A stretch of 64,000 nt of DNA from Candidatus Poribacteria bacterium (GTDB taxonomy: Bacteria > Poribacteria > WGA-4E > PCPOR2b). The stretch lies in assembly GCA_965208325.1 (NCBI GenBank), contig OZ242326.1, forward strand, positions 3,200,001 to 3,264,000, written 5' to 3'. Both the position numbers and the translations under genes were made by a program. How positions within the stretch are numbered: the stretch's first letter is position 1; the number at the start of each line of letters is the position of its first letter. Positions 1 through 64,000 of this stretch are shown in pieces. Below the pieces are notes generated by a model, which did no database searches, was not told the origin of the DNA, and saw only the letters and a program-made list of their open reading frames with translations.

Positions 1-1
1 G

Positions 2-1579
2 GCAGACGGTCGAAGTCGAGACTACGACATTTTTGTTATGGATATACAATCTCGAGAACAGCGTCAAGTGACATTTGCAGGAAGTCTGGACATTCATCCT
101 TCTTGGTCGCCCGACGGTAGTCGGATAGTGTTCGCTTCAGATGCAGGAGGTGTTTTTAATCTCTACACCGTGGATGAGAATGGGGAAAACCGTACCCGCC
201 TGACGAATAGTTCGGGTGACGATATCCATCCTGACTGGTCTCCGGACGGGAGCAAAATCGCGTTCGCTTCCGATCAGGCAAGCGCAGTTCATCAGGTTTA
301 CTGGTTGAATCCTCGAACTGGACACCAAAAGCAGTTGACTCAAATCAGTTTTGGAATTGATTACCCGCGATGGTCGCCTGATGGAACTAAAATAGCATTC
401 TATTCCGCAGTTCGCGATAGAGAACGATGGCCAGACGGCAGCAGGCAAATTTGGCAAGTCAGCACTGATGGATCCGGCTTAAAAAGCCTAATTACAGACG
501 GCGAATTCAATGATGAACCCGTCCTTTCTCCCGCTTTAAAGCACATCGCCTTTACATCAACGAGGGACGATAACACGGACATTTATATCTTCGATCGGGA
601 TTCCCGGCAAATTCAGCGTCTAACTCGCCACCCATCTTCAGATTCGCAGCCGAGTTGGTCGCCGGACGGTAAACACCTTGTGTTCGTCTCACACAGATCG
701 GGCAACGCTGACATACACAGGATTAACGCCGATGGCGGCGGAATTGTGAATTTGACGCAGAGTAAAGTCGACGAATATAGGCCAGCTTGGTCTCCGAAGA
801 GGGACATGATTTGTTTCCTGCGAAATGTAGATGGAAGGTGGGAACTTCGTGTGATGGACGGCAACGGGAAGCGTCAAAATCGGCTGGATAACAGCGTGTT
901 TTACAGCTCACGACCGACATGGTTGCCACGGGGAGATAAGATTGCCTTTGTGAGTATGCCCGATCCGCTGGGTAGGGATTACCGTATCTATACGATGGAT
1001 ACGGACGGGCAGAACAAGCGATTGTTGTTTAGGACAGTAGACGGCGAAATTCGAAAAATCAGTTGGTCGGCAGATGGCGACCAATTGATTTTTGTCCATT
1101 ACGCCAACGGGGTTCACGAAATCCGTATGCTCAATGTGATTACACGAGAGATCAACTCAATTGATTTGAACTTGAAGGTAGTTGCGCCTGACAACGCGGC
1201 TTGGGCGCCTTTAGGCCGGACGATTGTGTTTTCAGCTTTACCAATAGATCGACTACGGTCCGCCTTACGTTATGGCATTCTCTTCATTGACGCCGACAGC
1301 GATAAAACTCAAGAAGCAGAACCTCTATGGAATACCTTCAGTCCCGCCCCGATTCGATTACCCGACAGAAGAGCATGTTTTTCGTGGTCGCCCGATGGGC
1401 GAAACATCCTATTCGGTCACGGAAATTCTGAGAATCTCTACAAAACTGGATTAAGCGCGGGCGGCATCACACGTTTTCGCAGAAATGCGCATTCACCGGA
1501 TTGGAAGACGCCTCGTGTTTGGCGGAGCGTAACTCCCAAGAACAAGCTGCAAACAATTTGGGGCGCGGTCAAAAATTGA
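2..1579 (+). CDS. TolB-like/PD40 beta-propeller repeat protein, 5' end outside the window
   Basis: Many P-x-W-S-P-D-G-x-x-I-A-F repeats. The frame is open from base 2, and bases 1-76 match the interior of paralogue 3650..5548 (offset 3957), so Met38 is internal. Confidence 0.9.
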   Translation, partial: ADGRSRDYDIFVMDIQSREQRQVTFAGSLDIHPSWSPDGSRIVFASDAGGVFNLYTVDENGENRTRLTNSSGDDIHPDWSPDGSKIAFASDQASAVHQVYWLNPRTGHQKQLTQISFGIDYPRWSPDGTKIAFYSAVRDRERWPDGSRQIWQVSTDGSGLKSLITDGEFNDEPVLSPALKHIAFTSTRDDNTDIYIFDRDSRQIQRLTRHPSSDSQPSWSPDGKHLVFVSHRSGNADIHRINADGGGIVNLTQSKVDEYRPAWSPKRDMICFLRNVDGRWELRVMDGNGKRQNRLDNSVFYSSRPTWLPRGDKIAFVSMPDPLGRDYRIYTMDTDGQNKRLLFRTVDGEIRKISWSADGDQLIFVHYANGVHEIRMLNVITREINSIDLNLKVVAPDNAAWAPLGRTIVFSALPIDRLRSALRYGILFIDADSDKTQEAEPLWNTFSPAPIRLPDRRACFSWSPDGRNILFGHGNSENLYKTGLSAGGITRFRRNAHSPDWKTPRVWRSVTPKNKLQTIWGAVKN

Positions 1580-1790
1580 ACGCTTGGAGATATCTTCGCC
1601 GACACTGATTCTAATCAGTAAGCCAACAATTGCAATCAACTCGCTTAGTATCGTATAGCGTTAGGAGACATGACCATGATGATAATAGCGAAATGCCATC
1701 AGCAAACACACACATGTGATGCGAATCGTTACTTGTCGGCACGAATTGAGGTCGTCACACATTTTGTTATTTCGTTGCTGCTGATGTACT
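1577..1790 (+). repeat. Duplicated intergenic and N-terminal segment (partner at about 3557-3770)
   Basis: CAACAATTGCAATCAACTCGCTTAGTATCGTATAGCGTTAGGAGA is identical in both copies; flanks are highly similar. Confidence 0.9.
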
Positions 1791-3559
1791 TCGGTGTTTT
1801 TCCCGCAAATGCGCAGAAGCAACAAGAGCAAATTGTGTTTGTGTCTGAGGTCGCAGACCTTGACCAAATACACCTAAGAAAGGCTGGAGGCGGTCGAGTT
1901 AAAACTAATAAGCTCACATTACAAGAGCCAACAGGAAGCTATTTAACACCATCACTATCGTTTGATGGAGAACAGGTTGCATTTGCCTCTCGACTTGGAC
2001 GAAACTATGATATCTATGTTATGGAGCTACGGTCTCGTAAGCAGCGCCGCGTGACGTTTGCGCCAAGTCGGGACCTTTATCCGTCTTGGGCGACCGATGG
2101 AAGTCGGATTGCCTTTGCCTCGGACAAAGACGGAGTTTTTAATCTTTACACCATCGAAAAAAATGGAGAAAACCGCACCCGTCTGACAAATAGTTCGGGC
2201 GACGATATCCAACCCGACTGGTCTCCGGACGGGAGCAAAATCGCGTTCGCTTCTGATCAGGCAAGCGCAGTGCATCAAGTTTACTGTATGCATGTCCGAA
2301 CAGGAGATCAACAGAAACTGACTCAATTAGATTTTAATGCCGATTATCCGAGATGGTCGCCTGATGGGACTCAGATTGCATACCATTCTGCAGTTTTTGA
2401 CTGGGAGCCGCTGATTCGGCAAATTTGGCAGGTCGGCGCGGATGGATCGGGCTTAAAGAGCTTAATTACAGACGGCGAATACAATGATGACCCAGTCATT
2501 TCTCATGACTTAAAGCGAATTGCCTTTACATCTACTAGAGACGGTAATACGGACATTTATACCTACGATAGGGCTTCGATGCAAATTCACCGTATAACGC
2601 ATGACCCGTCTGACGATTATCAACCGAGTTGGTCTCCGGACGGAAAACACCTGGTTTTTGTTTCTGACAGAACCGGCAACCCTGACATTTACAAGATGAA
2701 CGCCGAAGGCGGCGGGATTGTTAGGTTGACTCGAAGCGATGCCGACGAAACTATGCCGGCTTGGTCGCCGCAAGGGGATTTGATCTGTTTCGTGCGAAAG
2801 GTAGGAGATGATGTACTTGGAAGACGGGAGATTCGTGTGATGGACAGCGACGGGAATCGTCAAATTAGGCTGGAAAATATCCCGTTTTCCAACAGATTTC
2901 CGGCATGGTCGCCGCAAGGGGATAAGATTGCCTTTGTGAATTGGCCCGAACGGCTCACTAGGGTTGATCGCATCTATACAGTTGATATAGATGGGCAGAA
3001 TAAGCGTTTGTTGTTTGAGACATTGGATGGCCGACTTGGAAGAATCAGTTGGTCTGGGGAGGGCAGGAAAATACTGTTTGTTTATCACTCAACAGGCGAC
3101 GCGATTTTTCAAGAAATTCGTATGCTTGATGTGAATACGCGAAAGGTCAACTCAATTAAATTGAAGCCGTTTTGGCTTGACAATGCTACTTGGGCGCCAA
3201 TTGGTAGGACGATTTTCTTTTCGGCTAAGCCGGTACGCCTGTTGCCCACCAAAGCCCCCCTTCGCCATGGCATTTTCTTGGTGGATGCCGGTGGGAATAT
3301 CCAAGAACCAAAACCCCTATGGGATACCTTCAGCGCCGAGGAACAATACAGAAAGCAGCGTTTTACGTGGTCGCCGGATGGGCACAGCATCCTATTCAGC
3401 CGAGGAGATGGAAAACTCTACTTAACCAAGCTGGACGGAGGAGGCGTCACACGTTTTCTCAACAATGCACATTCACCGGATTGGAAGATGCCTCGTGTCT
3501 GGCGGAGCGTAACATCCAAGAACAAGCTGCAAACAACTTGGGGAGAAGTCAAGAAATGA
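1670..3559 (+). CDS. Secreted TolB-like/PD40 beta-propeller repeat protein
   Basis: AGGAGA RBS; hydrophobic segment ending ...FPANA-Q (signal peptide-like); about 10 WSPDG-type repeats; C-terminal SV-x4-K-x4-WG-x-VK tail. Confidence 0.9.
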   Translation: MTMMIIAKCHQQTHTCDANRYLSARIEVVTHFVISLLLMYFGVFPANAQKQQEQIVFVSEVADLDQIHLRKAGGGRVKTNKLTLQEPTGSYLTPSLSFDGEQVAFASRLGRNYDIYVMELRSRKQRRVTFAPSRDLYPSWATDGSRIAFASDKDGVFNLYTIEKNGENRTRLTNSSGDDIQPDWSPDGSKIAFASDQASAVHQVYCMHVRTGDQQKLTQLDFNADYPRWSPDGTQIAYHSAVFDWEPLIRQIWQVGADGSGLKSLITDGEYNDDPVISHDLKRIAFTSTRDGNTDIYTYDRASMQIHRITHDPSDDYQPSWSPDGKHLVFVSDRTGNPDIYKMNAEGGGIVRLTRSDADETMPAWSPQGDLICFVRKVGDDVLGRREIRVMDSDGNRQIRLENIPFSNRFPAWSPQGDKIAFVNWPERLTRVDRIYTVDIDGQNKRLLFETLDGRLGRISWSGEGRKILFVYHSTGDAIFQEIRMLDVNTRKVNSIKLKPFWLDNATWAPIGRTIFFSAKPVRLLPTKAPLRHGIFLVDAGGNIQEPKPLWDTFSAEEQYRKQRFTWSPDGHSILFSRGDGKLYLTKLDGGGVTRFLNNAHSPDWKMPRVWRSVTSKNKLQTTWGEVKK

Positions 3560-3649
3560 ACCCTTGGCGATATCTTCAGCGACACTGATTCTAGTCGGAA
3601 AGTCAACAATTGCAATCAACTCGCTTAGTATCGTATAGCGTTAGGAGAT

Positions 3650-5548
3650 ATGACCATGAAGATAATAGCGAAATGCCATCAACGAACCAATACATGTGAT
3701 GCAAATCGTTACTTGTCGGCACGAGTTGAGGTCGTCACACATTTTGTTATTTTGTTGCTCCTGATGAATTTCACTTTGTTTCCGGCAAATGCCCAAAATC
3801 AACAAGAGCAAATTGTGTTTGTGTCAGGAGGGGACGACCGTGACGAAATACATCTCAGCAAGCCTGGAGGCGGTCAAATTCAAAAACTTACTTTACAACA
3901 AAAACGCTATGCCACACCATCGTTGTCGTACGATGGAAAACGGGTTGCGTTTGCCTCGGCAGACGGTCGAAGTCGAGACTACGACATTTTTGTTATGGAT
4001 ATACAATCTCGAGAACAGCGTCAAGTGACATTTATAGCAAGTCGAGACCTTTATCCGTCTTGGGCGCCCGACGGTAGTCGGATAGTGTTCGCTTCAGATG
4101 CAGGAGGTGTTTTCAATCTCTACACCGTGGATGAGAATGGAGAAAACCGTACCCGCCTGACGAATAGTTCGGGTGACGATATCCATCCTGACTGGTCTCC
4201 GGACGGGAGCAAAATCGCGTTCGCGTCGGATCAGGCAAGCGCGGTGCATCAAGTTTACTCGTTGAATCCTCGAACCGGACGCCAAAAGCAATTGACTCAA
4301 ATCAATTATAATAGCCGTTACCCGAGATGGTCTCCGGATGGGACTGAGTTGGCATTCTATTCGGCGGTTGTTGACAGGGAACGATGGCCAGACGGCAGCA
4401 GGCAAATTTGGCAAGTCAGCGCTGATGGAACCGGCTTAAAAAGCCTAATTACAGACGGCGACTACAATGATGAGCCAGTCATTTCTCATGACTTAAAGCG
4501 TATTGCCTTCATGTCTGCGAGAAATGATAATACGGACATTTATATCTTCGATCGAGATTCCCGGCAAATTCTGCGTCTTACTCGCCACCCATCTTTCGAT
4601 TCGCGGCCGAGTTGGTCGCCGGACAGTAAACATCTTGTGTTCGTTTCTCGCAGATCTGACAGCGCTGACATTTATAAGATTAACGCCGATGGCGGCGGGC
4701 TTGTGAATCTGACTCGCAGCGATGCCGATGAATCTATGCCAGTTTGGTCTCCGAAGAGGGACACAATCTGTTTCGTGCGAAATGTAGATGGAAGGCGGGA
4801 GATTCGTGTGATGGACAGTCATGGGAAGCGTCAAATGCGGCTGGATAATAGCCCATTCTACAGCTCACCGCCGACATGGTTGCCGCGAGGAGATAAGATT
4901 GCCTTTGTGAGTAAACCCGATCAGCTTGGTAGGGATTACCGTATCTATACAATGGATACGGATGGGCAGAATAAGCGACTGTTGTTTAGGACAGTAGATG
5001 GCGAAGTTCGAAAAATCAGTTGGTCTGCGGATGGCAAGCAAATGCTGTTTGTCCATTACGCCAATGGGGTTCACGAAATTCGTATGCTTGATGTGATTAC
5101 ACGAAAGGTTAGCAAAATAAATTTGAATTTGAAGGTGGTTGCGCCTGACAACGCGGCTTGGGCGCCTTTAGGCAGGACGATTGTGTTTTCAGCTTTACCA
5201 ATAAATCGACTACGGTCCGCCTTACGATATGGCATTCTCTTGATTGACGCCGACAGCGATAAATCTCAAGAAGCAGAACCTCTATGGAATACCTTCAGTC
5301 CCGACCCGATTCGATTACCCGACAGCAGAGCACGTTTTTCGTGGTCGCCCGATGGGCAGAACATCCTTTTCAGTCACGGAAATTCTGAGAATCTCTACAA
5401 AACTGGATTAAGCGGGGGAGGCGTCACACGTTTTCGCAGAAATGCGCATTCACCGGATTGGAAGACGCCTCGCGTTTGGCGGAGCGTAACTCCCAAAAAC
5501 AAGCTGCAAACAACTTGGGGAGAAGTCAAAGAAATAAACCGTGAGTAA
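3650..5548 (+). CDS. Secreted TolB-like/PD40 beta-propeller repeat protein
   Basis: Same architecture as 1670..3559; its start lies exactly 1980 bp downstream, with a near-identical upstream region. Confidence 0.9.
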   Translation: MTMKIIAKCHQRTNTCDANRYLSARVEVVTHFVILLLLMNFTLFPANAQNQQEQIVFVSGGDDRDEIHLSKPGGGQIQKLTLQQKRYATPSLSYDGKRVAFASADGRSRDYDIFVMDIQSREQRQVTFIASRDLYPSWAPDGSRIVFASDAGGVFNLYTVDENGENRTRLTNSSGDDIHPDWSPDGSKIAFASDQASAVHQVYSLNPRTGRQKQLTQINYNSRYPRWSPDGTELAFYSAVVDRERWPDGSRQIWQVSADGTGLKSLITDGDYNDEPVISHDLKRIAFMSARNDNTDIYIFDRDSRQILRLTRHPSFDSRPSWSPDSKHLVFVSRRSDSADIYKINADGGGLVNLTRSDADESMPVWSPKRDTICFVRNVDGRREIRVMDSHGKRQMRLDNSPFYSSPPTWLPRGDKIAFVSKPDQLGRDYRIYTMDTDGQNKRLLFRTVDGEVRKISWSADGKQMLFVHYANGVHEIRMLDVITRKVSKINLNLKVVAPDNAAWAPLGRTIVFSALPINRLRSALRYGILLIDADSDKSQEAEPLWNTFSPDPIRLPDSRARFSWSPDGQNILFSHGNSENLYKTGLSGGGVTRFRRNAHSPDWKTPRVWRSVTPKNKLQTTWGEVKEINRE

Positions 5549-5616
5549 CCTCATTATTTTAGGCATCATTTGCCAATTACTGCCATCACCTGTCTCGTTC
5601 GGATGAGGTAACGATT

Positions 5617-5949
5617 ATGCGAAAAAAACGGTTTCCTTTGGTGATACTACTAAGCATAGCGGTTTCATTTATGCTCTACTTCTTCATATCCAATATGTTG
5701 AAAGAACCAGAAATCCAGATAGTATACGTGCTGCTAGATGAACCTATCAAGGCTGTCACTAAACGGCGGTCTCGGTATTATGCTACTCATGCTCAAACCA
5801 CAGGGCTAGGGGAACAACATGAGTCAATGGAAATACAGCATGGATTACCTGATGAATTGGAACGCGATACACCAGATTTCAACACATCGCTACTTCTTTC
5901 CTTCTTGACAACCTCGCGGCAATCGGTTACAATTACCTGCCAAAAATAA
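5617..5949 (+). CDS. Hypothetical membrane-anchored protein, possibly truncated
   Basis: GAGG RBS; basic N-terminus followed by one TM helix; ends just before a MITE-like element. Confidence 0.5.
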   Translation: MRKKRFPLVILLSIAVSFMLYFFISNMLKEPEIQIVYVLLDEPIKAVTKRRSRYYATHAQTTGLGEQHESMEIQHGLPDELERDTPDFNTSLLLSFLTTSRQSVTITCQK

Positions 5950-6041
5950 TAACCTTCGTGTCCGGAAATATGGGGTCTCTTCATTTATCAAAACGATTGC
6001 ATAGGTGCACAGCGCCGACGCTTGCAGCGTAAGAAATAATG

Positions 6042-6458
6042 GGGTGTGTTGACATTTATGTAAAGCTGCCTGTAATCGTAAGGGATCAACCGAGTGAATA
6101 GCGAGGGATCAAGCGACTGAATAGGGAGTGCGATAGTTTTACTTATAGTGTTTATCTGGTCACCTCGCCCATTGACTAACGCGGGCAGGGAACTCCCAAC
6201 CATACAGATTGAGTGGGTTGTACATCAAGAATCATACATTTACAAAACAACAGGAGTGTTGCACCATTGTCTTGGCTCAAAAAAGCCGGCATGTTGCACT
6301 CTATTCTAGAGTATTGCCGCTTTTGGCCGAACAACCTACAGCAGTCCGAAATCGTGTCTCAGCGTGAACATAGGGTTGGGAAACCCAACCCCTACGAAGG
6401 GTCATGTGTTTGTGCGCCTCTCTTGATTGTCCGGCTGTGATGAAATGTCAACAGATCC
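6042..6458. mobile_element. MITE-like element, copy 1
   Basis: Terminal inverted repeats TGTTGACATTT...AAATGTCAACA; internal blocks shared with 59425..59661; no transposase. Confidence 0.75.
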
Positions 6459-6473
6459 GAGTAAATTGGAGAC

Positions 6474-7232
6474 ATGAGAACACCAATCGTTGCTGGTAAC
6501 TGGAAACTCTACAAGACAATCAGTGAGGCTGTAGAGTTTGGTATTGAGTTGCGGGAATTAGCCGCGGATGTTACCGGTGTTGAGATTGTTATCGCTCCGC
6601 CCTTTACTGCCCTATCGGCGGTTGCGAATGTGCTAGCAGGCAGCAATATCCGTCTTGCGGCGCAAGATGTGTTTTGGGAAGAAAAAGGCGCATTCACCGG
6701 CGAAGTTTCACCGGTAATGCTCAAGGATGCCGGTTGCGGCTATGTAATCATCGGTCATTCTGAGCGGCGGGGATATTTCGGCGAAACGGATGCAAGCGTC
6801 AATCGCAAGGCAAAAGCGGCGCACATTCACGGCTTAAAACCGATTTTCTGTGTGGGCGAGAAACTTGAAGATCGAAACGCCGGAAATACAGAATCGGTGG
6901 TTGAAGCACAGGTCGTGAAGGGAATTTCCGGGTTCTCCGAAGCCGAAATTCTGTCTACCGTGATCGCCTATGAACCCGTGTGGGCGATTGGCACGGGCAT
7001 AACCGCAAGATCGGATCAGGCACAGGAAGTTCACGGTTTTATCAGATCGTTGTTGTCGAGAATCTACTCGACCGATTCGGCAAAGCAGGTTCGCCTCCAG
7101 TATGGCGGCAGCGTCAACGCAGGCAACACTGCCGAGTTGATGGCGCAACCGGATGTGGATGGGGTCTTGGTTGGCGGAGCAAGCTTGGAAGTTGAGTCAT
7201 TTGCACATATCGTGAAAGCAGCACACGGATAA
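6474..7232 (+). CDS. tpiA: Triosephosphate isomerase
   Basis: AGNWK, GAFTGE, IIGHSERR, AYEPVWAIGTG, YGGSV and LVGGASL motifs. Confidence 0.98.
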   Translation: MRTPIVAGNWKLYKTISEAVEFGIELRELAADVTGVEIVIAPPFTALSAVANVLAGSNIRLAAQDVFWEEKGAFTGEVSPVMLKDAGCGYVIIGHSERRGYFGETDASVNRKAKAAHIHGLKPIFCVGEKLEDRNAGNTESVVEAQVVKGISGFSEAEILSTVIAYEPVWAIGTGITARSDQAQEVHGFIRSLLSRIYSTDSAKQVRLQYGGSVNAGNTAELMAQPDVDGVLVGGASLEVESFAHIVKAAHG

Positions 7233-7250
7233 AGTAAAGCGAGGATTATC

Positions 7251-7649
7251 ATGGGAATTTTTATCGGTTTTGTAATGGTACTATTTGTACCCGTATGTAT
7301 TTTGTTGGTAGTTATCATATTGTTGCAAGATAGTAAAGGTGAGGGGCTGTCATCTAGCGCATTTGGAGCCTCTGAAGTACAATCGATTTTGGGCGGTAGA
7401 GGGGCGGCGACCTTCCTCTCCAAACTTACAACGTGGCTCGCTGTTGGATTCATGGTGATGTCGCTCTTTTTGATGCGATTCTACGGTGATATTAATAGCG
7501 GCGCATTGACCCCGATTGAGACGGAAGAGGCGCAATCGGAAAGCGCTGTGTCCACCGATGATGATGAGGCCAATCAAACTGAAACAGATGAAGTTATGGA
7601 CGCTGTTGAAACCGGCGGCACCGGTGACGCTGAATCCGATAGTCAATAG
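7251..7649 (+). CDS. secG: Preprotein translocase subunit SecG with acidic C-terminal tail
   Basis: Two TM helices, ILLQ-x-x-KG-x-GL...FG and L-S-K-x-T motifs; conserved position after tpiA. Confidence 0.92.
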   Translation: MGIFIGFVMVLFVPVCILLVVIILLQDSKGEGLSSSAFGASEVQSILGGRGAATFLSKLTTWLAVGFMVMSLFLMRFYGDINSGALTPIETEEAQSESAVSTDDDEANQTETDEVMDAVETGGTGDAESDSQ

Positions 7650-7691
7650 TCCGAATTATCAATCGTTACGCGTTTCCCCATAAAATCGCGA

Positions 7692-8108
7692 ATGTCCGAG
7701 CAAGGAGTTCCTCAAGAAAGTTGGACTGTCCACCCGCTCTGCGATAGTTGGAAGCGCTCTGCACTCTTGTTCCTTTTCCTCACCGCTATTTTCATTACCG
7801 TCTATTTATTCTGGCGGTCTGTGTGGGTTACGCTTTTTTCGGCGATACTTCTAATTGGATCGCTGTACCGGTATTTCGTGCCATTCCGCTATGAACTCTA
7901 CGCAGATAGATTAGTGGTTACGTCGTTGTTTTACCGCGTTGCAAAACCGTGGTCAGACTTCCATAGCTTCTATGTCGACCGCAACGGCGTATTGCTTAGC
8001 CCATTCGCTAAGCCTTCCCGCCTTGAGAATTTCCGAGGCCTATATGTCCGTTTTGGTTCCAACCGTCTCGAAGTGATTGAATTCATCAAACTAAAAATTT
8101 CATCATGA
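7692..8108 (+). CDS. Hypothetical membrane protein
   Basis: Two TM helices followed by a soluble region (LSPFAKPSRLENFRGLY); co-directional with secG. Confidence 0.75.
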   Translation: MSEQGVPQESWTVHPLCDSWKRSALLFLFLTAIFITVYLFWRSVWVTLFSAILLIGSLYRYFVPFRYELYADRLVVTSLFYRVAKPWSDFHSFYVDRNGVLLSPFAKPSRLENFRGLYVRFGSNRLEVIEFIKLKISS

Positions 8109-8227
8109 AGTTGTAGGTAGACGCAACCCATGACATCAATCGTCGACACTGATGAAAGATTGCGGCCGGATAGGTATTTTTCGGCAATTAATCAGTTCCC
8201 CGTATGTCCGAGTCCGCGATTTTGTAT

Positions 8228-8256
8228 TTGATTAAAAAATCGAGTTGTGCTATACT
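8228..8256 (+). promoter_or_regulatory. Sigma70-type promoter
   Basis: TTGATT-17 bp-TATACT with extended -10 TG. Confidence 0.6.
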
Positions 8257-8391
8257 AACAAACCTTAATTGAACCAAGCAATCCACAATAAATCCACTAG
8301 CAGTGATGAGATCAACCGAGTGAATAAGGACGGCGATAGTATTCCAAATCGCCAAAGTTTTGAAGTTCCCGCTAAGGAGGTAAAATCTCTA

Positions 8392-9183
8392 ATGAAGAGT
8401 TCGAATGGCTCTGTAATAATGAATATAGCTGCATTGCTTATATTTACTCTATTCGTTGCCGGATGTATGGGAGGAACCGCGTTAAAACACGAATCGCCGG
8501 TTCATCCTCCTGAGAATCTACCCGAAGATATCGTGCTTGACGCAGAAAACCCTGACTTTTTCAAAATCGCCGCCAAAGGCCCAATACTCTCTATGACGCA
8601 GAAGGATATTACCGTTTCACTTTCCTATTGGCGAAATGCCGATCTTAATTTTAGATATAATCGTGGGAGTTCAGTCTCACCTTTTTTTGAAACAGAAGGG
8701 CTTAAACAAGGCGATAAAACAGATGTCTTTTATGTGAAAATCGAAAACAACAGTCCCCAGAAAGTAGTCTTCAAGGTACAGGGGAGACGGGCTAGAGATG
8801 TGGCGGGATCGGTAGCAATATGTGAAATTGCCGATAAGAAGGAGAATCGTTTCCCAGTGCTGAGTTACGCTGATTTGGAGCAACGTCTCAGATACATGAC
8901 AAAGGTCGGCGGGCTGTATGTCAAGAATGGACTCGAGATAGCCAGGCAAATCTTAATTGAGCTTCAGATTCCGGACGATGAAATACTACCGGGTGAAAGC
9001 GCCGAAGGTTTCCTTCCATTTCAAGAGCTGAAACTAAACACCAGAGAGTTAGAAGTTATCATCCCGTTGGAGAAAGCGCCGCCGGAAGGTACAGCAGGGC
9101 GTTATCAAAACGTAGTGTTCAGGTTTCCCTTTGAACACTCCGAATCGATTAGACACGCTCAACCTCCCACAACCAGATACTGA
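8392..9183 (+). CDS. Hypothetical lipoprotein
   Basis: AAGGAGG RBS before ATG 8392 (in frame with ORF 8269); hydrophobic stretch ending in lipobox VAG-C. Confidence 0.8.
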   Translation: MKSSNGSVIMNIAALLIFTLFVAGCMGGTALKHESPVHPPENLPEDIVLDAENPDFFKIAAKGPILSMTQKDITVSLSYWRNADLNFRYNRGSSVSPFFETEGLKQGDKTDVFYVKIENNSPQKVVFKVQGRRARDVAGSVAICEIADKKENRFPVLSYADLEQRLRYMTKVGGLYVKNGLEIARQILIELQIPDDEILPGESAEGFLPFQELKLNTRELEVIIPLEKAPPEGTAGRYQNVVFRFPFEHSESIRHAQPPTTRY

Positions 9184-9787
9184 TGCTAGAGTAGTGTCTA
9201 GAGCGGCTCACCTTCAATGTTGGTTGGCTTAATCAAATCGCCTCTTTTATTGCGGGCCGATTTCCATTTTGGCGGGACAACGTGTTTGGCTAGATGTACA
9301 GCCATTAGTGAAGCGCGTTATACAAAATACGTATAATCTTGGCTTGGACGCTGAAGTTTTATTCACTGTCAAGTGCGAGTAACCCCGTCTCTTGTTTACT
9401 CTTAGCCTAAGGTATTTTCGATTTGTCAGTTTAACATTATTAGTTCGGCTTTCATCGCTGAAAGCAACCTTGATTTCAAAAGTAGTCTCCTGCCTAGTTT
9501 AATATCCCTCCGGTATCTTCCTGTCAACTCTTTCAATGGCGTTAACTTCAGCAGTTAATGCCATTTCTCCAAGATGCTACTGCATATGTATCGAAATCAA
9601 GCAAGAATTTCAAATAATGCTTGCCGCTTTTGCAACTGCTAATCACCATCCGTGTCAACACCGAATGCTGAAGTGCGCGCATAAACATGTTCCATCACTC
9701 AACCACACAATTCAAAGTTCAGACAGCCGCTTCGCCAAAACCGAATTGCGGGCTATGTAATAAGGGGTCTCTATTGCGTGAACGGCG

Positions 9788-11581
9788 TCAAACCTTGAAG
9801 ATTTCTCCCAGACGATTGCCGAGAAAACGTCCCGCGGCGATGAGGCATGCAGTCAATATAAACATCCCAACAACACCCATTGCACTGGCGACATAGGCTC
9901 CCCCTACCGGACGTTGCGAGAGATTCCAGATGGCTTTGGTAATCGGGTTGTATTGGTCTCGCATTGACAGTATTAAGCTGTCGGCGACTTCCAACATTGA
10001 GAATGAGAACACCAAAATAGAGCCAGCGATGATATTGGCTGCCACTAGCGGAAGCGTAATCTTGTAGAGAGAACGTGCTGGGCTTGCGCCTAAATTCTGA
10101 GAGGCTTCCTCGAATGTGACGCTGGTCTGCTGGAGTCCGGCATAAATCGAGCGAAGCATATACGGCAACCGCCTCACAGCGTAGCTGATGATTAGCAGTG
10201 CAATCGGGTTTTGACGTGGGTCTAATTTTGACACGATTTGATCCGGTAGATGGCGGAGTAGCAGTGTCGTATCCGCGAAACTACCGACATAACCAAATGC
10301 AAGCGCCACGCCGGGGAGCGCTAAAGGCAACATCGCGATAGCATCAATTGAATTTTTGAAAGGAATTCGTTTACGGGTGAGGAGATAAGATATTAGAATT
10401 CCAAAGATGAGCGCCAGCAAGGTACTGAACGTGCTGTAAAGTAAGCTGTTCTTAATGCTAGGAAGGGTATCATTGTGAGTGAACACAGTTTCATAATGTT
10501 TTGGTGTGTAGCTTTGCGGGAAAACACTGAAATTCCATTGACTTGCGTCGGGGGTTAGAGAGGTCAATACCACGCTGATGTGCGGGAGGAACGCTATGAG
10601 AAAAATTCCCCCCACCACAATATAAATCACGAGGCGCATCCGCATGCTGGCTTGAACTTCTCGAGTGCTGACATGACCGCGTCCCAACATTGCATACTGT
10701 TTGTTGCCTGTATACCGTTTGGATACATAGAATGCGATTGCAGTTAGCAAAATAACCAAAACAACAAGTGCGTAACCCATCGGGTTAACGTTTGCGTCGG
10801 TGACTTGCCGGAAAATTTGTACGGCAATTACATCGTTATAATTCAAAATTAACGGCGTGCCCAAATCAGTGAATGCCCAGATGAAAACAAGAATAGCGCC
10901 GGCGAAATAGCCGGGCAGCATAAGCGGGAATGTAACCGTCCGAAGCACTTTGAGGCGCGAAGCCCCCATGTTTTCGGCTGCTTCCTCCAGACTACGATCC
11001 ACATTGGATAGGGCGGCGACAACGTTTAAGTACATGATTGGATAGAGATGCAGAGTCGCTAACAGCACTACCCCCCAAAAACCGCTGCCGAACCAGTCAA
11101 TCGGTTCGTCAAATTCAATGAGTCCAATCTTCGTGAGGAACATATTTACGCTGCCATACAACCCGAAAAACTTCTGCATGCCAATCGCGCCGACGAAGGG
11201 CGGCATTATTATCGGAATCAGGATGACGCCCTGCAGAGTACTGCGTCCGGGGAAGCGATAACGCGTCAAGAAATAGGCGAGGGGAAGGCTAACGAATGTT
11301 GTGGCAATTGTTACGGCGATTCCAATCTTAAAGCTGTTAGTTACTAGTTGACGTGCGTTTCCATCCGTAACTATTAGCTTAAAATACGATAGGCTGAAAT
11401 TTCCACCGATCCAAAAAGATTCTTTGAATATGTAAAGAAGGGGATATATCAGGAATACGGTGAAGAAAAGGACAATTGGTAGGAGCAGGAGGAATACAGA
11501 GGAATCAATTGAACGAGCGGCAAAAGCGATAGGCTTATTGTACTTGGAGGGCATGAAAATTGTTTGGGCGGCTGAAGCCAA
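9788..11581 (-). CDS. ABC transporter permease, Fe(III)/thiamine (FbpB/ThiP-like) double-repeat type; start may be 11554
   Basis: About 12 TM helices; two EAA motifs (LEEAAENMGAS, FEEASQNLGAS); DLGTPLIL. Confidence 0.9.
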   Translation of the reverse strand: MASAAQTIFMPSKYNKPIAFAARSIDSSVFLLLLPIVLFFTVFLIYPLLYIFKESFWIGGNFSLSYFKLIVTDGNARQLVTNSFKIGIAVTIATTFVSLPLAYFLTRYRFPGRSTLQGVILIPIIMPPFVGAIGMQKFFGLYGSVNMFLTKIGLIEFDEPIDWFGSGFWGVVLLATLHLYPIMYLNVVAALSNVDRSLEEAAENMGASRLKVLRTVTFPLMLPGYFAGAILVFIWAFTDLGTPLILNYNDVIAVQIFRQVTDANVNPMGYALVVLVILLTAIAFYVSKRYTGNKQYAMLGRGHVSTREVQASMRMRLVIYIVVGGIFLIAFLPHISVVLTSLTPDASQWNFSVFPQSYTPKHYETVFTHNDTLPSIKNSLLYSTFSTLLALIFGILISYLLTRKRIPFKNSIDAIAMLPLALPGVALAFGYVGSFADTTLLLRHLPDQIVSKLDPRQNPIALLIISYAVRRLPYMLRSIYAGLQQTSVTFEEASQNLGASPARSLYKITLPLVAANIIAGSILVFSFSMLEVADSLILSMRDQYNPITKAIWNLSQRPVGGAYVASAMGVVGMFILTACLIAAGRFLGNRLGEIFKV

Positions 11582-11699
11582 GTCGGTAACAGCATCAATA
11601 ATTTTAGAAAGTTATGCCGCCCAGAAGACTTAAACCTCGCAACTCGAATGAGTTAGATGCCGAATTGGGCAAACGCGCCGGCAAAATAGCGGCTGTTCT

Positions 11700-13418
11700 C
11701 TATCGGGGCACAACAGCGAGTTCCCGATTTAAATTATACATTAGCGGCCGGCGGTCAAAATTTCCTACGAAGTCGTAAAGTCCGTAAAGAAACGATCCGT
11801 CATTTTGAATCGTTTTGTCTTGAAGCGAGTCATATGCCAGGTTTTTTAGATACTCGTTTTTTTCGCCAATCCTTTGCGCGACAAGGTTACGCCGCGTAGT
11901 AAAACGCACGGCTTTCTCTAGCTGCGTTGGAATGGGTGCTGAGACGTTCAGTGTGTCCGCCTTTTTGCTAATGCGATACGTCTTCTTGTTTTCGTGATTG
12001 ACTATCAACCACTTGCGGCCCTTGTCTTCAATCGAGATATTGGCATTCTTGGGTAGGGGGAGGCTATTGTTCTGGAATGCTTGCCGCAGATTTCCCGAAA
12101 TTGTTCGTTTATCCAATTCAGTTTGGAACTCTATCCCAATACTAGCGAGCGGCTTTTGACGCAGTTGGAGAAACCTCTTCATTAAATACCAACGTTTGGG
12201 GCCGCCGTTATAGAAGGTGTAGCCTGTCCAGTAGGACGGATTGAGATCTCGATCGAGGTTTAATTCGGTTTTGAGGAGATCGGCATTGTCGCCGTAAAAT
12301 TTCATGCACTTATCATACAAGTCATACATCTCATCCCGTTTGAGGTGGTACGCAGCTAGAAAAGCGCTGATATGGGGCGCTTTAAGCAAATTGATATAAT
12401 ATCTACCCGTAGGGTCTTTCTTAGGGTTGTAGGTGCCTTTGAGTTCTGCTTCGAGCCGAGTCAAATAGTTCTTCCATGTCAGCGGTTCACCTGTCTCCAC
12501 GTCTTTACCAAGGCTAAGGAATTCCAGAAAAGGGCTATATACCGGGGAGCCCGGGTTCATAATGTCGCGGATTAACCCGGGTAAAACCGCCAAGTTATTT
12601 TGTGCAATCCCAATATCATCGTTATTTACTCGAGCGTCATTGCGGCCTACTGCGATTTCATCGAAGTTTGATTCAATCTCAAAAATTTTCAAGAGCCGCA
12701 GTGGATCCACGCCGGCTACTTGCCCAGCCACGAGCGCAAACGGGAAGTATCGCCTGCCCTCAAACAGAACATGCCGCAACGTCATCGGGGAATAGCCAGG
12801 AACCTTGAGACCCTTCTGATAGATTAGTTCATCTGTCGTAATTCCGTAGACCCTACGCTCTGTTTCAAGATCGAAATTATTATAAATCCAATACGCTTGT
12901 TCAATCGCCGCGACAATTCGCTTCTCGAAGGTCAGTTGATATGACGAACGCAATGTTTCATCGTAAACGACGACTGATTGCCCATGCCAATCTCTTTGAG
13001 CATATCCTGACACTGCGAGTTCAATCAATTTCTGCTGGAGATCCTTGCCGGGCTGCGCAAGCTGATTTAGTACGTCATCAATTGCCGCGTCCTGAATTGT
13101 CTTTTGATTGGTCAACGTAACAGCAAGCGTCTGGTTATTTTTTAGATAATGCCAAACTGTGTCATGGTCCTTTACAATACGATACCCAAGGAAAACGCCT
13201 AGTGCAGAAATGCCTAGAGCGGTTAATATGGACGCGATTATCAAAATTATCCGGGAAGTTTTTTTCGCTATTGCGAAAAGGGAAGTTTTCGGTACAAACG
13301 GCGGAATCAATTTATGCAGGCAATCACCCATTTTTTTCTCATCCAAAATGAGCGGTTCAATTGGTGAAGGAACCGACTTGCGCCGATTACGATTCCATTT
13401 TTGCGGTGATGTTCCCAT
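11700..13418 (-). CDS. Membrane-anchored lytic transglycosylase (SLT/lysozyme-like) domain protein
   Basis: N-terminal TM helix; SLT-like motifs GVDP-x-x-L-x-x-I-x-x-IESNF-x-x-x-AV, DIGIAQ and FYNGGP in the expected order. Confidence 0.6.
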   Translation of the reverse strand: MGTSPQKWNRNRRKSVPSPIEPLILDEKKMGDCLHKLIPPFVPKTSLFAIAKKTSRIILIIASILTALGISALGVFLGYRIVKDHDTVWHYLKNNQTLAVTLTNQKTIQDAAIDDVLNQLAQPGKDLQQKLIELAVSGYAQRDWHGQSVVVYDETLRSSYQLTFEKRIVAAIEQAYWIYNNFDLETERRVYGITTDELIYQKGLKVPGYSPMTLRHVLFEGRRYFPFALVAGQVAGVDPLRLLKIFEIESNFDEIAVGRNDARVNNDDIGIAQNNLAVLPGLIRDIMNPGSPVYSPFLEFLSLGKDVETGEPLTWKNYLTRLEAELKGTYNPKKDPTGRYYINLLKAPHISAFLAAYHLKRDEMYDLYDKCMKFYGDNADLLKTELNLDRDLNPSYWTGYTFYNGGPKRWYLMKRFLQLRQKPLASIGIEFQTELDKRTISGNLRQAFQNNSLPLPKNANISIEDKGRKWLIVNHENKKTYRISKKADTLNVSAPIPTQLEKAVRFTTRRNLVAQRIGEKNEYLKNLAYDSLQDKTIQNDGSFLYGLYDFVGNFDRRPLMYNLNRELAVVPR

Positions 13419-13523
13419 AGTATTCTAAATTAAACGGTGAGTGTATCGAAATTGTCCGTGAATAATTTTAATCTGCTGATTCACGTTCATTCAATCTTAT
13501 GTTCGAGGTTTTAAAAATTTTCG

Positions 13524-15677
13524 TCACACATTACTCATGAAGAAATATTCCAACTGTTCGATGGGGGTTTCCAGCCGAGCCGGCATCAGCTCGCTGACAA
13601 GCGATCGAAGTTGCTTTTCTCCACCTGGAATTGTATGCAACTGCAAATTTTGCATATTGAGGTAGTGCTGAAGTTGTTGGATGAGAAATGTTTGCAGCCC
13701 GTTCCCTGATTCGTGCAGTTGGGATGGCAGCAGTGCCGGGACGCAAATGCCGCTGATAAAGGTCTCAATGAGTTGGGTATACTCATCAAGTTGTTGCGCA
13801 ATTTGATGGTATTCCTGAGTGGCATTTTCGCGTATCTGCTTGTTAAAATCTGCCACATCGCGCCGTACAAGTTGGACGTACTCTTCGTTCCACTCATTTT
13901 CAACGTATTGCCTATTGTTGGTGCAAATTCCTTTTAATTCCCCGGTAATTTGCATGAGGCGATTCGAAGTAGTGTTCTTTATAGTCTTATCGATTTCAGC
14001 CGCTAGTTGGGCGAGTGTTCCGATGAATTCTAGTTCAAAAGCCCTGATATCGCTTGTTGGTGTGCCTTTCATCAATTCCACAAGCTGATTGGAAATATCA
14101 TGTAACCCACGGGACTGCTTCAGATGAAGCAGCACAAGTATGTAGCTTGACTTACCCAAACTCAATGCTACATCGTAGGAAGAAAAGGAAGTCTGGCTTT
14201 GAATGTCGTGGACTTCTTTTTGGACTTTGAGCAAGTGTTCATAATAACTCTCTTGCTCGCTTTGAATGGCGGAGTAAGTGCCGGTGTTTGGGACTTCAAA
14301 CACTCTCTTTGTAAGAATTTCACGTTTGTCATTGATTTCGCGGTGCCGCTGCATTTCATCCGCATCTTCTAAGGCTTTGGCTAGCGATTCGATAGTAGGC
14401 TGAAGCCGATCTATTTGTACGCGAATCGGCGGATAGGCATCATAGCGCGCATCCGTTGTGATGTTTCGAATATTTCCGAGTACCTCGCCGAGTCTTTCTT
14501 CATACGCCTGATCTTCAAGCGGTGAGTATACATCTTCGTCCGCTTCCGCGTCCATGTCCTCCTCGGCCAGGAACATGTGCATGAATCGATAAAAATGCTC
14601 AAGTTGATTATCATGCAGCAAACTCGCCTCTACGTAGAAGCAGAGTTTATCTTTGATAATTGTGCAGCTATCAATCACTGAAGCGCGGTCGAGGCTCAAT
14701 GCTGCCAAACTAAGGTAAAAGAGATCTTCCTCAAGTTCGGCGAAGTGCTTTTCAAAAGCCAAAGCAATTTTTTCATAAGCTTCATCAGAAATTGATTGAT
14801 GCCGGTTTTGGCTGCCATCCGAACGATGTAAATCGCTGGCTTGTTGGCGGGTCTTCGTAATAATCAAAGGCGGATTGTCATCCGCTGCGCGGCTAGAAGG
14901 TCTACGCATCGACGATTCCTGATTATAAATATTGAGAGCAGCTTGATAGTGGCGCAGCAATTCGCCATTACCGAGTTCAATCAGCAGCGACTCGATTGTG
15001 TTTTTCGGATCAAGGGCAATTCCTTCCTGTGCAAGCAACCTGTTAGATAAAGCAGCGAACCCTTCGCCGCCCAAATTCCGAAATGGGCGCAGCAAAAATG
15101 CGCGTCCATCTTCAATGTAAATCTTTTGCTTGCCCAGTGGAAAGCGGTTCTTGATGTGACCTCTTTGGTTATCGAACCAGATTTCCATGGGGTATGTATT
15201 GTTGTAGACCTGAAAGTTGATGGTGCCTTCCAGTAACCGATCGAACAAATCTCGGCGGATGTGCTCAAGGTCATTAACGTCAATAAGAATTATCGAAGCG
15301 TTATCGTTAGTATGTAGATTGGCATCAATGATTTTGTCGTTTGGAACCAAATAACGCCGCTCGAAAAAATGAATGCCCGTAACATTATCGTTCGTAATGG
15401 CAAGCCTCGGTATATCATACTCATCATAATAATAATATGATTTCCAACTAAGCGCACGCCGCCTCATCTTCTCAAATAACTGGAAAGAGAGACGTTGTTT
15501 GACTTTCCTTTCACGTTTCGGCACTGATTCTGCCTGATACGGAACAAGTGCTCCCTTTGTGTCAGGAACCTGTAAGCTGAGTTGTGGCAGCGATGAAGTT
15601 TTTTTCTTGCTTGGTAGGCGGGTTAGCGCTTTATCAAGATATTCATTCCAATCGATCATCTTCATCTCCTTATGCAA
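13524..15677 (-). CDS. Large hypothetical protein with helical/coiled-coil C-terminal half
   Basis: 717-codon ORF; AAGGAG RBS before ATG 15665; no family recognised. Confidence 0.85.
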   Translation of the reverse strand: MHKEMKMIDWNEYLDKALTRLPSKKKTSSLPQLSLQVPDTKGALVPYQAESVPKRERKVKQRLSFQLFEKMRRRALSWKSYYYYDEYDIPRLAITNDNVTGIHFFERRYLVPNDKIIDANLHTNDNASIILIDVNDLEHIRRDLFDRLLEGTINFQVYNNTYPMEIWFDNQRGHIKNRFPLGKQKIYIEDGRAFLLRPFRNLGGEGFAALSNRLLAQEGIALDPKNTIESLLIELGNGELLRHYQAALNIYNQESSMRRPSSRAADDNPPLIITKTRQQASDLHRSDGSQNRHQSISDEAYEKIALAFEKHFAELEEDLFYLSLAALSLDRASVIDSCTIIKDKLCFYVEASLLHDNQLEHFYRFMHMFLAEEDMDAEADEDVYSPLEDQAYEERLGEVLGNIRNITTDARYDAYPPIRVQIDRLQPTIESLAKALEDADEMQRHREINDKREILTKRVFEVPNTGTYSAIQSEQESYYEHLLKVQKEVHDIQSQTSFSSYDVALSLGKSSYILVLLHLKQSRGLHDISNQLVELMKGTPTSDIRAFELEFIGTLAQLAAEIDKTIKNTTSNRLMQITGELKGICTNNRQYVENEWNEEYVQLVRRDVADFNKQIRENATQEYHQIAQQLDEYTQLIETFISGICVPALLPSQLHESGNGLQTFLIQQLQHYLNMQNLQLHTIPGGEKQLRSLVSELMPARLETPIEQLEYFFMSNV

Positions 15678-16048
15678 AACTATGAAATCGTTAGTGCTGA
15701 TTATTTGGCACGTGATGCTGAATCTATTGAGAGTTGGCGCCTAGACGTAGAGCGTACGTGAGAAATTACTGAAAGAGTTCTTGAAAATTAGCGCAATCGA
15801 AATGTGGTTTCAATTTATGGTAAAATGGTGTATAATGCTAGATTGAGGGGTGTTTAATGAAGTATAATGTAAGGAATAACCCGTTCTTAAAATTTCATGA
15901 AATGCGTCGTATGAAAAATCACTCGGCAAATATGATGTTTTATTGTTGAATTTCCGCACTCGTCAATTTCCAAGTATTTACGCCGAATAGAATAATATTG
16001 CATACCGGTGGATGTTCAATCACCTCAAGTATTGTAGCATAGCTCCCC

Positions 16049-17035
16049 ATGGAAGAAAAGAAAAATAATCTCATTGTAGGCCGTTATCAACAATTAGTAA
16101 TGAGTTATGATCCGTCTGTGGTAACATTGCCTTCAGAGGAAGATTTGAAGAAGGCATTGTTACTGTTAGATTTGTTGGCGGGCGACTTCGAAAAATCCAT
16201 CGGCTTTCTGAACCAATTGGAACACTTTGTTTCCGCGCCTCTCGATTTCAAGACATTTCAAAGGAAGATGACGGATCTCATAGAAGGTACCCGAGAAATT
16301 ACTGAGAGAGCACTCGATAATTACCACTACCTAACGGGCAATCTCAAGGACATTTATACTATTTTTACACAAACCGTTGAATCGGAAAATGCCATCGGTG
16401 AAACTCATGAAAGTTTAAATGCGCGGTTTAGATTTTGGATGCACTCAGTTGGGACTGAAAATGCAGCCGAAGGGGAAATCTCAAAAGAATTACAGTCCTT
16501 TTCTGAATTTATCCAGTTGCTGTCAAATGAACAATCGGGGTACGCCTATTTTTTATCTCCCCTTGGGGGAACGCACGTGCTCATCTGCCAGTATGTCCCT
16601 CTTGAACGTAGTTCGGAGGAGTTTGAGCTCCATTTCTCCACCTACGTGGAAGCGCCGGGTGCTCCCTTTAAAGGTTTAAAACGGGCATGGAATAAAATGT
16701 GCGGCGCCGCCAATAAGAGGGTTTACCATCTTTTCCGCGACTCACCCCCAAGCTCTACGATTGGTACATTCAAAGAGCGATTGTCGGTTTCAATCCCGCC
16801 CTATACACCTCATCGCTACAATCACGCGGAGCAGCTTACCAAGATTATCTATGACTTCATCAACGTTTACGGCGTTGACGCACGGCGCCATGTCCACCTG
16901 TTGAGCCACGATGATAAATTTGCCGTTTTCACGACCGATAGTCCAATACGGTTCGATGGACGTTTTGTTGACCTAGCGGATGTTGATACCGCTAGCGAAT
17001 TACTTGGAGCCGACTACCGCGTTATTATTGAATAA
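16049..17035 (+). CDS. Hypothetical protein
   Basis: 328-codon ORF divergent from 13524..15677; no family recognised. Confidence 0.8.
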   Translation: MEEKKNNLIVGRYQQLVMSYDPSVVTLPSEEDLKKALLLLDLLAGDFEKSIGFLNQLEHFVSAPLDFKTFQRKMTDLIEGTREITERALDNYHYLTGNLKDIYTIFTQTVESENAIGETHESLNARFRFWMHSVGTENAAEGEISKELQSFSEFIQLLSNEQSGYAYFLSPLGGTHVLICQYVPLERSSEEFELHFSTYVEAPGAPFKGLKRAWNKMCGAANKRVYHLFRDSPPSSTIGTFKERLSVSIPPYTPHRYNHAEQLTKIIYDFINVYGVDARRHVHLLSHDDKFAVFTTDSPIRFDGRFVDLADVDTASELLGADYRVIIE

Positions 17036-17480
17036 ATCGCAAGGCGTGGATATTCATTTCCAACACAAATTGGTGCTAACCGCCAGTTTTTCAGTATTAG
17101 CGATAATCCTCCAGTATTTTACTACTCAAATAAAACCCCAAGTCATTGGAGACATCGAAAATACGCTACTTGCAGCTACATTACCCAGCCTTCAGAAGCG
17201 ATTACCTAGCATGTAACGAAATCCAAGAGGCGTTTATTCCCAAGTACAAATCGTACCATCGCGGGGTCGCAAGAACTGGAGGATTTCGGCGTTCAATGGT
17301 CTTGACATAGACTGGAAATCCGTGTAAAATAACAACAACCTTTTTTGATTCTCCTTAGAGACTTGTCTTCGTCGAAGGGCAAGCCATACAAATTTGCAAA
17401 TGCACGGCTGATAACTTATCAATCCTTGTAAGAAACGCGCCGCAGCAGGTTTCAACCACTTAAGAGGGAGGTGAAAATCT

Positions 17481-18500
17481 GTGCAATCTAGAATGATTAA
17501 CTCAACGGTTGTGTTGGTTGGCGTGCTATTTTTGTCCAGCGCTGCTGTGCTAATGATTGCCCAAGCGCAAGCCCCTATTCGTTCAACCATTGCCGTTGCT
17601 ACATCGGGAGCGGATGGATTCGGAATCTTTCTCGTGGATCCCAAAAGACCCCAAGGCGGTGCAGAGCAACTCCTCGAAATTGAAGGCGATCCCATCCCCG
17701 GCGGATTGGAATGGTCCCCGGACGGCACCAAGATAGCTTTCCATACCAAAGTTGGACAGAATATTGATGTTTTCGTAGTCGATGGGCATGGTGATGGGCT
17801 CAAAAAACTGACCGACCATGAAGCCGAGGATAGCTGGCCAGCATGGCACCCGAGCGGACAAAAACTGGCATTCACGACCAATCGCGACGGCAACTTGGAG
17901 ATTTACACAATGACATCTTCCGGGGTAGTTATCGAAAACCTAACAAACGATCCCGCGCCAGACAAAAATCCAGCGTGGTCCCCAAATGGCCGTAGTATAG
18001 CTTTCGCTTCCAAACGCGGCCGTACTATCTCTGATGTCTGGATAATGGATTCCGCGGGAGGGAACCCGCAGAATCTGACCAATCACAAGGGAGAAGATAT
18101 TGAACCTTCGTGGTCGTGGGACGGTCAAAAGATTGCCTTCACGACCCGACGGTTTGGATCCGGGCGCGCTATGACAATGGACCCTGACGGCGGCAATCTG
18201 CTCAAGGTTTCGGGACCGGATGTTGAGCGAAGAGATCCCGAGTTTTCACCGGATGGCAAAGAAATCGCTACTGTGTGGTTCGGCGGCGGCCAGACACGTC
18301 TGGACATATACCCAAGCGACGGGAAGCACGCGGATGCCGACCAGCACGGACCGCCGGTGTGGGATATTATAGATCTCGGGTTCCCGAGTGCAGGACCGGC
18401 TTGGTTTGACCCCGACTTTGTGGTGCCATTCTCCGTTTCTCCTACCGATAAACGCCCTTTGAGCTGGGGTTGGCTCAAGAGCGCTGGAAATGAGAAATAA
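17481..18500 (+). CDS. Secreted TolB-like/PD40 single beta-propeller protein
   Basis: GGGAGG RBS; signal peptide ending AQA; WSPDG/WHPSG/WSPNG repeats; WG-x-LK tail. Confidence 0.9.
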   Translation: MQSRMINSTVVLVGVLFLSSAAVLMIAQAQAPIRSTIAVATSGADGFGIFLVDPKRPQGGAEQLLEIEGDPIPGGLEWSPDGTKIAFHTKVGQNIDVFVVDGHGDGLKKLTDHEAEDSWPAWHPSGQKLAFTTNRDGNLEIYTMTSSGVVIENLTNDPAPDKNPAWSPNGRSIAFASKRGRTISDVWIMDSAGGNPQNLTNHKGEDIEPSWSWDGQKIAFTTRRFGSGRAMTMDPDGGNLLKVSGPDVERRDPEFSPDGKEIATVWFGGGQTRLDIYPSDGKHADADQHGPPVWDIIDLGFPSAGPAWFDPDFVVPFSVSPTDKRPLSWGWLKSAGNEK

Positions 18501-18624
18501 TCCCTTTCATGGAGGCTCATTTCAAACGTAAATTCGTTACCTGCGAAGAGATGCCAAAACTTCTCGGACCAATATTGACGCTCCTGCATTGAACCGGTGA
18601 AAATCATCTTTGGGAGGTTGAATT

Positions 18625-19647
18625 GTGCAAGTGCGGAAAGTAGATTCGAAATTTTTGATTGCTATGGGTGTGCTTTTCTTGAGCGGCTTCGCCGTATTGA
18701 TGATTGCTCAAGCACAAGCCCCCCACCGTTCAACCATTGCGATTGCCACTTCTGGAGTGGAAGGATTTGGAATTTTTCTGCTCGATCCTCAGAAACCAGC
18801 AGCCGCTGCAGAACATCTCCTTGAAGTTGAAGGAGACCCCATCCCCGGCGGACTGGAGTGGTCGCCGGATGGTAATACGATTGCCTTTCATACACAAATT
18901 GGACAGAATATAGAAATCTTCGTGGTCGATGGCGATGGGAACGGTCTCAAACAGCTCACCGACCACGAGGCGGAAGATAGTTGGCCTGCTTGGCACCCGA
19001 GCGGCCAAAAGCTGGCATTTACGAGTAACCGGGACGGCAACCTGGAAATCTACACCATGACAATGGGTGGAGAAGTTATCGCTAACCTAACGAACGATCC
19101 GGCTCCAGATAAAAATCCCGCTTGGTCGCCGAACGGACGCAATATTGCTTTTACTACCAAGCGCGGGCGGACGTTGTCAGATATCTGGCTGATGGACTCC
19201 GCGGGAGGCAACCTCAAAAACCTCACCAACCACAAAGGCGAGGATCTTACTCCCTCGTGGTCGTGGGACGGTGAAAAGATTGCCTTTACAACGCGGCGGT
19301 TTGGAGCCGGCCGTACAATGCGGATGGACGCCGATGGCGAGAATCTGCTGAAGATTTCCGCGCGTCAAGTGCCGCGGTTAGACCCCGAATTTTCCCCGGA
19401 CGGAAAAGAAATAGCCAACGTATGGTTTGGAGGCGGCCAGACACGCCTCCATATATGGCCAAGCGACGGTGGGCTTGCCGACGCCGATGAGCACGCCGCG
19501 CCGGTGTGGAAAGAGATAGCACTCGGTTTTCCAAGTGCTGGACCCGCTTGGTTTGACCCTGATTTTGTCGTACCGTTCTCTGTCGCCGCTACAGACAAAC
19601 GGCCTTTGAGTTGGGGCTGGCTTAAGAAAGCCGGAGCCGAGAAGTAG
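18625..19647 (+). CDS. Secreted TolB-like/PD40 single beta-propeller protein
   Basis: Close paralogue of 17481..18500; GGGAGG RBS. Confidence 0.9.
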   Translation: MQVRKVDSKFLIAMGVLFLSGFAVLMIAQAQAPHRSTIAIATSGVEGFGIFLLDPQKPAAAAEHLLEVEGDPIPGGLEWSPDGNTIAFHTQIGQNIEIFVVDGDGNGLKQLTDHEAEDSWPAWHPSGQKLAFTSNRDGNLEIYTMTMGGEVIANLTNDPAPDKNPAWSPNGRNIAFTTKRGRTLSDIWLMDSAGGNLKNLTNHKGEDLTPSWSWDGEKIAFTTRRFGAGRTMRMDADGENLLKISARQVPRLDPEFSPDGKEIANVWFGGGQTRLHIWPSDGGLADADEHAAPVWKEIALGFPSAGPAWFDPDFVVPFSVAATDKRPLSWGWLKKAGAEK

Positions 19648-19768
19648 CGGGTGATAGACGAGAATTCATCCTTAACAATTTACGAAGAGAATTCGAAACA
19701 CGGCGGCTATCCGTTAACTTTCAATGCATTCAATCCTGATTTGCGATTAGCAAAAGGAGGTAGAAATT

Positions 19769-20794
19769 ATGCAACACTCGATAACTACTTTGCGTCTAAG
19801 CATATTCACAGGTGTGTTCCTCGTGAGTTGCTTTGTGACAATCTTTAGTGTACACGCTCAAGCGCCCACCGGTTCAACAATTGCAGTTGCCAGTGTAGGG
19901 GACGGTGGGACGCTCTGGCTCATGGATAAAGATGGAGAACAACAGCGCGCCATTCACGACATTGAGGGAGATCCGGTGGTCTTGGGGTTGTCGTGGTCAC
20001 CTGACGGCAATAAGATTGCGTTCTTTTCTGAAAAGAAGAAGGATGTTGACAGCGATGTGTATGTGATAGACGCCGACGGTAAAGGGCTGAGAAATCTCAC
20101 GGACCGTCAAGGGTTTGATGGCTGGCCCACTTGGCATCCCAGCGGCCAGAGACTCGCCTTCACTTCCGACCGAGACGGCAACCTTGAAATTTACACCATG
20201 TCTGCTCAAGGCGTCCTCGGCGGAAACCTCACGAACGATGCTGTTCCCGACCAAATGCCCGCTTGGTCGCCAGATGGCCGTAATATTGCTTTCGCCTCAA
20301 AGCGAGGAAAGACACTCGGTGACATCTGGGTGATGGACACTAGCGGAGGCAACCTCCAGAACTTGACGGATCATAGGGGACAGGACATTGAACCCCGATT
20401 TTCATTGGACTCCAAAAAAATTGCTTGGACAACACGGCGGTTCGGAGAAGGAGTCATCATGACCATGGACGCCGATGGACAGAACAAGATACAAATTTCG
20501 CCCAATCCTGAGAACGAAAAGCGCGATCCGGCGTTTTCACCCGACGGGAAGAAAATTATTTACATTAGATTCGGCGGCGGTACGGCAAATATCCAGCGGC
20601 GGTCGGTCAAACAGTTTGCAAAGGTAGAGGCAAACCTCTGCGCAGCGGATTGCTTTGAACTTCCGGCGATTGGTTTCCCGACACGTTCACCGGTATGGTT
20701 CGACCCGGATTTTGTCGTTGAATGGGCGGTTTCTCCTGCTGATAAACGCCCATTGACATGGGGCTGGATAAAACGGTTGGGACAGAGCAGATAA
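19769..20794 (+). CDS. Secreted TolB-like/PD40 single beta-propeller protein
   Basis: Third paralogue; AGGAGG RBS; signal peptide ending VHA. Confidence 0.9.
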   Translation: MQHSITTLRLSIFTGVFLVSCFVTIFSVHAQAPTGSTIAVASVGDGGTLWLMDKDGEQQRAIHDIEGDPVVLGLSWSPDGNKIAFFSEKKKDVDSDVYVIDADGKGLRNLTDRQGFDGWPTWHPSGQRLAFTSDRDGNLEIYTMSAQGVLGGNLTNDAVPDQMPAWSPDGRNIAFASKRGKTLGDIWVMDTSGGNLQNLTDHRGQDIEPRFSLDSKKIAWTTRRFGEGVIMTMDADGQNKIQISPNPENEKRDPAFSPDGKKIIYIRFGGGTANIQRRSVKQFAKVEANLCAADCFELPAIGFPTRSPVWFDPDFVVEWAVSPADKRPLTWGWIKRLGQSR

Positions 20795-20826
20795 TCCTTG
20801 GCGCAGACTCCGTCCACCAGCTAACG

Positions 20827-21276
20827 ATGAATCAATACAGGCATACGCAGATAGGTTATCTCCTTATCATCTTGTATGGCGGGGTGGTAGTCCTCATAGG
20901 TTATTTTAATGTTTTGAAGGGTTTTAATAACCCGTTTGCCTTGGCCGCACTTATCGTTTTGCTGGTTATTCTGAAGTTTTTCTCTAGTTTGACGGTGACA
21001 GTGAATGACCAGGTGATTACGATTCAATTTGGGCTCGGTGTTTATCGGAAAGCCTTTCCCTTAAAAGAGATTGAATCCTACGCTGTAGTCAAGAATCGTT
21101 GGTATTACGGTTGGGGGATTAGGTACACGCCGCGGGGTTGGCTTTTCAATGTATCTGGTTTCTCCGCAATTGAGCTGCAAATGAATAATGGGAAGAGATA
21201 TCGAATCGGGACGGATGAACCGGATAATCTGGCGATTGCACTTTCGGATGCCCTGAATGATGCTCCCAATCGTTAA
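20827..21276 (+). CDS. Small membrane protein with PH-like soluble domain
   Basis: Two TM helices followed by WYYGWGIR...FNVSG...YRIGTDEP, a pattern common in small uncharacterised membrane proteins; ATG 20827 avoids overlap with the previous gene. Confidence 0.8.
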   Translation: MNQYRHTQIGYLLIILYGGVVVLIGYFNVLKGFNNPFALAALIVLLVILKFFSSLTVTVNDQVITIQFGLGVYRKAFPLKEIESYAVVKNRWYYGWGIRYTPRGWLFNVSGFSAIELQMNNGKRYRIGTDEPDNLAIALSDALNDAPNR

Positions 21277-21298
21277 CGCGGCGCAGTGGAGGAAAAAA

Positions 21299-22084
21299 GT
21301 GTTTTATCGCATTGTAAAATGCGTTTCGATTACGTTTATCAGCGTTGTTAGCTTCGCTAGTATCTTCGTAACACCAGGGTATGCGGAAATTGCCCCAGAC
21401 ACCATTGTAGGTTTATGGTTGTTAGACGAGGATAAAGGCAGGGAAGCTAAAGATAGTTCTGGCAATGAACTTCACGGGACGTTCACCGGGTCTCCCAAGT
21501 GGAGGGAAGGTAAATTCGGCCGGGCTTTGGAACTCCCAGGTGGTGGCGATACTGTCAAAATTGAAGGATTAGCGCAGGACTTTCCCGCCGAAGAAGTGAC
21601 AATCACATCGTGGGTGAAAGCAGAGGGGTTAAAGAACCAAGACCTATTTAGCCTCGAACCACTTGACCCTAGCCGCGTCACTGTCCACTTTCCGTGGGAT
21701 AATCAACTTCACTGGCAGTTCAGCACCATTTGGATGCATCCACCACTTGCTCTTGGTGAGGAGGTTGTAGGTAAATGGCAACACTGGGCTTTCATCCATA
21801 GTATTGCGGATAACGTAATGCTTGCCTATCAAGACGGTGAGGTGGTCGGAGAATCACTGAATTCCAAAGCGTATGCTCCCCGGGCCGGAGATTTTCACAT
21901 AGGCGGTAGGTTAGGTTCTTCCTTTAAAGGTTTCGTTGACGAAGTTGGAATCTTTGAGGCTGTCCTCAGTCAAGATGATATACAAAGCATCATGGATAAC
22001 GGCCTGGAGACGCAAGTCTTTGCAGTTGCGCCAACTGGCAAACTTGCGGTTTCATGGGGCAAAATGAAGGTACGAAGGGAATGA
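21299..22084 (+). CDS. Secreted LamG/concanavalin A-like domain protein
   Basis: GGAGG RBS before GTG; signal peptide; W-L-L-D-E...DSSGN..HG, GKFG-x-AL, T-I-T-S-W-V, WQH, F-x-G-x-VDEV-x-IF motifs. Confidence 0.9.
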   Translation: MFYRIVKCVSITFISVVSFASIFVTPGYAEIAPDTIVGLWLLDEDKGREAKDSSGNELHGTFTGSPKWREGKFGRALELPGGGDTVKIEGLAQDFPAEEVTITSWVKAEGLKNQDLFSLEPLDPSRVTVHFPWDNQLHWQFSTIWMHPPLALGEEVVGKWQHWAFIHSIADNVMLAYQDGEVVGESLNSKAYAPRAGDFHIGGRLGSSFKGFVDEVGIFEAVLSQDDIQSIMDNGLETQVFAVAPTGKLAVSWGKMKVRRE

Positions 22085-22213
22085 ATTTCAAATTGCTATC
22101 GACAGTGGTTGGTTCCAGTAGGTGCGTTGCTTGCAGTCGATGGATAACATATGACAGCAGAGCTACAATAAAAACTTGAAACACATCAAAATTACCAATT
22201 AGGAGGAAATACA

Positions 22214-23011
22214 ATGTTTATTCGTAATGCAACCCAAATTTCGATTGTATTTGTGAGTTTAGTAGCCATCGGTTGGGTTTTCACACCATCCGGGCATTCA
22301 GAGATTGACCCTGATACCATTGTAGGGATGTGGCTGCTCGACGAGGATAAGGGCAAAGAAGCCAAAGATGGTTCAGGCAATGAACGTCATGGGACGTTCA
22401 CCGGGTCTCCCAAATGGAGAGAAGGTAAATTCGGCCGGAGTGTGGAGTTTTCCGGTGGAGGCGATACTGTCCGAATAGATGGATTGGGGCAGGAATTTCC
22501 CACGGAGGAAGTAACCATTACGTCATGGGTGAAGGTAGAGGGTTTCAACAATCAAGACCTTTTTAGCCTTGAGCCGCTTGAGGTCGGTAACAGGGGCCGC
22601 GTCACAGTCCACATGCCGTGGGACGGCGGTGTTCACTGGCAGTTTGGTTCGCCATTTACGGGGATTAATCCAGTTGCGCTCGACAAAGGCGTGGAAGGCA
22701 AATGGCAGCACTGGACGTTCGTCCATAGTGTTGCAGATAACGTGTTCCTTGTCTATCAGGACGGCAAGGAAGTGCAAAGAAACGTGAATTCGCAGGCGTT
22801 TGTTCAAGGCGCCGCAGATTTTCACATAGGCGGTAGACTGGGGTCCTCATTTGAGGGTTTCGTCGATGAGTTCGCAATATTCGAGGCTGTCCTTAGCCCG
22901 GCTGACATAAATAGCGTCATGGAAAACGGTCTTGAAGCTCGCGTCTTTGCGGTTTCACCAGACAGCAAACTTTCGACCTCCTGGGGTCGAATTAAAGAAC
23001 TAAGACAGTAA
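22214..23011 (+). CDS. Secreted LamG-like domain protein
   Basis: Paralogue of the preceding gene; AGGAGG RBS. Confidence 0.9.
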   Translation: MFIRNATQISIVFVSLVAIGWVFTPSGHSEIDPDTIVGMWLLDEDKGKEAKDGSGNERHGTFTGSPKWREGKFGRSVEFSGGGDTVRIDGLGQEFPTEEVTITSWVKVEGFNNQDLFSLEPLEVGNRGRVTVHMPWDGGVHWQFGSPFTGINPVALDKGVEGKWQHWTFVHSVADNVFLVYQDGKEVQRNVNSQAFVQGAADFHIGGRLGSSFEGFVDEFAIFEAVLSPADINSVMENGLEARVFAVSPDSKLSTSWGRIKELRQ

Positions 23012-23245
23012 ACCCAGTTGTCGTACCATCCTGGCACCCATATTTACACCCTCCGGGGGATGAGCCGTGCGGCTATAGACAGCGAAATGAGAATCTTTGT
23101 TAACCGGCCATAGGGCAAACACACGATTGCGAAGCGACGCTGACGGATGCGTAGATTGTAGCGTGCTGTAAAAACAGGATCTTAATTTGTGCTGGCGTTG
23201 TTTCGGATGTAACCTATCGGCAAACCATTTATGGGGGTTCAAACA

Positions 23246-24028
23246 ATGTTTGCTCGTAATGTAACCAGGATTTTGATTGTATGTGTGAGTTTGGTTGCCT
23301 TCAATTGGATCTTAGCAACATCAGGACATACGGAGATCGACCCAGATACTATTATAGGGTTGTGGCTGCTTGATGAAGGCAAGGGGAAGGAGACCAAGGA
23401 CAGTTCAGGGAATGAACTTCACGGGACTTTCACGGGAACCCCCAAATGGAGAAATGGCAAGTTTGGTATGGGTTTGGAGTTTCCGGGCGGAGGCGATACG
23501 GTCAAAATTGAGGGATTTGCCCAGGATTTTCCCGCGCAAGAGGTTACAATCACGTCGTGGGTGCGGTTAGAAGGGTTCAAGAATCAAGACCTTTTTAGTA
23601 TGGAACCGCTAGAGCCTAGCCGCGTCACAGTCCACTTTCCCTGGGATAACCATGTTCACTGGCAGTTCAGCAATACGGGCATAGCACCAATTGCGATTGG
23701 CGACGAGATAAAAGGTAAATGGCAGCATTGGGCATTCATTCATAGTGTCGCCGATAACGAAATGATTGCCTACCAAGATGGCGAAGAGGTCCGTAGAACA
23801 CCGGTCTCCAAGGCGTATGTTCCACGGGCAGGAAGTTTTCACATTGGGGGTAGACTGGGTTCTTCTTTTGAGGGATTCGTTGACGAAGTTGGACTATTTG
23901 AAGCTGTTCTAAGCCAAGATGACATAAAGAGAATCATGGACAATGGACTTCAGGGGGGCGTATTTGCTGTTTTACCAACTAGCAAACTTGCGGTCTCTTG
24001 GGGCAAAATGAAGATGCGAAGGGAGTGA
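23246..24028 (+). CDS. Secreted LamG-like domain protein
   Basis: Third paralogue; start chosen by alignment with 22214 (MF..N.T.I.IV.VSLVA). Confidence 0.9.
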   Translation: MFARNVTRILIVCVSLVAFNWILATSGHTEIDPDTIIGLWLLDEGKGKETKDSSGNELHGTFTGTPKWRNGKFGMGLEFPGGGDTVKIEGFAQDFPAQEVTITSWVRLEGFKNQDLFSMEPLEPSRVTVHFPWDNHVHWQFSNTGIAPIAIGDEIKGKWQHWAFIHSVADNEMIAYQDGEEVRRTPVSKAYVPRAGSFHIGGRLGSSFEGFVDEVGLFEAVLSQDDIKRIMDNGLQGGVFAVLPTSKLAVSWGKMKMRRE

Positions 24029-24259
24029 CCCAAATCCACCTTCCTTGGAATTTTCCCATCATGTTTTGGGTATTCCATTAGAGTGTCTTTTTATCCATAC
24101 GGCACCATACCCTAGCGGAGGTTTCAAGACTTCGTAAGGATTAAATCTTCCCTTACCTATCATCGGGCCTAAGCACTTTCTCAATCCTCATGCAACCTTT
24201 TTTGGGATTAGGTCAGTAATCAGTAACGGATAGAAACAGGACAAGTGAGGTCAACCTAA

Positions 24260-25042
24260 ATGCCAACCCACGATTGCCATGCGACGCTCACCGATACGCA
24301 GGTCATGGAGTTCTGCAAAAACGGGTATTGTTTGTTTGAAGGCGTTGTGCCGGATGAAATCAATCAACGCGTCATTGAATATTGTGATGAACACGAGGGG
24401 CAGGTGCCTGCGGGTGAAGATTGGTACATAGAAAACGTAACGCTAAATCCGCAAGTGACCGGAGCGATACGATCCGTCTTGGGCAAGAATTTCCGTTATA
24501 ATCTTTTCGCCGGCAATCATCGCGTCCAATGTCCGAGCCGCGTTACCGGCGGATGGCATAACGATGGCGGGTCTGTATACAAACCTCACCTTGACTCCCT
24601 ACAGGTGTTCTACTATCCGCAGCATACCCCAGTCGAACTCGGGCCGACCGAAGTTGTTCCCGGATCCCACTTTCTAGTTCATTTACAGCGCTGGATGGGA
24701 CACTATACGGGCATCAAAGGAGCAGTTTCTACTGCAGCGCCCGCGGGCTCGATTTTTCTCACTATCTATTCTATCTGGCATCGGCGGAGTACTTCCACCG
24801 CGAGCGGCATCCGTAATCTGATTAAATATTGGTATATACGTACGTCGCCGCCGGAGCGCGACTGGGTTATCGAACCGGATTTTGACCTCGTACGCCCCTA
24901 TCATTTCCCGCCGGGACAATCCTTTCACAGGGAACATCACCACACAGTCAATGACGCCGCTGAGATTTTTTATTGGTTGTGCGGAAAACACGACGACTAT
25001 CGCGGGCACACCAACAATTTGCCCGTCTATTTCTCTAGATAG
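24260..25042 (+). CDS. Phytanoyl-CoA dioxygenase (PhyH)-family Fe(II)/2OG dioxygenase
   Basis: F-x-x-NGY, WH-x-D, GPTEVVPGSH, AGS...IWHR (HxD...H triad). Confidence 0.88.
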   Translation: MPTHDCHATLTDTQVMEFCKNGYCLFEGVVPDEINQRVIEYCDEHEGQVPAGEDWYIENVTLNPQVTGAIRSVLGKNFRYNLFAGNHRVQCPSRVTGGWHNDGGSVYKPHLDSLQVFYYPQHTPVELGPTEVVPGSHFLVHLQRWMGHYTGIKGAVSTAAPAGSIFLTIYSIWHRRSTSTASGIRNLIKYWYIRTSPPERDWVIEPDFDLVRPYHFPPGQSFHREHHHTVNDAAEIFYWLCGKHDDYRGHTNNLPVYFSR

Positions 25043-25056
25043 CGAGGGAAAATACT

Positions 25057-25848
25057 TTGAGCAGGCATGACTGCAAACCGACGCTGACCGATACACAAGT
25101 TCTTGAGTTTTGCAGGGATGGGTTCTTAATGTTCGAAGGCGTTGTACCGGATGAAGTCAATCAACGGGTCTTTGACTATTGCGACAAAAACGATGGCCGC
25201 GTACCGGCAGGCGAAGATTGGTATATTGAGAATGTGACGCTTAACCCGCAAGCGGCGGGGGCGATACGGTCTCTTCTGGGAAAAAACTTCCGTTGGTCCG
25301 GGGCGGGCAACCACCGTGTCCAATGTCCGGTTGAAGAAGTACACCAACAGTCGAACGGTTTGTGGCATAACGATGGCGGTTCGGTGTACACGCCGGAACT
25401 TGACTGTCTACAGGTGTTCTATTATCCGCAGGATACACCGGTCGAGCTAGGTCCGACAGAGGTAGTACCCAGTTCGCATTTTCTCCGTAGTTACCATTTC
25501 TGGATGGGGCATTATGGCAGGATTCGGAACGCAGTTTCCACCGCAGCTCCGGCTGGTTCGATTTTTCTCACCATCTACCGCATTTGGCATCGGCGCAGCC
25601 CATCCACAGCTACCGGTGTTCGCAACCTAATAAAGTATTCGTACATTCGAACTGTGCCGCCGGAGAGAGATTGGATTATTGAACCGGAGTTCGATTTAGC
25701 ACATTCCTATCACGCGCCTGCAGGACCTCAGTTCCACCGAGAATTCCACCGCACAATCAATGATGCTGCCGAGATTTATTTTTGGCTGTGCGGAAAACAC
25801 GATCAATATCGCGGCACTCGCAATAATTTGCCTATCTATTACTCTTGA
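25057..25848 (+). CDS. PhyH-family dioxygenase
   Basis: Paralogue; WHNDGG, GPTEVVPSSH, IWHR. Confidence 0.88.
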   Translation: MSRHDCKPTLTDTQVLEFCRDGFLMFEGVVPDEVNQRVFDYCDKNDGRVPAGEDWYIENVTLNPQAAGAIRSLLGKNFRWSGAGNHRVQCPVEEVHQQSNGLWHNDGGSVYTPELDCLQVFYYPQDTPVELGPTEVVPSSHFLRSYHFWMGHYGRIRNAVSTAAPAGSIFLTIYRIWHRRSPSTATGVRNLIKYSYIRTVPPERDWIIEPEFDLAHSYHAPAGPQFHREFHRTINDAAEIYFWLCGKHDQYRGTRNNLPIYYS

Positions 25849-25948
25849 TGCCGTGGTGTCGAGTAATGACGATTGAAGCAAAAGTATCCAGCCAAAAATC
25901 AACTGCGATGCGGGCACGGTAGAAGAGAAATTCTGGGGTAATTAATCG

Positions 25949-26734
25949 ATGAAAACTTTTAACTGTGAACCTACGCTTACAGACACCCAAATACTGGAAA
26001 TCTGTAGAGACGGCTTCAAAATGCTCAGGGGTGTTGTGCCAGAAGCGATAAATAAGCAAGCGTTTGAGTTTCTGGATTTACACCCGCACGGCACACCCGT
26101 TGAAATCCTCGAAGAGGATTGGTTTGTCGAGAACGTAATACTCAATGCGCAGGCAGTAGGTATTGTGCGGTCGCTTCTGGGAAAAAACTTTGCGCTTCCC
26201 ACCCGGATGGCCAATCATCGCGCTGAGGGTCCCGGACCAGCTCAACATTGGCACCGGGATGGTGGATCGGTATACAGTCCCGAAATGGACAGTTTACAGG
26301 TGTTCTATTATCCACAGGACACACCGCTAGAGTTGGGGCCAACACAAGTGGTGCCCGGTTCACACCTGCTCTTCTCTTTGCAGAGCCATATGAGTCACTA
26401 TGGCGGTATTCGAGTTGCACATCCAACAGTAGCCCCTGCTGGCTCAATTTTCATCACGATATATTCGATTTGGCACCGCCGCGGCCCATCCACTGCGCGC
26501 GGTACGCGCAATCTGCTGAAATATTGGTACCGTCGAACTGTACCGCCCGAGCGCGACTGGATTATTGAACCGGAGTTCAATCTGAAGCAGGCATATCATT
26601 TCCCCCACGGCTTAACCTTCAATCGAGAAGGCCACAAGACTATTAATGACGCCGCGGAAATCTATTTTTGGTTGTGCGGAAAGCACGACCAATTTCGCGC
26701 GCGCACTAACAATTTGCCCGCCTATTTCTCATGA
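25949..26734 (+). CDS. PhyH-family dioxygenase
   Basis: Paralogue; WHRDGG, GPTQVVPGSH, IWHR. Confidence 0.88.
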   Translation: MKTFNCEPTLTDTQILEICRDGFKMLRGVVPEAINKQAFEFLDLHPHGTPVEILEEDWFVENVILNAQAVGIVRSLLGKNFALPTRMANHRAEGPGPAQHWHRDGGSVYSPEMDSLQVFYYPQDTPLELGPTQVVPGSHLLFSLQSHMSHYGGIRVAHPTVAPAGSIFITIYSIWHRRGPSTARGTRNLLKYWYRRTVPPERDWIIEPEFNLKQAYHFPHGLTFNREGHKTINDAAEIYFWLCGKHDQFRARTNNLPAYFS

Positions 26735-26750
26735 GAGGGGAGGAGTGGCA

Positions 26751-27593
26751 TTGGAAGCATATGATTTTGAGCCGACACTGACCGATACACAAGTGGTCGA
26801 GTTCTGTAAGCAGGGCTACCTGATGCTGGAAGGTGTCGTTTCGGAGGAAATTAACCAACGCGTGTGTGAAAGTGTGGTGGGCGGATTTGAAGATGGGCGG
26901 CTGCTTCAGGAGGACTGGTTTCTTAACGATGTGATTCTCAATCCTCAAGCCGCTGGAGCGGTGCGGTCGCTGCTCGGAAAGGAATTTTCTACTCCGGTTG
27001 GGTTGCACAATCATCGGGTTGAATGTCCTGCGCCGTCTCAACATTGGCATCGGGACGGTGGATCGCGTCACGAACCGGGACTCAATCATTTGCAGGTTTT
27101 CTATTATCCGAAGGATACTCCTGTGGAGCTCGGGCCGACAGAGGTACTTCCCTCCTCCCATTTTTTGTTCTGCTTCCAAAGCTGGATGGGGCACTACGGC
27201 AACATAAAGGGCGCAATTAAAACAGCCGCGCCGGCGGGGTCAATTTTCCTCACGGCATATCCGATATGGCATCGGCGGCCCGTGTCAACCGGGCATGGCG
27301 TTCGCCATATGTTAAAATACCTTTATTGGCGAACCGTTCCACCCGAACGGGATTGGGTTATCGAACCCGATTTCGAACCAGCCGCAGCAACCTATAGCCG
27401 GAAAGGTGCAGCTTCCCACCCACCACGGCAGCAGTTTGACGATTGGTATGATGCCGCCGAGATGTTTTTTTGGTTATGTGGGAAATCTAGCGAGTTGACG
27501 GCTATATTGGGTGGTGAAGGATGGCCGGCAGGATACCCTCCGCCGCGTCCTGACGCGCAGATTTATCCCCCCAAAGGATTCCACCGATTTTAG
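26751..27593 (+). CDS. PhyH-family dioxygenase
   Basis: GGAGGAG RBS before TTG 26751; WHRDGG, GPTEVLPSSH, IWHR. Confidence 0.88.
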   Translation: MEAYDFEPTLTDTQVVEFCKQGYLMLEGVVSEEINQRVCESVVGGFEDGRLLQEDWFLNDVILNPQAAGAVRSLLGKEFSTPVGLHNHRVECPAPSQHWHRDGGSRHEPGLNHLQVFYYPKDTPVELGPTEVLPSSHFLFCFQSWMGHYGNIKGAIKTAAPAGSIFLTAYPIWHRRPVSTGHGVRHMLKYLYWRTVPPERDWVIEPDFEPAAATYSRKGAASHPPRQQFDDWYDAAEMFFWLCGKSSELTAILGGEGWPAGYPPPRPDAQIYPPKGFHRF

Positions 27594-27605
27594 GAAATCA
27601 AAAAC

Positions 27606-29573
27606 TCATTTGGCGTTTCTCATCAAGACGCCGTGGTTAACCGTGTCAATACGAGCGATGGCGTAAGGAAGCATGTTGAGTTCGAGAACTCCATCTGCGG
27701 TTGGCGCGCGCTCGCCCGGTTCGGTGAGAAAAGTTTCGGGAGAAACCATCGCCTTTTGAGCGTTAGTCTCGTTAATTTCGCGCAGTTTGACAGTTGGCGC
27801 CAAATTGTGCACCGTGACCCGCTGTGCTTCAGGGGTAAAATTAGCGAGTAGAATTCGCGTCGTTCCATTCGTGCGGAGTGCGATGCCGTCCATTCTCAAA
27901 GTGTCGCTAGATGTCGTTGGTAAAACCCTAGCACCGGCAAACTTTCCCACATCCGCAAACACATGGTACGTAGGAAAAACCCACCCTGGACCGGAAAAAA
28001 ATTTATCTGGCAACAGTGAACCATCCTCTGTCTCCATCACCCCGCGCCATCCGGTGGTTTCGTAGTAGGTTACGCTAAACACCCCGCTCTCTGAAAGATA
28101 CTTGAGACTTCCCACAGTCCAGCCTGCGCAAAACAGTGACATCTGCCGAACATCTACCGGCGCAGGCAATTCGCCGGGCGGCTGCTCAGGTTCAGGTCCG
28201 GCGGCAGCCGGGTTGAATCGAGCTTTTAGCGTGATTGGTGTAACGGCGATAGGTAGTCCGCCAACAAACTGACGAGCGCTTTCTACGGTCGAGGCTTGCG
28301 CTTCGAGTGTTTCCACCAATGAGGCGTTGTCAAAGGCGTGCGCTTGCGGATTGATTGAATAACATACCAAATCCAGCGCGGACACGGGCGGTCGCCCGCG
28401 GTTTAATTCGGTGAAAAAGGCATTTGTACCCGCACCAATCTTCGCGTCTGCAGCGTAACGCCGTAGGGATTTTCTGGCGAGATTCACCCATTTTTCCGAT
28501 GTGGATTCTTCCGAAACATGGAAGATAAACCATCTGCAGATAACCGGTTTGACGGTCCCAAGCACCGCTCCCAATTGGCTGAGTTCGCGCGCGGCCGCGC
28601 CTGAAAGCGTAAGCGCAATTTCCAGCGGTACGTTGAGCGCCTTCGCCTCACGATTAGCCCGCCGCAGCACCGAGTCGTAATTGGGTTGGGCGAGATTGAG
28701 ATCCACGCGCAGATGCGAAAGGTTTAACTTTTTGAGCCGCTCCAATTCCTTCTGAGTTAGCGGCTTGCCGTGATGCGCAACGCCAAGCCCGATACGTGGG
28801 AGCGGGACATCGGAATCGCTGCTGACGGAGAAGGTAAGCCCTGTATCTCGATAACCTACCGTGCTTCGGCTATTCCTTAGAGATAACGTGATTGATTGAG
28901 AGATTTTCGTCCCTGCCTCGATTTCCACGGGATAGGGAATGCGCAGCGGCGTGCTATAAGTTTTGTAAGAGGCGTCTGTCCAGTTGCGTTGATCCTCCAT
29001 CTCGAAGATGTCGCCGTCGAACCGAACCTCTGCGTGGAGATTGGGTACAACTTCATGCGAGATTGCTCGTACGTCCATGAACGGTTGATGCGGCGAAACG
29101 TATTTGGGAAACTCGCCTAGCTCAACCGTACCGTCTACTTTCTCCACGCGGCACGGCAAACCCGCACACTCTCTCATCGGATGCAGCACACAGATTCCTA
29201 TTCGGTTCCGCAGGAAGGTCGAGCGAACCTGGCCATCCATGATGAAGGTAATTTTCCCCTGCGCATCCCCGACGATAGTACCTTTCCAGAAGAAGTCAAT
29301 GCCGCCTCGTCTGTTTTCCACGTCGTAGGTAATGTGGAAAGCGTCGTTGGTGCGCTCAATCTGTATTTTCGTGAGAGCCGATGGCAGCGTGTTCCAGTTG
29401 CGGTCTCGAACGGCCGCATACACGCGGCGCAGGATTTCCGTATTGCCCAGTCGAATGTAGCGCAAATCGCCTGCCTCAAAGATTAGCGATAGCGGTCCGG
29501 CGCGTAATGCCGTTTGATTGGCCAGAGGTTCATCTTTTCCGTAATAAATCGCTCGAGGCGGCAATTGGTTCAT
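27606..29573 (-). CDS. D-apionate lactonase (ApnL)-like protein
   Basis: LRAGPLS...LRYIRLG..EILRRVY.AVRD.NW.T and FEMEDQRNWTDASYKTY, recognised from memory as ApnL-like family motifs. Confidence 0.65.
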   Translation of the reverse strand: MNQLPPRAIYYGKDEPLANQTALRAGPLSLIFEAGDLRYIRLGNTEILRRVYAAVRDRNWNTLPSALTKIQIERTNDAFHITYDVENRRGGIDFFWKGTIVGDAQGKITFIMDGQVRSTFLRNRIGICVLHPMRECAGLPCRVEKVDGTVELGEFPKYVSPHQPFMDVRAISHEVVPNLHAEVRFDGDIFEMEDQRNWTDASYKTYSTPLRIPYPVEIEAGTKISQSITLSLRNSRSTVGYRDTGLTFSVSSDSDVPLPRIGLGVAHHGKPLTQKELERLKKLNLSHLRVDLNLAQPNYDSVLRRANREAKALNVPLEIALTLSGAAARELSQLGAVLGTVKPVICRWFIFHVSEESTSEKWVNLARKSLRRYAADAKIGAGTNAFFTELNRGRPPVSALDLVCYSINPQAHAFDNASLVETLEAQASTVESARQFVGGLPIAVTPITLKARFNPAAAGPEPEQPPGELPAPVDVRQMSLFCAGWTVGSLKYLSESGVFSVTYYETTGWRGVMETEDGSLLPDKFFSGPGWVFPTYHVFADVGKFAGARVLPTTSSDTLRMDGIALRTNGTTRILLANFTPEAQRVTVHNLAPTVKLREINETNAQKAMVSPETFLTEPGERAPTADGVLELNMLPYAIARIDTVNHGVLMRNAK

Positions 29574-30664
29574 TGTGACTCAGTTCTTTTCGCTGCGTAG
29601 CGGCGAAGCTTTTCTTGTAAGTGAGGGTGGTCTAGGACTTCACGGTTTACTACGCTGCGGGGAATCCGCCCCTTTGTGACATCCAAAATACTTTGGCACG
29701 CATCGCGCCCCATACTCTGGAAGCACTCGTCTGTCCAGCAGATAGAGTGCGGCGTGACAATGACATTATCCAATGTCAGGATGGGGTTATTTTTGTCTAT
29801 CGGCTCCTCCTCAAACACATCCAGCCCGGCGCCGCGTATACACCGTGCGCGAAGTGCGTCGGTAAGTGCGTCCTGATCTACGATGGGTCCACGGGCAGCG
29901 TTGATTATGTACGCGGATTTTTTCATCAGTGCAAGCCGTTCTGCATTGATGAGGTGCCGAGTCTCCGGAGTAAGAGCACAGCAGATGCAAACGAAGTCCG
30001 CCGTTTGCAGCAAAGTTTCTAGACTCGTCAGTTCCACACCCGCCCCCGCCGCTTCTGCCGTTCGCACGTATGGGTCATATGCCAGGTGGCGCATCCCGAA
30101 CGGCTGAGCTAAGGCGAATACCTCACGCCCGACATTGCCCAAGCCTACTACACCGAGTGCACGTCCGGTTAGCCCCATTCCCATGGCATCAATCCGCTCA
30201 ATCCAGCGTCCGGAACGAGTCAGACGGTCTTTGATAAGCAGCTTATGGCTAAGCGCCAAGATAAAAGCCATGATGGACGATGCCAGTGGGCGCCGTACAC
30301 CATCAGGGGTGATAGTCAGCAACACTCCGTTTTGTGTAAAGGCCTGCACATCCACAGTGTCGTAACCCACGCCAAACCGCGCCACAATCGCCAGGCGGCT
30401 GACTCCATGAAAAGTATCAGCAGTGACTCGCCGCCCGAGCAATAACAACCCGTCATAATCCTGCACATGGTCTGGCCGCAAGGTCTGCGCGTCCTCCGGC
30501 AAAAGTTCAAATTCCACGCCTATCTCGTTATTCAGCAGATTCAGACCCATGTTGTCAAAACTGAACGTGCCATCTGGTTTAACAAAGTCTCGGGTGATTC
30601 CCACGCGAAATATGTGGCGCATTGGCTGCATTCTCCTTGCACGGAGTGGTTCCGCATTATTCAA
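29570..30664 (-). CDS. D-isomer-specific 2-hydroxyacid dehydrogenase (SerA-like)
   Basis: RFGVGYD, GLGNVG, INAARG, LDVFEEEP, TPH; ATGA overlap with the ApnL-like gene. Confidence 0.92.
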   Translation of the reverse strand: MNNAEPLRARRMQPMRHIFRVGITRDFVKPDGTFSFDNMGLNLLNNEIGVEFELLPEDAQTLRPDHVQDYDGLLLLGRRVTADTFHGVSRLAIVARFGVGYDTVDVQAFTQNGVLLTITPDGVRRPLASSIMAFILALSHKLLIKDRLTRSGRWIERIDAMGMGLTGRALGVVGLGNVGREVFALAQPFGMRHLAYDPYVRTAEAAGAGVELTSLETLLQTADFVCICCALTPETRHLINAERLALMKKSAYIINAARGPIVDQDALTDALRARCIRGAGLDVFEEEPIDKNNPILTLDNVIVTPHSICWTDECFQSMGRDACQSILDVTKGRIPRSVVNREVLDHPHLQEKLRRYAAKRTESQ

Positions 30665-30957
30665 CCTGAAACACCAAGTATAGCAGAGATTGAATTGGTG
30701 GTCAAACGGATTAAATTGTCAAAATCTAGTTCGGCTAGTGCGATGAAGAAGTATAACTTGGTTAAGTAAGCATCTTTATCAACTCGCTCAATATTTGGGC
30801 AGTCGCCTGATGAAAATTTCAGCATGAATCGCCTAGGAAAGTAGGGTGAAGCGCCAAAATTCAATGATGCTTCGACACGCCTGCCCATGCGAGGCACCTT
30901 GTACGTACACAACATAAACCTAGTAAATGCTTGCAGGGCATATCAGTTATTTTATCG

Positions 30958-30972
30958 TGGCATATTTATTGC
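30958..30972 (+). promoter_or_regulatory. Sigma54 (-24/-12) promoter of amtB-glnK
   Basis: TGGCATATTTATTGC (GG-N10-GC) upstream of nitrogen-regulated genes. Confidence 0.75.
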
Positions 30973-31203
30973 GTAATTGCCCATGATAGCACAGTCCGTA
31001 GATCTTGCGGGAGCGGGGAGGGTTGGTTAAAAACTCGGCTTATGCTTTAAATTTAAGCGCTAGGAAACGTCTTACGATAGTAAATTCACGATTTGAGGGT
31101 GACCATCAGGCGCCTCATATTCATATGTAGTTCGCCGCCGTCAAAGCGAAGGATCGTACAAAAAAATACAAATCTTGCTTAAAATGAAAGGGGAAACTCC
31201 AAA

Positions 31204-32571
31204 ATGAAAAAGTTGCTGATGAGCTGTTCCCGGATATGGGTTGCCGTTCTGGTTTTCACACTCCTTCTAAGTGTGAACGCTTTTGCGTTGAACGGAAAGG
31301 TGGATGGCGAAGAGATTGACAGTTCAAAGTATATTGCCGACACACTCTGGGTATTGATCGCTGCATTTCTGGTTTTCTTTATGCAGGCGGGTTTTGCGAT
31401 GGTGGAAGCCGGATTCACCCGTGCAAAGAATGCTGTCAATATCTTGATGAAAAATTTAATTGATTTCTCAATGGGCTCGATTGCATATTGGGCAATCGGA
31501 TTCGCGATTATGTTCGGCGCTGGCGGATGGTTCATGGGATTTAGCGGTTGGTTTGTCCCATCAGAAACCGATGCTTTCAGTTCTCTAGAATGGTCGTCTG
31601 TCCCAACGCACGCCGCATGGCTGTTTCAACTGGTTTTCGCCGCAACCGCAGCAACAATCGTTTCCGGTGCGATGGCGGAGCGCACCAGATTCAGGAGCTA
31701 TTTGGTATATAGCGTTTTCATCACCGGTATTATCTACCCCATTGTTGGGCATTGGATTTGGGGCGGCGGATGGCTGTCAAACCTGGGAATGTTAGATTTT
31801 GCCGGATCGACGGTTGTCCATTCAACAGGCGGCTGGCTTGCCTTAATGGGAGCCATTGTATTGGGCGCTCGTACCGGCAAATTCAATGGCAACGGCAGAC
31901 CGCGCGTGATTGCAGGGCACAACCTCCCGCTGGCGGCATTGGGTGTGTTTATTTTGTGGCTGGGTTGGTTCGGATTCAATCCTGGGAGCCAAATGGCGGC
32001 GGACGCGAGCGCTATCGCCTTGATCGCAGTTACCACAAACATAGCGGCAGCAGCCGGCGCGATTGCTAGCATGATTACCGCTTGGGTACGGCTTGGAAAA
32101 CCCGATGCCGGTATGGCGCTCAACGGCGCCTTGGCGGGACTAGTTGCCATTACTGCCCCATGTGCGTTTGTCGAACCGTGGGCGGCAGTGGTAATCGGTG
32201 CAATCGCAGGCGTTGTTGTCGTATTCTCAGTCCTGCTGTTGGAAAGCCTAAAGGTCGATGACCCCGTTGGAGCAATCTCCGTTCACGGTACTTGCGGTGC
32301 GTTGGGAACGATATTACTTGGTGTGTTCCACAACGAACAAGGACTTCTGTACGCGGTAGACAAGGGGGCAGCCCTCAAATTCCTCGGCGTTCAAGCCCTC
32401 GGAGTTATCGCTGTTCTTGTGTGGTGCGTGATTACAGGATATATCTTGTTTTCCACCATCAAAGTGGTCGTTGGTTTACGCGTTAGCCAAGAAGAAGAGA
32501 TGGAAGGTCTGGATTTACGTGAACACGGTGCAAGTGCCTACCCGGACTTTTCGGTATCGTCCATGCGTTAG
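31204..32571 (+). CDS. amtB: Ammonium transporter
   Basis: FMQAGFAMVEAG, FQLVFA, DFAGSTVVH, WFGFNPGS, DDPVGAISVHG motifs. Confidence 0.97.
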   Translation: MKKLLMSCSRIWVAVLVFTLLLSVNAFALNGKVDGEEIDSSKYIADTLWVLIAAFLVFFMQAGFAMVEAGFTRAKNAVNILMKNLIDFSMGSIAYWAIGFAIMFGAGGWFMGFSGWFVPSETDAFSSLEWSSVPTHAAWLFQLVFAATAATIVSGAMAERTRFRSYLVYSVFITGIIYPIVGHWIWGGGWLSNLGMLDFAGSTVVHSTGGWLALMGAIVLGARTGKFNGNGRPRVIAGHNLPLAALGVFILWLGWFGFNPGSQMAADASAIALIAVTTNIAAAAGAIASMITAWVRLGKPDAGMALNGALAGLVAITAPCAFVEPWAAVVIGAIAGVVVVFSVLLLESLKVDDPVGAISVHGTCGALGTILLGVFHNEQGLLYAVDKGAALKFLGVQALGVIAVLVWCVITGYILFSTIKVVVGLRVSQEEEMEGLDLREHGASAYPDFSVSSMR

Positions 32572-32648
32572 CAAAAACATGAATCGTATTGAGGGAATAG
32601 GATTATGGCTTGTCATCAATCCTTAAACCTAGTCCCCTCAATACTTGA

Positions 32649-33023
<375 letters not shown>

Positions 33024-33108
33024 CCTGAGTTTGATATATTGTTAGATCGCGTTTGTCAAATACTGCACCTTAGCGTCATAACCAATTCAAGTTTCGACGC
33101 AGACAAGT

Positions 33109-33158
33109 AAAAACGTCCATTTGCGGGAGAGTTATATTCGCCGATGGACGTTTTTTTT
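33109..33158 (+). terminator. Intrinsic terminator, probably bidirectional
   Basis: AAAAACGTCCAT...ATGGACGTTTTTTTT between convergent genes. Confidence 0.75.
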
Positions 33159-33233
33159 GCAACTGAATGCGTGGACGCAATCACCCCGCGCCGCGCTTAA
33201 AATCGACGCCAAGATTGCGGTTGATTGGTGGTG

Positions 33234-36149
33234 TTAATTGACGAAGATGTCCTCTAGCGTGATTTCAACCACTTTTCCGATAGTTGTAAACTGCTCAATA
33301 TCCATCTTGTTCTGGTCACCCACAATAGAAATGAGTTTGTGTCGGTTTTGTAGGTGTTCTTTATGAAATGCGAGCATCAGGTCAATCTTGGATTCTTGAA
33401 TTTGTTCAAATCGCCATTTTCGCGGATCAATCGGCACCTCTAGTCGTTCCCATGAACGCACGGCACCGATAACGTCGCGGAAGCCGAGTTTCGCGGTGCG
33501 ATAGCGGTTCAGTATAGAATGGCGCGCCTCATCGAAACGTTCCGGCGATTGAGGAAGGTTGTCAATCAGATCGATGAAAGCGGCAACAGCTACGGGCGTT
33601 TTATCCGCTTGGCAGGCAATATATCCCCACATTGTATTTTGGTCGCCCTTACGGCGGCCGGTAGCGTATCGGGCATGTGTTGCATAAGCGAGCGCGCGGG
33701 CTTCGCGCAATTCCTGGAAGACAATCCCCGCCATCCCGCCGGCAAAGTAGGCGTTGTAAAGTTGGAGTGCTGGATTGTCAGCTTCGTTGTAGTCGTCCCC
33801 CCCAAACTCGATATCCACCTGCGACTGCGCCATCTCTTTTTGAAAGATGAAGATTTCGGTCTTTTCTGGGAGACGGGCTTTAAGAAAATGGTAGGGCGGG
33901 GGCGTTTGAAGCGCGCCCATTATGGAATGGCGCTTTTTTAGGGCGCCCATCACTTCTTCCAGCGATAACGAACCCACATAACTAATGGTGTGTTCGTAGT
34001 TCAGGAGATTTTTAATCTCATTGTGAAGTTCATCTACTGTCAGTCTCCGCACGGCTTCACCAGGGAGCATACGCAAATAGCGAGAGTCTTTGCCATAACG
34101 GTTGTAATGCAGAAGGGCGCGGCGTATGGCGCGGTAGTTTTTCTTGGCATCTTCTCGGTTAGTCAAAATAATTCTGATGAGTTCTTCCAACGTCGTTGCA
34201 TCAGCGGTTGGATGCTTTAGATGGTCGAGTAGCATTTTGAGAGATTCGCCGAAATTCTCGTCAAGACCTGAAATGGTAATTGTCGTTTCGTGGTCGCCAA
34301 CGTCAATGCTGAAGTCGGTTCCCAGTTTGTACCGTTCCTTTTTCAAATCTTCGGCGCTATACGCTGAAGCGCCAGATTTGTCGAGCAGTTGCGCGGCGAT
34401 GCTCAACTTGTTATTTTGTCGGCTGCCGAGGTCAACGGAAATCGTGAAGGAAAACAGGTCGTTGACTGGATTCTGAGCGTAATAGAGTTTGACACCGTCC
34501 TGATAGTTTGTGATTTGATAGTCCTTATCCGAAACAAAGACTGGTTCAATTTCTTTAACCGGCATAGATAAGATCTGTTTGGCAAAAGCGGACTGTCTAG
34601 TAGGGTCAATCTTAATGGTGTCGATTTGCGGTTTTTCGATGGATGGGACTTCATGCTGTTCGTCCACACGATAGCCCGCAACGTAGTCGCCGCCGAAATA
34701 TCGGTTGGCAACCGCGGCGAGTTGCTGTTTTGTTAGTTCTTCCATGCGTGCGATTTCACCGACGGCGTCATCCCAGTCCTGAAAAGCCAAAAAAGCATCT
34801 CGCATCATCGCGGCCCTTGAACGGTTCGACTCCAATTGCGCCTTCTGATGTTTCTTAAAGTCGGTCACAATTGCTGGCACCAACCACGCTTCGAACTCGC
34901 CCTTTTTGATTAATTCAATCTGCTCAAGCAGCAATTTTTCAACCGTTTCGAGAGACTGCCCCTCTTTCGGAATGCCCCACAGATATTGCGCACCATCGTC
35001 GTTATCCATGCTAGGATACGAACCCGCTTGCCGCACTCTCTGCGCCTGATTTAGGTTTAGGTTTATCAAGCCGGCGGTCGCATTATCCAAAATCATGTCA
35101 ATTAGTTTCAGGGCTTCCGCGTCCGCATGGTTGCGGCTCGCTGTCCGGAACGCTATCAGGACATATTCCTCTCCCTCGTACTTAACGGTTACGCGCTCTG
35201 CGCCCTTAAGCGGCAGTTCTTTCCACTCGTTCGCTTCAGGCAGCTTTTTTGGCTGCCATCGTGAAAAATGTTCGTCGATCATTCGGATAGTTTCCTCGGC
35301 ATTGATGTCTCCGGAGATGTGAATTGCCATGTTATTGGGCACATAATAGGTATGGTAGAATTCGTACATCTTCTTTAGAGATGGATTCTTCAGGTGTTCG
35401 GCGGAACCGAGGGTTGTTTGTTGCCCGTAAGGGTGATTTTTATAGAGCAACCGCTTGACGGCTTCGCTAATGATACGGCGTTTGTTGTCCATTGACCGGT
35501 TCTTTTCCTCATAGACCGTTTCCAACTCGGTCTGAAAGAGGCGAAAGACCGGCTCAATAAAGCGATCGGATTCAATCATCATCCACTGATGAAGCCGGTT
35601 CGCAGGCAGGTCTACCGAATACACGGTTTCCTCCACCCATGTATGTGCATTGACGCGCCGTCCGCCCATCGCTTTGTATAGCTTGTCAAGTTCGTTGGGG
35701 ATGCCGTATTGCGCCGCGAGTTGAGATGCTTGATTTATTTCAGCGTACATTTCCATGCGCTTGTCCGAATCGGTTTCATGGTAGTGTGCTTCGTAGAGAT
35801 CGGTAATTCTGTCTAGATGCAGTTTCTCTTTTTCGTAGTCGAGCGTGCCAAAATTACGGGAGCCTTTAAAGAGCATGTGCTCCAGATAGTGGGCGATACC
35901 GGTCGCTTCAGCCGGATCATGCTTGCTCCCCGCACGCACTGAAATCTCTGCGTAGAAACGCGGCTCCTCACTGTTTTCAGTAAGATAAACTGTTAAACCG
36001 TTATCCAATTGGTAAATTTGGACAGCCATCAAATCAGCGGGGTTGGGTTCATTGATGCGCCTATATCCCGCCCAGCTCGTGGATACGGTCAAGCTCAAAA
36101 TTAAAACTGAAAAAAATATTTTGCACAAGACCTGTTTTTTGTTATGCAT
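33234..36149 (-). CDS. Secreted M16 family (insulinase/PqqL-like) zinc peptidase
   Basis: Signal peptide; GSKHDP...TGIAHYLEHMLFKG (HxxEH); NAHT; second inactive half with FQELREARALAY. Confidence 0.93.
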   Translation of the reverse strand: MHNKKQVLCKIFFSVLILSLTVSTSWAGYRRINEPNPADLMAVQIYQLDNGLTVYLTENSEEPRFYAEISVRAGSKHDPAEATGIAHYLEHMLFKGSRNFGTLDYEKEKLHLDRITDLYEAHYHETDSDKRMEMYAEINQASQLAAQYGIPNELDKLYKAMGGRRVNAHTWVEETVYSVDLPANRLHQWMMIESDRFIEPVFRLFQTELETVYEEKNRSMDNKRRIISEAVKRLLYKNHPYGQQTTLGSAEHLKNPSLKKMYEFYHTYYVPNNMAIHISGDINAEETIRMIDEHFSRWQPKKLPEANEWKELPLKGAERVTVKYEGEEYVLIAFRTASRNHADAEALKLIDMILDNATAGLINLNLNQAQRVRQAGSYPSMDNDDGAQYLWGIPKEGQSLETVEKLLLEQIELIKKGEFEAWLVPAIVTDFKKHQKAQLESNRSRAAMMRDAFLAFQDWDDAVGEIARMEELTKQQLAAVANRYFGGDYVAGYRVDEQHEVPSIEKPQIDTIKIDPTRQSAFAKQILSMPVKEIEPVFVSDKDYQITNYQDGVKLYYAQNPVNDLFSFTISVDLGSRQNNKLSIAAQLLDKSGASAYSAEDLKKERYKLGTDFSIDVGDHETTITISGLDENFGESLKMLLDHLKHPTADATTLEELIRIILTNREDAKKNYRAIRRALLHYNRYGKDSRYLRMLPGEAVRRLTVDELHNEIKNLLNYEHTISYVGSLSLEEVMGALKKRHSIMGALQTPPPYHFLKARLPEKTEIFIFQKEMAQSQVDIEFGGDDYNEADNPALQLYNAYFAGGMAGIVFQELREARALAYATHARYATGRRKGDQNTMWGYIACQADKTPVAVAAFIDLIDNLPQSPERFDEARHSILNRYRTAKLGFRDVIGAVRSWERLEVPIDPRKWRFEQIQESKIDLMLAFHKEHLQNRHKLISIVGDQNKMDIEQFTTIGKVVEITLEDIFVN

Positions 36150-36213
36150 GTTTTGGGTTCCTTTCGTCAGGTTTTATGAAAATCTCGACATTGCTATTTT
36201 ATCTCCAACTGTC

Positions 36214-37302
36214 TTAATAAACCCCCACGACAACCGACTCCTGAAGGTCGGAAAGCAAGCGGAGGTTTCGCACGCCGCCCCACGGATATTGATCGATGGG
36301 TTCAGCCCGTTCGGCTTCGTCTCTTTCCAAAAAGCGCGGCATAAAAAACTCTCGAGTCAACGTCGTCAACATGACCCGTCCGGTTTTCCCGTAATCGACG
36401 GGTTCTTCGGGGTTGTCGCGGTTGACCAATTCAATCACAGCGCGCGGTTGTGGAGGATAGTAGATAATCGCATAGTTGTCAGCAGGGTCAAACGGTTTGC
36501 AGCACGCCAATCCCATGAGTGTGTTTCCGTAAGTCGGGACGAAATCGATCCCTGGTACCAACTCTTCACGGGCAAAACGGTGAAACTGCGCATCCATTTC
36601 CGTACCTCCGCAAAATATACCCTTGATGCCAATCTTTTGCAAAGAAATCTTCTCGCATAGCGCTTCAAGGAGTTTGGGAGTCGTAAATAGGCACTGGATA
36701 TTTTCATGAGCCCTCAAAATATTCAACGCCTGATTGATGACATGGTCTTTGTAGGCGTCCAATTCTTGGTACTTCCCGTACTTAATCAACCTGTTCACCC
36801 ATCGCGGGTCCAGATCCACCATAAAACAGATGCCGCCACGGAGTTGAGCCAAATACTCAACAGCAAGGCGCAGCCGTCTCGGTCCGGAAGGCCCCAGCAT
36901 CAACCAATCGCTCCCTCTTGGAAAGCTCTCATCGGATAGGGTTTCACTAAAGATTTCGTAATCAATCTGAAAATCACGGATGTTGATGCGCGATTTGGGG
37001 ACGCCGGTGGAACCGCCCGTCTCAAAAACGTACACCGGTTCCTTCGCATACGCTTTTGGAACCCATTGCCGAACTGGCCCGCCGCGCAGCCATTCGTCTT
37101 GAAAATGCCCGAGAATTTTTAAGTCGTCAAAATCGCCAATTTCTTTGCGCGGGTCAAAACCGAGTTTACTCGCAAAATCTAGCCAGAATGGAGCGCCGGT
37201 CTCCGGACTGAAATGCCATTGCACAATTTCTCGAACGTGGTCGTCCAGTTGCCGGCGTGCCGTTGCGATTTTTTTAGACAGAGAAGCCTTTGAGTTTTCC
37301 AT
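36214..37302 (-). CDS. EhpF-like / phenylacetate-CoA-ligase-like adenylating enzyme
   Basis: WHFSPETGAPFW, ETGGSTGVPK (AMP-binding loop), YGNTL, FLERD. Confidence 0.7.
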   Translation of the reverse strand: MENSKASLSKKIATARRQLDDHVREIVQWHFSPETGAPFWLDFASKLGFDPRKEIGDFDDLKILGHFQDEWLRGGPVRQWVPKAYAKEPVYVFETGGSTGVPKSRINIRDFQIDYEIFSETLSDESFPRGSDWLMLGPSGPRRLRLAVEYLAQLRGGICFMVDLDPRWVNRLIKYGKYQELDAYKDHVINQALNILRAHENIQCLFTTPKLLEALCEKISLQKIGIKGIFCGGTEMDAQFHRFAREELVPGIDFVPTYGNTLMGLACCKPFDPADNYAIIYYPPQPRAVIELVNRDNPEEPVDYGKTGRVMLTTLTREFFMPRFLERDEAERAEPIDQYPWGGVRNLRLLSDLQESVVVGVY

Positions 37303-37590
37303 GCCTATCCTTTCTCATATCAATCAACACAAGGAGAGATTATCTAGATTAGGCAATAAAAATACCTTGCTACAAAAGGCGTAAAAATCAACTCATCCTT
37401 GGTTATCTCGACGCTTGGAAGTTTCTATTGACACCTCATCGTTTCGTGTGCTAAACTTGAAAATTGCCTGCGGACGGTCCGTTCCTTATCGAAGCGTGTC
37501 GGTTGATGCGCCATTCCTTTCGCTATTATCACGTTTGGGATCCAGCCAGTGCTCATGCCGCCTCGTTGCGGCAGGCTAGAAGGTACTAGA

Positions 37591-38241
37591 ATGCAAAAAG
37601 AGTTAAAACTATCTGAAGATGAACTTCCACTCTTTCCGCTGCACGTTGTGTTGTTTCCCGGTGCTATACTTCCCCTTCACATTTTTGAGCAGAGGTATCG
37701 ATTGATGATTCAATTCTGCTTGGATAACGAACGTCAGTTCGGGGTTGTTCTCATCAAGGAAGGCCACGAGGTTGGAGACCCTGCCGAACCCTTTCTCGTT
37801 GGCACATCTGTGGAAATTGTCGAAGTGGATCGGCTGCAAGACGGTCGAATGAACCTAATAACCCTTGGAAAGTACCGTTTCGAAGTCTTGGATATTACAC
37901 AATATGAGCCGTATTTGGTCGGCAAAGTCAGCGTACCGGATATCGCGGATGTTGAGGCGGACGAAAAACAGCAATCGCTTGCGGCGAAAGCCGGCAATTT
38001 GTACCAAGACTATGAATCCCTGTTGGAGAAACTGATACCGGGCTGGGAGAAACCGCAAGACATTCCGTCGTCACCGCCCCCTTTGTCATACCAGATTGGT
38101 GCAAGACTTCAAATCCCTTTGGAAGAAACACAGCAGTTGCTGGAAACGCTGCCAATTGATGAGCTTTTGACTCGCGAAATCGAGATTCTTGAACGAGAGA
38201 ACCGACAATTAAAAATCAGAATAATTGCTCAAAGCAACTAA
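37591..38241 (+). CDS. Stand-alone Lon N-terminal (substrate-binding) domain protein
   Basis: LPLFPL-x-VVLFPG-x-x-LPLHIFE-x-RY-x-x-M; no ATPase domain. Confidence 0.9.
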   Translation: MQKELKLSEDELPLFPLHVVLFPGAILPLHIFEQRYRLMIQFCLDNERQFGVVLIKEGHEVGDPAEPFLVGTSVEIVEVDRLQDGRMNLITLGKYRFEVLDITQYEPYLVGKVSVPDIADVEADEKQQSLAAKAGNLYQDYESLLEKLIPGWEKPQDIPSSPPPLSYQIGARLQIPLEETQQLLETLPIDELLTREIEILERENRQLKIRIIAQSN

Positions 38242-38337
38242 AGCCGTATCTCCATCCGAATTATTGCTTGCCCCGGTGTTGAATTCTAGGAGTTCGCTGA
38301 CCGGGACGTATGCCAATTCAGAGTAGAAGATAAACCC

Positions 38338-38982
38338 ATGCACCGCCTCTTAAGTTCAAACGAAACCATCGACACAACTACAGTTCAAATCAACGTGCGG
38401 CACTTTTTTTATGTCAGCAACGTGTTGTCCGTAGCGAGAATTGGGCTTATCCCGTTCATCGTTTACAGCATCATCCGGCACCAATATTTGATGACGCTGG
38501 TCATAGGGGGTCTGGCTATCATCTCTGACCTGCTTGACGGCTACCTTGCCCGGCGGTTGAACCAACAGTCGGACCTCGGAAAAATTTTGGACCCGATCGC
38601 CGACAAATTGGTAATCGGTGTGGTGATTCTCGCGCTGGTTCTATCGGATCGAAAATTTCCGCTGTGGGCGTTTGCGATTGTCATCGTCCGCGACTGTCTA
38701 ATCGTTGTTGGAAACATGATTGTGTTCCGCCGCAGGAGAATCATAACGAGATCCAATCGATGGGGCAAATGCACGAGTTTCGTTCTTTCAACAGCTCTGA
38801 TGCTTTACGTTTTTAATGAATATATTCCCAATCCAATTCCGTTCTATGTGCTAACCATCGGATTGGTGTTAGCGTTGATTTCAGCCTGGAGCTATGGCAA
38901 ACGCTGGTTGTATCTTATGCAGTTAAGTAATTCGCCCCAGCCAGTAGAAACTATTAACCCCAACAAGTCCCCCTCCGCTTAG
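38338..38982 (+). CDS. CDP-alcohol phosphatidyltransferase (PgsA-like)
   Basis: SDLLDGYLARRLNQQSDLGKILDPIADK signature. Confidence 0.92.
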   Translation: MHRLLSSNETIDTTTVQINVRHFFYVSNVLSVARIGLIPFIVYSIIRHQYLMTLVIGGLAIISDLLDGYLARRLNQQSDLGKILDPIADKLVIGVVILALVLSDRKFPLWAFAIVIVRDCLIVVGNMIVFRRRRIITRSNRWGKCTSFVLSTALMLYVFNEYIPNPIPFYVLTIGLVLALISAWSYGKRWLYLMQLSNSPQPVETINPNKSPSA

Positions 38983-39004
38983 CGCGAAAAGGAAGAATCG
39001 TCGA

Positions 39005-39487
39005 ATGCCAACTACAGTCACTGTAGCTGAGATTGCGGATCTGATTGGTGTCGAAGACACCATTATCAGGAGAACTATCGAACGACGTGACGACGATCTT
39101 CAACCCTATTTGCATGAAGACCCTGAATACAACGCCCAAAACCAATCCGATACAGATTCGCCGGTTTCCGAGGTGCCAACACCTCTGCTGGATTTAGAAG
39201 GGCTGCCGCTTCTAATTACCAAACTTTCCTTTAATATTCCCACATTGGACATTATCGAAAACCTTGCCTGCCAAGTGTTGCACCTCACAGTCCTGCGAGA
39301 GGAAAAGACAGACCTCACGAGTAAAAACCGAGAACTGCAAGGTCAAAATGCCGAACTTCAAACGCGTATCAACGATTTACAGCATCAGGTCTCGGAACTG
39401 CAAGGGGAATTAACCCGGCAAGCGGAGATGCAATCTCGTAGTTGGATTCAGAAACTTTTCAATCGCCCCAATTCTGAGGGTTCTTGA
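39005..39487 (+). CDS. Hypothetical protein with N-terminal HTH-like region and C-terminal coiled coil
   Basis: TVAEIADLIGV...IRRTI; heptad-rich tail ending SWIQKLF. Confidence 0.75.
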   Translation: MPTTVTVAEIADLIGVEDTIIRRTIERRDDDLQPYLHEDPEYNAQNQSDTDSPVSEVPTPLLDLEGLPLLITKLSFNIPTLDIIENLACQVLHLTVLREEKTDLTSKNRELQGQNAELQTRINDLQHQVSELQGELTRQAEMQSRSWIQKLFNRPNSEGS

Positions 39488-39588
39488 AGTTTTCACCTGT
39501 CGTTGAAGCGGCTTTTCCCCGTACCCGTATCGTCCAATTATAGCATAGTTCACTCAGCTTATCCATACTATTGGAATCCTCGCCGTAG

Positions 39589-40296
39589 ATGAAGAATCGC
39601 AATCAAATCGCCGCCCTTGCAGCGGTAATTATCGGTTTGGTATTTCTCTATCAGCCGCGTTATATTCTGCTCAAGGGGATTGCGTTGCTGCTTTTAACCC
39701 TCGCTGCAATCTTGTCAGCGACCTCCTTTTCCAAAAAACGAATTGTCGAAGGCATCGCTGCAATTAGCCTTGGCGCCGGATTCATTTTTCTTTATCTGCC
39801 GGTATCAAAGGACACGCCCATCCTCTCAACCCTACACGGGTCAGCGTTTCATCTCCTGTTCGCCAGCGCTATCGCGTTCGGTATGACAACTCGCCTGAAA
39901 AAATTAGCGGCAATCGCCGCCGCGATAATCGCCATTATTGGACTGGTGTTCCTATATCAACCTTACGTATTTCTGTTCACGCTGGACATGCCGGAGGAAT
40001 TCTATTCGCTCAGACAGTTGCAAGATGCGATTCGTAACGAAGGTCACCAACTAAAAGGCCGTCTTTTCCAATTTTCCCTCCTTCTCAAGGATTCCGCTCT
40101 TCATTTGATGCTGGCAGGTATGATTGTAGTTGCGGTTGTTTCGCCGCGGAAGGTGTTAATCGAGCGCATGTCACTTGGCGGGATTACACTCGGGTTGGTC
40201 TTTCTCTGTCAACCGTTTTGGATCTTGCTCTATCAAACCGGCTTCCAGATTCTATTGGGCGGGTTAACGGCATTCATCGTCGTCGCGCACCGGTAG
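39589..40296 (+). CDS. Hypothetical integral membrane protein with internal repeats
   Basis: Multiple TM helices with recurring GLVFL(Y/C)QP. Confidence 0.8.
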   Translation: MKNRNQIAALAAVIIGLVFLYQPRYILLKGIALLLLTLAAILSATSFSKKRIVEGIAAISLGAGFIFLYLPVSKDTPILSTLHGSAFHLLFASAIAFGMTTRLKKLAAIAAAIIAIIGLVFLYQPYVFLFTLDMPEEFYSLRQLQDAIRNEGHQLKGRLFQFSLLLKDSALHLMLAGMIVVAVVSPRKVLIERMSLGGITLGLVFLCQPFWILLYQTGFQILLGGLTAFIVVAHR

Positions 40297-40626
40297 GATT
40301 AGCGAACAAGTGGACAATATCACGCATACCCAGAGCATTCCACAGTTCAATGAGGGATGCCCTCTCAACGTGGGGAGTGTGACGAATGCGACCTACGACC
40401 TCCCCGCAGTCGCCCTTGCCAAAAAGCGCTTGTTGACAAAGGGCCGACTTCACTTACAATTTCCAATGCCGCGGTAAATCCAATCGCCAAACACACAGCT
40501 CGCGACACCATCGCATTGAGACATTAAAAACTCACGGTAGGGCATCGAACAGTCCAATCGAACCATCATTACGGATACGCTGTCTTATCAAATTTTATTC
40601 TAACTCAATCTGTGGAGGAATTTGCG

Positions 40627-40833
40627 ATGAGAGTTAAGCGGTCTACTGGTATAAAAAGAATTACAATCTTCTGCACAATTATTTTCCCTATCCTTTTTTT
40701 GATATTGAATGCGTCATTGGCACGAGATCCTGGTGCTAGCGTGGGGTTCACAATCCCGTTGGCGATTCTGCCATTATTCGTGTACAAGGTGGGATATTGG
40801 ATAGCGGACGGATTTCGACGGGACAAAGAGTAA
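40627..40833 (+). CDS. Small two-TM membrane protein
   Basis: GGAGGA RBS; two hydrophobic helices ending WIADGF. Confidence 0.6.
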   Translation: MRVKRSTGIKRITIFCTIIFPILFLILNASLARDPGASVGFTIPLAILPLFVYKVGYWIADGFRRDKE

Positions 40834-40914
40834 AAGCCATCATTAGCCGTCACATGATATGGAGCAGGCATGCTGTTTCGCTATTCACTCAGTTGATCGC
40901 TCTACCCAACCTAC

Positions 40915-41136
40915 AGGATCTTTTTTGCCTCTCTTCCTTGGCGGGATGGCGTTAAAGAATTTGTCGTGGTGTTTACCGAACCGTTTCCTCACGATTTCGG
41001 GAAACTTGAAAAAGGTGAACACTCCGAGCGACTAGAAGCAGGCAACTTCGATATCGCCGCCGCTGAAGTTCTCTTTAACGATTAAATCGATTTGCTCCTT
41101 GACGGTTAAGCCGTCAAGCGCCGTTTTTATATCCAT
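40915..41136 (-). pseudogene. Probable N-terminal fragment of a terminase large subunit
   Basis: ATG overlaps the end of the DUF2280-like gene; in-frame TAG at 41032-41034, then SLGVFTFFKFPEIVRKRFGKHHDKFFNAIPPRKRGKK runs into a REP-like repeat. Confidence 0.4.
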
Positions 41137-41731
41137 GATATTCGCCTTCAGTTCGGTCAGAATCCGCATTGAGCGACGTATTTTCCTCGGCTGCCGGCAG
41201 CGGAATACTGGGGCTGTTTTCGGGGTAAAGTTGCCTCCACTCATCGCGGAGCTGCTCTAGAGGTTCGCGGTCGCCGGTGGACGTTGAATCTTTGTTGTTT
41301 TCGGTCGGGCCGGCGATTGGTTGCAAGGCTTTGTACATGTCCGATAGTGTCCTCAAGAATGCGATTATGTCTTTGGGGGCACTCAATTCCATCGGCAAAA
41401 TTTTGGTTGATTTTACAATTTCCGATTGCTTCAAATACACGTCAAACATTAGCTCGGCGGCATGTCCGGAGGCGGCTTCAATGAGTTGGTCTCGGTGTGC
41501 CCTAAAGTGCCCTTTTGTGCCCTCAAACCGGAGTTTCCATTTTTTTGAAAACTTTACATGGTACGGGTTGCACGTCCGGATTGCGTCTTTTATTTGATAC
41601 CTCGGCGCAACATTCCAGTGCGGGTGGGTTGAAAGTAGATAATCAATGACGCGGGTCGTGGAGAAGCCGATTGCGTATAAATCGACAACGTCCGTGCGTT
41701 CTTCGTCCGTCAGTTTAATTTTTGCAGCCAT
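41114..41731 (-). CDS. DUF2280-like protein (phage terminase small subunit-like)
   Basis: AGGAG RBS; N-terminal L...E...VV..YA...S...V and NP....FSKKW...F..T...F pattern resembling DUF2280. Confidence 0.6.
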   Translation of the reverse strand: MAAKIKLTDEERTDVVDLYAIGFSTTRVIDYLLSTHPHWNVAPRYQIKDAIRTCNPYHVKFSKKWKLRFEGTKGHFRAHRDQLIEAASGHAAELMFDVYLKQSEIVKSTKILPMELSAPKDIIAFLRTLSDMYKALQPIAGPTENNKDSTSTGDREPLEQLRDEWRQLYPENSPSIPLPAAEENTSLNADSDRTEGEYHGYKNGA

Positions 41732-41831
41732 TTTACGCTCCTTAAGATTCAGTGGTAGGATTGAGAATCGAGGCTAGGAAGCCTTTCCCACAATCCAGTG
41801 AATAAAATTTTGGTTGCAACGACCACCGATC

Positions 41832-41870
41832 AAAAAAAAAGCGAGGGTGGACGCCGTACAGCGCCCTCGC
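41832..41870 (-). terminator. Intrinsic terminator upstream of the DUF2280-like gene
   Basis: Minus strand GCGAGGG...CCCTCGC followed by 9 T. Confidence 0.7.
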
Positions 41871-42015
41871 CTCGCCGTAAAAATATTTTTGTATTTCAGT
41901 TGAAACAGTATTGAGCAGCTAATTCTGACTCGTTACCGCTTCTCGCACACCCGCCGTAGAGTGTTGAGGTTGATGACAGTTAGTTCAAATCCTCCATGTA
42001 TCGGGAATTTCCAAG

Positions 42016-42045
42016 ATTATACGGAACGGTTATTCGGGTTGTCAA
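42016..42045 (-). promoter_or_regulatory. Consensus sigma70 promoter
   Basis: TTGACA-18 bp-TATAAT on the minus strand. Confidence 0.75.
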
Positions 42046-42270
42046 GAAAAAATGCAGCGGCATGTAAAAAAAGTTTATTATTGGTGAGTGGAGGGTGGTA
42101 ATGGCATTTGCGGTGCGGTGTTTGGGGCGTGATTTAGGGGAGTAGATAATGATTCGGTGTTGAGAGGTTTTTGTGAATTGGGTTGCGGCAACAGTGAAAC
42201 GCGACGTTATTTGGTGGTCGGAAGGTTTTAATGCTGAAGACTATCGTCTTCGCTATTCGCTCAGTTGATC

Positions 42271-42374
42271 GTTGGGTTTCGCTACATCAATTTTGCCAAT
42301 GGTGTCGTATGGTTATTAAGAGTGTGAATTTGCCATTGATGCGGATATGGGATTATCCGCTCTACCCAACCTAC
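42271..42374 (-). repeat. GTAG-type REP-like unit with long variable loop
   Basis: GTTGGGTTTCGCT...CGCTCTACCCAACCTAC; the same ends occur at 43705-43806, 43863-43952 and 44843-44944. Confidence 0.8.
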
Positions 42375-42399
42375 AAGAACTATCGCCAGGTCCGGTATA

Positions 42400-42675
42400 T
42401 TGTTGGCTACAGATATAAACGTGGTCTTGTACGGCAAAAGGTGGACGGGTTTTGACTTGGAATTTTTCCCTTACGACACCATATCGTCAATCGAAATCCG
42501 CAAGGGCTTTGGATCGATATATCGCGTGTCTTTTCGTGTATATTTTGACATAATATATATGAGCAACATTCGTGCCGACAGTTGGTCTGACCATGGGGAT
42601 GTAACGCATTTTGTTGAAATCGTAAAGCGCATGATTATGGGGGATAGCCCCGTAAAGAGCCCAATCGGATTCTGA
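42400..42675 (+). pseudogene. 5'-truncated bacterial PH-domain-like gene
   Basis: LATD..VVLYGKRWTGFDLEFFPYDTISSIEIRKG resembles bacterial PH domains; no RBS, and it begins right after a REP-like unit. Confidence 0.5.
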
Positions 42676-42836
42676 ACAGGATTAGTTTGAACGATGTAGA
42701 ACACTCGCACAGCTGAAATCGGAAAGAAAAAATACTGGCGGAGAGTACGAATTATTTGAAAAGAAACTATTGACTATGTAAGGCATGAAGGCATTAAAAG
42801 AAACTTTTGTCTTTAAACCAAATTGGAGGATTTCAA

Positions 42837-43595
42837 ATGTTTAGCACACAACATTGGCAGATTAAATTGGTATATGCCGGGTTCGGCGGGTTTTTGATGC
42901 TTGTCGGGATGTTGTTTTCGCCGGTTACGGCGCTTAGAGACAGAAAATTTGGGGATATTGAATGCACTAGCTTAACCGTCGTTGATGCGGATGGGGGTGA
43001 AGGCTTGTTGCTCAATGTCTCAGAATATGGCGGGCGAATCTTCGTGGGCGGAAATGACGGGGTGTCGTCGGCCTTTCTTACCATCAACGAAAATGGTGGG
43101 CATGTGCTTGTCCAAGGGAACGATGGGAAATCCGGCGTTTTTCTTAATGGACTGGATAAGAGCGGCGGTGGCGGGGCTGTTTCCGTACTGAGCAGCGATG
43201 GGAAACATGGAGTTGCCCTTGGCGGTATGGATAAGAGCGGCAGCGGTGGGTGGGTTACTGTGCAGGGCAAAGATGGGAATTCGGGAGTCTTTCTTAGCGG
43301 CATGGATAAGAGCGGCGGTGGCGGGTCTGTTTCTGTACAGAGCAGCGACGGGAAACCGGGAGTTGCTCTTAGCGGTATGGATAAGAGCGGCAGCGGTGGG
43401 TGGGTTACTGTGCAGGGCAAAGATGGGAGAGCAGTGGTGATGCTCAGCACAAATGACCATGGTGGGCTTGTCTCTTCCCATAGCAAAGATCGGCAATCGT
43501 CGGTAGCGCTTGGCATCAATGAGCATGGAGCATATGGGAAGATAAAAGGCGGTGGCGCTGAGTTTGTATGGGACAAGGATGGGTATCGACAGTGA
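42837..43595 (+). CDS. Secreted or membrane-anchored glycine-rich beta-repeat protein
   Basis: GGAGG RBS; N-terminal hydrophobic segment; four 25-aa tandem units (DKSG-x-GG-x-V-x-V...DG). Confidence 0.8.
   Translation: MFSTQHWQIKLVYAGFGGFLMLVGMLFSPVTALRDRKFGDIECTSLTVVDADGGEGLLLNVSEYGGRIFVGGNDGVSSAFLTINENGGHVLVQGNDGKSGVFLNGLDKSGGGGAVSVLSSDGKHGVALGGMDKSGSGGWVTVQGKDGNSGVFLSGMDKSGGGGSVSVQSSDGKPGVALSGMDKSGSGGWVTVQGKDGRAVVMLSTNDHGGLVSSHSKDRQSSVALGINEHGAYGKIKGGGAEFVWDKDGYRQ
43153..43428 (+). repeat. Intragenic tandem repeat, 75-nt period (A-B-A-B)
   Basis: TGGATAAGAGCGGC at 43153, 43228, 43303 and 43378. Confidence 0.9.
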
Positions 43596-43697
43596 AGACC
43601 AGTGGAGAGTGGCTAGTTGCCAGTGGTCAGAGAAAACTGTCCACTATTCCTAATTTAAGGTGGATTTCGAATGAATACGAAACACTATTTGGTTATA

Positions 43698-43959
43698 AGC
43701 TCTTGTAGGTTGGGTTGAGCGGTGTTAACGAATCAACGCATGTATGCCGCGTGTGTTATGAGTTTTGGTAGTGTTCAAAAATTGACCAGGTGAAGCGTAA
43801 CCCAACGTTTTTTGTTAAATGCGAAATGTATCGCTGACCAGCGATTGTAGTAAACGAAAAGCGTTGGGTTTCGCTTGGCGTATTTTTGAGCCACGTCGTA
43901 CAGAATCGTGACGCAGGAATGCTTTTGGAATTATTCGATTAACCCAACATACAAGAGCT
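43698..43959. repeat. REPIN-like doublet of two inverted long-loop REP units
   Basis: Ends AGCTCTTGTAGGTTGGGTT / AACCCAACATACAAGAGCT are inverted repeats matching at 18 of 19 positions. Confidence 0.75.
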
Positions 43960-44003
43960 CTAAACGGTTATGTATCAAAGAGAAGGTGTAAAAGTCGGAA
44001 CGG

Positions 44004-44246
44004 TTATCTGAAGGGAGGAATGTCGGTGGGCAAACCCACTCGCATGAAAAAACGGGCAAAAGCTTGATAGAGATGTTCTCGGTTCGGGGGAAGTAATCGA
44101 ATACGGTTTGGGGTTTTTGCGGCGAACTCTCTGGTAAAATCTAGCGGCAGCGAGTAAGTGCGGCAAAAATCAGCAACGCTGAATGCTCGTTCTGCATTCG
44201 TTAAAGAATTTAGTGTTAGATTGGAGGGCGGAGAATTACCGGACAA
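44004..44246 (-). pseudogene. C-terminal fragment of a conserved uncharacterised protein family
   Basis: DF...YSLP.DF..EFA....RIRLLPP.REHL.QAFARFFMRVGLP.DIPPF C-terminal motif; N-terminus missing. Confidence 0.6.
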
Positions 44247-44336
44247 CTCTATAGGCTGCCTCCTCGCACTAATTCATCGCCATTTACTAAGCAATACCAA
44301 GGTTATGTTTATTCCAAGACAGGAATAAAAGTCAAT

Positions 44337-44662
44337 TTATTGCTCTTCCCAAAAATTTTCAATGGGAAATGGTTTACTTCGTCCTTTGTATTTTAATTTA
44401 ACTCGAATTGTACCGGAAGGACGCGGTGGGGGAGTAGTTATGGCAACTTCCCAGTCCAGAATGTCCTCGTCATCGACAAAGCGAGGAATAAGATATTGTT
44501 GAGAATCTGAAACATTTTGGGCGATTCCAGACTCAATTTCTCCCTCAAATTGTAATTCATGCGATGTGCTTGTATGTTGGACGGAATGGATTGAAATTCT
44601 AGCTCCTATTTTTCGGCAAAGGATTTGATTGACTTTCTCTTTTGCAAAAAACCTTGATATTT
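44337..44662 (-). pseudogene. Frameshifted partner gene of the 44004..44246 fragment
   Basis: Open frame with no start codon near its 5' end, ending DDEDILDWEVAITTPPPRPSGTIRVKLKYKGRSKPFPIENFWEEQ*; a T6 run near 44646-44651 is a plausible frameshift site. Confidence 0.45.
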
Positions 44663-44842
44663 CTTAATTGTAACAAGAGTTGTAGAGTTTGTGCAATGAT
44701 ATAGAGGTTCGTTAAAAAACAGAACGGAAGAAAACGTAAACCAGCAACAACCTTATCCACCCAACGAATGCCGCTTGTGTTCCGGAAATTCCGAACGCTA
44801 AACAGCCATCTCACGACACCATCAGAATGAGACATGAATAAC

Positions 44843-44944
44843 GTTGGGTTTCGCTACACAGTAACAAGTTTCAGACCGCATTAGCGCCCGGAACCGATTC
44901 TACCTATGTTATGTGTTTCATGAATGCCGCTCTACCCAACCTAC
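44843..44944 (-). repeat. Long-loop REP-like unit
   Basis: GTTGGGTTTCGCTACA...CGCTCTACCCAACCTAC. Confidence 0.8.
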
Positions 44945-44950
44945 AAAAGC

Positions 44951-45982
44951 TTATAGCCACTGCTTAAGCGCGGAATCTGCGGGATCGTCTCCTTCACGGC
45001 CCAATCGTATTTTTACCGTCGCTCCGGCGCGGCGCAACGCTCGCGTCAAATTACTGGTCGCCGTTTTGCCAGCTTTGTCCATGTCGGGGAATATCACGGG
45101 ATTACGCGCCGAGATGTGCTTTATTAGGGACGGGTGATTCGTGAGTTTGCTGAAGGTCGTGAGCGTAGCGATGACCGCTCCGGGTTCTCTTTCATAGATA
45201 GCGAGGGCGTCATTTACTCCTTCGCAGATGTTGATGTTGCTACTGTCTGGGTTTCCGCTGACGAAAATCCCACAACCGTTGACTCGTCCGTAGGTTCTTT
45301 TATTAACTGTGTTCCATCTTTCAGGTGTTCGCTTTTCACCTAGGGAGCCGATTGCGATGACGTGCACCGCTTGGGGAGCAGGTATCTTTGGGAACGCGTC
45401 AATCCAGCGATCGAATGTCGCGACGCAACACACGACTAAGCGCTTCCTAGCGTGAAATCGGACGGAGTGCGGCATCGGCATTTTTGACGGGAGCAGCCCA
45501 TGGCTCCACCGGCGTACGGGGTGCTCAAATTCCGCTGGCGCCGGGAGGGCATTATTCCAAAGGGTTAATCCGTATTCTAGCTGCCCGGTGTTGTGAGGCG
45601 GTTTAGCAATCGGGGGAGCGGCTTTTGGTTGCGGTTTTGTACGGCGCGGCTGGGGCGAGGTATGGTTTCCGGGGAGGAAATCGTTGTCCCTTAGCCACTG
45701 GATTGCCTCGTCACGGTTCCCCAAACCTTCGCAGTGCTCCACCATGGCAATCACGCCGCCGGTGACGCCGTTCTCATAGTCGGAAAATTTTCCATTTTCA
45801 AGGTAGAGCGCGAAACTGCCCTTGGTTCCCCATCGCCATTCCTTGTCGGATTTCGTTCGGGGCTCGCCCTTGAGGCGCAGGGCGACTTCGGGCGCTATTG
45901 CGTTCCAGTCAATTTGGTTGCCGAGTTGCGTTGATGATTGATGTCGATGGTGATGTGATCTGTTGCTTGTTGACTTATCCAT
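44951..45982 (-). CDS. Toprim-domain primase-like protein of phage/satellite/plasmid type
   Basis: EWRWGTKGSF..YL..G.FSDYE.G..GG N-terminal module; toprim ICEGVNDALAI and IFPDMDKAG (DxD). Confidence 0.8.
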   Translation of the reverse strand: MDKSTSNRSHHHRHQSSTQLGNQIDWNAIAPEVALRLKGEPRTKSDKEWRWGTKGSFALYLENGKFSDYENGVTGGVIAMVEHCEGLGNRDEAIQWLRDNDFLPGNHTSPQPRRTKPQPKAAPPIAKPPHNTGQLEYGLTLWNNALPAPAEFEHPVRRWSHGLLPSKMPMPHSVRFHARKRLVVCCVATFDRWIDAFPKIPAPQAVHVIAIGSLGEKRTPERWNTVNKRTYGRVNGCGIFVSGNPDSSNINICEGVNDALAIYEREPGAVIATLTTFSKLTNHPSLIKHISARNPVIFPDMDKAGKTATSNLTRALRRAGATVKIRLGREGDDPADSALKQWL

Positions 45983-47231
45983 TCACGGAATCCTCTTGTA
46001 TCTGAGGCGGTTCTTCTGGTTGTAGCATGGTGGCGATGTCTTGAGGGAGTTTTACGCGATATCTTTGTTCGAAGTTCTTTACGCCTTTATGCCGGAAGGC
46101 ATCGACAATGTCGTAACCTCTCTCCGTGGCGGTCAGTAAATCCGATTGGGCACTGTCCCATTTTTCCAATTTTAACCATTCGACACCGCGGTAATAATAA
46201 ATTTTGGCAAGAAAGTTGGGATTTAGTGATATCGCACTGGTGTAATCCATTAAACTACGTTCATGGTCATTCACAAGGGAGTAGAGACCACCACGCATCA
46301 TGTATGCATAGGCGTAATCATCTTTTAAATAGAGAGCTTTGGTTACGGTCTCAACAGCACGTTTGATTTTGAGCATTTTAGCGTAACATAGGGCTTGATT
46401 TGCGTAAATTGTAGCGTCATATGGAGAATATTGAATTGCTGCTGTGTAGGCATTAATTAGCGGTAAAACCGTTTGGTTTCTTTCATCTATAGACGCGGGT
46501 AGGGACGCAATCATGTCGCTCAATGTTTTGTCCGCTGGATAAAGCGGTCTTTTCGGTCCGTCCGACCAATTCAGGTTTCGATGGCGTATGAATCCTTGTA
46601 GGTCATTGAAGATTGTTTGAGCAGATATGTTTTCGAATTTCCAAAGGTGAATCAAAATCCACTGTTTAAGGTGGGATGGTACTATAAGGGTGGTAATGTC
46701 TTCTAAATTAATGTAACCGTTCGACGGTTGGGCGAACACACTCTTTTGTGCGAGCACGCGGTTTTTCGGACTTTGAGGTTTCCGAATATTGTATTTGTCT
46801 TTTGTTTTATCTGTTGTTTTCAGTAGGATAATTCTGCCATCTTTGTCATGAAAGCCGTTGCACGCGAAAAAGAGGGCGATTCGGTAGTCGGTAGTAAAAT
46901 CAATCAGATTTGTGTCATTACCGTAAAGTTGAAGTTCAGTGAATATTTCAAAATTCTCTTTGTTTTCGTACGCTGGGATGTAGCGTCTGACTTGGTTTAG
47001 GATTCCTTGCTCTAGGTGTCGGATAGGGACTTTGCCTGATTTTGAGACGACAGGGGCAGACCGGTAGAGGGTGGAAGAGACCTTGCCCCAATATGGTTCT
47101 TCATCATAGGTTTCAGGTTCACCTCGGTAGATGCGGTCGGCGCTGCCTAATTGTCCCGCTATTTTGTCAGTAATTTTGGTCAACCCGGCAAGGTAGTAGC
47201 TTTGAGGATTTGTCGATCGTGGAGTGCTCAT
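45975..47231 (-). CDS. FRG domain + TPR repeat protein
   Basis: IYRGE, ELQLYG..TNLIDFT.D..IALFFAC, NRV.AQKSVF; C-terminal TPRs (AY..RG..Y, YYYRG..W). Confidence 0.85.
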   Translation of the reverse strand: MSTPRSTNPQSYYLAGLTKITDKIAGQLGSADRIYRGEPETYDEEPYWGKVSSTLYRSAPVVSKSGKVPIRHLEQGILNQVRRYIPAYENKENFEIFTELQLYGNDTNLIDFTTDYRIALFFACNGFHDKDGRIILLKTTDKTKDKYNIRKPQSPKNRVLAQKSVFAQPSNGYINLEDITTLIVPSHLKQWILIHLWKFENISAQTIFNDLQGFIRHRNLNWSDGPKRPLYPADKTLSDMIASLPASIDERNQTVLPLINAYTAAIQYSPYDATIYANQALCYAKMLKIKRAVETVTKALYLKDDYAYAYMMRGGLYSLVNDHERSLMDYTSAISLNPNFLAKIYYYRGVEWLKLEKWDSAQSDLLTATERGYDIVDAFRHKGVKNFEQRYRVKLPQDIATMLQPEEPPQIQEDSVNG

Positions 47232-47303
47232 TATGGTGCTCCAAAGCCAAGCATATAGCTCTTCTATTTATGTTGCGAGTTCAGCGTACAAGGTTGGGTA
47301 AAC

Positions 47304-47349
47304 AAAAAAAGGGCATCAGTGCACTTAGACTGTACAAACCGATACCCTT
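47304..47349 (-). terminator. Intrinsic terminator 73 nt upstream of the FRG-TPR start
   Basis: Minus-strand AAGGGUAUCGG/CUGAUGCCCUU stem, whose G-U pairs form only on this strand, followed by a U run. Confidence 0.7.
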
Positions 47350-47370
47350 GAAAAGCAATGGGGGAAAAAC

Positions 47371-47400
47371 TTGACACTTTATATTTAGGTATGCTAAAAT
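47371..47400 (+). promoter_or_regulatory. Sigma70 promoter of a candidate small RNA
   Basis: TTGACA-18 bp-TAAAAT with extended -10 TG. Confidence 0.7.
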
Positions 47401-47406
47401 AATCCA

Positions 47407-47500
47407 TACGTTTGATTTAATTCCTTACTCGTTTTTTCGCCCCTAAACGAGAAAACGACTTTGCCCTAGCTGGTTGACCGCCGGTTAGGGCATTTTTTTT
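47407..47500 (+). ncRNA. Candidate ~95-nt two-hairpin antisense small RNA
   Basis: Promoter, then hairpin 47430-47457 (10 bp, loop CCCCUAAA), then terminator hairpin 47462-47492 (12 bp) + U8; no ORF. Confidence 0.55.
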
Positions 47501-47566
47501 CGCTTGAAAAGCTATTGGATAGGCATGGTATGTGAAACAAAGATCTGTTAGGTGCGAAGTCCGCCT

Positions 47567-47959
47567 TTATTGTTCACTCTTGTTTTTGCGTGAAATGCGA
47601 AACGCTTTGAATATTGGTGAAGAGTAGTAACTTTCAATTAGATCTTTCCCCGGCATGTTCGGCAAGAACAGGTAAGCAATGCCAAGTATAACGAACACGG
47701 CCGCGATTATAGCGAAGCCATTTTCTATCCAGTGCCATACAGGATAAAAGAAGGAGCCAGGTACACAATTGGTGTTTATCACGTCGAATAAACCTATCAT
47801 GAAGAAGCACGTTATTGCTACCTTAATTATCGTTTTGCGATGAAGCGTAATTTTGAAGCGTCCGAAGCGTCCAATGAGGTGCAAACCGGCATATAGCAAG
47901 CCAATCAGGGCTAGCAACGTTACAAATAAAAATGCCAAAAATCCGAAGCGAATTGTCAT
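47567..47959 (-). CDS. Hypothetical membrane protein
   Basis: GGAG RBS; three hydrophobic segments. Confidence 0.7.
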   Translation of the reverse strand: MTIRFGFLAFLFVTLLALIGLLYAGLHLIGRFGRFKITLHRKTIIKVAITCFFMIGLFDVINTNCVPGSFFYPVWHWIENGFAIIAAVFVILGIAYLFLPNMPGKDLIESYYSSPIFKAFRISRKNKSEQ

Positions 47960-48003
47960 CGTATTGCTCCGCTAGTTACTCGTTTGGATACTCCTGCGGT
48001 TTG

Positions 48004-48276
48004 CTAAGTTTGTGTACGATCGTCAATTCCTTCGGCAGGTGTCGTGTTTGGTTCGGGTCTCGGCGCGGGCGTATTGGTATCTGTGTTACCGTCATTGCTC
48101 AACTCACGCTTGATTAGCTCTCCGACCATGCTGTTTATCAAGTGGCCGTTCCGGAAGGCGTTACGCTTAAAGTCGTCGTAAATATCCGACTCAATTGAGA
48201 ACACGTACTGCTTGCAAGCGGTTTGGCGCGGATTTTGCCGGTACCACTTTCGCGTCTTCGTATCCTTCGCTGGCAC
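48004..48276 (-). CDS. Small putative DNA-binding (ribbon-helix-helix-like) protein
   Basis: GGGAGG RBS before GTG; YVFSIESDIYDDFK..A...G..IN.MV.ELI.REL pattern. Confidence 0.5.
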   Translation of the reverse strand: MPAKDTKTRKWYRQNPRQTACKQYVFSIESDIYDDFKRNAFRNGHLINSMVGELIKRELSNDGNTDTNTPAPRPEPNTTPAEGIDDRTQT

Positions 48277-48344
48277 GGTAACCGCCTCCCTAGGCTGCCG
48301 GTTCTGCGGCGATGAATTGTTACACCAAATATAACGTGATAGAA

Positions 48345-48373
48345 ATCATATAATTACTCTCATCGGTTGTCAA
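48345..48373 (-). promoter_or_regulatory. Sigma70 promoter
   Basis: TTGACA-17 bp-TATGAT upstream of 48004..48276. Confidence 0.65.
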
Positions 48374-48754
48374 GGATTTTTCTGTATGCTTACTTTCAAG
48401 AATGCAAGAGTCTTGGAAATCTTGAAAGAGACGCCGGCGTGACGGAGAGGAAGTGATTAGTTATGCAAATACCTAGTGCGCGAATGCTTGAAATCATCAA
48501 TTGTTACTTTCAAGGTTTCAAAATGTAAAGGATGGTTGAAATCTTGAAAGCAAATGCTACTTTTAGCCGCAGGCGTTGTGTGCGCGGCATGAACAATTGC
48601 GTTATCTGAAGCGTTGTTCTTCACTTTGAGCGGTATGCGCCAGCAGTGGCGAGTGCGGAGACGGTTCCGATAAACAGACCCACCAGAACAGCTATTGTTA
48701 TCATGTGGACATTTCCCACGATTGCCGCACACACTCCCCCCAATACTGCGCCAC

Positions 48755-48985
48755 TCAAGGGGGGATGACAAAGGCATACCTCACTTTTTCATGTTCGATA
48801 GCCCATGAGATTCCAAAAATTAGACCAATAACAAAACTCCAGCCTATTACTACTTCGTCGTCTCCATAAAGGTCGCCATCCAATACGACTTCAAAAGTAA
48901 ACAGAAACACCAATCCCGCTAGAAAGCCTCCCATGGTGCAAGTGACGATCTTGGGAACAATTCGAGACAGACAGCGAATTGTCAT
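48755..48985 (-). CDS. Small two-TM membrane protein
   Basis: GAGAGGA RBS; two hydrophobic helices. Confidence 0.55.
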   Translation of the reverse strand: MTIRCLSRIVPKIVTCTMGGFLAGLVFLFTFEVVLDGDLYGDDEVVIGWSFVIGLIFGISWAIEHEKVRYAFVIPP

Positions 48986-49768
48986 TAAAATTTATCCTCT
49001 CTTGCTTGCCGAATTTACTCTGTCACGCCGGGTTTGTTAAGGCTTAACGATTTGCTATCTTGGATATGGAGCGCTCCCAGCTAGCAAATTGTAAAATTGT
49101 GAATATGACGCAGTGTGTATGGCCGCTTGGATTCTTCAATCTTTGCTTTAGGTTGGGTTGAACGGCAGTTTGTGGAAGATTACATGTGGTAGATAATCTC
49201 TAGCGGGATAGAGAGTCCCACGCATTAACACGTATGGAAAACGCCCGATGCGCATCCGTGATAAAATGTGAAAGGATTCCTCTCGGTTCGCAGCGTAGGA
49301 CCTCTTTGAGTGTGCTAACCAGATTGAGCGCGCCCAACTGACTCCCTGCTCATCAGGCTACCCAACTGCCTGCATCCTACCACGTTGTGCCATCCCAATG
49401 AACGCCTTAGCAAGTGCTTTATTTCCAGCATCTCCCTGAATCATTGCCTTAATTGAGGGCTTGGCTCTTTTGCCGCCATTGTCTTTCTTCGTGCAGCAAG
49501 AAGTTATGTAATTTCACAGTAACGTATTCACATGTTATTTGCGTAATCCGATGAAAGTCAGTCCCAGACTGCGTTTACGCACTTTTTCTGTCTGTGAAAA
49601 TACTAGCATTTGGTTCAAGGTACTGTGAAAACTGTGAAAAATTAAAAAGTCTCTCGCTTATTTTTGCCATTCCCAACCGCGTCCCGGTAAAAGCGAATAA
49701 TGCGCTGTTTTGGTTGAATTCTGCCCCTACACGTGCCCCCAAACAACCGAATGTACCCGATTCTAATC

Positions 49769-51076
49769 TTAAGATGCATCAATATCTTCGCTAAACTCGG
49801 AGATGTCAGGTGGGAGTTCCAGTTGTGCGGTGGATTCGTCCGCGGGAAGGGCTTCGACCGTTTGAAGTTGCCGCTCCATGGCGCGAGTGCGGGTCTTGGT
49901 CTGACCGACTGTATTGGAGGCTGTGTTCAACTGGCGCTCCAACTTATCCATTATCGCGCCGAATTTGCCGAACTCCGTCTTCACGGCTGCAAGAATCTCC
50001 CAAACCTCGCTAGATCTCTTTTCAATGGCGAGGGTTTGGAAACCCATGCGGAGGCTATTCAAGAGCGCAGCTAGCGTGGTTGGGCCCGCGACGACAATCC
50101 GGTATTGTTGCAGGAGTTCCGTCACTTGGCCAGGGGAACGGAGGACCTCGGCATAAAGCCCTTCGGTCGGCATGAACATGATGGCAAAATTCGTGGTCTT
50201 AGGCGGGGCGATGTATTTGTCGTGAATCTTCTTGGCTTCAGCTTGCACCGATCGTCTGAAGGCACGGGACGCCTCCTGCACGGCAGTGGGGTCAGTACCG
50301 TTGTCGGCGGCTTCAACCAATTTTTCGTAATCAGCAAGCGGAAACTTGGAATCAATTGGCAGCCACACACAGGCGTCCGGCTCATCATCTCGTCCGGGGA
50401 GGCGGATGGCGTACTCCACTTCGTCCTGCGAGTTTGCTATCGTCCGTACGTTAGTGTCGTACTGATCCGGCGTGAGCACCTCTTCGAGGAGTGCGCCAAG
50501 CTGAACCTCGCCCCAAGTGCCGCGCGCTTTGACGTTTGTCAGGACGCGCTTGAGATCGCCGACGCCGGTTGCGAGGTTCTGCATCTCTCCGAGGCCGTGT
50601 TGCACCGCTTCAAGACGCTTACTGACGAGATTGAATGATTCGCCGAGCCGTTTTTCCAGCGTTGATTGAAGTTGTTCATCAACCGTCTTGCGCATCTGTT
50701 CAAGCTTGTTTTCATTGCTCGTCTGCATGGCTTGAAGCCGTTCGTCGACGGTTGACCGGACCTCCTTAAGGCGCTTTTCGTTGGATTGTGTCAGTGTGTC
50801 GATTGCATCTGTTCCGCTCTTGATATGGCGCGCCTGTGTTGCGCCGAGTTCTCCGACAGACTTAATGAGCGTGTTGGCAGTGGTTTCCTGACCGGCTCTA
50901 ATCTCGTTTCTGATTTCGCGGTCTGACCGCGCGACTTCCTCACGAAGGGAGCGCAACCCGTCTTGCACGGCTACCCCTGCTGCGCTCTTTCCAATCAACC
51001 GCACCAACACGAACCCGAGGAGCACAAGATTGACGGTTGACAGACCTACAAGGACCCAGATAAGTGTTTCAATCAT
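49769..51076 (-). CDS. rmuC: DNA recombination protein RmuC
   Basis: TM + coiled coil; RGTWGEVQL, PIDSKFP, FAIMFMPTEGLYAE, GPTTL motifs. Confidence 0.95.
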   Translation of the reverse strand: MIETLIWVLVGLSTVNLVLLGFVLVRLIGKSAAGVAVQDGLRSLREEVARSDREIRNEIRAGQETTANTLIKSVGELGATQARHIKSGTDAIDTLTQSNEKRLKEVRSTVDERLQAMQTSNENKLEQMRKTVDEQLQSTLEKRLGESFNLVSKRLEAVQHGLGEMQNLATGVGDLKRVLTNVKARGTWGEVQLGALLEEVLTPDQYDTNVRTIANSQDEVEYAIRLPGRDDEPDACVWLPIDSKFPLADYEKLVEAADNGTDPTAVQEASRAFRRSVQAEAKKIHDKYIAPPKTTNFAIMFMPTEGLYAEVLRSPGQVTELLQQYRIVVAGPTTLAALLNSLRMGFQTLAIEKRSSEVWEILAAVKTEFGKFGAIMDKLERQLNTASNTVGQTKTRTRAMERQLQTVEALPADESTAQLELPPDISEFSEDIDAS

Positions 51077-51117
51077 CTCCTTTGACCTCCAGTTGTTTAA
51101 CTTGAAACTTGCGCAGT

Positions 51118-51798
51118 TTAGTTCAGTTTCTCAATCCAGCCATTGACAACCCTAGCCATCTCGACGAATACGTCCTCCGCGGTTTTGCGGGAGCGTTTGA
51201 GCACTTTGAAACCGTGGTCGGCGGTATCCAGCAGATGCAAGGTTGCCTTGTCACCGAGTTTTTCACAAACCGGTGTTAACAAATCCAGTTCCGCCAATTT
51301 GTCCCGTGTTCCGGACAGGAACAGCATCGGCACCGTTACATCGCTCAGGTGATCGGCGCGTTCGGTGCCCGGTCTACCGGCGGGGTGGAGCGGGAATGCG
51401 AAGAACACTAAACCGCGCACACCTTCCAGCGGGGCATCCGCGGCTGCATGGGAGGACATTCGTCCGCTGTAGGAGTGCCCTCCAACGAGAAGCGGTAGTC
51501 CGCCCGCCGCCTCGTGTGCGGCGGCAACTGCGGAGCGCACGGTTTCCAGCGCAACCGCTTGTGACTCTCGACCGCCTCCGCCGCGTTCCATGTAGGGGAA
51601 TTGATAGCGGAGCGTGGCGATTCCGGTCTCTGCCAAACGTTCGGAAATCGTCTGGAGTGTTGGATGCCGCATATTTGTGCCCGCACCGTGTCCCAAAACC
51701 AGCAGCCAACTCGCGCCATCCGGACGAATCAGTAACGAGGAGACCTCGCCTTTTTCCTGCGTTGCGATGAATTTTGATTCTATCATCTCATGGCTCAT
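51118..51798 (-). CDS. Alpha/beta hydrolase (KANL3/DLH-like)
   Basis: LGHGAG, GGHSYSGRM nucleophile elbow, FPLHP.G, GTRD, DHGF. Confidence 0.88.
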   Translation of the reverse strand: MSHEMIESKFIATQEKGEVSSLLIRPDGASWLLVLGHGAGTNMRHPTLQTISERLAETGIATLRYQFPYMERGGGGRESQAVALETVRSAVAAAHEAAGGLPLLVGGHSYSGRMSSHAAADAPLEGVRGLVFFAFPLHPAGRPGTERADHLSDVTVPMLFLSGTRDKLAELDLLTPVCEKLGDKATLHLLDTADHGFKVLKRSRKTAEDVFVEMARVVNGWIEKLN

Positions 51799-51971
51799 TG
51801 TATGCGTCTCCTTACCAGAAAATAATGTAGCAACATTTTGTGCTCACCGCGGGCGGCATAGCACGATTTTAGAATAAAACCGTGTTTTCCGTCAAGGCGA
51901 AACTGGGGATATTCTTGAACGGTATGGACGAGCTATTGCAGTCAAACCCCCTCTAACTCCCCCTTGGTAAG

Positions 51972-52194
51972 CTTACTATGGCAGTGACCCCATTTGTTTG
52001 GACACGAAATTGCCGATGTTAAGAAGGTAATTTGAAGTTTTGGACTCACATACAACTGTGGGAGGGACATCCCTGTCCCGATAATCAGGGCTAGGAAGCC
52101 CTTCCCACAGGGGCTTCACAGCATGGTTACGTCAAGAATGAGAGGAGAAAACCTGTAAACTATCCGACTTTGCGGACTTGTGGGTAATAGTAAA
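51972..52194. mobile_element. 223-bp non-autonomous insertion with 10-bp target duplication
   Basis: CCTTGGTAAG at 51962-51971 and 52195-52204; ends CTTACTAT / ATAGTAAA are short inverted repeats; removal restores the palindrome CTCCCCCTT-GGT-AAGGGGGAG. Confidence 0.7.
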
Positions 52195-52252
52195 CCTTGG
52201 TAAGGGGGAGAATATACTTATTTCAATTCCCAAAACTCAAGATGCGCAGTGT

Positions 52253-53104
52253 TTACTCTTTTTTCACGCCGGTTTTTGCGCCTTTTGAGCGGAGATGGTC
52301 AATCATGCCCTGGCGATTGAGTTCGATTGCAAGATCGAGGGGCGTCCAGCCTGTATCGGTTTCGGCGTTGATATCGGCGCCCGCGTCGAGCATGAGGTCG
52401 GCTTGTTCGGTAAGACCCGACCACTCAGCGAGGGTGTGCATGGGGCGCCAATTTCCCCATACTTCGCCTTGAGCGTTGACATCGGCGCCGTTTTGTATGA
52501 GCAGTTCGGTAATCCGTACAAAACTGTCTTTCGATCCTCGCCGTGTGCGTCCAACCCAATGGAGCGGCGTGAAGCCGTCAACATCGGTGGTTGCGGCACA
52601 GGTCGGATTGCTTTGGAGCAGGTCTTGCGCGACGCCCAGCATTCCGAAATGCGACGCCGTAAGAATGTCAATTTCTGCGCCTTTGGCGAGCAGATAATCC
52701 ATAACGGTTTCAGCTTCTTCACACGCACCGTAGATGAGAGCTGCGCACTGCAGCGGCGTGTAACCGCGATGATCTTGGGACTGGACGAGATTTGGGTTCT
52801 CTTTGAGCATGCGGCGCACCGCGTCCAGCATACCGGCGCGAGCGGCGGTAAAGATGTCCAATTCTGCACCATTTTCAGCTAAATACTGTACGATTTTTCG
52901 ATGCTGCGGCCGATGCCAAACGACTTGGGCTGCGGCAATCTGAATCAGGCTGCCGCCACCGTCTTGTCTCTGTGCGACCGCAAGTCGGCGGTCTCCTTCA
53001 ACAAGGATTTTTACCGTCGAGAGGCCGCCCTTTTTGACAGCGTTAATCGCCTCATTTACACGGGTTTCAAAGTCAATGCCACTGCCTGCCATAAAAATAA
53101 TCAC
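52253..53104 (-). CDS. Ankyrin repeat protein
   Basis: GYTPLQCAA, GFTPLHW, GWTPLDLA and L..GADVN/GADIN repeats. Confidence 0.92.
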   Translation of the reverse strand: MIIFMAGSGIDFETRVNEAINAVKKGGLSTVKILVEGDRRLAVAQRQDGGGSLIQIAAAQVVWHRPQHRKIVQYLAENGAELDIFTAARAGMLDAVRRMLKENPNLVQSQDHRGYTPLQCAALIYGACEEAETVMDYLLAKGAEIDILTASHFGMLGVAQDLLQSNPTCAATTDVDGFTPLHWVGRTRRGSKDSFVRITELLIQNGADVNAQGEVWGNWRPMHTLAEWSGLTEQADLMLDAGADINAETDTGWTPLDLAIELNRQGMIDHLRSKGAKTGVKKE

Positions 53105-53222
53105 CTATGAACATCTGTGTCCTCTGCAGTGCGAACAGTCTGCTCACCTGCGCCATGCAACCGCCTAACTCGTAGCCGTCTAAACAAAAGGAATCAACCG
53201 GGGATGGGTGTAGACACCCCGA

Positions 53223-53894
53223 CTACTCGGTTTTCTCCGCGATGAGCCGAATGACTGCCGCCGTTCCGTTGTGCATCCCTTCATTCAGTTCTACGACTGT
53301 GTCCTCATAGTACAAGATTCGCAGCGACTTAAAGTGATGCAAAAGTTCGTTGGGTTTCACAAGATAGTCGGGATTCCTGGGTCCAAAGCCGCTAGATTCC
53401 CTGTAGTTGAGGTGGTCGACCGAGAATTGCTCAAGGATAAACATGCCGCCCGGCTTCAGCGCTTCAATGACTTGAGGGAAAATTGACGTGTCGTAGTAGT
53501 AAAAATTTGTGACCAGATCGTATTGCGCTATGCCCATGTCATAGCCGGTCAAATCCGCAACGACGGCATGTACCTCTGTGTTTCTTTCCTTCGCCAGTTT
53601 GTTACATTTTTTTATGGCGACCTCAGAGATGTCAACACCGGTGACATCAAAGCCGTTTTGGGCGAGATAGACCGCGTTACGCCCCTCCCCCATCGCCAGC
53701 ACGAGCGCTTTACCGACCTTGAGTCCTCCAATCTTCTTTTTGAGGAAAGCGGCGGGTTCTACCCCGTATATATACATCTCGTGGTCGTACCGCTCATTCC
53801 ACCGCGCTTTCGTTGACTCGGATTTGCTGCCTAGCAGCGGGACTTGGCTAAATAGAAATAGTCCAATAGCTGTGGGTATGATTAGATGTCTCAT
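53223..53894 (-). CDS. Class I SAM-dependent methyltransferase (TehB-like) with N-terminal signal-like segment
   Basis: KALVLAMGEGRNAVYLA..GFDVTGVDIS; LKPGG. Confidence 0.88.
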   Translation of the reverse strand: MRHLIIPTAIGLFLFSQVPLLGSKSESTKARWNERYDHEMYIYGVEPAAFLKKKIGGLKVGKALVLAMGEGRNAVYLAQNGFDVTGVDISEVAIKKCNKLAKERNTEVHAVVADLTGYDMGIAQYDLVTNFYYYDTSIFPQVIEALKPGGMFILEQFSVDHLNYRESSGFGPRNPDYLVKPNELLHHFKSLRILYYEDTVVELNEGMHNGTAAVIRLIAEKTE

Positions 53895-54216
53895 ATTTCT
53901 CCTTTTGGTTGTATTTTTACGCGATCTCCAAGATTAGGTTCTGGCCGTAAGTTGTACGTTCCGGAATAAATTAGAAAGTCCGATTCGATAGGTTCATTAA
54001 ATGGAGGACAATGGAAGTAGGTTAGGGATTTCATTTCTGCTGCTCACTGACTATATTGAAAGCAAATTCGAAATTAGATTCGGGCGTAGATTAGCGTCTC
54101 GGTTTGGACATGATAATCGCATTATAGATGTTTAGCTATTATAAAATCCTTCTTAGCACGCTGTCCAGTTTTTTGGGTCGGGTCAGATACCAAAACATAA
54201 ATTCAGTATCTTTCGC

Positions 54217-54975
54217 TTGAACGCGGGTTCATTATATGGCATGATGGAGATGGGAACCATGGAGAAGTCAATGGATCGGGCGGTTATATTCGATCTCTAT
54301 GAGACGCTAATCACTGAAAATCACCCGGAATGGCATGCGGAGGCGCGAACGGCGGGCGAGCGGCTCGGTTTATCTCAAGAGGATTTTGAACGTGAGTGGT
54401 TTGCGCGGTACCAAGCGCGAATGACCGGGAAGTTTCGGCGCTACAGCGATGTGTTGAGGGAAATATGTTGCGCTTGCGAAATTGCTCCGCCTGAAGAAGA
54501 AATCTCCACGATGCAAGCGGAGAAATTGGCTGCGAAGGCTCGGCCGTTTGAACGTCTGGATCCGCTGGTTGTTGAAACGCTGTATAAGTTAAAAGCGTCA
54601 GGATATCGTATTGGGCTCATCTCAAATTGTGCATTTGATGAAATGGCGGCATGGGATTCCAGCGAACTTGCGGTTCAGGTTGACGTGACAATGTTTTCGT
54701 GTGTAGAAGGGTTAACTAAACCGAATCCTGCAATTTACGAACTGGCATGTGAGAGGTTGGGCGTCGACAATAGTGCTGCGGTTTATGTGGGTGACGGCGG
54801 GAGCGATGAGTTGCGCGGTGCGGATACGGCAGGACTGACGGCAATTTGGGCGACGTGGTACATTGAGAAATGGCCGTGGGACTGGGTGGGATATGTATCC
54901 AAAACATCAGATGCCTTTCCTCAATGCCGGCGAATTTGCGATTTGCCTGCCCTTGTAGATGACATGTACACTTAA
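54217..54975 (+). CDS. HAD-family hydrolase (true start probably 54259 or 54271)
   Basis: IFDLYETL, LISN, KP.P.IY, YVGDG..DEL.GA motifs. Confidence 0.88.
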   Translation: MNAGSLYGMMEMGTMEKSMDRAVIFDLYETLITENHPEWHAEARTAGERLGLSQEDFEREWFARYQARMTGKFRRYSDVLREICCACEIAPPEEEISTMQAEKLAAKARPFERLDPLVVETLYKLKASGYRIGLISNCAFDEMAAWDSSELAVQVDVTMFSCVEGLTKPNPAIYELACERLGVDNSAAVYVGDGGSDELRGADTAGLTAIWATWYIEKWPWDWVGYVSKTSDAFPQCRRICDLPALVDDMYT

Positions 54976-55067
54976 AGGATTCGAGCACCGGGGCTGTATT
55001 CGCTACAACCGCTGAAGGTGTCCAGTAGGGCGATTCGCTTCTATCTAAGATCGATTGCAATCGTATT

Positions 55068-55082
55068 CGGCACGATTATTGC
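55068..55082 (+). promoter_or_regulatory. Possible sigma54 promoter of the two-component operon
   Basis: CGGCACGATTATTGC (GG-N10-GC). Confidence 0.5.
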
Positions 55083-55181
55083 GTAGATTTGCAAAGTAGT
55101 TCGCCGTATGTGTTATCATCGGCGTTGAATATAAACTAGAGTGACAAAATCCCTTGGTTAAAATGTCCGAGTGGAAGCACT

Positions 55182-56840
55182 ATGCGCCTAAATCGACACA
55201 GCCTCTTTTTTCCCGCGGTGACGCTGACCGTATTGACAATTACGCTCACCGTGATTCTAGCCATCTCCACATACCGTAACCTGCATCGTGAGCGAAGCCA
55301 GATGGAGGAATCAATCACGCGGGAGGGAGCCGCACTGCTGCGCCTGTTTGAAACAGTGCTTCGCAGCCGGGATTATGGAGGCAGGGAAAGAGTTGCCGAA
55401 GTCCAACAGTTGGTATCTGCCGCGGCGCCGAACGAGAATATTGCCTACATTTATATGTTTAATCAACAGGGAAAGATTCTGGCGCACAGCAATCCCGAAA
55501 TGGTTGGGACACTCATTGGCGGCGACATTCCAAAGGGTTCCAAGACTCCGTTGCTGCGGGAAGATGATTCCGCGGAACATCTCTTTGAGGTTCGAAGTGG
55601 CTTTCACGCCGTTCCATCTGAACAGTCTCCCACCCACTATCTCGGAATCGGCCTTGAGATGGGTACGCTTGAGCGGGCGCATCATGAAGACCGTTTGCAC
55701 ACTATGATGATGGCTGCCATGCTCATCCTATTAGGTTCAGGTTCGCTGTTCTTTATTCTTGTGGTGCAGAATTTCCACCTTGTCCAACGCACGCTCAATC
55801 AGATGAAAAGTTATATTCACTACGTTGTGGAGAGCATGGCAAACGGCTTGATTTCGCTCGATGCTAACGGCGCAGTGACCACAATCAACCGAGCGGCACA
55901 AGAACTTGTCGGTGTCTCAGAAACGGAATCGAAATCGCTTGAGATTGATAGACTTTTACCCCCGCACGCAACTGAGATTCAGGAGGTGCTTGAACATAAT
56001 CACACTATCCTCAACAAAGAGATTGTATTGAAACACCCTGGCGGACTCGCCATTCCTGTGAACCTGAGCGCAACTCAGGTGAAAGATGAGCGTGGAGCCA
56101 AGCTGGGCGTCGTGGTGCTGCTGCATGATATGCGTGAGATGGTGGAGTTACAGGAGCGAGCCAAACGCGCCGAGCATCTGGCGTCCATAGGTAGAATGGC
56201 GGCGACGGTTGCGCATGAGGTTCGGAATCCGCTCTCCTCGATTCGAGGGTTTGCCCAATTTTTCGCGAATCTCTTTCAGGAAAAAACGGAGGAACGCACC
56301 TACGCGTTGGCAATGATGAAAGAGTCGAACCGCTTGAACCGTGTGGTTTCGGAACTTTTGGATTACGCGCGTCCGCTGGAATTGAAGGTAGAACCGACCT
56401 CAATCGAGGCACTATTTCACGACGTGGTCCGGCGGCTTGAGCTGGAAAAGTCAGACTCCCTCGTTGAGGTTATTCAGGAAATACAACCCGATATGCCCCA
56501 TGTGCTGCTCGATCCTGACCGGATGCTTCAGGTGTTGCTCAATCTCATGCAAAATAGCATTGACGCGATGCCCAACGGCGGCAAGCTAATTCTTTCCGCC
56601 ATGTTGGACGCAGAACGAAAGTGCGTCCAGATTGTAATACGGGACACGGGAGATGGAATTTCCCAAGCCGATATGCCGAGGCTGTTTGAGCCTTTCTTCA
56701 CAACGAAAGCACGCGGAGCCGGACTTGGGCTTGCCGTCGTGCGAAAAATCGTGGATGCGCAGGATGGCGAGGTGGAAGTGAGAAGCGAAGCTGGCGTTGG
56801 CACGGAGGTAATTTTGACCCTGCCGCAAATGGAGACATAG
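55182..56840 (+). CDS. PAS-domain sensor histidine kinase (ZraS/HydH-like)
   Basis: Two TM helices, PAS region, AHEVRNPLSSI H-box, N-box, DTGDGI, FEPFFTTK, GLGL. Confidence 0.92.
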   Translation: MRLNRHSLFFPAVTLTVLTITLTVILAISTYRNLHRERSQMEESITREGAALLRLFETVLRSRDYGGRERVAEVQQLVSAAAPNENIAYIYMFNQQGKILAHSNPEMVGTLIGGDIPKGSKTPLLREDDSAEHLFEVRSGFHAVPSEQSPTHYLGIGLEMGTLERAHHEDRLHTMMMAAMLILLGSGSLFFILVVQNFHLVQRTLNQMKSYIHYVVESMANGLISLDANGAVTTINRAAQELVGVSETESKSLEIDRLLPPHATEIQEVLEHNHTILNKEIVLKHPGGLAIPVNLSATQVKDERGAKLGVVVLLHDMREMVELQERAKRAEHLASIGRMAATVAHEVRNPLSSIRGFAQFFANLFQEKTEERTYALAMMKESNRLNRVVSELLDYARPLELKVEPTSIEALFHDVVRRLELEKSDSLVEVIQEIQPDMPHVLLDPDRMLQVLLNLMQNSIDAMPNGGKLILSAMLDAERKCVQIVIRDTGDGISQADMPRLFEPFFTTKARGAGLGLAVVRKIVDAQDGEVEVRSEAGVGTEVILTLPQMET

Positions 56841-56856
56841 AAAGGGGTACTTTAGC

Positions 56857-58212
56857 GTGCGGTTAAAGATTCTTATCGTAGACGACGAGCCGTCTCATCG
56901 ACTGATGCTATTTGCCCATCTCAAATCGGATTACGATGTCACCGAGGCATCTGACGGTTTTCAGGCGGTGGAAGCCGTAAAACTGCAGTTCTACGATTTG
57001 GTGATTATGGACATTCGCATGCCGGGCATGGATGGTTTGGCGGCGCTTAGGCAGATTAAAGCGATTAGCCCGGGAATTGTTGTGTTTATCATGACCGCGT
57101 TCCAGTCTGTGGAAACCGCACGGGAAGCGCTGCGACAGGGTGCGAGCGACTACATCGTCAAACCGGTTGATGCGGAAGAGCTATTAGGCAATATCGAGCG
57201 CGAGTTTTCTTACCGCGACCTGCAACGCGAGAATACTCTGCTGAAAGAGCGACTTGATGAGCAGTTCACCGATTCCAACATTATTGCCCGAAGTGCTATT
57301 ATGCGGGAAGTGCTGCAGAGCGTTGGGTTAATTGCGCCCTCGGATGCGACGGTGCTCATTCTCGGCGAGAGCGGCACCGGCAAAGAGCTAATTGCCAATC
57401 TAATCCATGCGCGAAGTCCACGCGCAAAAAAACCGTTCATCAAGATCAACTGCGCTGCGCTCACGGAGACACTGTTGGAAAGCGAGCTATTTGGTCATGA
57501 GAAAGGGGCTTTCACCGGCGCAACGGGACGCAAGCTGGGACGTTTTGAATTAGCAGATGGCGGTTCGCTCTTTCTCGACGAGGTGGGGGAGATGAGTCCA
57601 ACCACCCAAGTCAAGCTGTTACGCGTCCTTCAAGAGCAGCAATTTGAGCGGGTTGGCGGTACGGAGCCGATAACCGTCGATATCCGAATCATCACGGCGA
57701 CGAATAAGAACCTCTTGGCGGAGGTCGAGGCGAATCGGTTCCGTGAAGACCTGTATTATCGACTCAACGTTGTGCCGGTTCAGCTTCCGTCGTTAAGAGA
57801 GCGGCGCGAAGACATCCCGCCGTTAGCTGCGTATTTTCTCGATATCTATACAGAGAAAAACCGGCGCGGCATCATGAAAATCCTGCCCGACGCGCTTGAT
57901 GTGATGATGCGCTACGATTGGCCCGGAAATGTCCGCGAACTCGAGAACACAATCGAACGCGGCGTTATCATCGCACGTTCGGAATGCCTAACCACGGAGG
58001 AGCTGCCGCCGAATATCCGTAAAATCGCCGAATCGGAAACCGGTTACGATTCCGATGTGACGGTTGGCGGTACGATAAAAGACATGGAGAAGGAATTCAT
58101 TGCTCGAACACTGGTTTCTGTCGCTGGAAATCGTACCCATGCCGCTAAAATCCTAGGTATCACGCGCAAAACTTTACAGAACAAGATGCGGGAATACCAT
58201 CTCGATCTCTGA
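56857..58212 (+). CDS. Sigma54-dependent response regulator (ZraR/NtrC-like)
   Basis: Receiver (VDDE, DIRMP), GESGTGKE, ESELFGHEKGAFTGA, LFLDEV, Fis-type HTH. Confidence 0.96.
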   Translation: MRLKILIVDDEPSHRLMLFAHLKSDYDVTEASDGFQAVEAVKLQFYDLVIMDIRMPGMDGLAALRQIKAISPGIVVFIMTAFQSVETAREALRQGASDYIVKPVDAEELLGNIEREFSYRDLQRENTLLKERLDEQFTDSNIIARSAIMREVLQSVGLIAPSDATVLILGESGTGKELIANLIHARSPRAKKPFIKINCAALTETLLESELFGHEKGAFTGATGRKLGRFELADGGSLFLDEVGEMSPTTQVKLLRVLQEQQFERVGGTEPITVDIRIITATNKNLLAEVEANRFREDLYYRLNVVPVQLPSLRERREDIPPLAAYFLDIYTEKNRRGIMKILPDALDVMMRYDWPGNVRELENTIERGVIIARSECLTTEELPPNIRKIAESETGYDSDVTVGGTIKDMEKEFIARTLVSVAGNRTHAAKILGITRKTLQNKMREYHLDL

Positions 58213-58262
58213 TCTGAATCAATCAGGTTTATCAATCCTCATCTCCTCAATTTTCCCTCACC

Positions 58263-58312
58263 TGTATAAAAAGTATCCAGTCCATCGTTCGCTTCTGTGT
58301 AAAAATTACACA
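58263..58312. promoter_or_regulatory. Paired upstream activator sites for a sigma54 enhancer-binding protein
   Basis: TGTATAAAAAGTATCCA and the perfect palindrome TGTGTAA-AAA-TTACACA, 33 bp apart. Confidence 0.6.
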
Positions 58313-58388
58313 CCGTTGATGCTCTCTCTCGAATTTAATAGACATCTTTCCTAATTAACTCAATGTGGTTGACAAAACCGAAGCGTTA

Positions 58389-58523
58389 AGGGCAACCACA
58401 AGGGTTGCCCCTAAAGCGTATTATCCCAATTTGAGGGTAGTCGTTTTACACCTGCCGCCCCGCTGGGGCTAGATGTTGATGTGTAACAGTGATTTCTATA
58501 TACCTGCCGCCCCTCCGGGGCTA
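58389..58523. repeat. Cluster of REP-like palindromes
   Basis: GGGCAACCACAAGGGTTGCCC and two copies of CCTGCCGCCCC(G/T)C(T/C)GGGGCTA. Confidence 0.65.
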
Positions 58524-58668
58524 TCCGGCGGTGGAATTATTTTGGAAAGATGTCTAATGTGGTAATTGCCTGAGTTAGGCGGTATGGCGCGAGTGTGCGC
58601 TTTATGCAGTACCTTAAGCGAATCCCATTGGCTTGTTTCTTTGTTTTTTCATCCCAGTCAAGAGGGGT

Positions 58669-58683
58669 TGGCATTTAATTTGC
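58669..58683 (+). promoter_or_regulatory. Sigma54 promoter of the metal-efflux operon
   Basis: TGGCATTTAATTTGC (GG-N10-GC). Confidence 0.7.
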
Positions 58684-58778
58684 GTTAAGTATGTTCGTAT
58701 GAAAAAGTCAAAACAGGCATAAGGAGATCTACCAGATTTTCTTTGTCCCCAAATCTGAAACGAAAAAAGGAGAAAATC

Positions 58779-59417
58779 GTGAAAAGGACAGTCGTATTCG
58801 CAATCTCGATCCTCGGCCTCGTCGTTGGACTCTTGGTTTCTATTTCCACGATTCAGGCGGATAAGCGCTCACATGGGCATGATCATCATGCCGATATGCA
58901 CCACCACGGTGAGCATACCAAGAAGAGTGGCAAGGCACGCTGCGCGATTGTTGGTATGATGATGAAAGCGTCCGCCATGACGGAACTGAGTCTTGACGGA
59001 AAAACGTACTATTTCTGTAATGCGAAACAAGCGGAGATGTTCAAAGTCCATCCGGACAAATTCCTCAAACAGACTTCGCTGGGTCATGCCACGGTCAATC
59101 TCAATGTTTTGACAATTGATGAATACAAAGAGATAATGCAGGATTTGGGCATGGGCGGCATGATGAAGATGGACGCGATGAAGGGAAAAACGCACCGCAT
59201 GAGCGTCTACATAACGCAACAAAATAAAGATCATAGCCAACCACTTGAGGGTGCTTACCTCGCATTGAAAATTACCGAATCCAACGGTAAGAAAACAACC
59301 GTGCCGTTGTCTTACAACAAAATGATGAAAACTTATGACGCTTTTGCTGCCGTGCCAGCAGATGCAACCCTTCGAGTTCAAATGGTCATTACAACACCTG
59401 AAATCGACGTTTCGTAG
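58779..59417 (+). CDS. Secreted His/Met-rich YHS-domain metal-binding protein
   Basis: AGGAG RBS before GTG; signal peptide; HGHDHHADMHHHGEH; C...GM...DGKTYYFC.....F...P.KF (YHS). Confidence 0.8.
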   Translation: MKRTVVFAISILGLVVGLLVSISTIQADKRSHGHDHHADMHHHGEHTKKSGKARCAIVGMMMKASAMTELSLDGKTYYFCNAKQAEMFKVHPDKFLKQTSLGHATVNLNVLTIDEYKEIMQDLGMGGMMKMDAMKGKTHRMSVYITQQNKDHSQPLEGAYLALKITESNGKKTTVPLSYNKMMKTYDAFAAVPADATLRVQMVITTPEIDVS

Positions 59418-59424
59418 TAGACTA

Positions 59425-59661
59425 GGGCGTGTTGACATTTGTGTAAATCCCTCCGTAACCGTAGGGGATCAACCGAGTGAATAGCGAGGGCGAAAGTGTT
59501 TTTCAGGTTACCCCGCCCACAAATCAACCGCTGGCGGGGAACTCCTAACCATACAGATATGATTGAGAAAAGAGGGTTGGGTAACCCAACCCTTACGAAT
59601 CGTCTCGGGGCTGTGCACTGCCCCCATGATTGTTCAGTTGTGATTAAATGTCAACAGAACC
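59425..59661. mobile_element. MITE-like element, copy 2
   Basis: GGGCGTGTTGACATTT...AAATGTCAACAGAACC flanked by TA; shares internal blocks with 6042..6458. Confidence 0.75.
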
Positions 59662-59760
59662 TAATCAGATTCGCTGGGTCAAACCGGCATCGGGTTTGAA
59701 CCAGCGGCTCGGTTTAGTTACTTGAGAATTTCTGTGAAAGTTTCTTTTATAGGAGCCGTT

Positions 59761-61101
59761 ATGATAAAGCGGATTTCAATGACGTGGTTATCGCTCCTTA
59801 TGGTATGGGTGTTGCTCCAGGTCGAGTCCAGCGCTCAGGCGGAAGCGGCGGCATCGGCGACATCGGCGACAGAATCACTTCCTGAATCTGTCGAAGCGGC
59901 ATTGGCTGACGGCATTAATTTGCCGACATTAATTCGCCTCGCTGTCGAGCGCAACCCCAAGCTTAAAATCGCCCGAGCGAAGTGGCAGGCAACTATTGAG
60001 AAGTATCCGCAAGTGACAGCCCTACCGGATCCGATGCTGATGTACAGTTATTTCGCTCGGAGTGTGGAAACCCGTGTCGGACCACAGCGGCACCGCCTCG
60101 GTTTTTCACAGGCGTTGCCATACCCCGGCACACTTGACGCCGCGGGGCGAGTGACGGTGAAGGAGATAGAAATTCAGCGGGTAAAATATGAGCAGGTTGT
60201 GCGCGACGTGATTGTCGACTTGAAACTCAGCTATCACGAATTGACTTACCTTCAACGGGCGAGGCAGGTCACCCATCAGAATCAGCAATTGCTTTCTCAG
60301 ATATTAAACATTGCCACCACCCGCTACGCATCTAGCGAAGCAACGCTAAATGATGTCCTTAAGGCGCAAAGCCAGTTGGCGCAACTGTCTTACGATCTGA
60401 TTCTGTTACGGGAATTGGAGGAGGTCGAAAAGGCGAAAATCAATGCGCTCATTAGCGTCTCTTCGCAGACACCGTTGGGTCCGCCTGCACCCGCGGCATA
60501 CACTGCGCACGACATTCCAATCTCCGATTTGCAAACGAAGGTGTTGGCGGGGCAACAAGAATTACAAATCGCCGATTTGATGATACAGAAGGCTGATGAA
60601 GCCGTTGCGCTCGCCAAGCTGAAAACGAAGCCGCGTTTCAAACTCGATTTGATGACCGTCGAAACTGGCGAGGGGTTGATGCCGGATGCTATCGACAGCG
60701 GGAAAAATCCGATTTCCATCGGAGTCGGCATCTCGATTCCGTGGTCTTCTACAAAGAATCGCAGTCAAATACAAGAGACAGAGTTGAACCGCTCTGCCGC
60801 CATCGAAAACAAACGGTCGATGGAAGATTTGACGTTGGCGAACCTAAGGAAGCTTTATTTCCGCCTGGAGAACGCACGGCGGTTGGTTGACCTTTACGAA
60901 GATAGCCTCATTCCACAAGCCGAGGATGCAATAGAAGTTGCTGAAACATGGCATCAGGAAGGCACAAAAAGTATCGCGGGATTTCTTGAAACGCAGAGCG
61001 TTTGGCTGAACTTTAACCTGGCGCGGCTTCGCGCAATCACCGACTATCAGCAGAGCCTTGCACGGTTGGAACGGCTGATTGGAGGGAGTATATCGCCATG
61101 A
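59761..61101 (+). CDS. TolC-family outer-membrane efflux protein
   Basis: Signal peptide; A.ERNP.L, ALPDP.L, SQ..PYPG, two coiled-coil halves; AGGAG RBS before ATG 59761. Confidence 0.88.
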   Translation: MIKRISMTWLSLLMVWVLLQVESSAQAEAAASATSATESLPESVEAALADGINLPTLIRLAVERNPKLKIARAKWQATIEKYPQVTALPDPMLMYSYFARSVETRVGPQRHRLGFSQALPYPGTLDAAGRVTVKEIEIQRVKYEQVVRDVIVDLKLSYHELTYLQRARQVTHQNQQLLSQILNIATTRYASSEATLNDVLKAQSQLAQLSYDLILLRELEEVEKAKINALISVSSQTPLGPPAPAAYTAHDIPISDLQTKVLAGQQELQIADLMIQKADEAVALAKLKTKPRFKLDLMTVETGEGLMPDAIDSGKNPISIGVGISIPWSSTKNRSQIQETELNRSAAIENKRSMEDLTLANLRKLYFRLENARRLVDLYEDSLIPQAEDAIEVAETWHQEGTKSIAGFLETQSVWLNFNLARLRAITDYQQSLARLERLIGGSISP

Positions 61102-62636
61102 AGCATTTCATGATACTCCTTTCCATATTTCTCTTTTCGTGTGCGAGTGGACGGAAGGCGACCTATCAAGACCTGCTGACGCAATTCGAGGATGCGCCAG
61201 CTCCCGAATATTATCGGACTGAAATCGAAATGGACACCCCTAAGCCGGGTAAAGATGAAACCGCCGAAAAAGATGGTTTCTTGACTGAAGTGGAGGCGAA
61301 AGTGCTGAAATTTCAGAGAGAATTTCAAGCGCAATTAGAAGGCGAGACGCCGATTCCGGAACCGTTCTACGACTTTTCGGTACCGCAGATGAAAGCCTAT
61401 CGGGAATTCGCAACGAAGGCGGGGAAGGCTGAGGCGAGATTGGCAGAAACGGTCAGTCTTGAGTTGTTATTGGCGATTGGATATGAGTGGAGCCCCGCCA
61501 TTAAAGCCGCCCGCAAAAAGATGAGAGCCACCCTCGAGCAGTATCCCCAAGCGGTCTATCTGGACAACGTGTTACGGCAATACAACGCCTTTACAAAACA
61601 GCTAGACACGAAAATCGGTCAACCTCGCCATAAAGAGATGGCGGCGATGAATTTTCCATTCCCGGACATGCTAGCGTTGAAAGGGCAAATCGTCACCGAA
61701 GATGTTCAAATCGCCCAAAGGGAAATTGATATTGCACTTCGAGATTTGGTGACAGATATCAAGTTGGCTTATTATGACTATCTCTACCTCAACGAAGCCA
61801 TAGAGATCAATCGAGAAAACCAAGAACTGCTTCGTCAGATGATTCAGATAGCCCAGGCTAAGTTTCGCGCCGGCATCGGCAGATATCACAGCGTAATCAT
61901 GGCGCAAGTGGAGTTTTCCAAACTTTCCGACTCAATTATCACATTAGAAGAGCGGCGTGAAACTGTCATCGCTCGAATCAACACCTTATTGAATCGTCCC
62001 GCCGATGCGACGCTGGGGACGCCGCTGCCCTTGGCATATGGGGATGCCGCGCAACCGTTGGGCGAGCTATACACCCTCGCACTCAAGTCTCGGCAGGAAA
62101 TTCAGAAGCAGAAACTGGTGATTAGTAAAATGAACCTCATAATACAGCTGGCGGGGCAAATGGCGTATCCTGACGCATCGCTCGGCACAAGCTACTTTGA
62201 GAACCGGATGAAGTTATCGCCAATCTTTTCTACGCAGCGCACGCTGAATCCCAAGCACTCAGCGTTGTTTGGACAGAGAGACGCATATATTCGGGAAGTC
62301 GAGATTAAGGCAGATGCAATGCAGCAGAAGCTCACGGAACTTGAGAACGTCACGCGATTTTCAGTTAAGAAGCACCATTTCGGTATGGAGACTGCTGATC
62401 GCAGCATCGCATTATACCGCACTACACTGTTGCCGCAGGCACGGAGCGCTTTGGAGGCGGCGAACACGGCTTATCAAGCTGCGCAGGTTGATTTCATTAG
62501 TTTTCTTGACGCCCAACGTACACTGTTAAAATTTCGCCTCGGAGAACAGCGGGCGTTCCGCGACCATCGTCAACATCTGGCACAGTTAGAACAAGCGGTC
62601 GGACAAGTGTTGCCAAAACAGACTATGGAGGAGTAG
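61098..62636 (+). CDS. Second TolC-family protein, lipoprotein
   Basis: Lipobox LFS-C; FPFP, AYYDY, LLPQA...AY.A.QVDF..FLDAQ motifs; ATGA overlap. Confidence 0.85.
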   Translation: MKHFMILLSIFLFSCASGRKATYQDLLTQFEDAPAPEYYRTEIEMDTPKPGKDETAEKDGFLTEVEAKVLKFQREFQAQLEGETPIPEPFYDFSVPQMKAYREFATKAGKAEARLAETVSLELLLAIGYEWSPAIKAARKKMRATLEQYPQAVYLDNVLRQYNAFTKQLDTKIGQPRHKEMAAMNFPFPDMLALKGQIVTEDVQIAQREIDIALRDLVTDIKLAYYDYLYLNEAIEINRENQELLRQMIQIAQAKFRAGIGRYHSVIMAQVEFSKLSDSIITLEERRETVIARINTLLNRPADATLGTPLPLAYGDAAQPLGELYTLALKSRQEIQKQKLVISKMNLIIQLAGQMAYPDASLGTSYFENRMKLSPIFSTQRTLNPKHSALFGQRDAYIREVEIKADAMQQKLTELENVTRFSVKKHHFGMETADRSIALYRTTLLPQARSALEAANTAYQAAQVDFISFLDAQRTLLKFRLGEQRAFRDHRQHLAQLEQAVGQVLPKQTMEE

Positions 62637-62639
62637 ACC

Positions 62640-64000
62640 ATGATAAGGAACATCAATCGGAATGCGATAATTTTTCCTTTGTTGCTGCTGACAATCGGTT
62701 TTGTTGCGGGGTGCGGAAGGACCGATTCCGCGGAAGAACACACCGCGGAAAAGACTATGGATGGCATGGCGCAGCATGCGGAACATGCAGAACATGCGGA
62801 ACATACGGAACATGCAGAACATGCAGAACACGGTCTAGTCGCTGTCTCTTCGGCAGATGGGGAGAAAATTAGGTACTGGACATGTGTGATGCACCCATCG
62901 GTCAAGATGCCCGTTGAGGCGGATTGCCCCGTGTGTAAAATGGATTTAATTCCGGTTTACGAAGGCGTCGGACTGACACTTACGGAGAGACAGAAATCGC
63001 TGATTCCGGTTCGCACCGAATCGGTTGAATTTCGCAATCTTAACCGCGAAATCCGGACTGTGGGTGTACTGGACTACAACGAAACGCGTATGGCGTATGC
63101 TTCGACCCGAATATCCGGCTGGATTGAAGACCTGCACGTTGACTTCACCGGTATCAATGTCCGTGAAGGCGATGAACTCCTTACGATTTATAGCCCGGAA
63201 CTGTTAGCGGCACAGGAGGAATATCTCACGGCGTTGAAGAGTGTGGATGAATTAAAGGATACGCAATACGCCGAGCTGAAACGTACTGTTGAACAGACGC
63301 TTTCTGCGGCGAAATCCAAGCTGGAACTGTTCGGACTGACTCTGGAACAGATTGATGACATCCGTGAACACGGTAAGGCGCGGACGACACTGCCGTTGTA
63401 TGCGCCTAGCGGCGGAACAGTCATCCACATGAACGTTTACAAGGGGCAACATGTGAAGAGCGGCACAAACCTCTACCGCATTGCGGATCTGAAAAGCCTG
63501 TGGATTATCGCGGATATCTACGAATACGAACTGCCGTGGGTCTATATGGGACAAGAGGTCGAGATTACGGCGCAGTCGATGCCTGACCAGACATTTCATG
63601 GGAAAGTCAACTACATCTATCCATACTTTGATGCGCCAACTCGAACGCAGAAAGTCCACATTGAAGTGCCAAACCCGGACGGACAATTGCGCCCGGGGAT
63701 GTATGTTACTCTCCGATTAAAACCCACTCTAGCGGAAATCTACGCTCGTGAAACACAGCCCAAAGCTGCGTATGCATGTCCAATGCACCCATGGATAACT
63801 TCCGAGATGCCTAGCGATTGCGACATCTGCGGCATGGATCTTGAATCGACGCGCCCGGAAGCGGCGGTATCGGGGCCGATGGAATCCGTTTGGACCTGCC
63901 CGATGCATCCGCAGATAAAACAGTCCGAGTTCGGTGAATGCGACATCTGCGGAATGGACTTAATCGAAAAACAGGTGCCGGTGGAGGCGCATGCCCATGC
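62640..64000 (+). CDS. CusB-like RND efflux periplasmic adaptor with heavy-metal-binding domains, 3' end outside the window
   Basis: Absent from the ORF track because no stop codon is in the window. GGAGGAG RBS; lipobox VAG-C; YWTCVMHP..CPVCKMDL; GWIEDL, YSPEL..AQEEY, L.PGMY; two further CPMHP...CDICGMDL domains. Confidence 0.9.
   Translation, partial: MIRNINRNAIIFPLLLLTIGFVAGCGRTDSAEEHTAEKTMDGMAQHAEHAEHAEHTEHAEHAEHGLVAVSSADGEKIRYWTCVMHPSVKMPVEADCPVCKMDLIPVYEGVGLTLTERQKSLIPVRTESVEFRNLNREIRTVGVLDYNETRMAYASTRISGWIEDLHVDFTGINVREGDELLTIYSPELLAAQEEYLTALKSVDELKDTQYAELKRTVEQTLSAAKSKLELFGLTLEQIDDIREHGKARTTLPLYAPSGGTVIHMNVYKGQHVKSGTNLYRIADLKSLWIIADIYEYELPWVYMGQEVEITAQSMPDQTFHGKVNYIYPYFDAPTRTQKVHIEVPNPDGQLRPGMYVTLRLKPTLAEIYARETQPKAAYACPMHPWITSEMPSDCDICGMDLESTRPEAAVSGPMESVWTCPMHPQIKQSEFGECDICGMDLIEKQVPVEAHAH

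Follow-up and report, generated by a model that had tools for sequence, protein, structure and literature searches.

A short conserved C-terminal tail on exported proteins of Poribacteria, a candidate sorting signal of T9SS-like systems

Exported proteins from unrelated sequence clusters of a poribacterial genome end in the same tail of about 16 residues. This is a real C-terminal tag that has no existing model and lies outside every curated sorting-signal family, and its occurrence is far beyond chance. From its sequence context we infer that the tail may act as a sorting signal, most probably a new variant among the signals of T9SS-like systems.

The tail in the window and across the genome

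The window, a stretch of 64,000 nucleotides, comprises positions 3,200,001-3,264,000 of a single 4.71-Mb contig. A first-pass annotation of this stretch had described nine propeller and LamG proteins with a shared C-terminal tail, [SA]V-x4-K-x4-WG-x-[VLIM]K, and the ends of all nine ORFs agree with that reading (Table 1). A Pfam search likewise bore out the two kinds of carrier, returning six PD40 propellers and three LamG (PF13385) proteins; the ORF that is cut by the edge of the window has a hydrophobic N-terminal stretch in its full genome version. The remarks that the tail lacks a TM helix and is far shorter than a T9SS C-terminal domain (CTD) also stand: the best 17-residue hydropathy within the last 30 residues has a median of 0.45 and a maximum of 1.56, and the tail spans about 16 residues, compared with 70-100 for the CTD.

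Table 1. Tail-carrying genes of the window and the positions of their tail motifs.
Feature	Position	Strand	Remarks
PD40 double beta-propeller, tail carrier	2..1579	+	5' end outside the window; 625 aa in the genome
Tail motif 1	1526..1573	+	1 residue from stop
PD40 double propeller, tail carrier	1670..3559	+	629 aa
Tail motif 2	3506..3553	+	1 residue from stop
PD40 double propeller, tail carrier	3650..5548	+	632 aa
Tail motif 3	5483..5530	+	5 residues from stop
PD40 single propeller, tail carrier	17481..18500	+	339 aa
Tail motif 4	18432..18479	+	6 residues from stop
PD40 single propeller, tail carrier	18625..19647	+	340 aa
Tail motif 5	19579..19626	+	6 residues from stop
PD40 single propeller, tail carrier	19769..20794	+	341 aa
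Tail motif 6	20726..20773	+	6 residues from stop
LamG/concanavalin-like protein (PF13385), tail carrier	21257..22084	+	275 aa
Tail motif 7	22022..22069	+	4 residues from stop
LamG protein, tail carrier	22214..23011	+	265 aa; homologue named from Candidatus Poribacteria
Tail motif 8	22949..22996	+	4 residues from stop
LamG protein, tail carrier	23231..24028	+	265 aa
Tail motif 9	23966..24013	+	4 residues from stop

Among the 24,615 ORFs of at least 50 aa in the genome, the strict pattern had 64 matches, 63 of them no more than 10 residues from the stop. A first HMM seeded on these matches found 119 that scored at least 8 bits, 116 of them 12 residues or fewer from the stop, and reversed ORFs, used as a control, gave 7 weak matches. 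The HMM was then iterated on its C-terminal matches and run over all ORFs, and this refined version returned 124 matches at 10 bits or more, every one of them C-terminal, with 3 in reversed ORFs. The consensus of the 124 carriers is [AS]-V-x-P-x-x-K-L-x-T-T-W-[GA]-x-[LI]-K, in which W is conserved in 124/124, K in 122/124 and V in 121/124; the invariant Lys sits 1-14 residues from the end, most often 3. The conserved residues are encoded by mixed codons, so that it is the protein that is conserved, and a DNA repeat is ruled out as an explanation. The tail is basic, with a median net charge of +3, and its helical hydrophobic moment is not raised (0.24). A 26-row profile matched in all 151 Poribacteria genomes searched, which represent nine families.

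Using a hydropathy rule rather than SignalP to call signal peptides, we found an N-terminal hydrophobic stretch in 121/124 carriers, compared with 849/2,285 of the other ORFs of at least 250 aa; a Sec signal peptide is likewise a feature of type A T9SS cargo. A further TM segment was present in 1/124 carriers, and a lipobox-like match in one. With the tail removed, the carriers form 12 unrelated sequence clusters, far more than the two folds of the window: 74 proteins are LamG-like, 35 are propellers, and the remainder make up 10 small groups, which include DUF1080, cohesin and DUF3108-like proteins and several without a Pfam match (18 proteins scanned). The LamG-like proteins of the genome number 85, of which the 74 have the tail. 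That the tail might be an integral strand of the carrier folds was rejected on sequence grounds, since it is found at the end of proteins from 12 unrelated clusters, past their Pfam domains.

No family in NCBIfam or Pfam describes the tail. TIGR04183 and PF18962, the models of the type A CTD, had no match on the nine carriers or their tails, TIGR04131 (type B) had none on the carriers, and NF033708 (type C) was not among the NCBIfam matches of the carriers. A query of the ESM Atlas with the tail alone gave scores under 0.9, and no paper describing the motif was found in the literature searched, with subscription journals and supplements outside that search; Poribacteria, Latescibacteria and Ignavibacteria are absent from the accessible text of the Haft preprint on sorting signals (bioRxiv 2023.06.07.544157). 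The tail resembles the LPXTG/sortase, PEP-CTERM/exosortase, GlyGly-CTERM and MYXO-CTERM signals in being short, C-terminal and present in many copies, with a near-invariant signature and a basic end. These tripartite signals, however, have a TM helix after the signature, which the accessible part of the same preprint treats as a defining element, whereas the last 30 residues of the tail carriers contain no hydrophobic segment.

A shorter-spaced form in other lineages

A search of a species-genome collection with the pattern TWGxIKxx[YF]R-stop found at least 120 loci. The named sources of this wide form are Ignavibacteria, Kapabacteria, Kryptonia, Calditrichota, KSB1, Zixibacteria, Eisenbacteria, Krumholzibacteria and Latescibacterota, and the remaining records are labelled only Bacteroidota or bacterium. 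Members of a single family of about 135 aa account for at least 70 loci and a Zixibacteria-type small protein with a different domain for at least four, and the rest of the loci listed are mostly unrelated exported proteins. Three were excluded: L045, which has no ORF, L115, a chance match, and L069, a Bacteroidia membrane protein that ends in the same letters.

In the small protein a signal peptide is followed by an FN3 domain and then by a helix at the C-terminus; it is annotated as hypothetical where it is named sensibly. In an alignment of 30 of these proteins, with a mean identity of 32%, ten columns are invariant and seven of the ten lie in the tail, which is in part a consequence of the search pattern. 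In AlphaFold models the wide form stands apart as a helix at the C-terminus, and its helical hydrophobic moment has a median of 0.55 (background median 0.30, 90th percentile 0.53). Foldseek recovered generic FN3 folds for the small protein, the ESM Atlas matched unnamed clusters only, a PDB sequence search with the wide profile returned nothing, and a phage search gave one weak FN3 match. Its gene lies next to genes identified by eye as MATE-, Maf- and SpoIID-like, and not next to T9SS genes. The FN3 domain recurs in larger proteins, where a type A-like CTD then follows (20 hand-picked loci; the CTD was called by a PNP regex in 14/20 and read by eye in the rest). Longer homologues of the Zixibacteria small protein were not found in what was a weak test, and a search of the poribacterial genome for the small FN3 protein gave only two weak FN3 matches without the tail. 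The single-copy form is present in the cultured strain Rosettibacter primus 4148-Me (L098).

A profile of the wide tail had exactly one match in each of 29/29 genomes of the group formed by Ignavibacteria, Kapabacteria, Calditrichota, KSB1 and Zixibacteria, and 3-64 matches in 18 genomes of Eisenbacteria, Krumholzibacteria and Latescibacterota type; in these counts presence is circular, while copy number is not. Among hand-picked matches outside the seed, 20/20 lie 3-8 residues from the stop and 17/20 pass the hydropathy rule.

Common to both forms are the core [TS]-W-G-x-[IL]-K, an upstream Val, the C-terminal position and exported carriers, and a partly circular profile comparison aligned 11 of their columns at 94.6%. 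The Val-to-Trp spacing is 10 in the Poribacterial form versus 4-5 in the wide form, and a Poribacteria-only profile had no match in five wide-form genomes. Judged by the six-residue core, the two forms are probably homologous. If they are, the tail is not restricted to Poribacteria, and the earlier inference that it is lineage-specific probably does not hold, given that exported proteins of many FCB-group lineages close with the shorter-spaced form.

Co-occurrence with T9SS genes and fusion to type A domains

To compare the occurrence of the small protein with that of T9SS genes, we took 121 genomes of the phylum to which Rosettibacter belongs (a Bacteroidota sample). The full small protein occurred in 46 of the 121, one copy each; a PorU-family match accompanies it in all 46, and it is absent from every one of the 31 genomes that have no such match. 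Of 28 green sulfur bacteria, recognised by the FMO protein, 25 lack both the small protein and PorU, two have both and one has PorU only. GldM was over the cut-off in 29 genomes, and neither the small protein nor the tail was present in any of them (0/29); GldM-positive genomes are the group in which T9SS has been studied. Conversely, GldM was over the cut-off in 0/46 small-protein genomes, one of which has a weak partial match. PorU without GldM was the state of 65 genomes, and since 19 of these have no tail, the tail is not essential to such systems. SprA was over the cut-off in 47/48 genomes with a wide-form tail match, and was missing from one 1.6-Mb assembly that has C25 genes, as well as from two chance-match genomes (50 in the set). 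Because the sampled genomes are related, the co-occurrence amounts to a few independent events, namely one loss in Chlorobiaceae and one split in Bacteroidia, rather than 121 points. The losses agree with the accessible text of PMC12611786, in which Chlorobiota are described as lacking SprA.

Tail genomes encode SprA, PorV and PorU, the Poribacterial SprA-like genes being below the family cut-off. The genome of the window has 51 matches to TIGR04183, eight PorV-family genes over the cut-off and several weaker ones, a SprA-like frame of 2,196 codons that scores below the cut-off (as do those of 5/5 distant Poribacteria), and two C25 peptidases with a CTD and with His and Cys motifs, both of which are nearer PorU than the long C25 family by BLAST score. 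GldM (TIGR03517) had no match in this genome or in three other tail-positive genomes, with a positive control; of the motor components this search covered GldM, and a diverged motor could escape it. According to the accessible part of a 2014 Poribacteria study, WD40 proteins have TIGR04183 matches, and structural Por genes were not seen (PMC3909097). The genes are covered by contigs from sponge metatranscriptomes that are about 90% alike, which is not a sign of transcription.

The tail also occurs in front of complete type A CTDs. In 13/50 type A CTD proteins of this genome the motif directly precedes NYPNPF, with L replacing W, and scores 11.5-31, compared with a maximum of 5.8 in 4,906 control segments. 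Twelve of the 13 are apparently related WD40 proteins (one scanned) and the other is an FG-GAP protein. A pattern scan of metagenomes found at least 119 loci, and among the 119 matches listed 62 carry a Poribacteria-type CTD, whereas the other 57 are ordinary CTDs, none of which has W at that position. The matches listed include 55 distinct fusions, with W at the tryptophan position in 33, L in 11, F in 10 and M in 1, and their 32 long-enough passengers form 11 clusters; ten scanned passengers included NHL, FG-GAP, sugar-dehydrogenase-type propeller, esterase, subtilase and LVIVD proteins. The scan shows that the fusion of tail and CTD is general. The TIGR04183/PF18962 match begins after the tail, the gap between the tail Lys and the first CTD strand is only two or three residues, and an AlphaFold model of a fusion is confident for the CTD but not for the tail (pLDDT about 50), so that packing of the tail on the CTD in cis is not supported. 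Each of five tail-positive genomes has about 100 or more type A CTDs, and the stretch before them is often Thr-small-Val/Ile-like (20/23 with a loose pattern and no control), which is only a hint.

The first-pass annotation had left the cognate machine without an identity. The evidence now points to a T9SS-like apparatus, while searches of PorV and C25 genes did not find the binding partner. The PorV-family genes of eight genomes comprise PorV, PorQ, PorV2-like and cargo-linked paralogues; none is confined to tail-positive genomes, and PorV, PorQ and PorV2-like genes also occur in tail-less ones, so a tail-specific PorV paralogue was rejected. A second, long C25 peptidase, encoded 13-16 kb away from the small gene across a stretch of unrelated genes in six genomes (three lineages), was rejected as the cognate sortase because 11 small-protein genomes and two Latescibacterota genomes have a single C25 (E 1e-50). 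The neighbourhoods of tail genes that we examined contain no shuttle gene, porP/sprF-like genes included. Complex prediction for a small tail protein with PorV of the same organism (score 0.07, mark 0.32) was not weighed for or against.

Candidate function of the tail

Taken together, the C-terminal position, the exported and unrelated carriers, the fusions to CTDs, the exchange of endings and the co-occurrence with T9SS genes suggest a short sorting peptide, used by a T9SS-like system without recognisable GldM, in which the tail replaces or precedes the type A CTD; we regard this reading as evenly balanced between right and wrong. Like the type A CTD (PorV shuttle, PorU sortase), the tail is C-terminal on Sec-exported proteins of unrelated folds, occurs dozens of times per genome in the same genomes and has a conserved Lys near its end, and the two are exchangeable after the same FN3 and cohesin domains, the cohesin domain of this genome being found with either ending. 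The accessible text of PMC11285876 places the conserved Lys of type A CTDs in the last strand, and that of PMC12398890 maps the signal of HBP35 to its last 22 residues; the tail has its own invariant Lys near the end.

Under this model, Sec would carry the protein across the inner membrane, and the tail, unfolded on its own, would then fold as a short helix on an outer-membrane T9SS component, for which a PorV-family barrel, the SprA translocon and a PorU-like sortase are candidates, and the contacts would be made by W, G, I/L and the invariant Lys close to the end. In a last step the carrier would be released outside or fixed on the surface, and it might be cut close to the conserved Val; this cut site is weakened by the description of PorU cleavage as sequence-independent in the accessible text of PMC4804311. 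Small single-domain cargo would have the tail in place of the type A CTD, and larger cargo would have it as a linker preceding that domain. Ignavibacteria-like lineages would use it on one small protein, and Poribacteria, Eisenbacteria, Krumholzibacteria and Latescibacterota may have expanded it into a general tag.

Several observations argue against a sorting peptide. The type A CTD is an Ig-like beta-sandwich whose fold is needed for secretion according to the accessible part of PMC11285876, whereas the tail has no beta-sandwich and is modelled as a short helix or as low-confidence coil. The CTDs of types B (PorP/SprF shuttles) and C (ChiA) are also folded domains of about 80-100 residues, unlike the tail, although the portions of PMC12618676 and PMC12398890 available describe one translocon that reads several signal classes via different shuttles. 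An export signal in front of a complete CTD would be redundant, none of the PorV paralogues follows the distribution of the tail, T9SS genes are missing next to the small gene, the Poribacteria-only profile is blank in wide-form genomes, and the Poribacterial SprA-like genes fall short of the cut-off.

The alternative that survives best, though we consider it unlikely, is that the tail is a docking tag kept on the mature protein, whose partner would be a scaffold at the surface or a carrier that has a CTD. The small lectin-like and propeller modules would then ride through the translocon or sit in exchangeable arrays, and PorU would cut off only the CTD of a fusion, leaving the tail as the new C-terminus. 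This would explain why the tail is fused to a full CTD, often with its W kept; it also suits the size of the cargo, with a median of 276 aa for tail proteins compared with 816 aa for type A cargo, and the strict W-G/A-x-I/L-K conservation fits a protein partner. However, neither a scaffold nor a CTD carrier standing alone was identified, the fused model shows no packing of tail against CTD, and the short gap before the first CTD strand leaves little room for cutting.

A T9SS-independent envelope anchor, either a membrane-binding amphipathic helix or a Lys acceptor for cross-linking to peptidoglycan like the Lys of Braun's lipoprotein, is decidedly improbable. In its favour, the wide form is amphipathic and modelled as a helix of its own, the Poribacterial tail is basic, and the membrane protein L069 ends in the same letters; co-occurrence with T9SS genes would then reflect shared ancestry. 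The Poribacterial form lacks the raised moment, however, and an anchor would leave unexplained the fusions before type A CTDs, the loss of the small protein along with PorU in Chlorobiaceae and the shared use of the tail by Poribacteria and FCB lineages, both of which have T9SS genes. Very improbable is a vestige, in which the tail would be a leftover linker of CTD-losing ancestors, spread by paralogue expansion, and the two forms look-alikes without a common function: two expanded clusters do hold 109/124 carriers and the forms differ in spacing and profile, but W, V and K are near-invariant on unrelated folds with mixed codons, no Poribacteria genome in the set lacks the tail, and most invariant columns of the small protein, in part through the search pattern, fall within it.

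If the sorting-peptide reading is extended, the tail could represent a fourth T9SS signal class, an unfolded peptide of about 10-16 residues used by Poribacteria and many non-Bacteroidia FCB lineages and read by a T9SS that would work without GldLM, a proposal that we advance tentatively and think somewhat more likely to fail than to hold. The FN3-plus-tail protein of Ignavibacteria-like lineages would then be an unrecognised component or a dedicated substrate. T9SS signals in the accessible portions of the literature examined are all folded domains studied in Bacteroidia, and a short peptide signal, if real, would change what the translocon can recognise and offer a route into T9SS-like systems where no GldM is found. 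Poribacteria are uncultured, and the presence of the single-copy form in a cultured strain makes the question testable at the bench. For a dominant sponge symbiont, such a signal would give a destination to more than 100 lectin-like and propeller proteins per genome.

Tail carriers and T9SS-like genes in the Poribacteria genome

The propeller array at the start of the window reaches upstream through a fourth tail-bearing long propeller. Interrupted frames were also seen on this contig (1247445-1248217 and 396789-397571), one a LamG carrier broken into two ORFs with the tail on the second, the other an in-frame TAA within a type A CTD. Four window ORFs of 304-717 aa matched nothing in a Pfam scan, and the NCBIfam scan of three of them was likewise empty.

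The genome also encodes a diverged SprA-like protein and two very long, CTD-bearing PorU-like C25 peptidases, and gave no match to GldM; this set is a putative T9SS-like machine. Such machinery was not found in Poribacteria by a 2014 study (PMC3909097).

Features of the Poribacteria genome
Feature	Location	Pfam	NCBIfam
ORF	window 8269-9183	no match	no match
ORF	window 11700-13418	no match	no match
ORF	window 13524-15677	no match	
ORF	window 16049-17035	no match	no match
Fourth long propeller, with tail, directly ahead of window	G000:C1:3196109-3197992		
SprA-like gene	G000:C1:3089390-3095956		
PorU-like C25 peptidase	G000:C1:3715227-3721577		
PorU-like C25 peptidase	G000:C1:4021620-4027898		

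The wide-form tail in other lineages

A different small domain bears the tail in Zixibacteria-type genomes (L035, L042, L099, L149), where the small tail genes are flanked by a Rex-like gene and anti-sigma-factor-like genes (neighbours named by eye). In Bacteroidia, one protein that contains multiple hydrophobic segments (L069:1000-1530) also terminates in the wide-form letters, an ending attributable to chance, convergence or misbinning.

C25 and PorV-family genes in tail-bearing genomes

Across six genomes of three lineages (L500-L511), the distance between the small tail gene and a second, long C25 peptidase gene is 13-16 kb, and the genes in that interval are unrelated. Rosettibacter (G151, L304-L327) yielded 18 PorV-family matches. 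Many of these sit immediately 3' of a gene whose product has a CTD-like strand at its end, an arrangement suggestive of cargo-specific shuttles.
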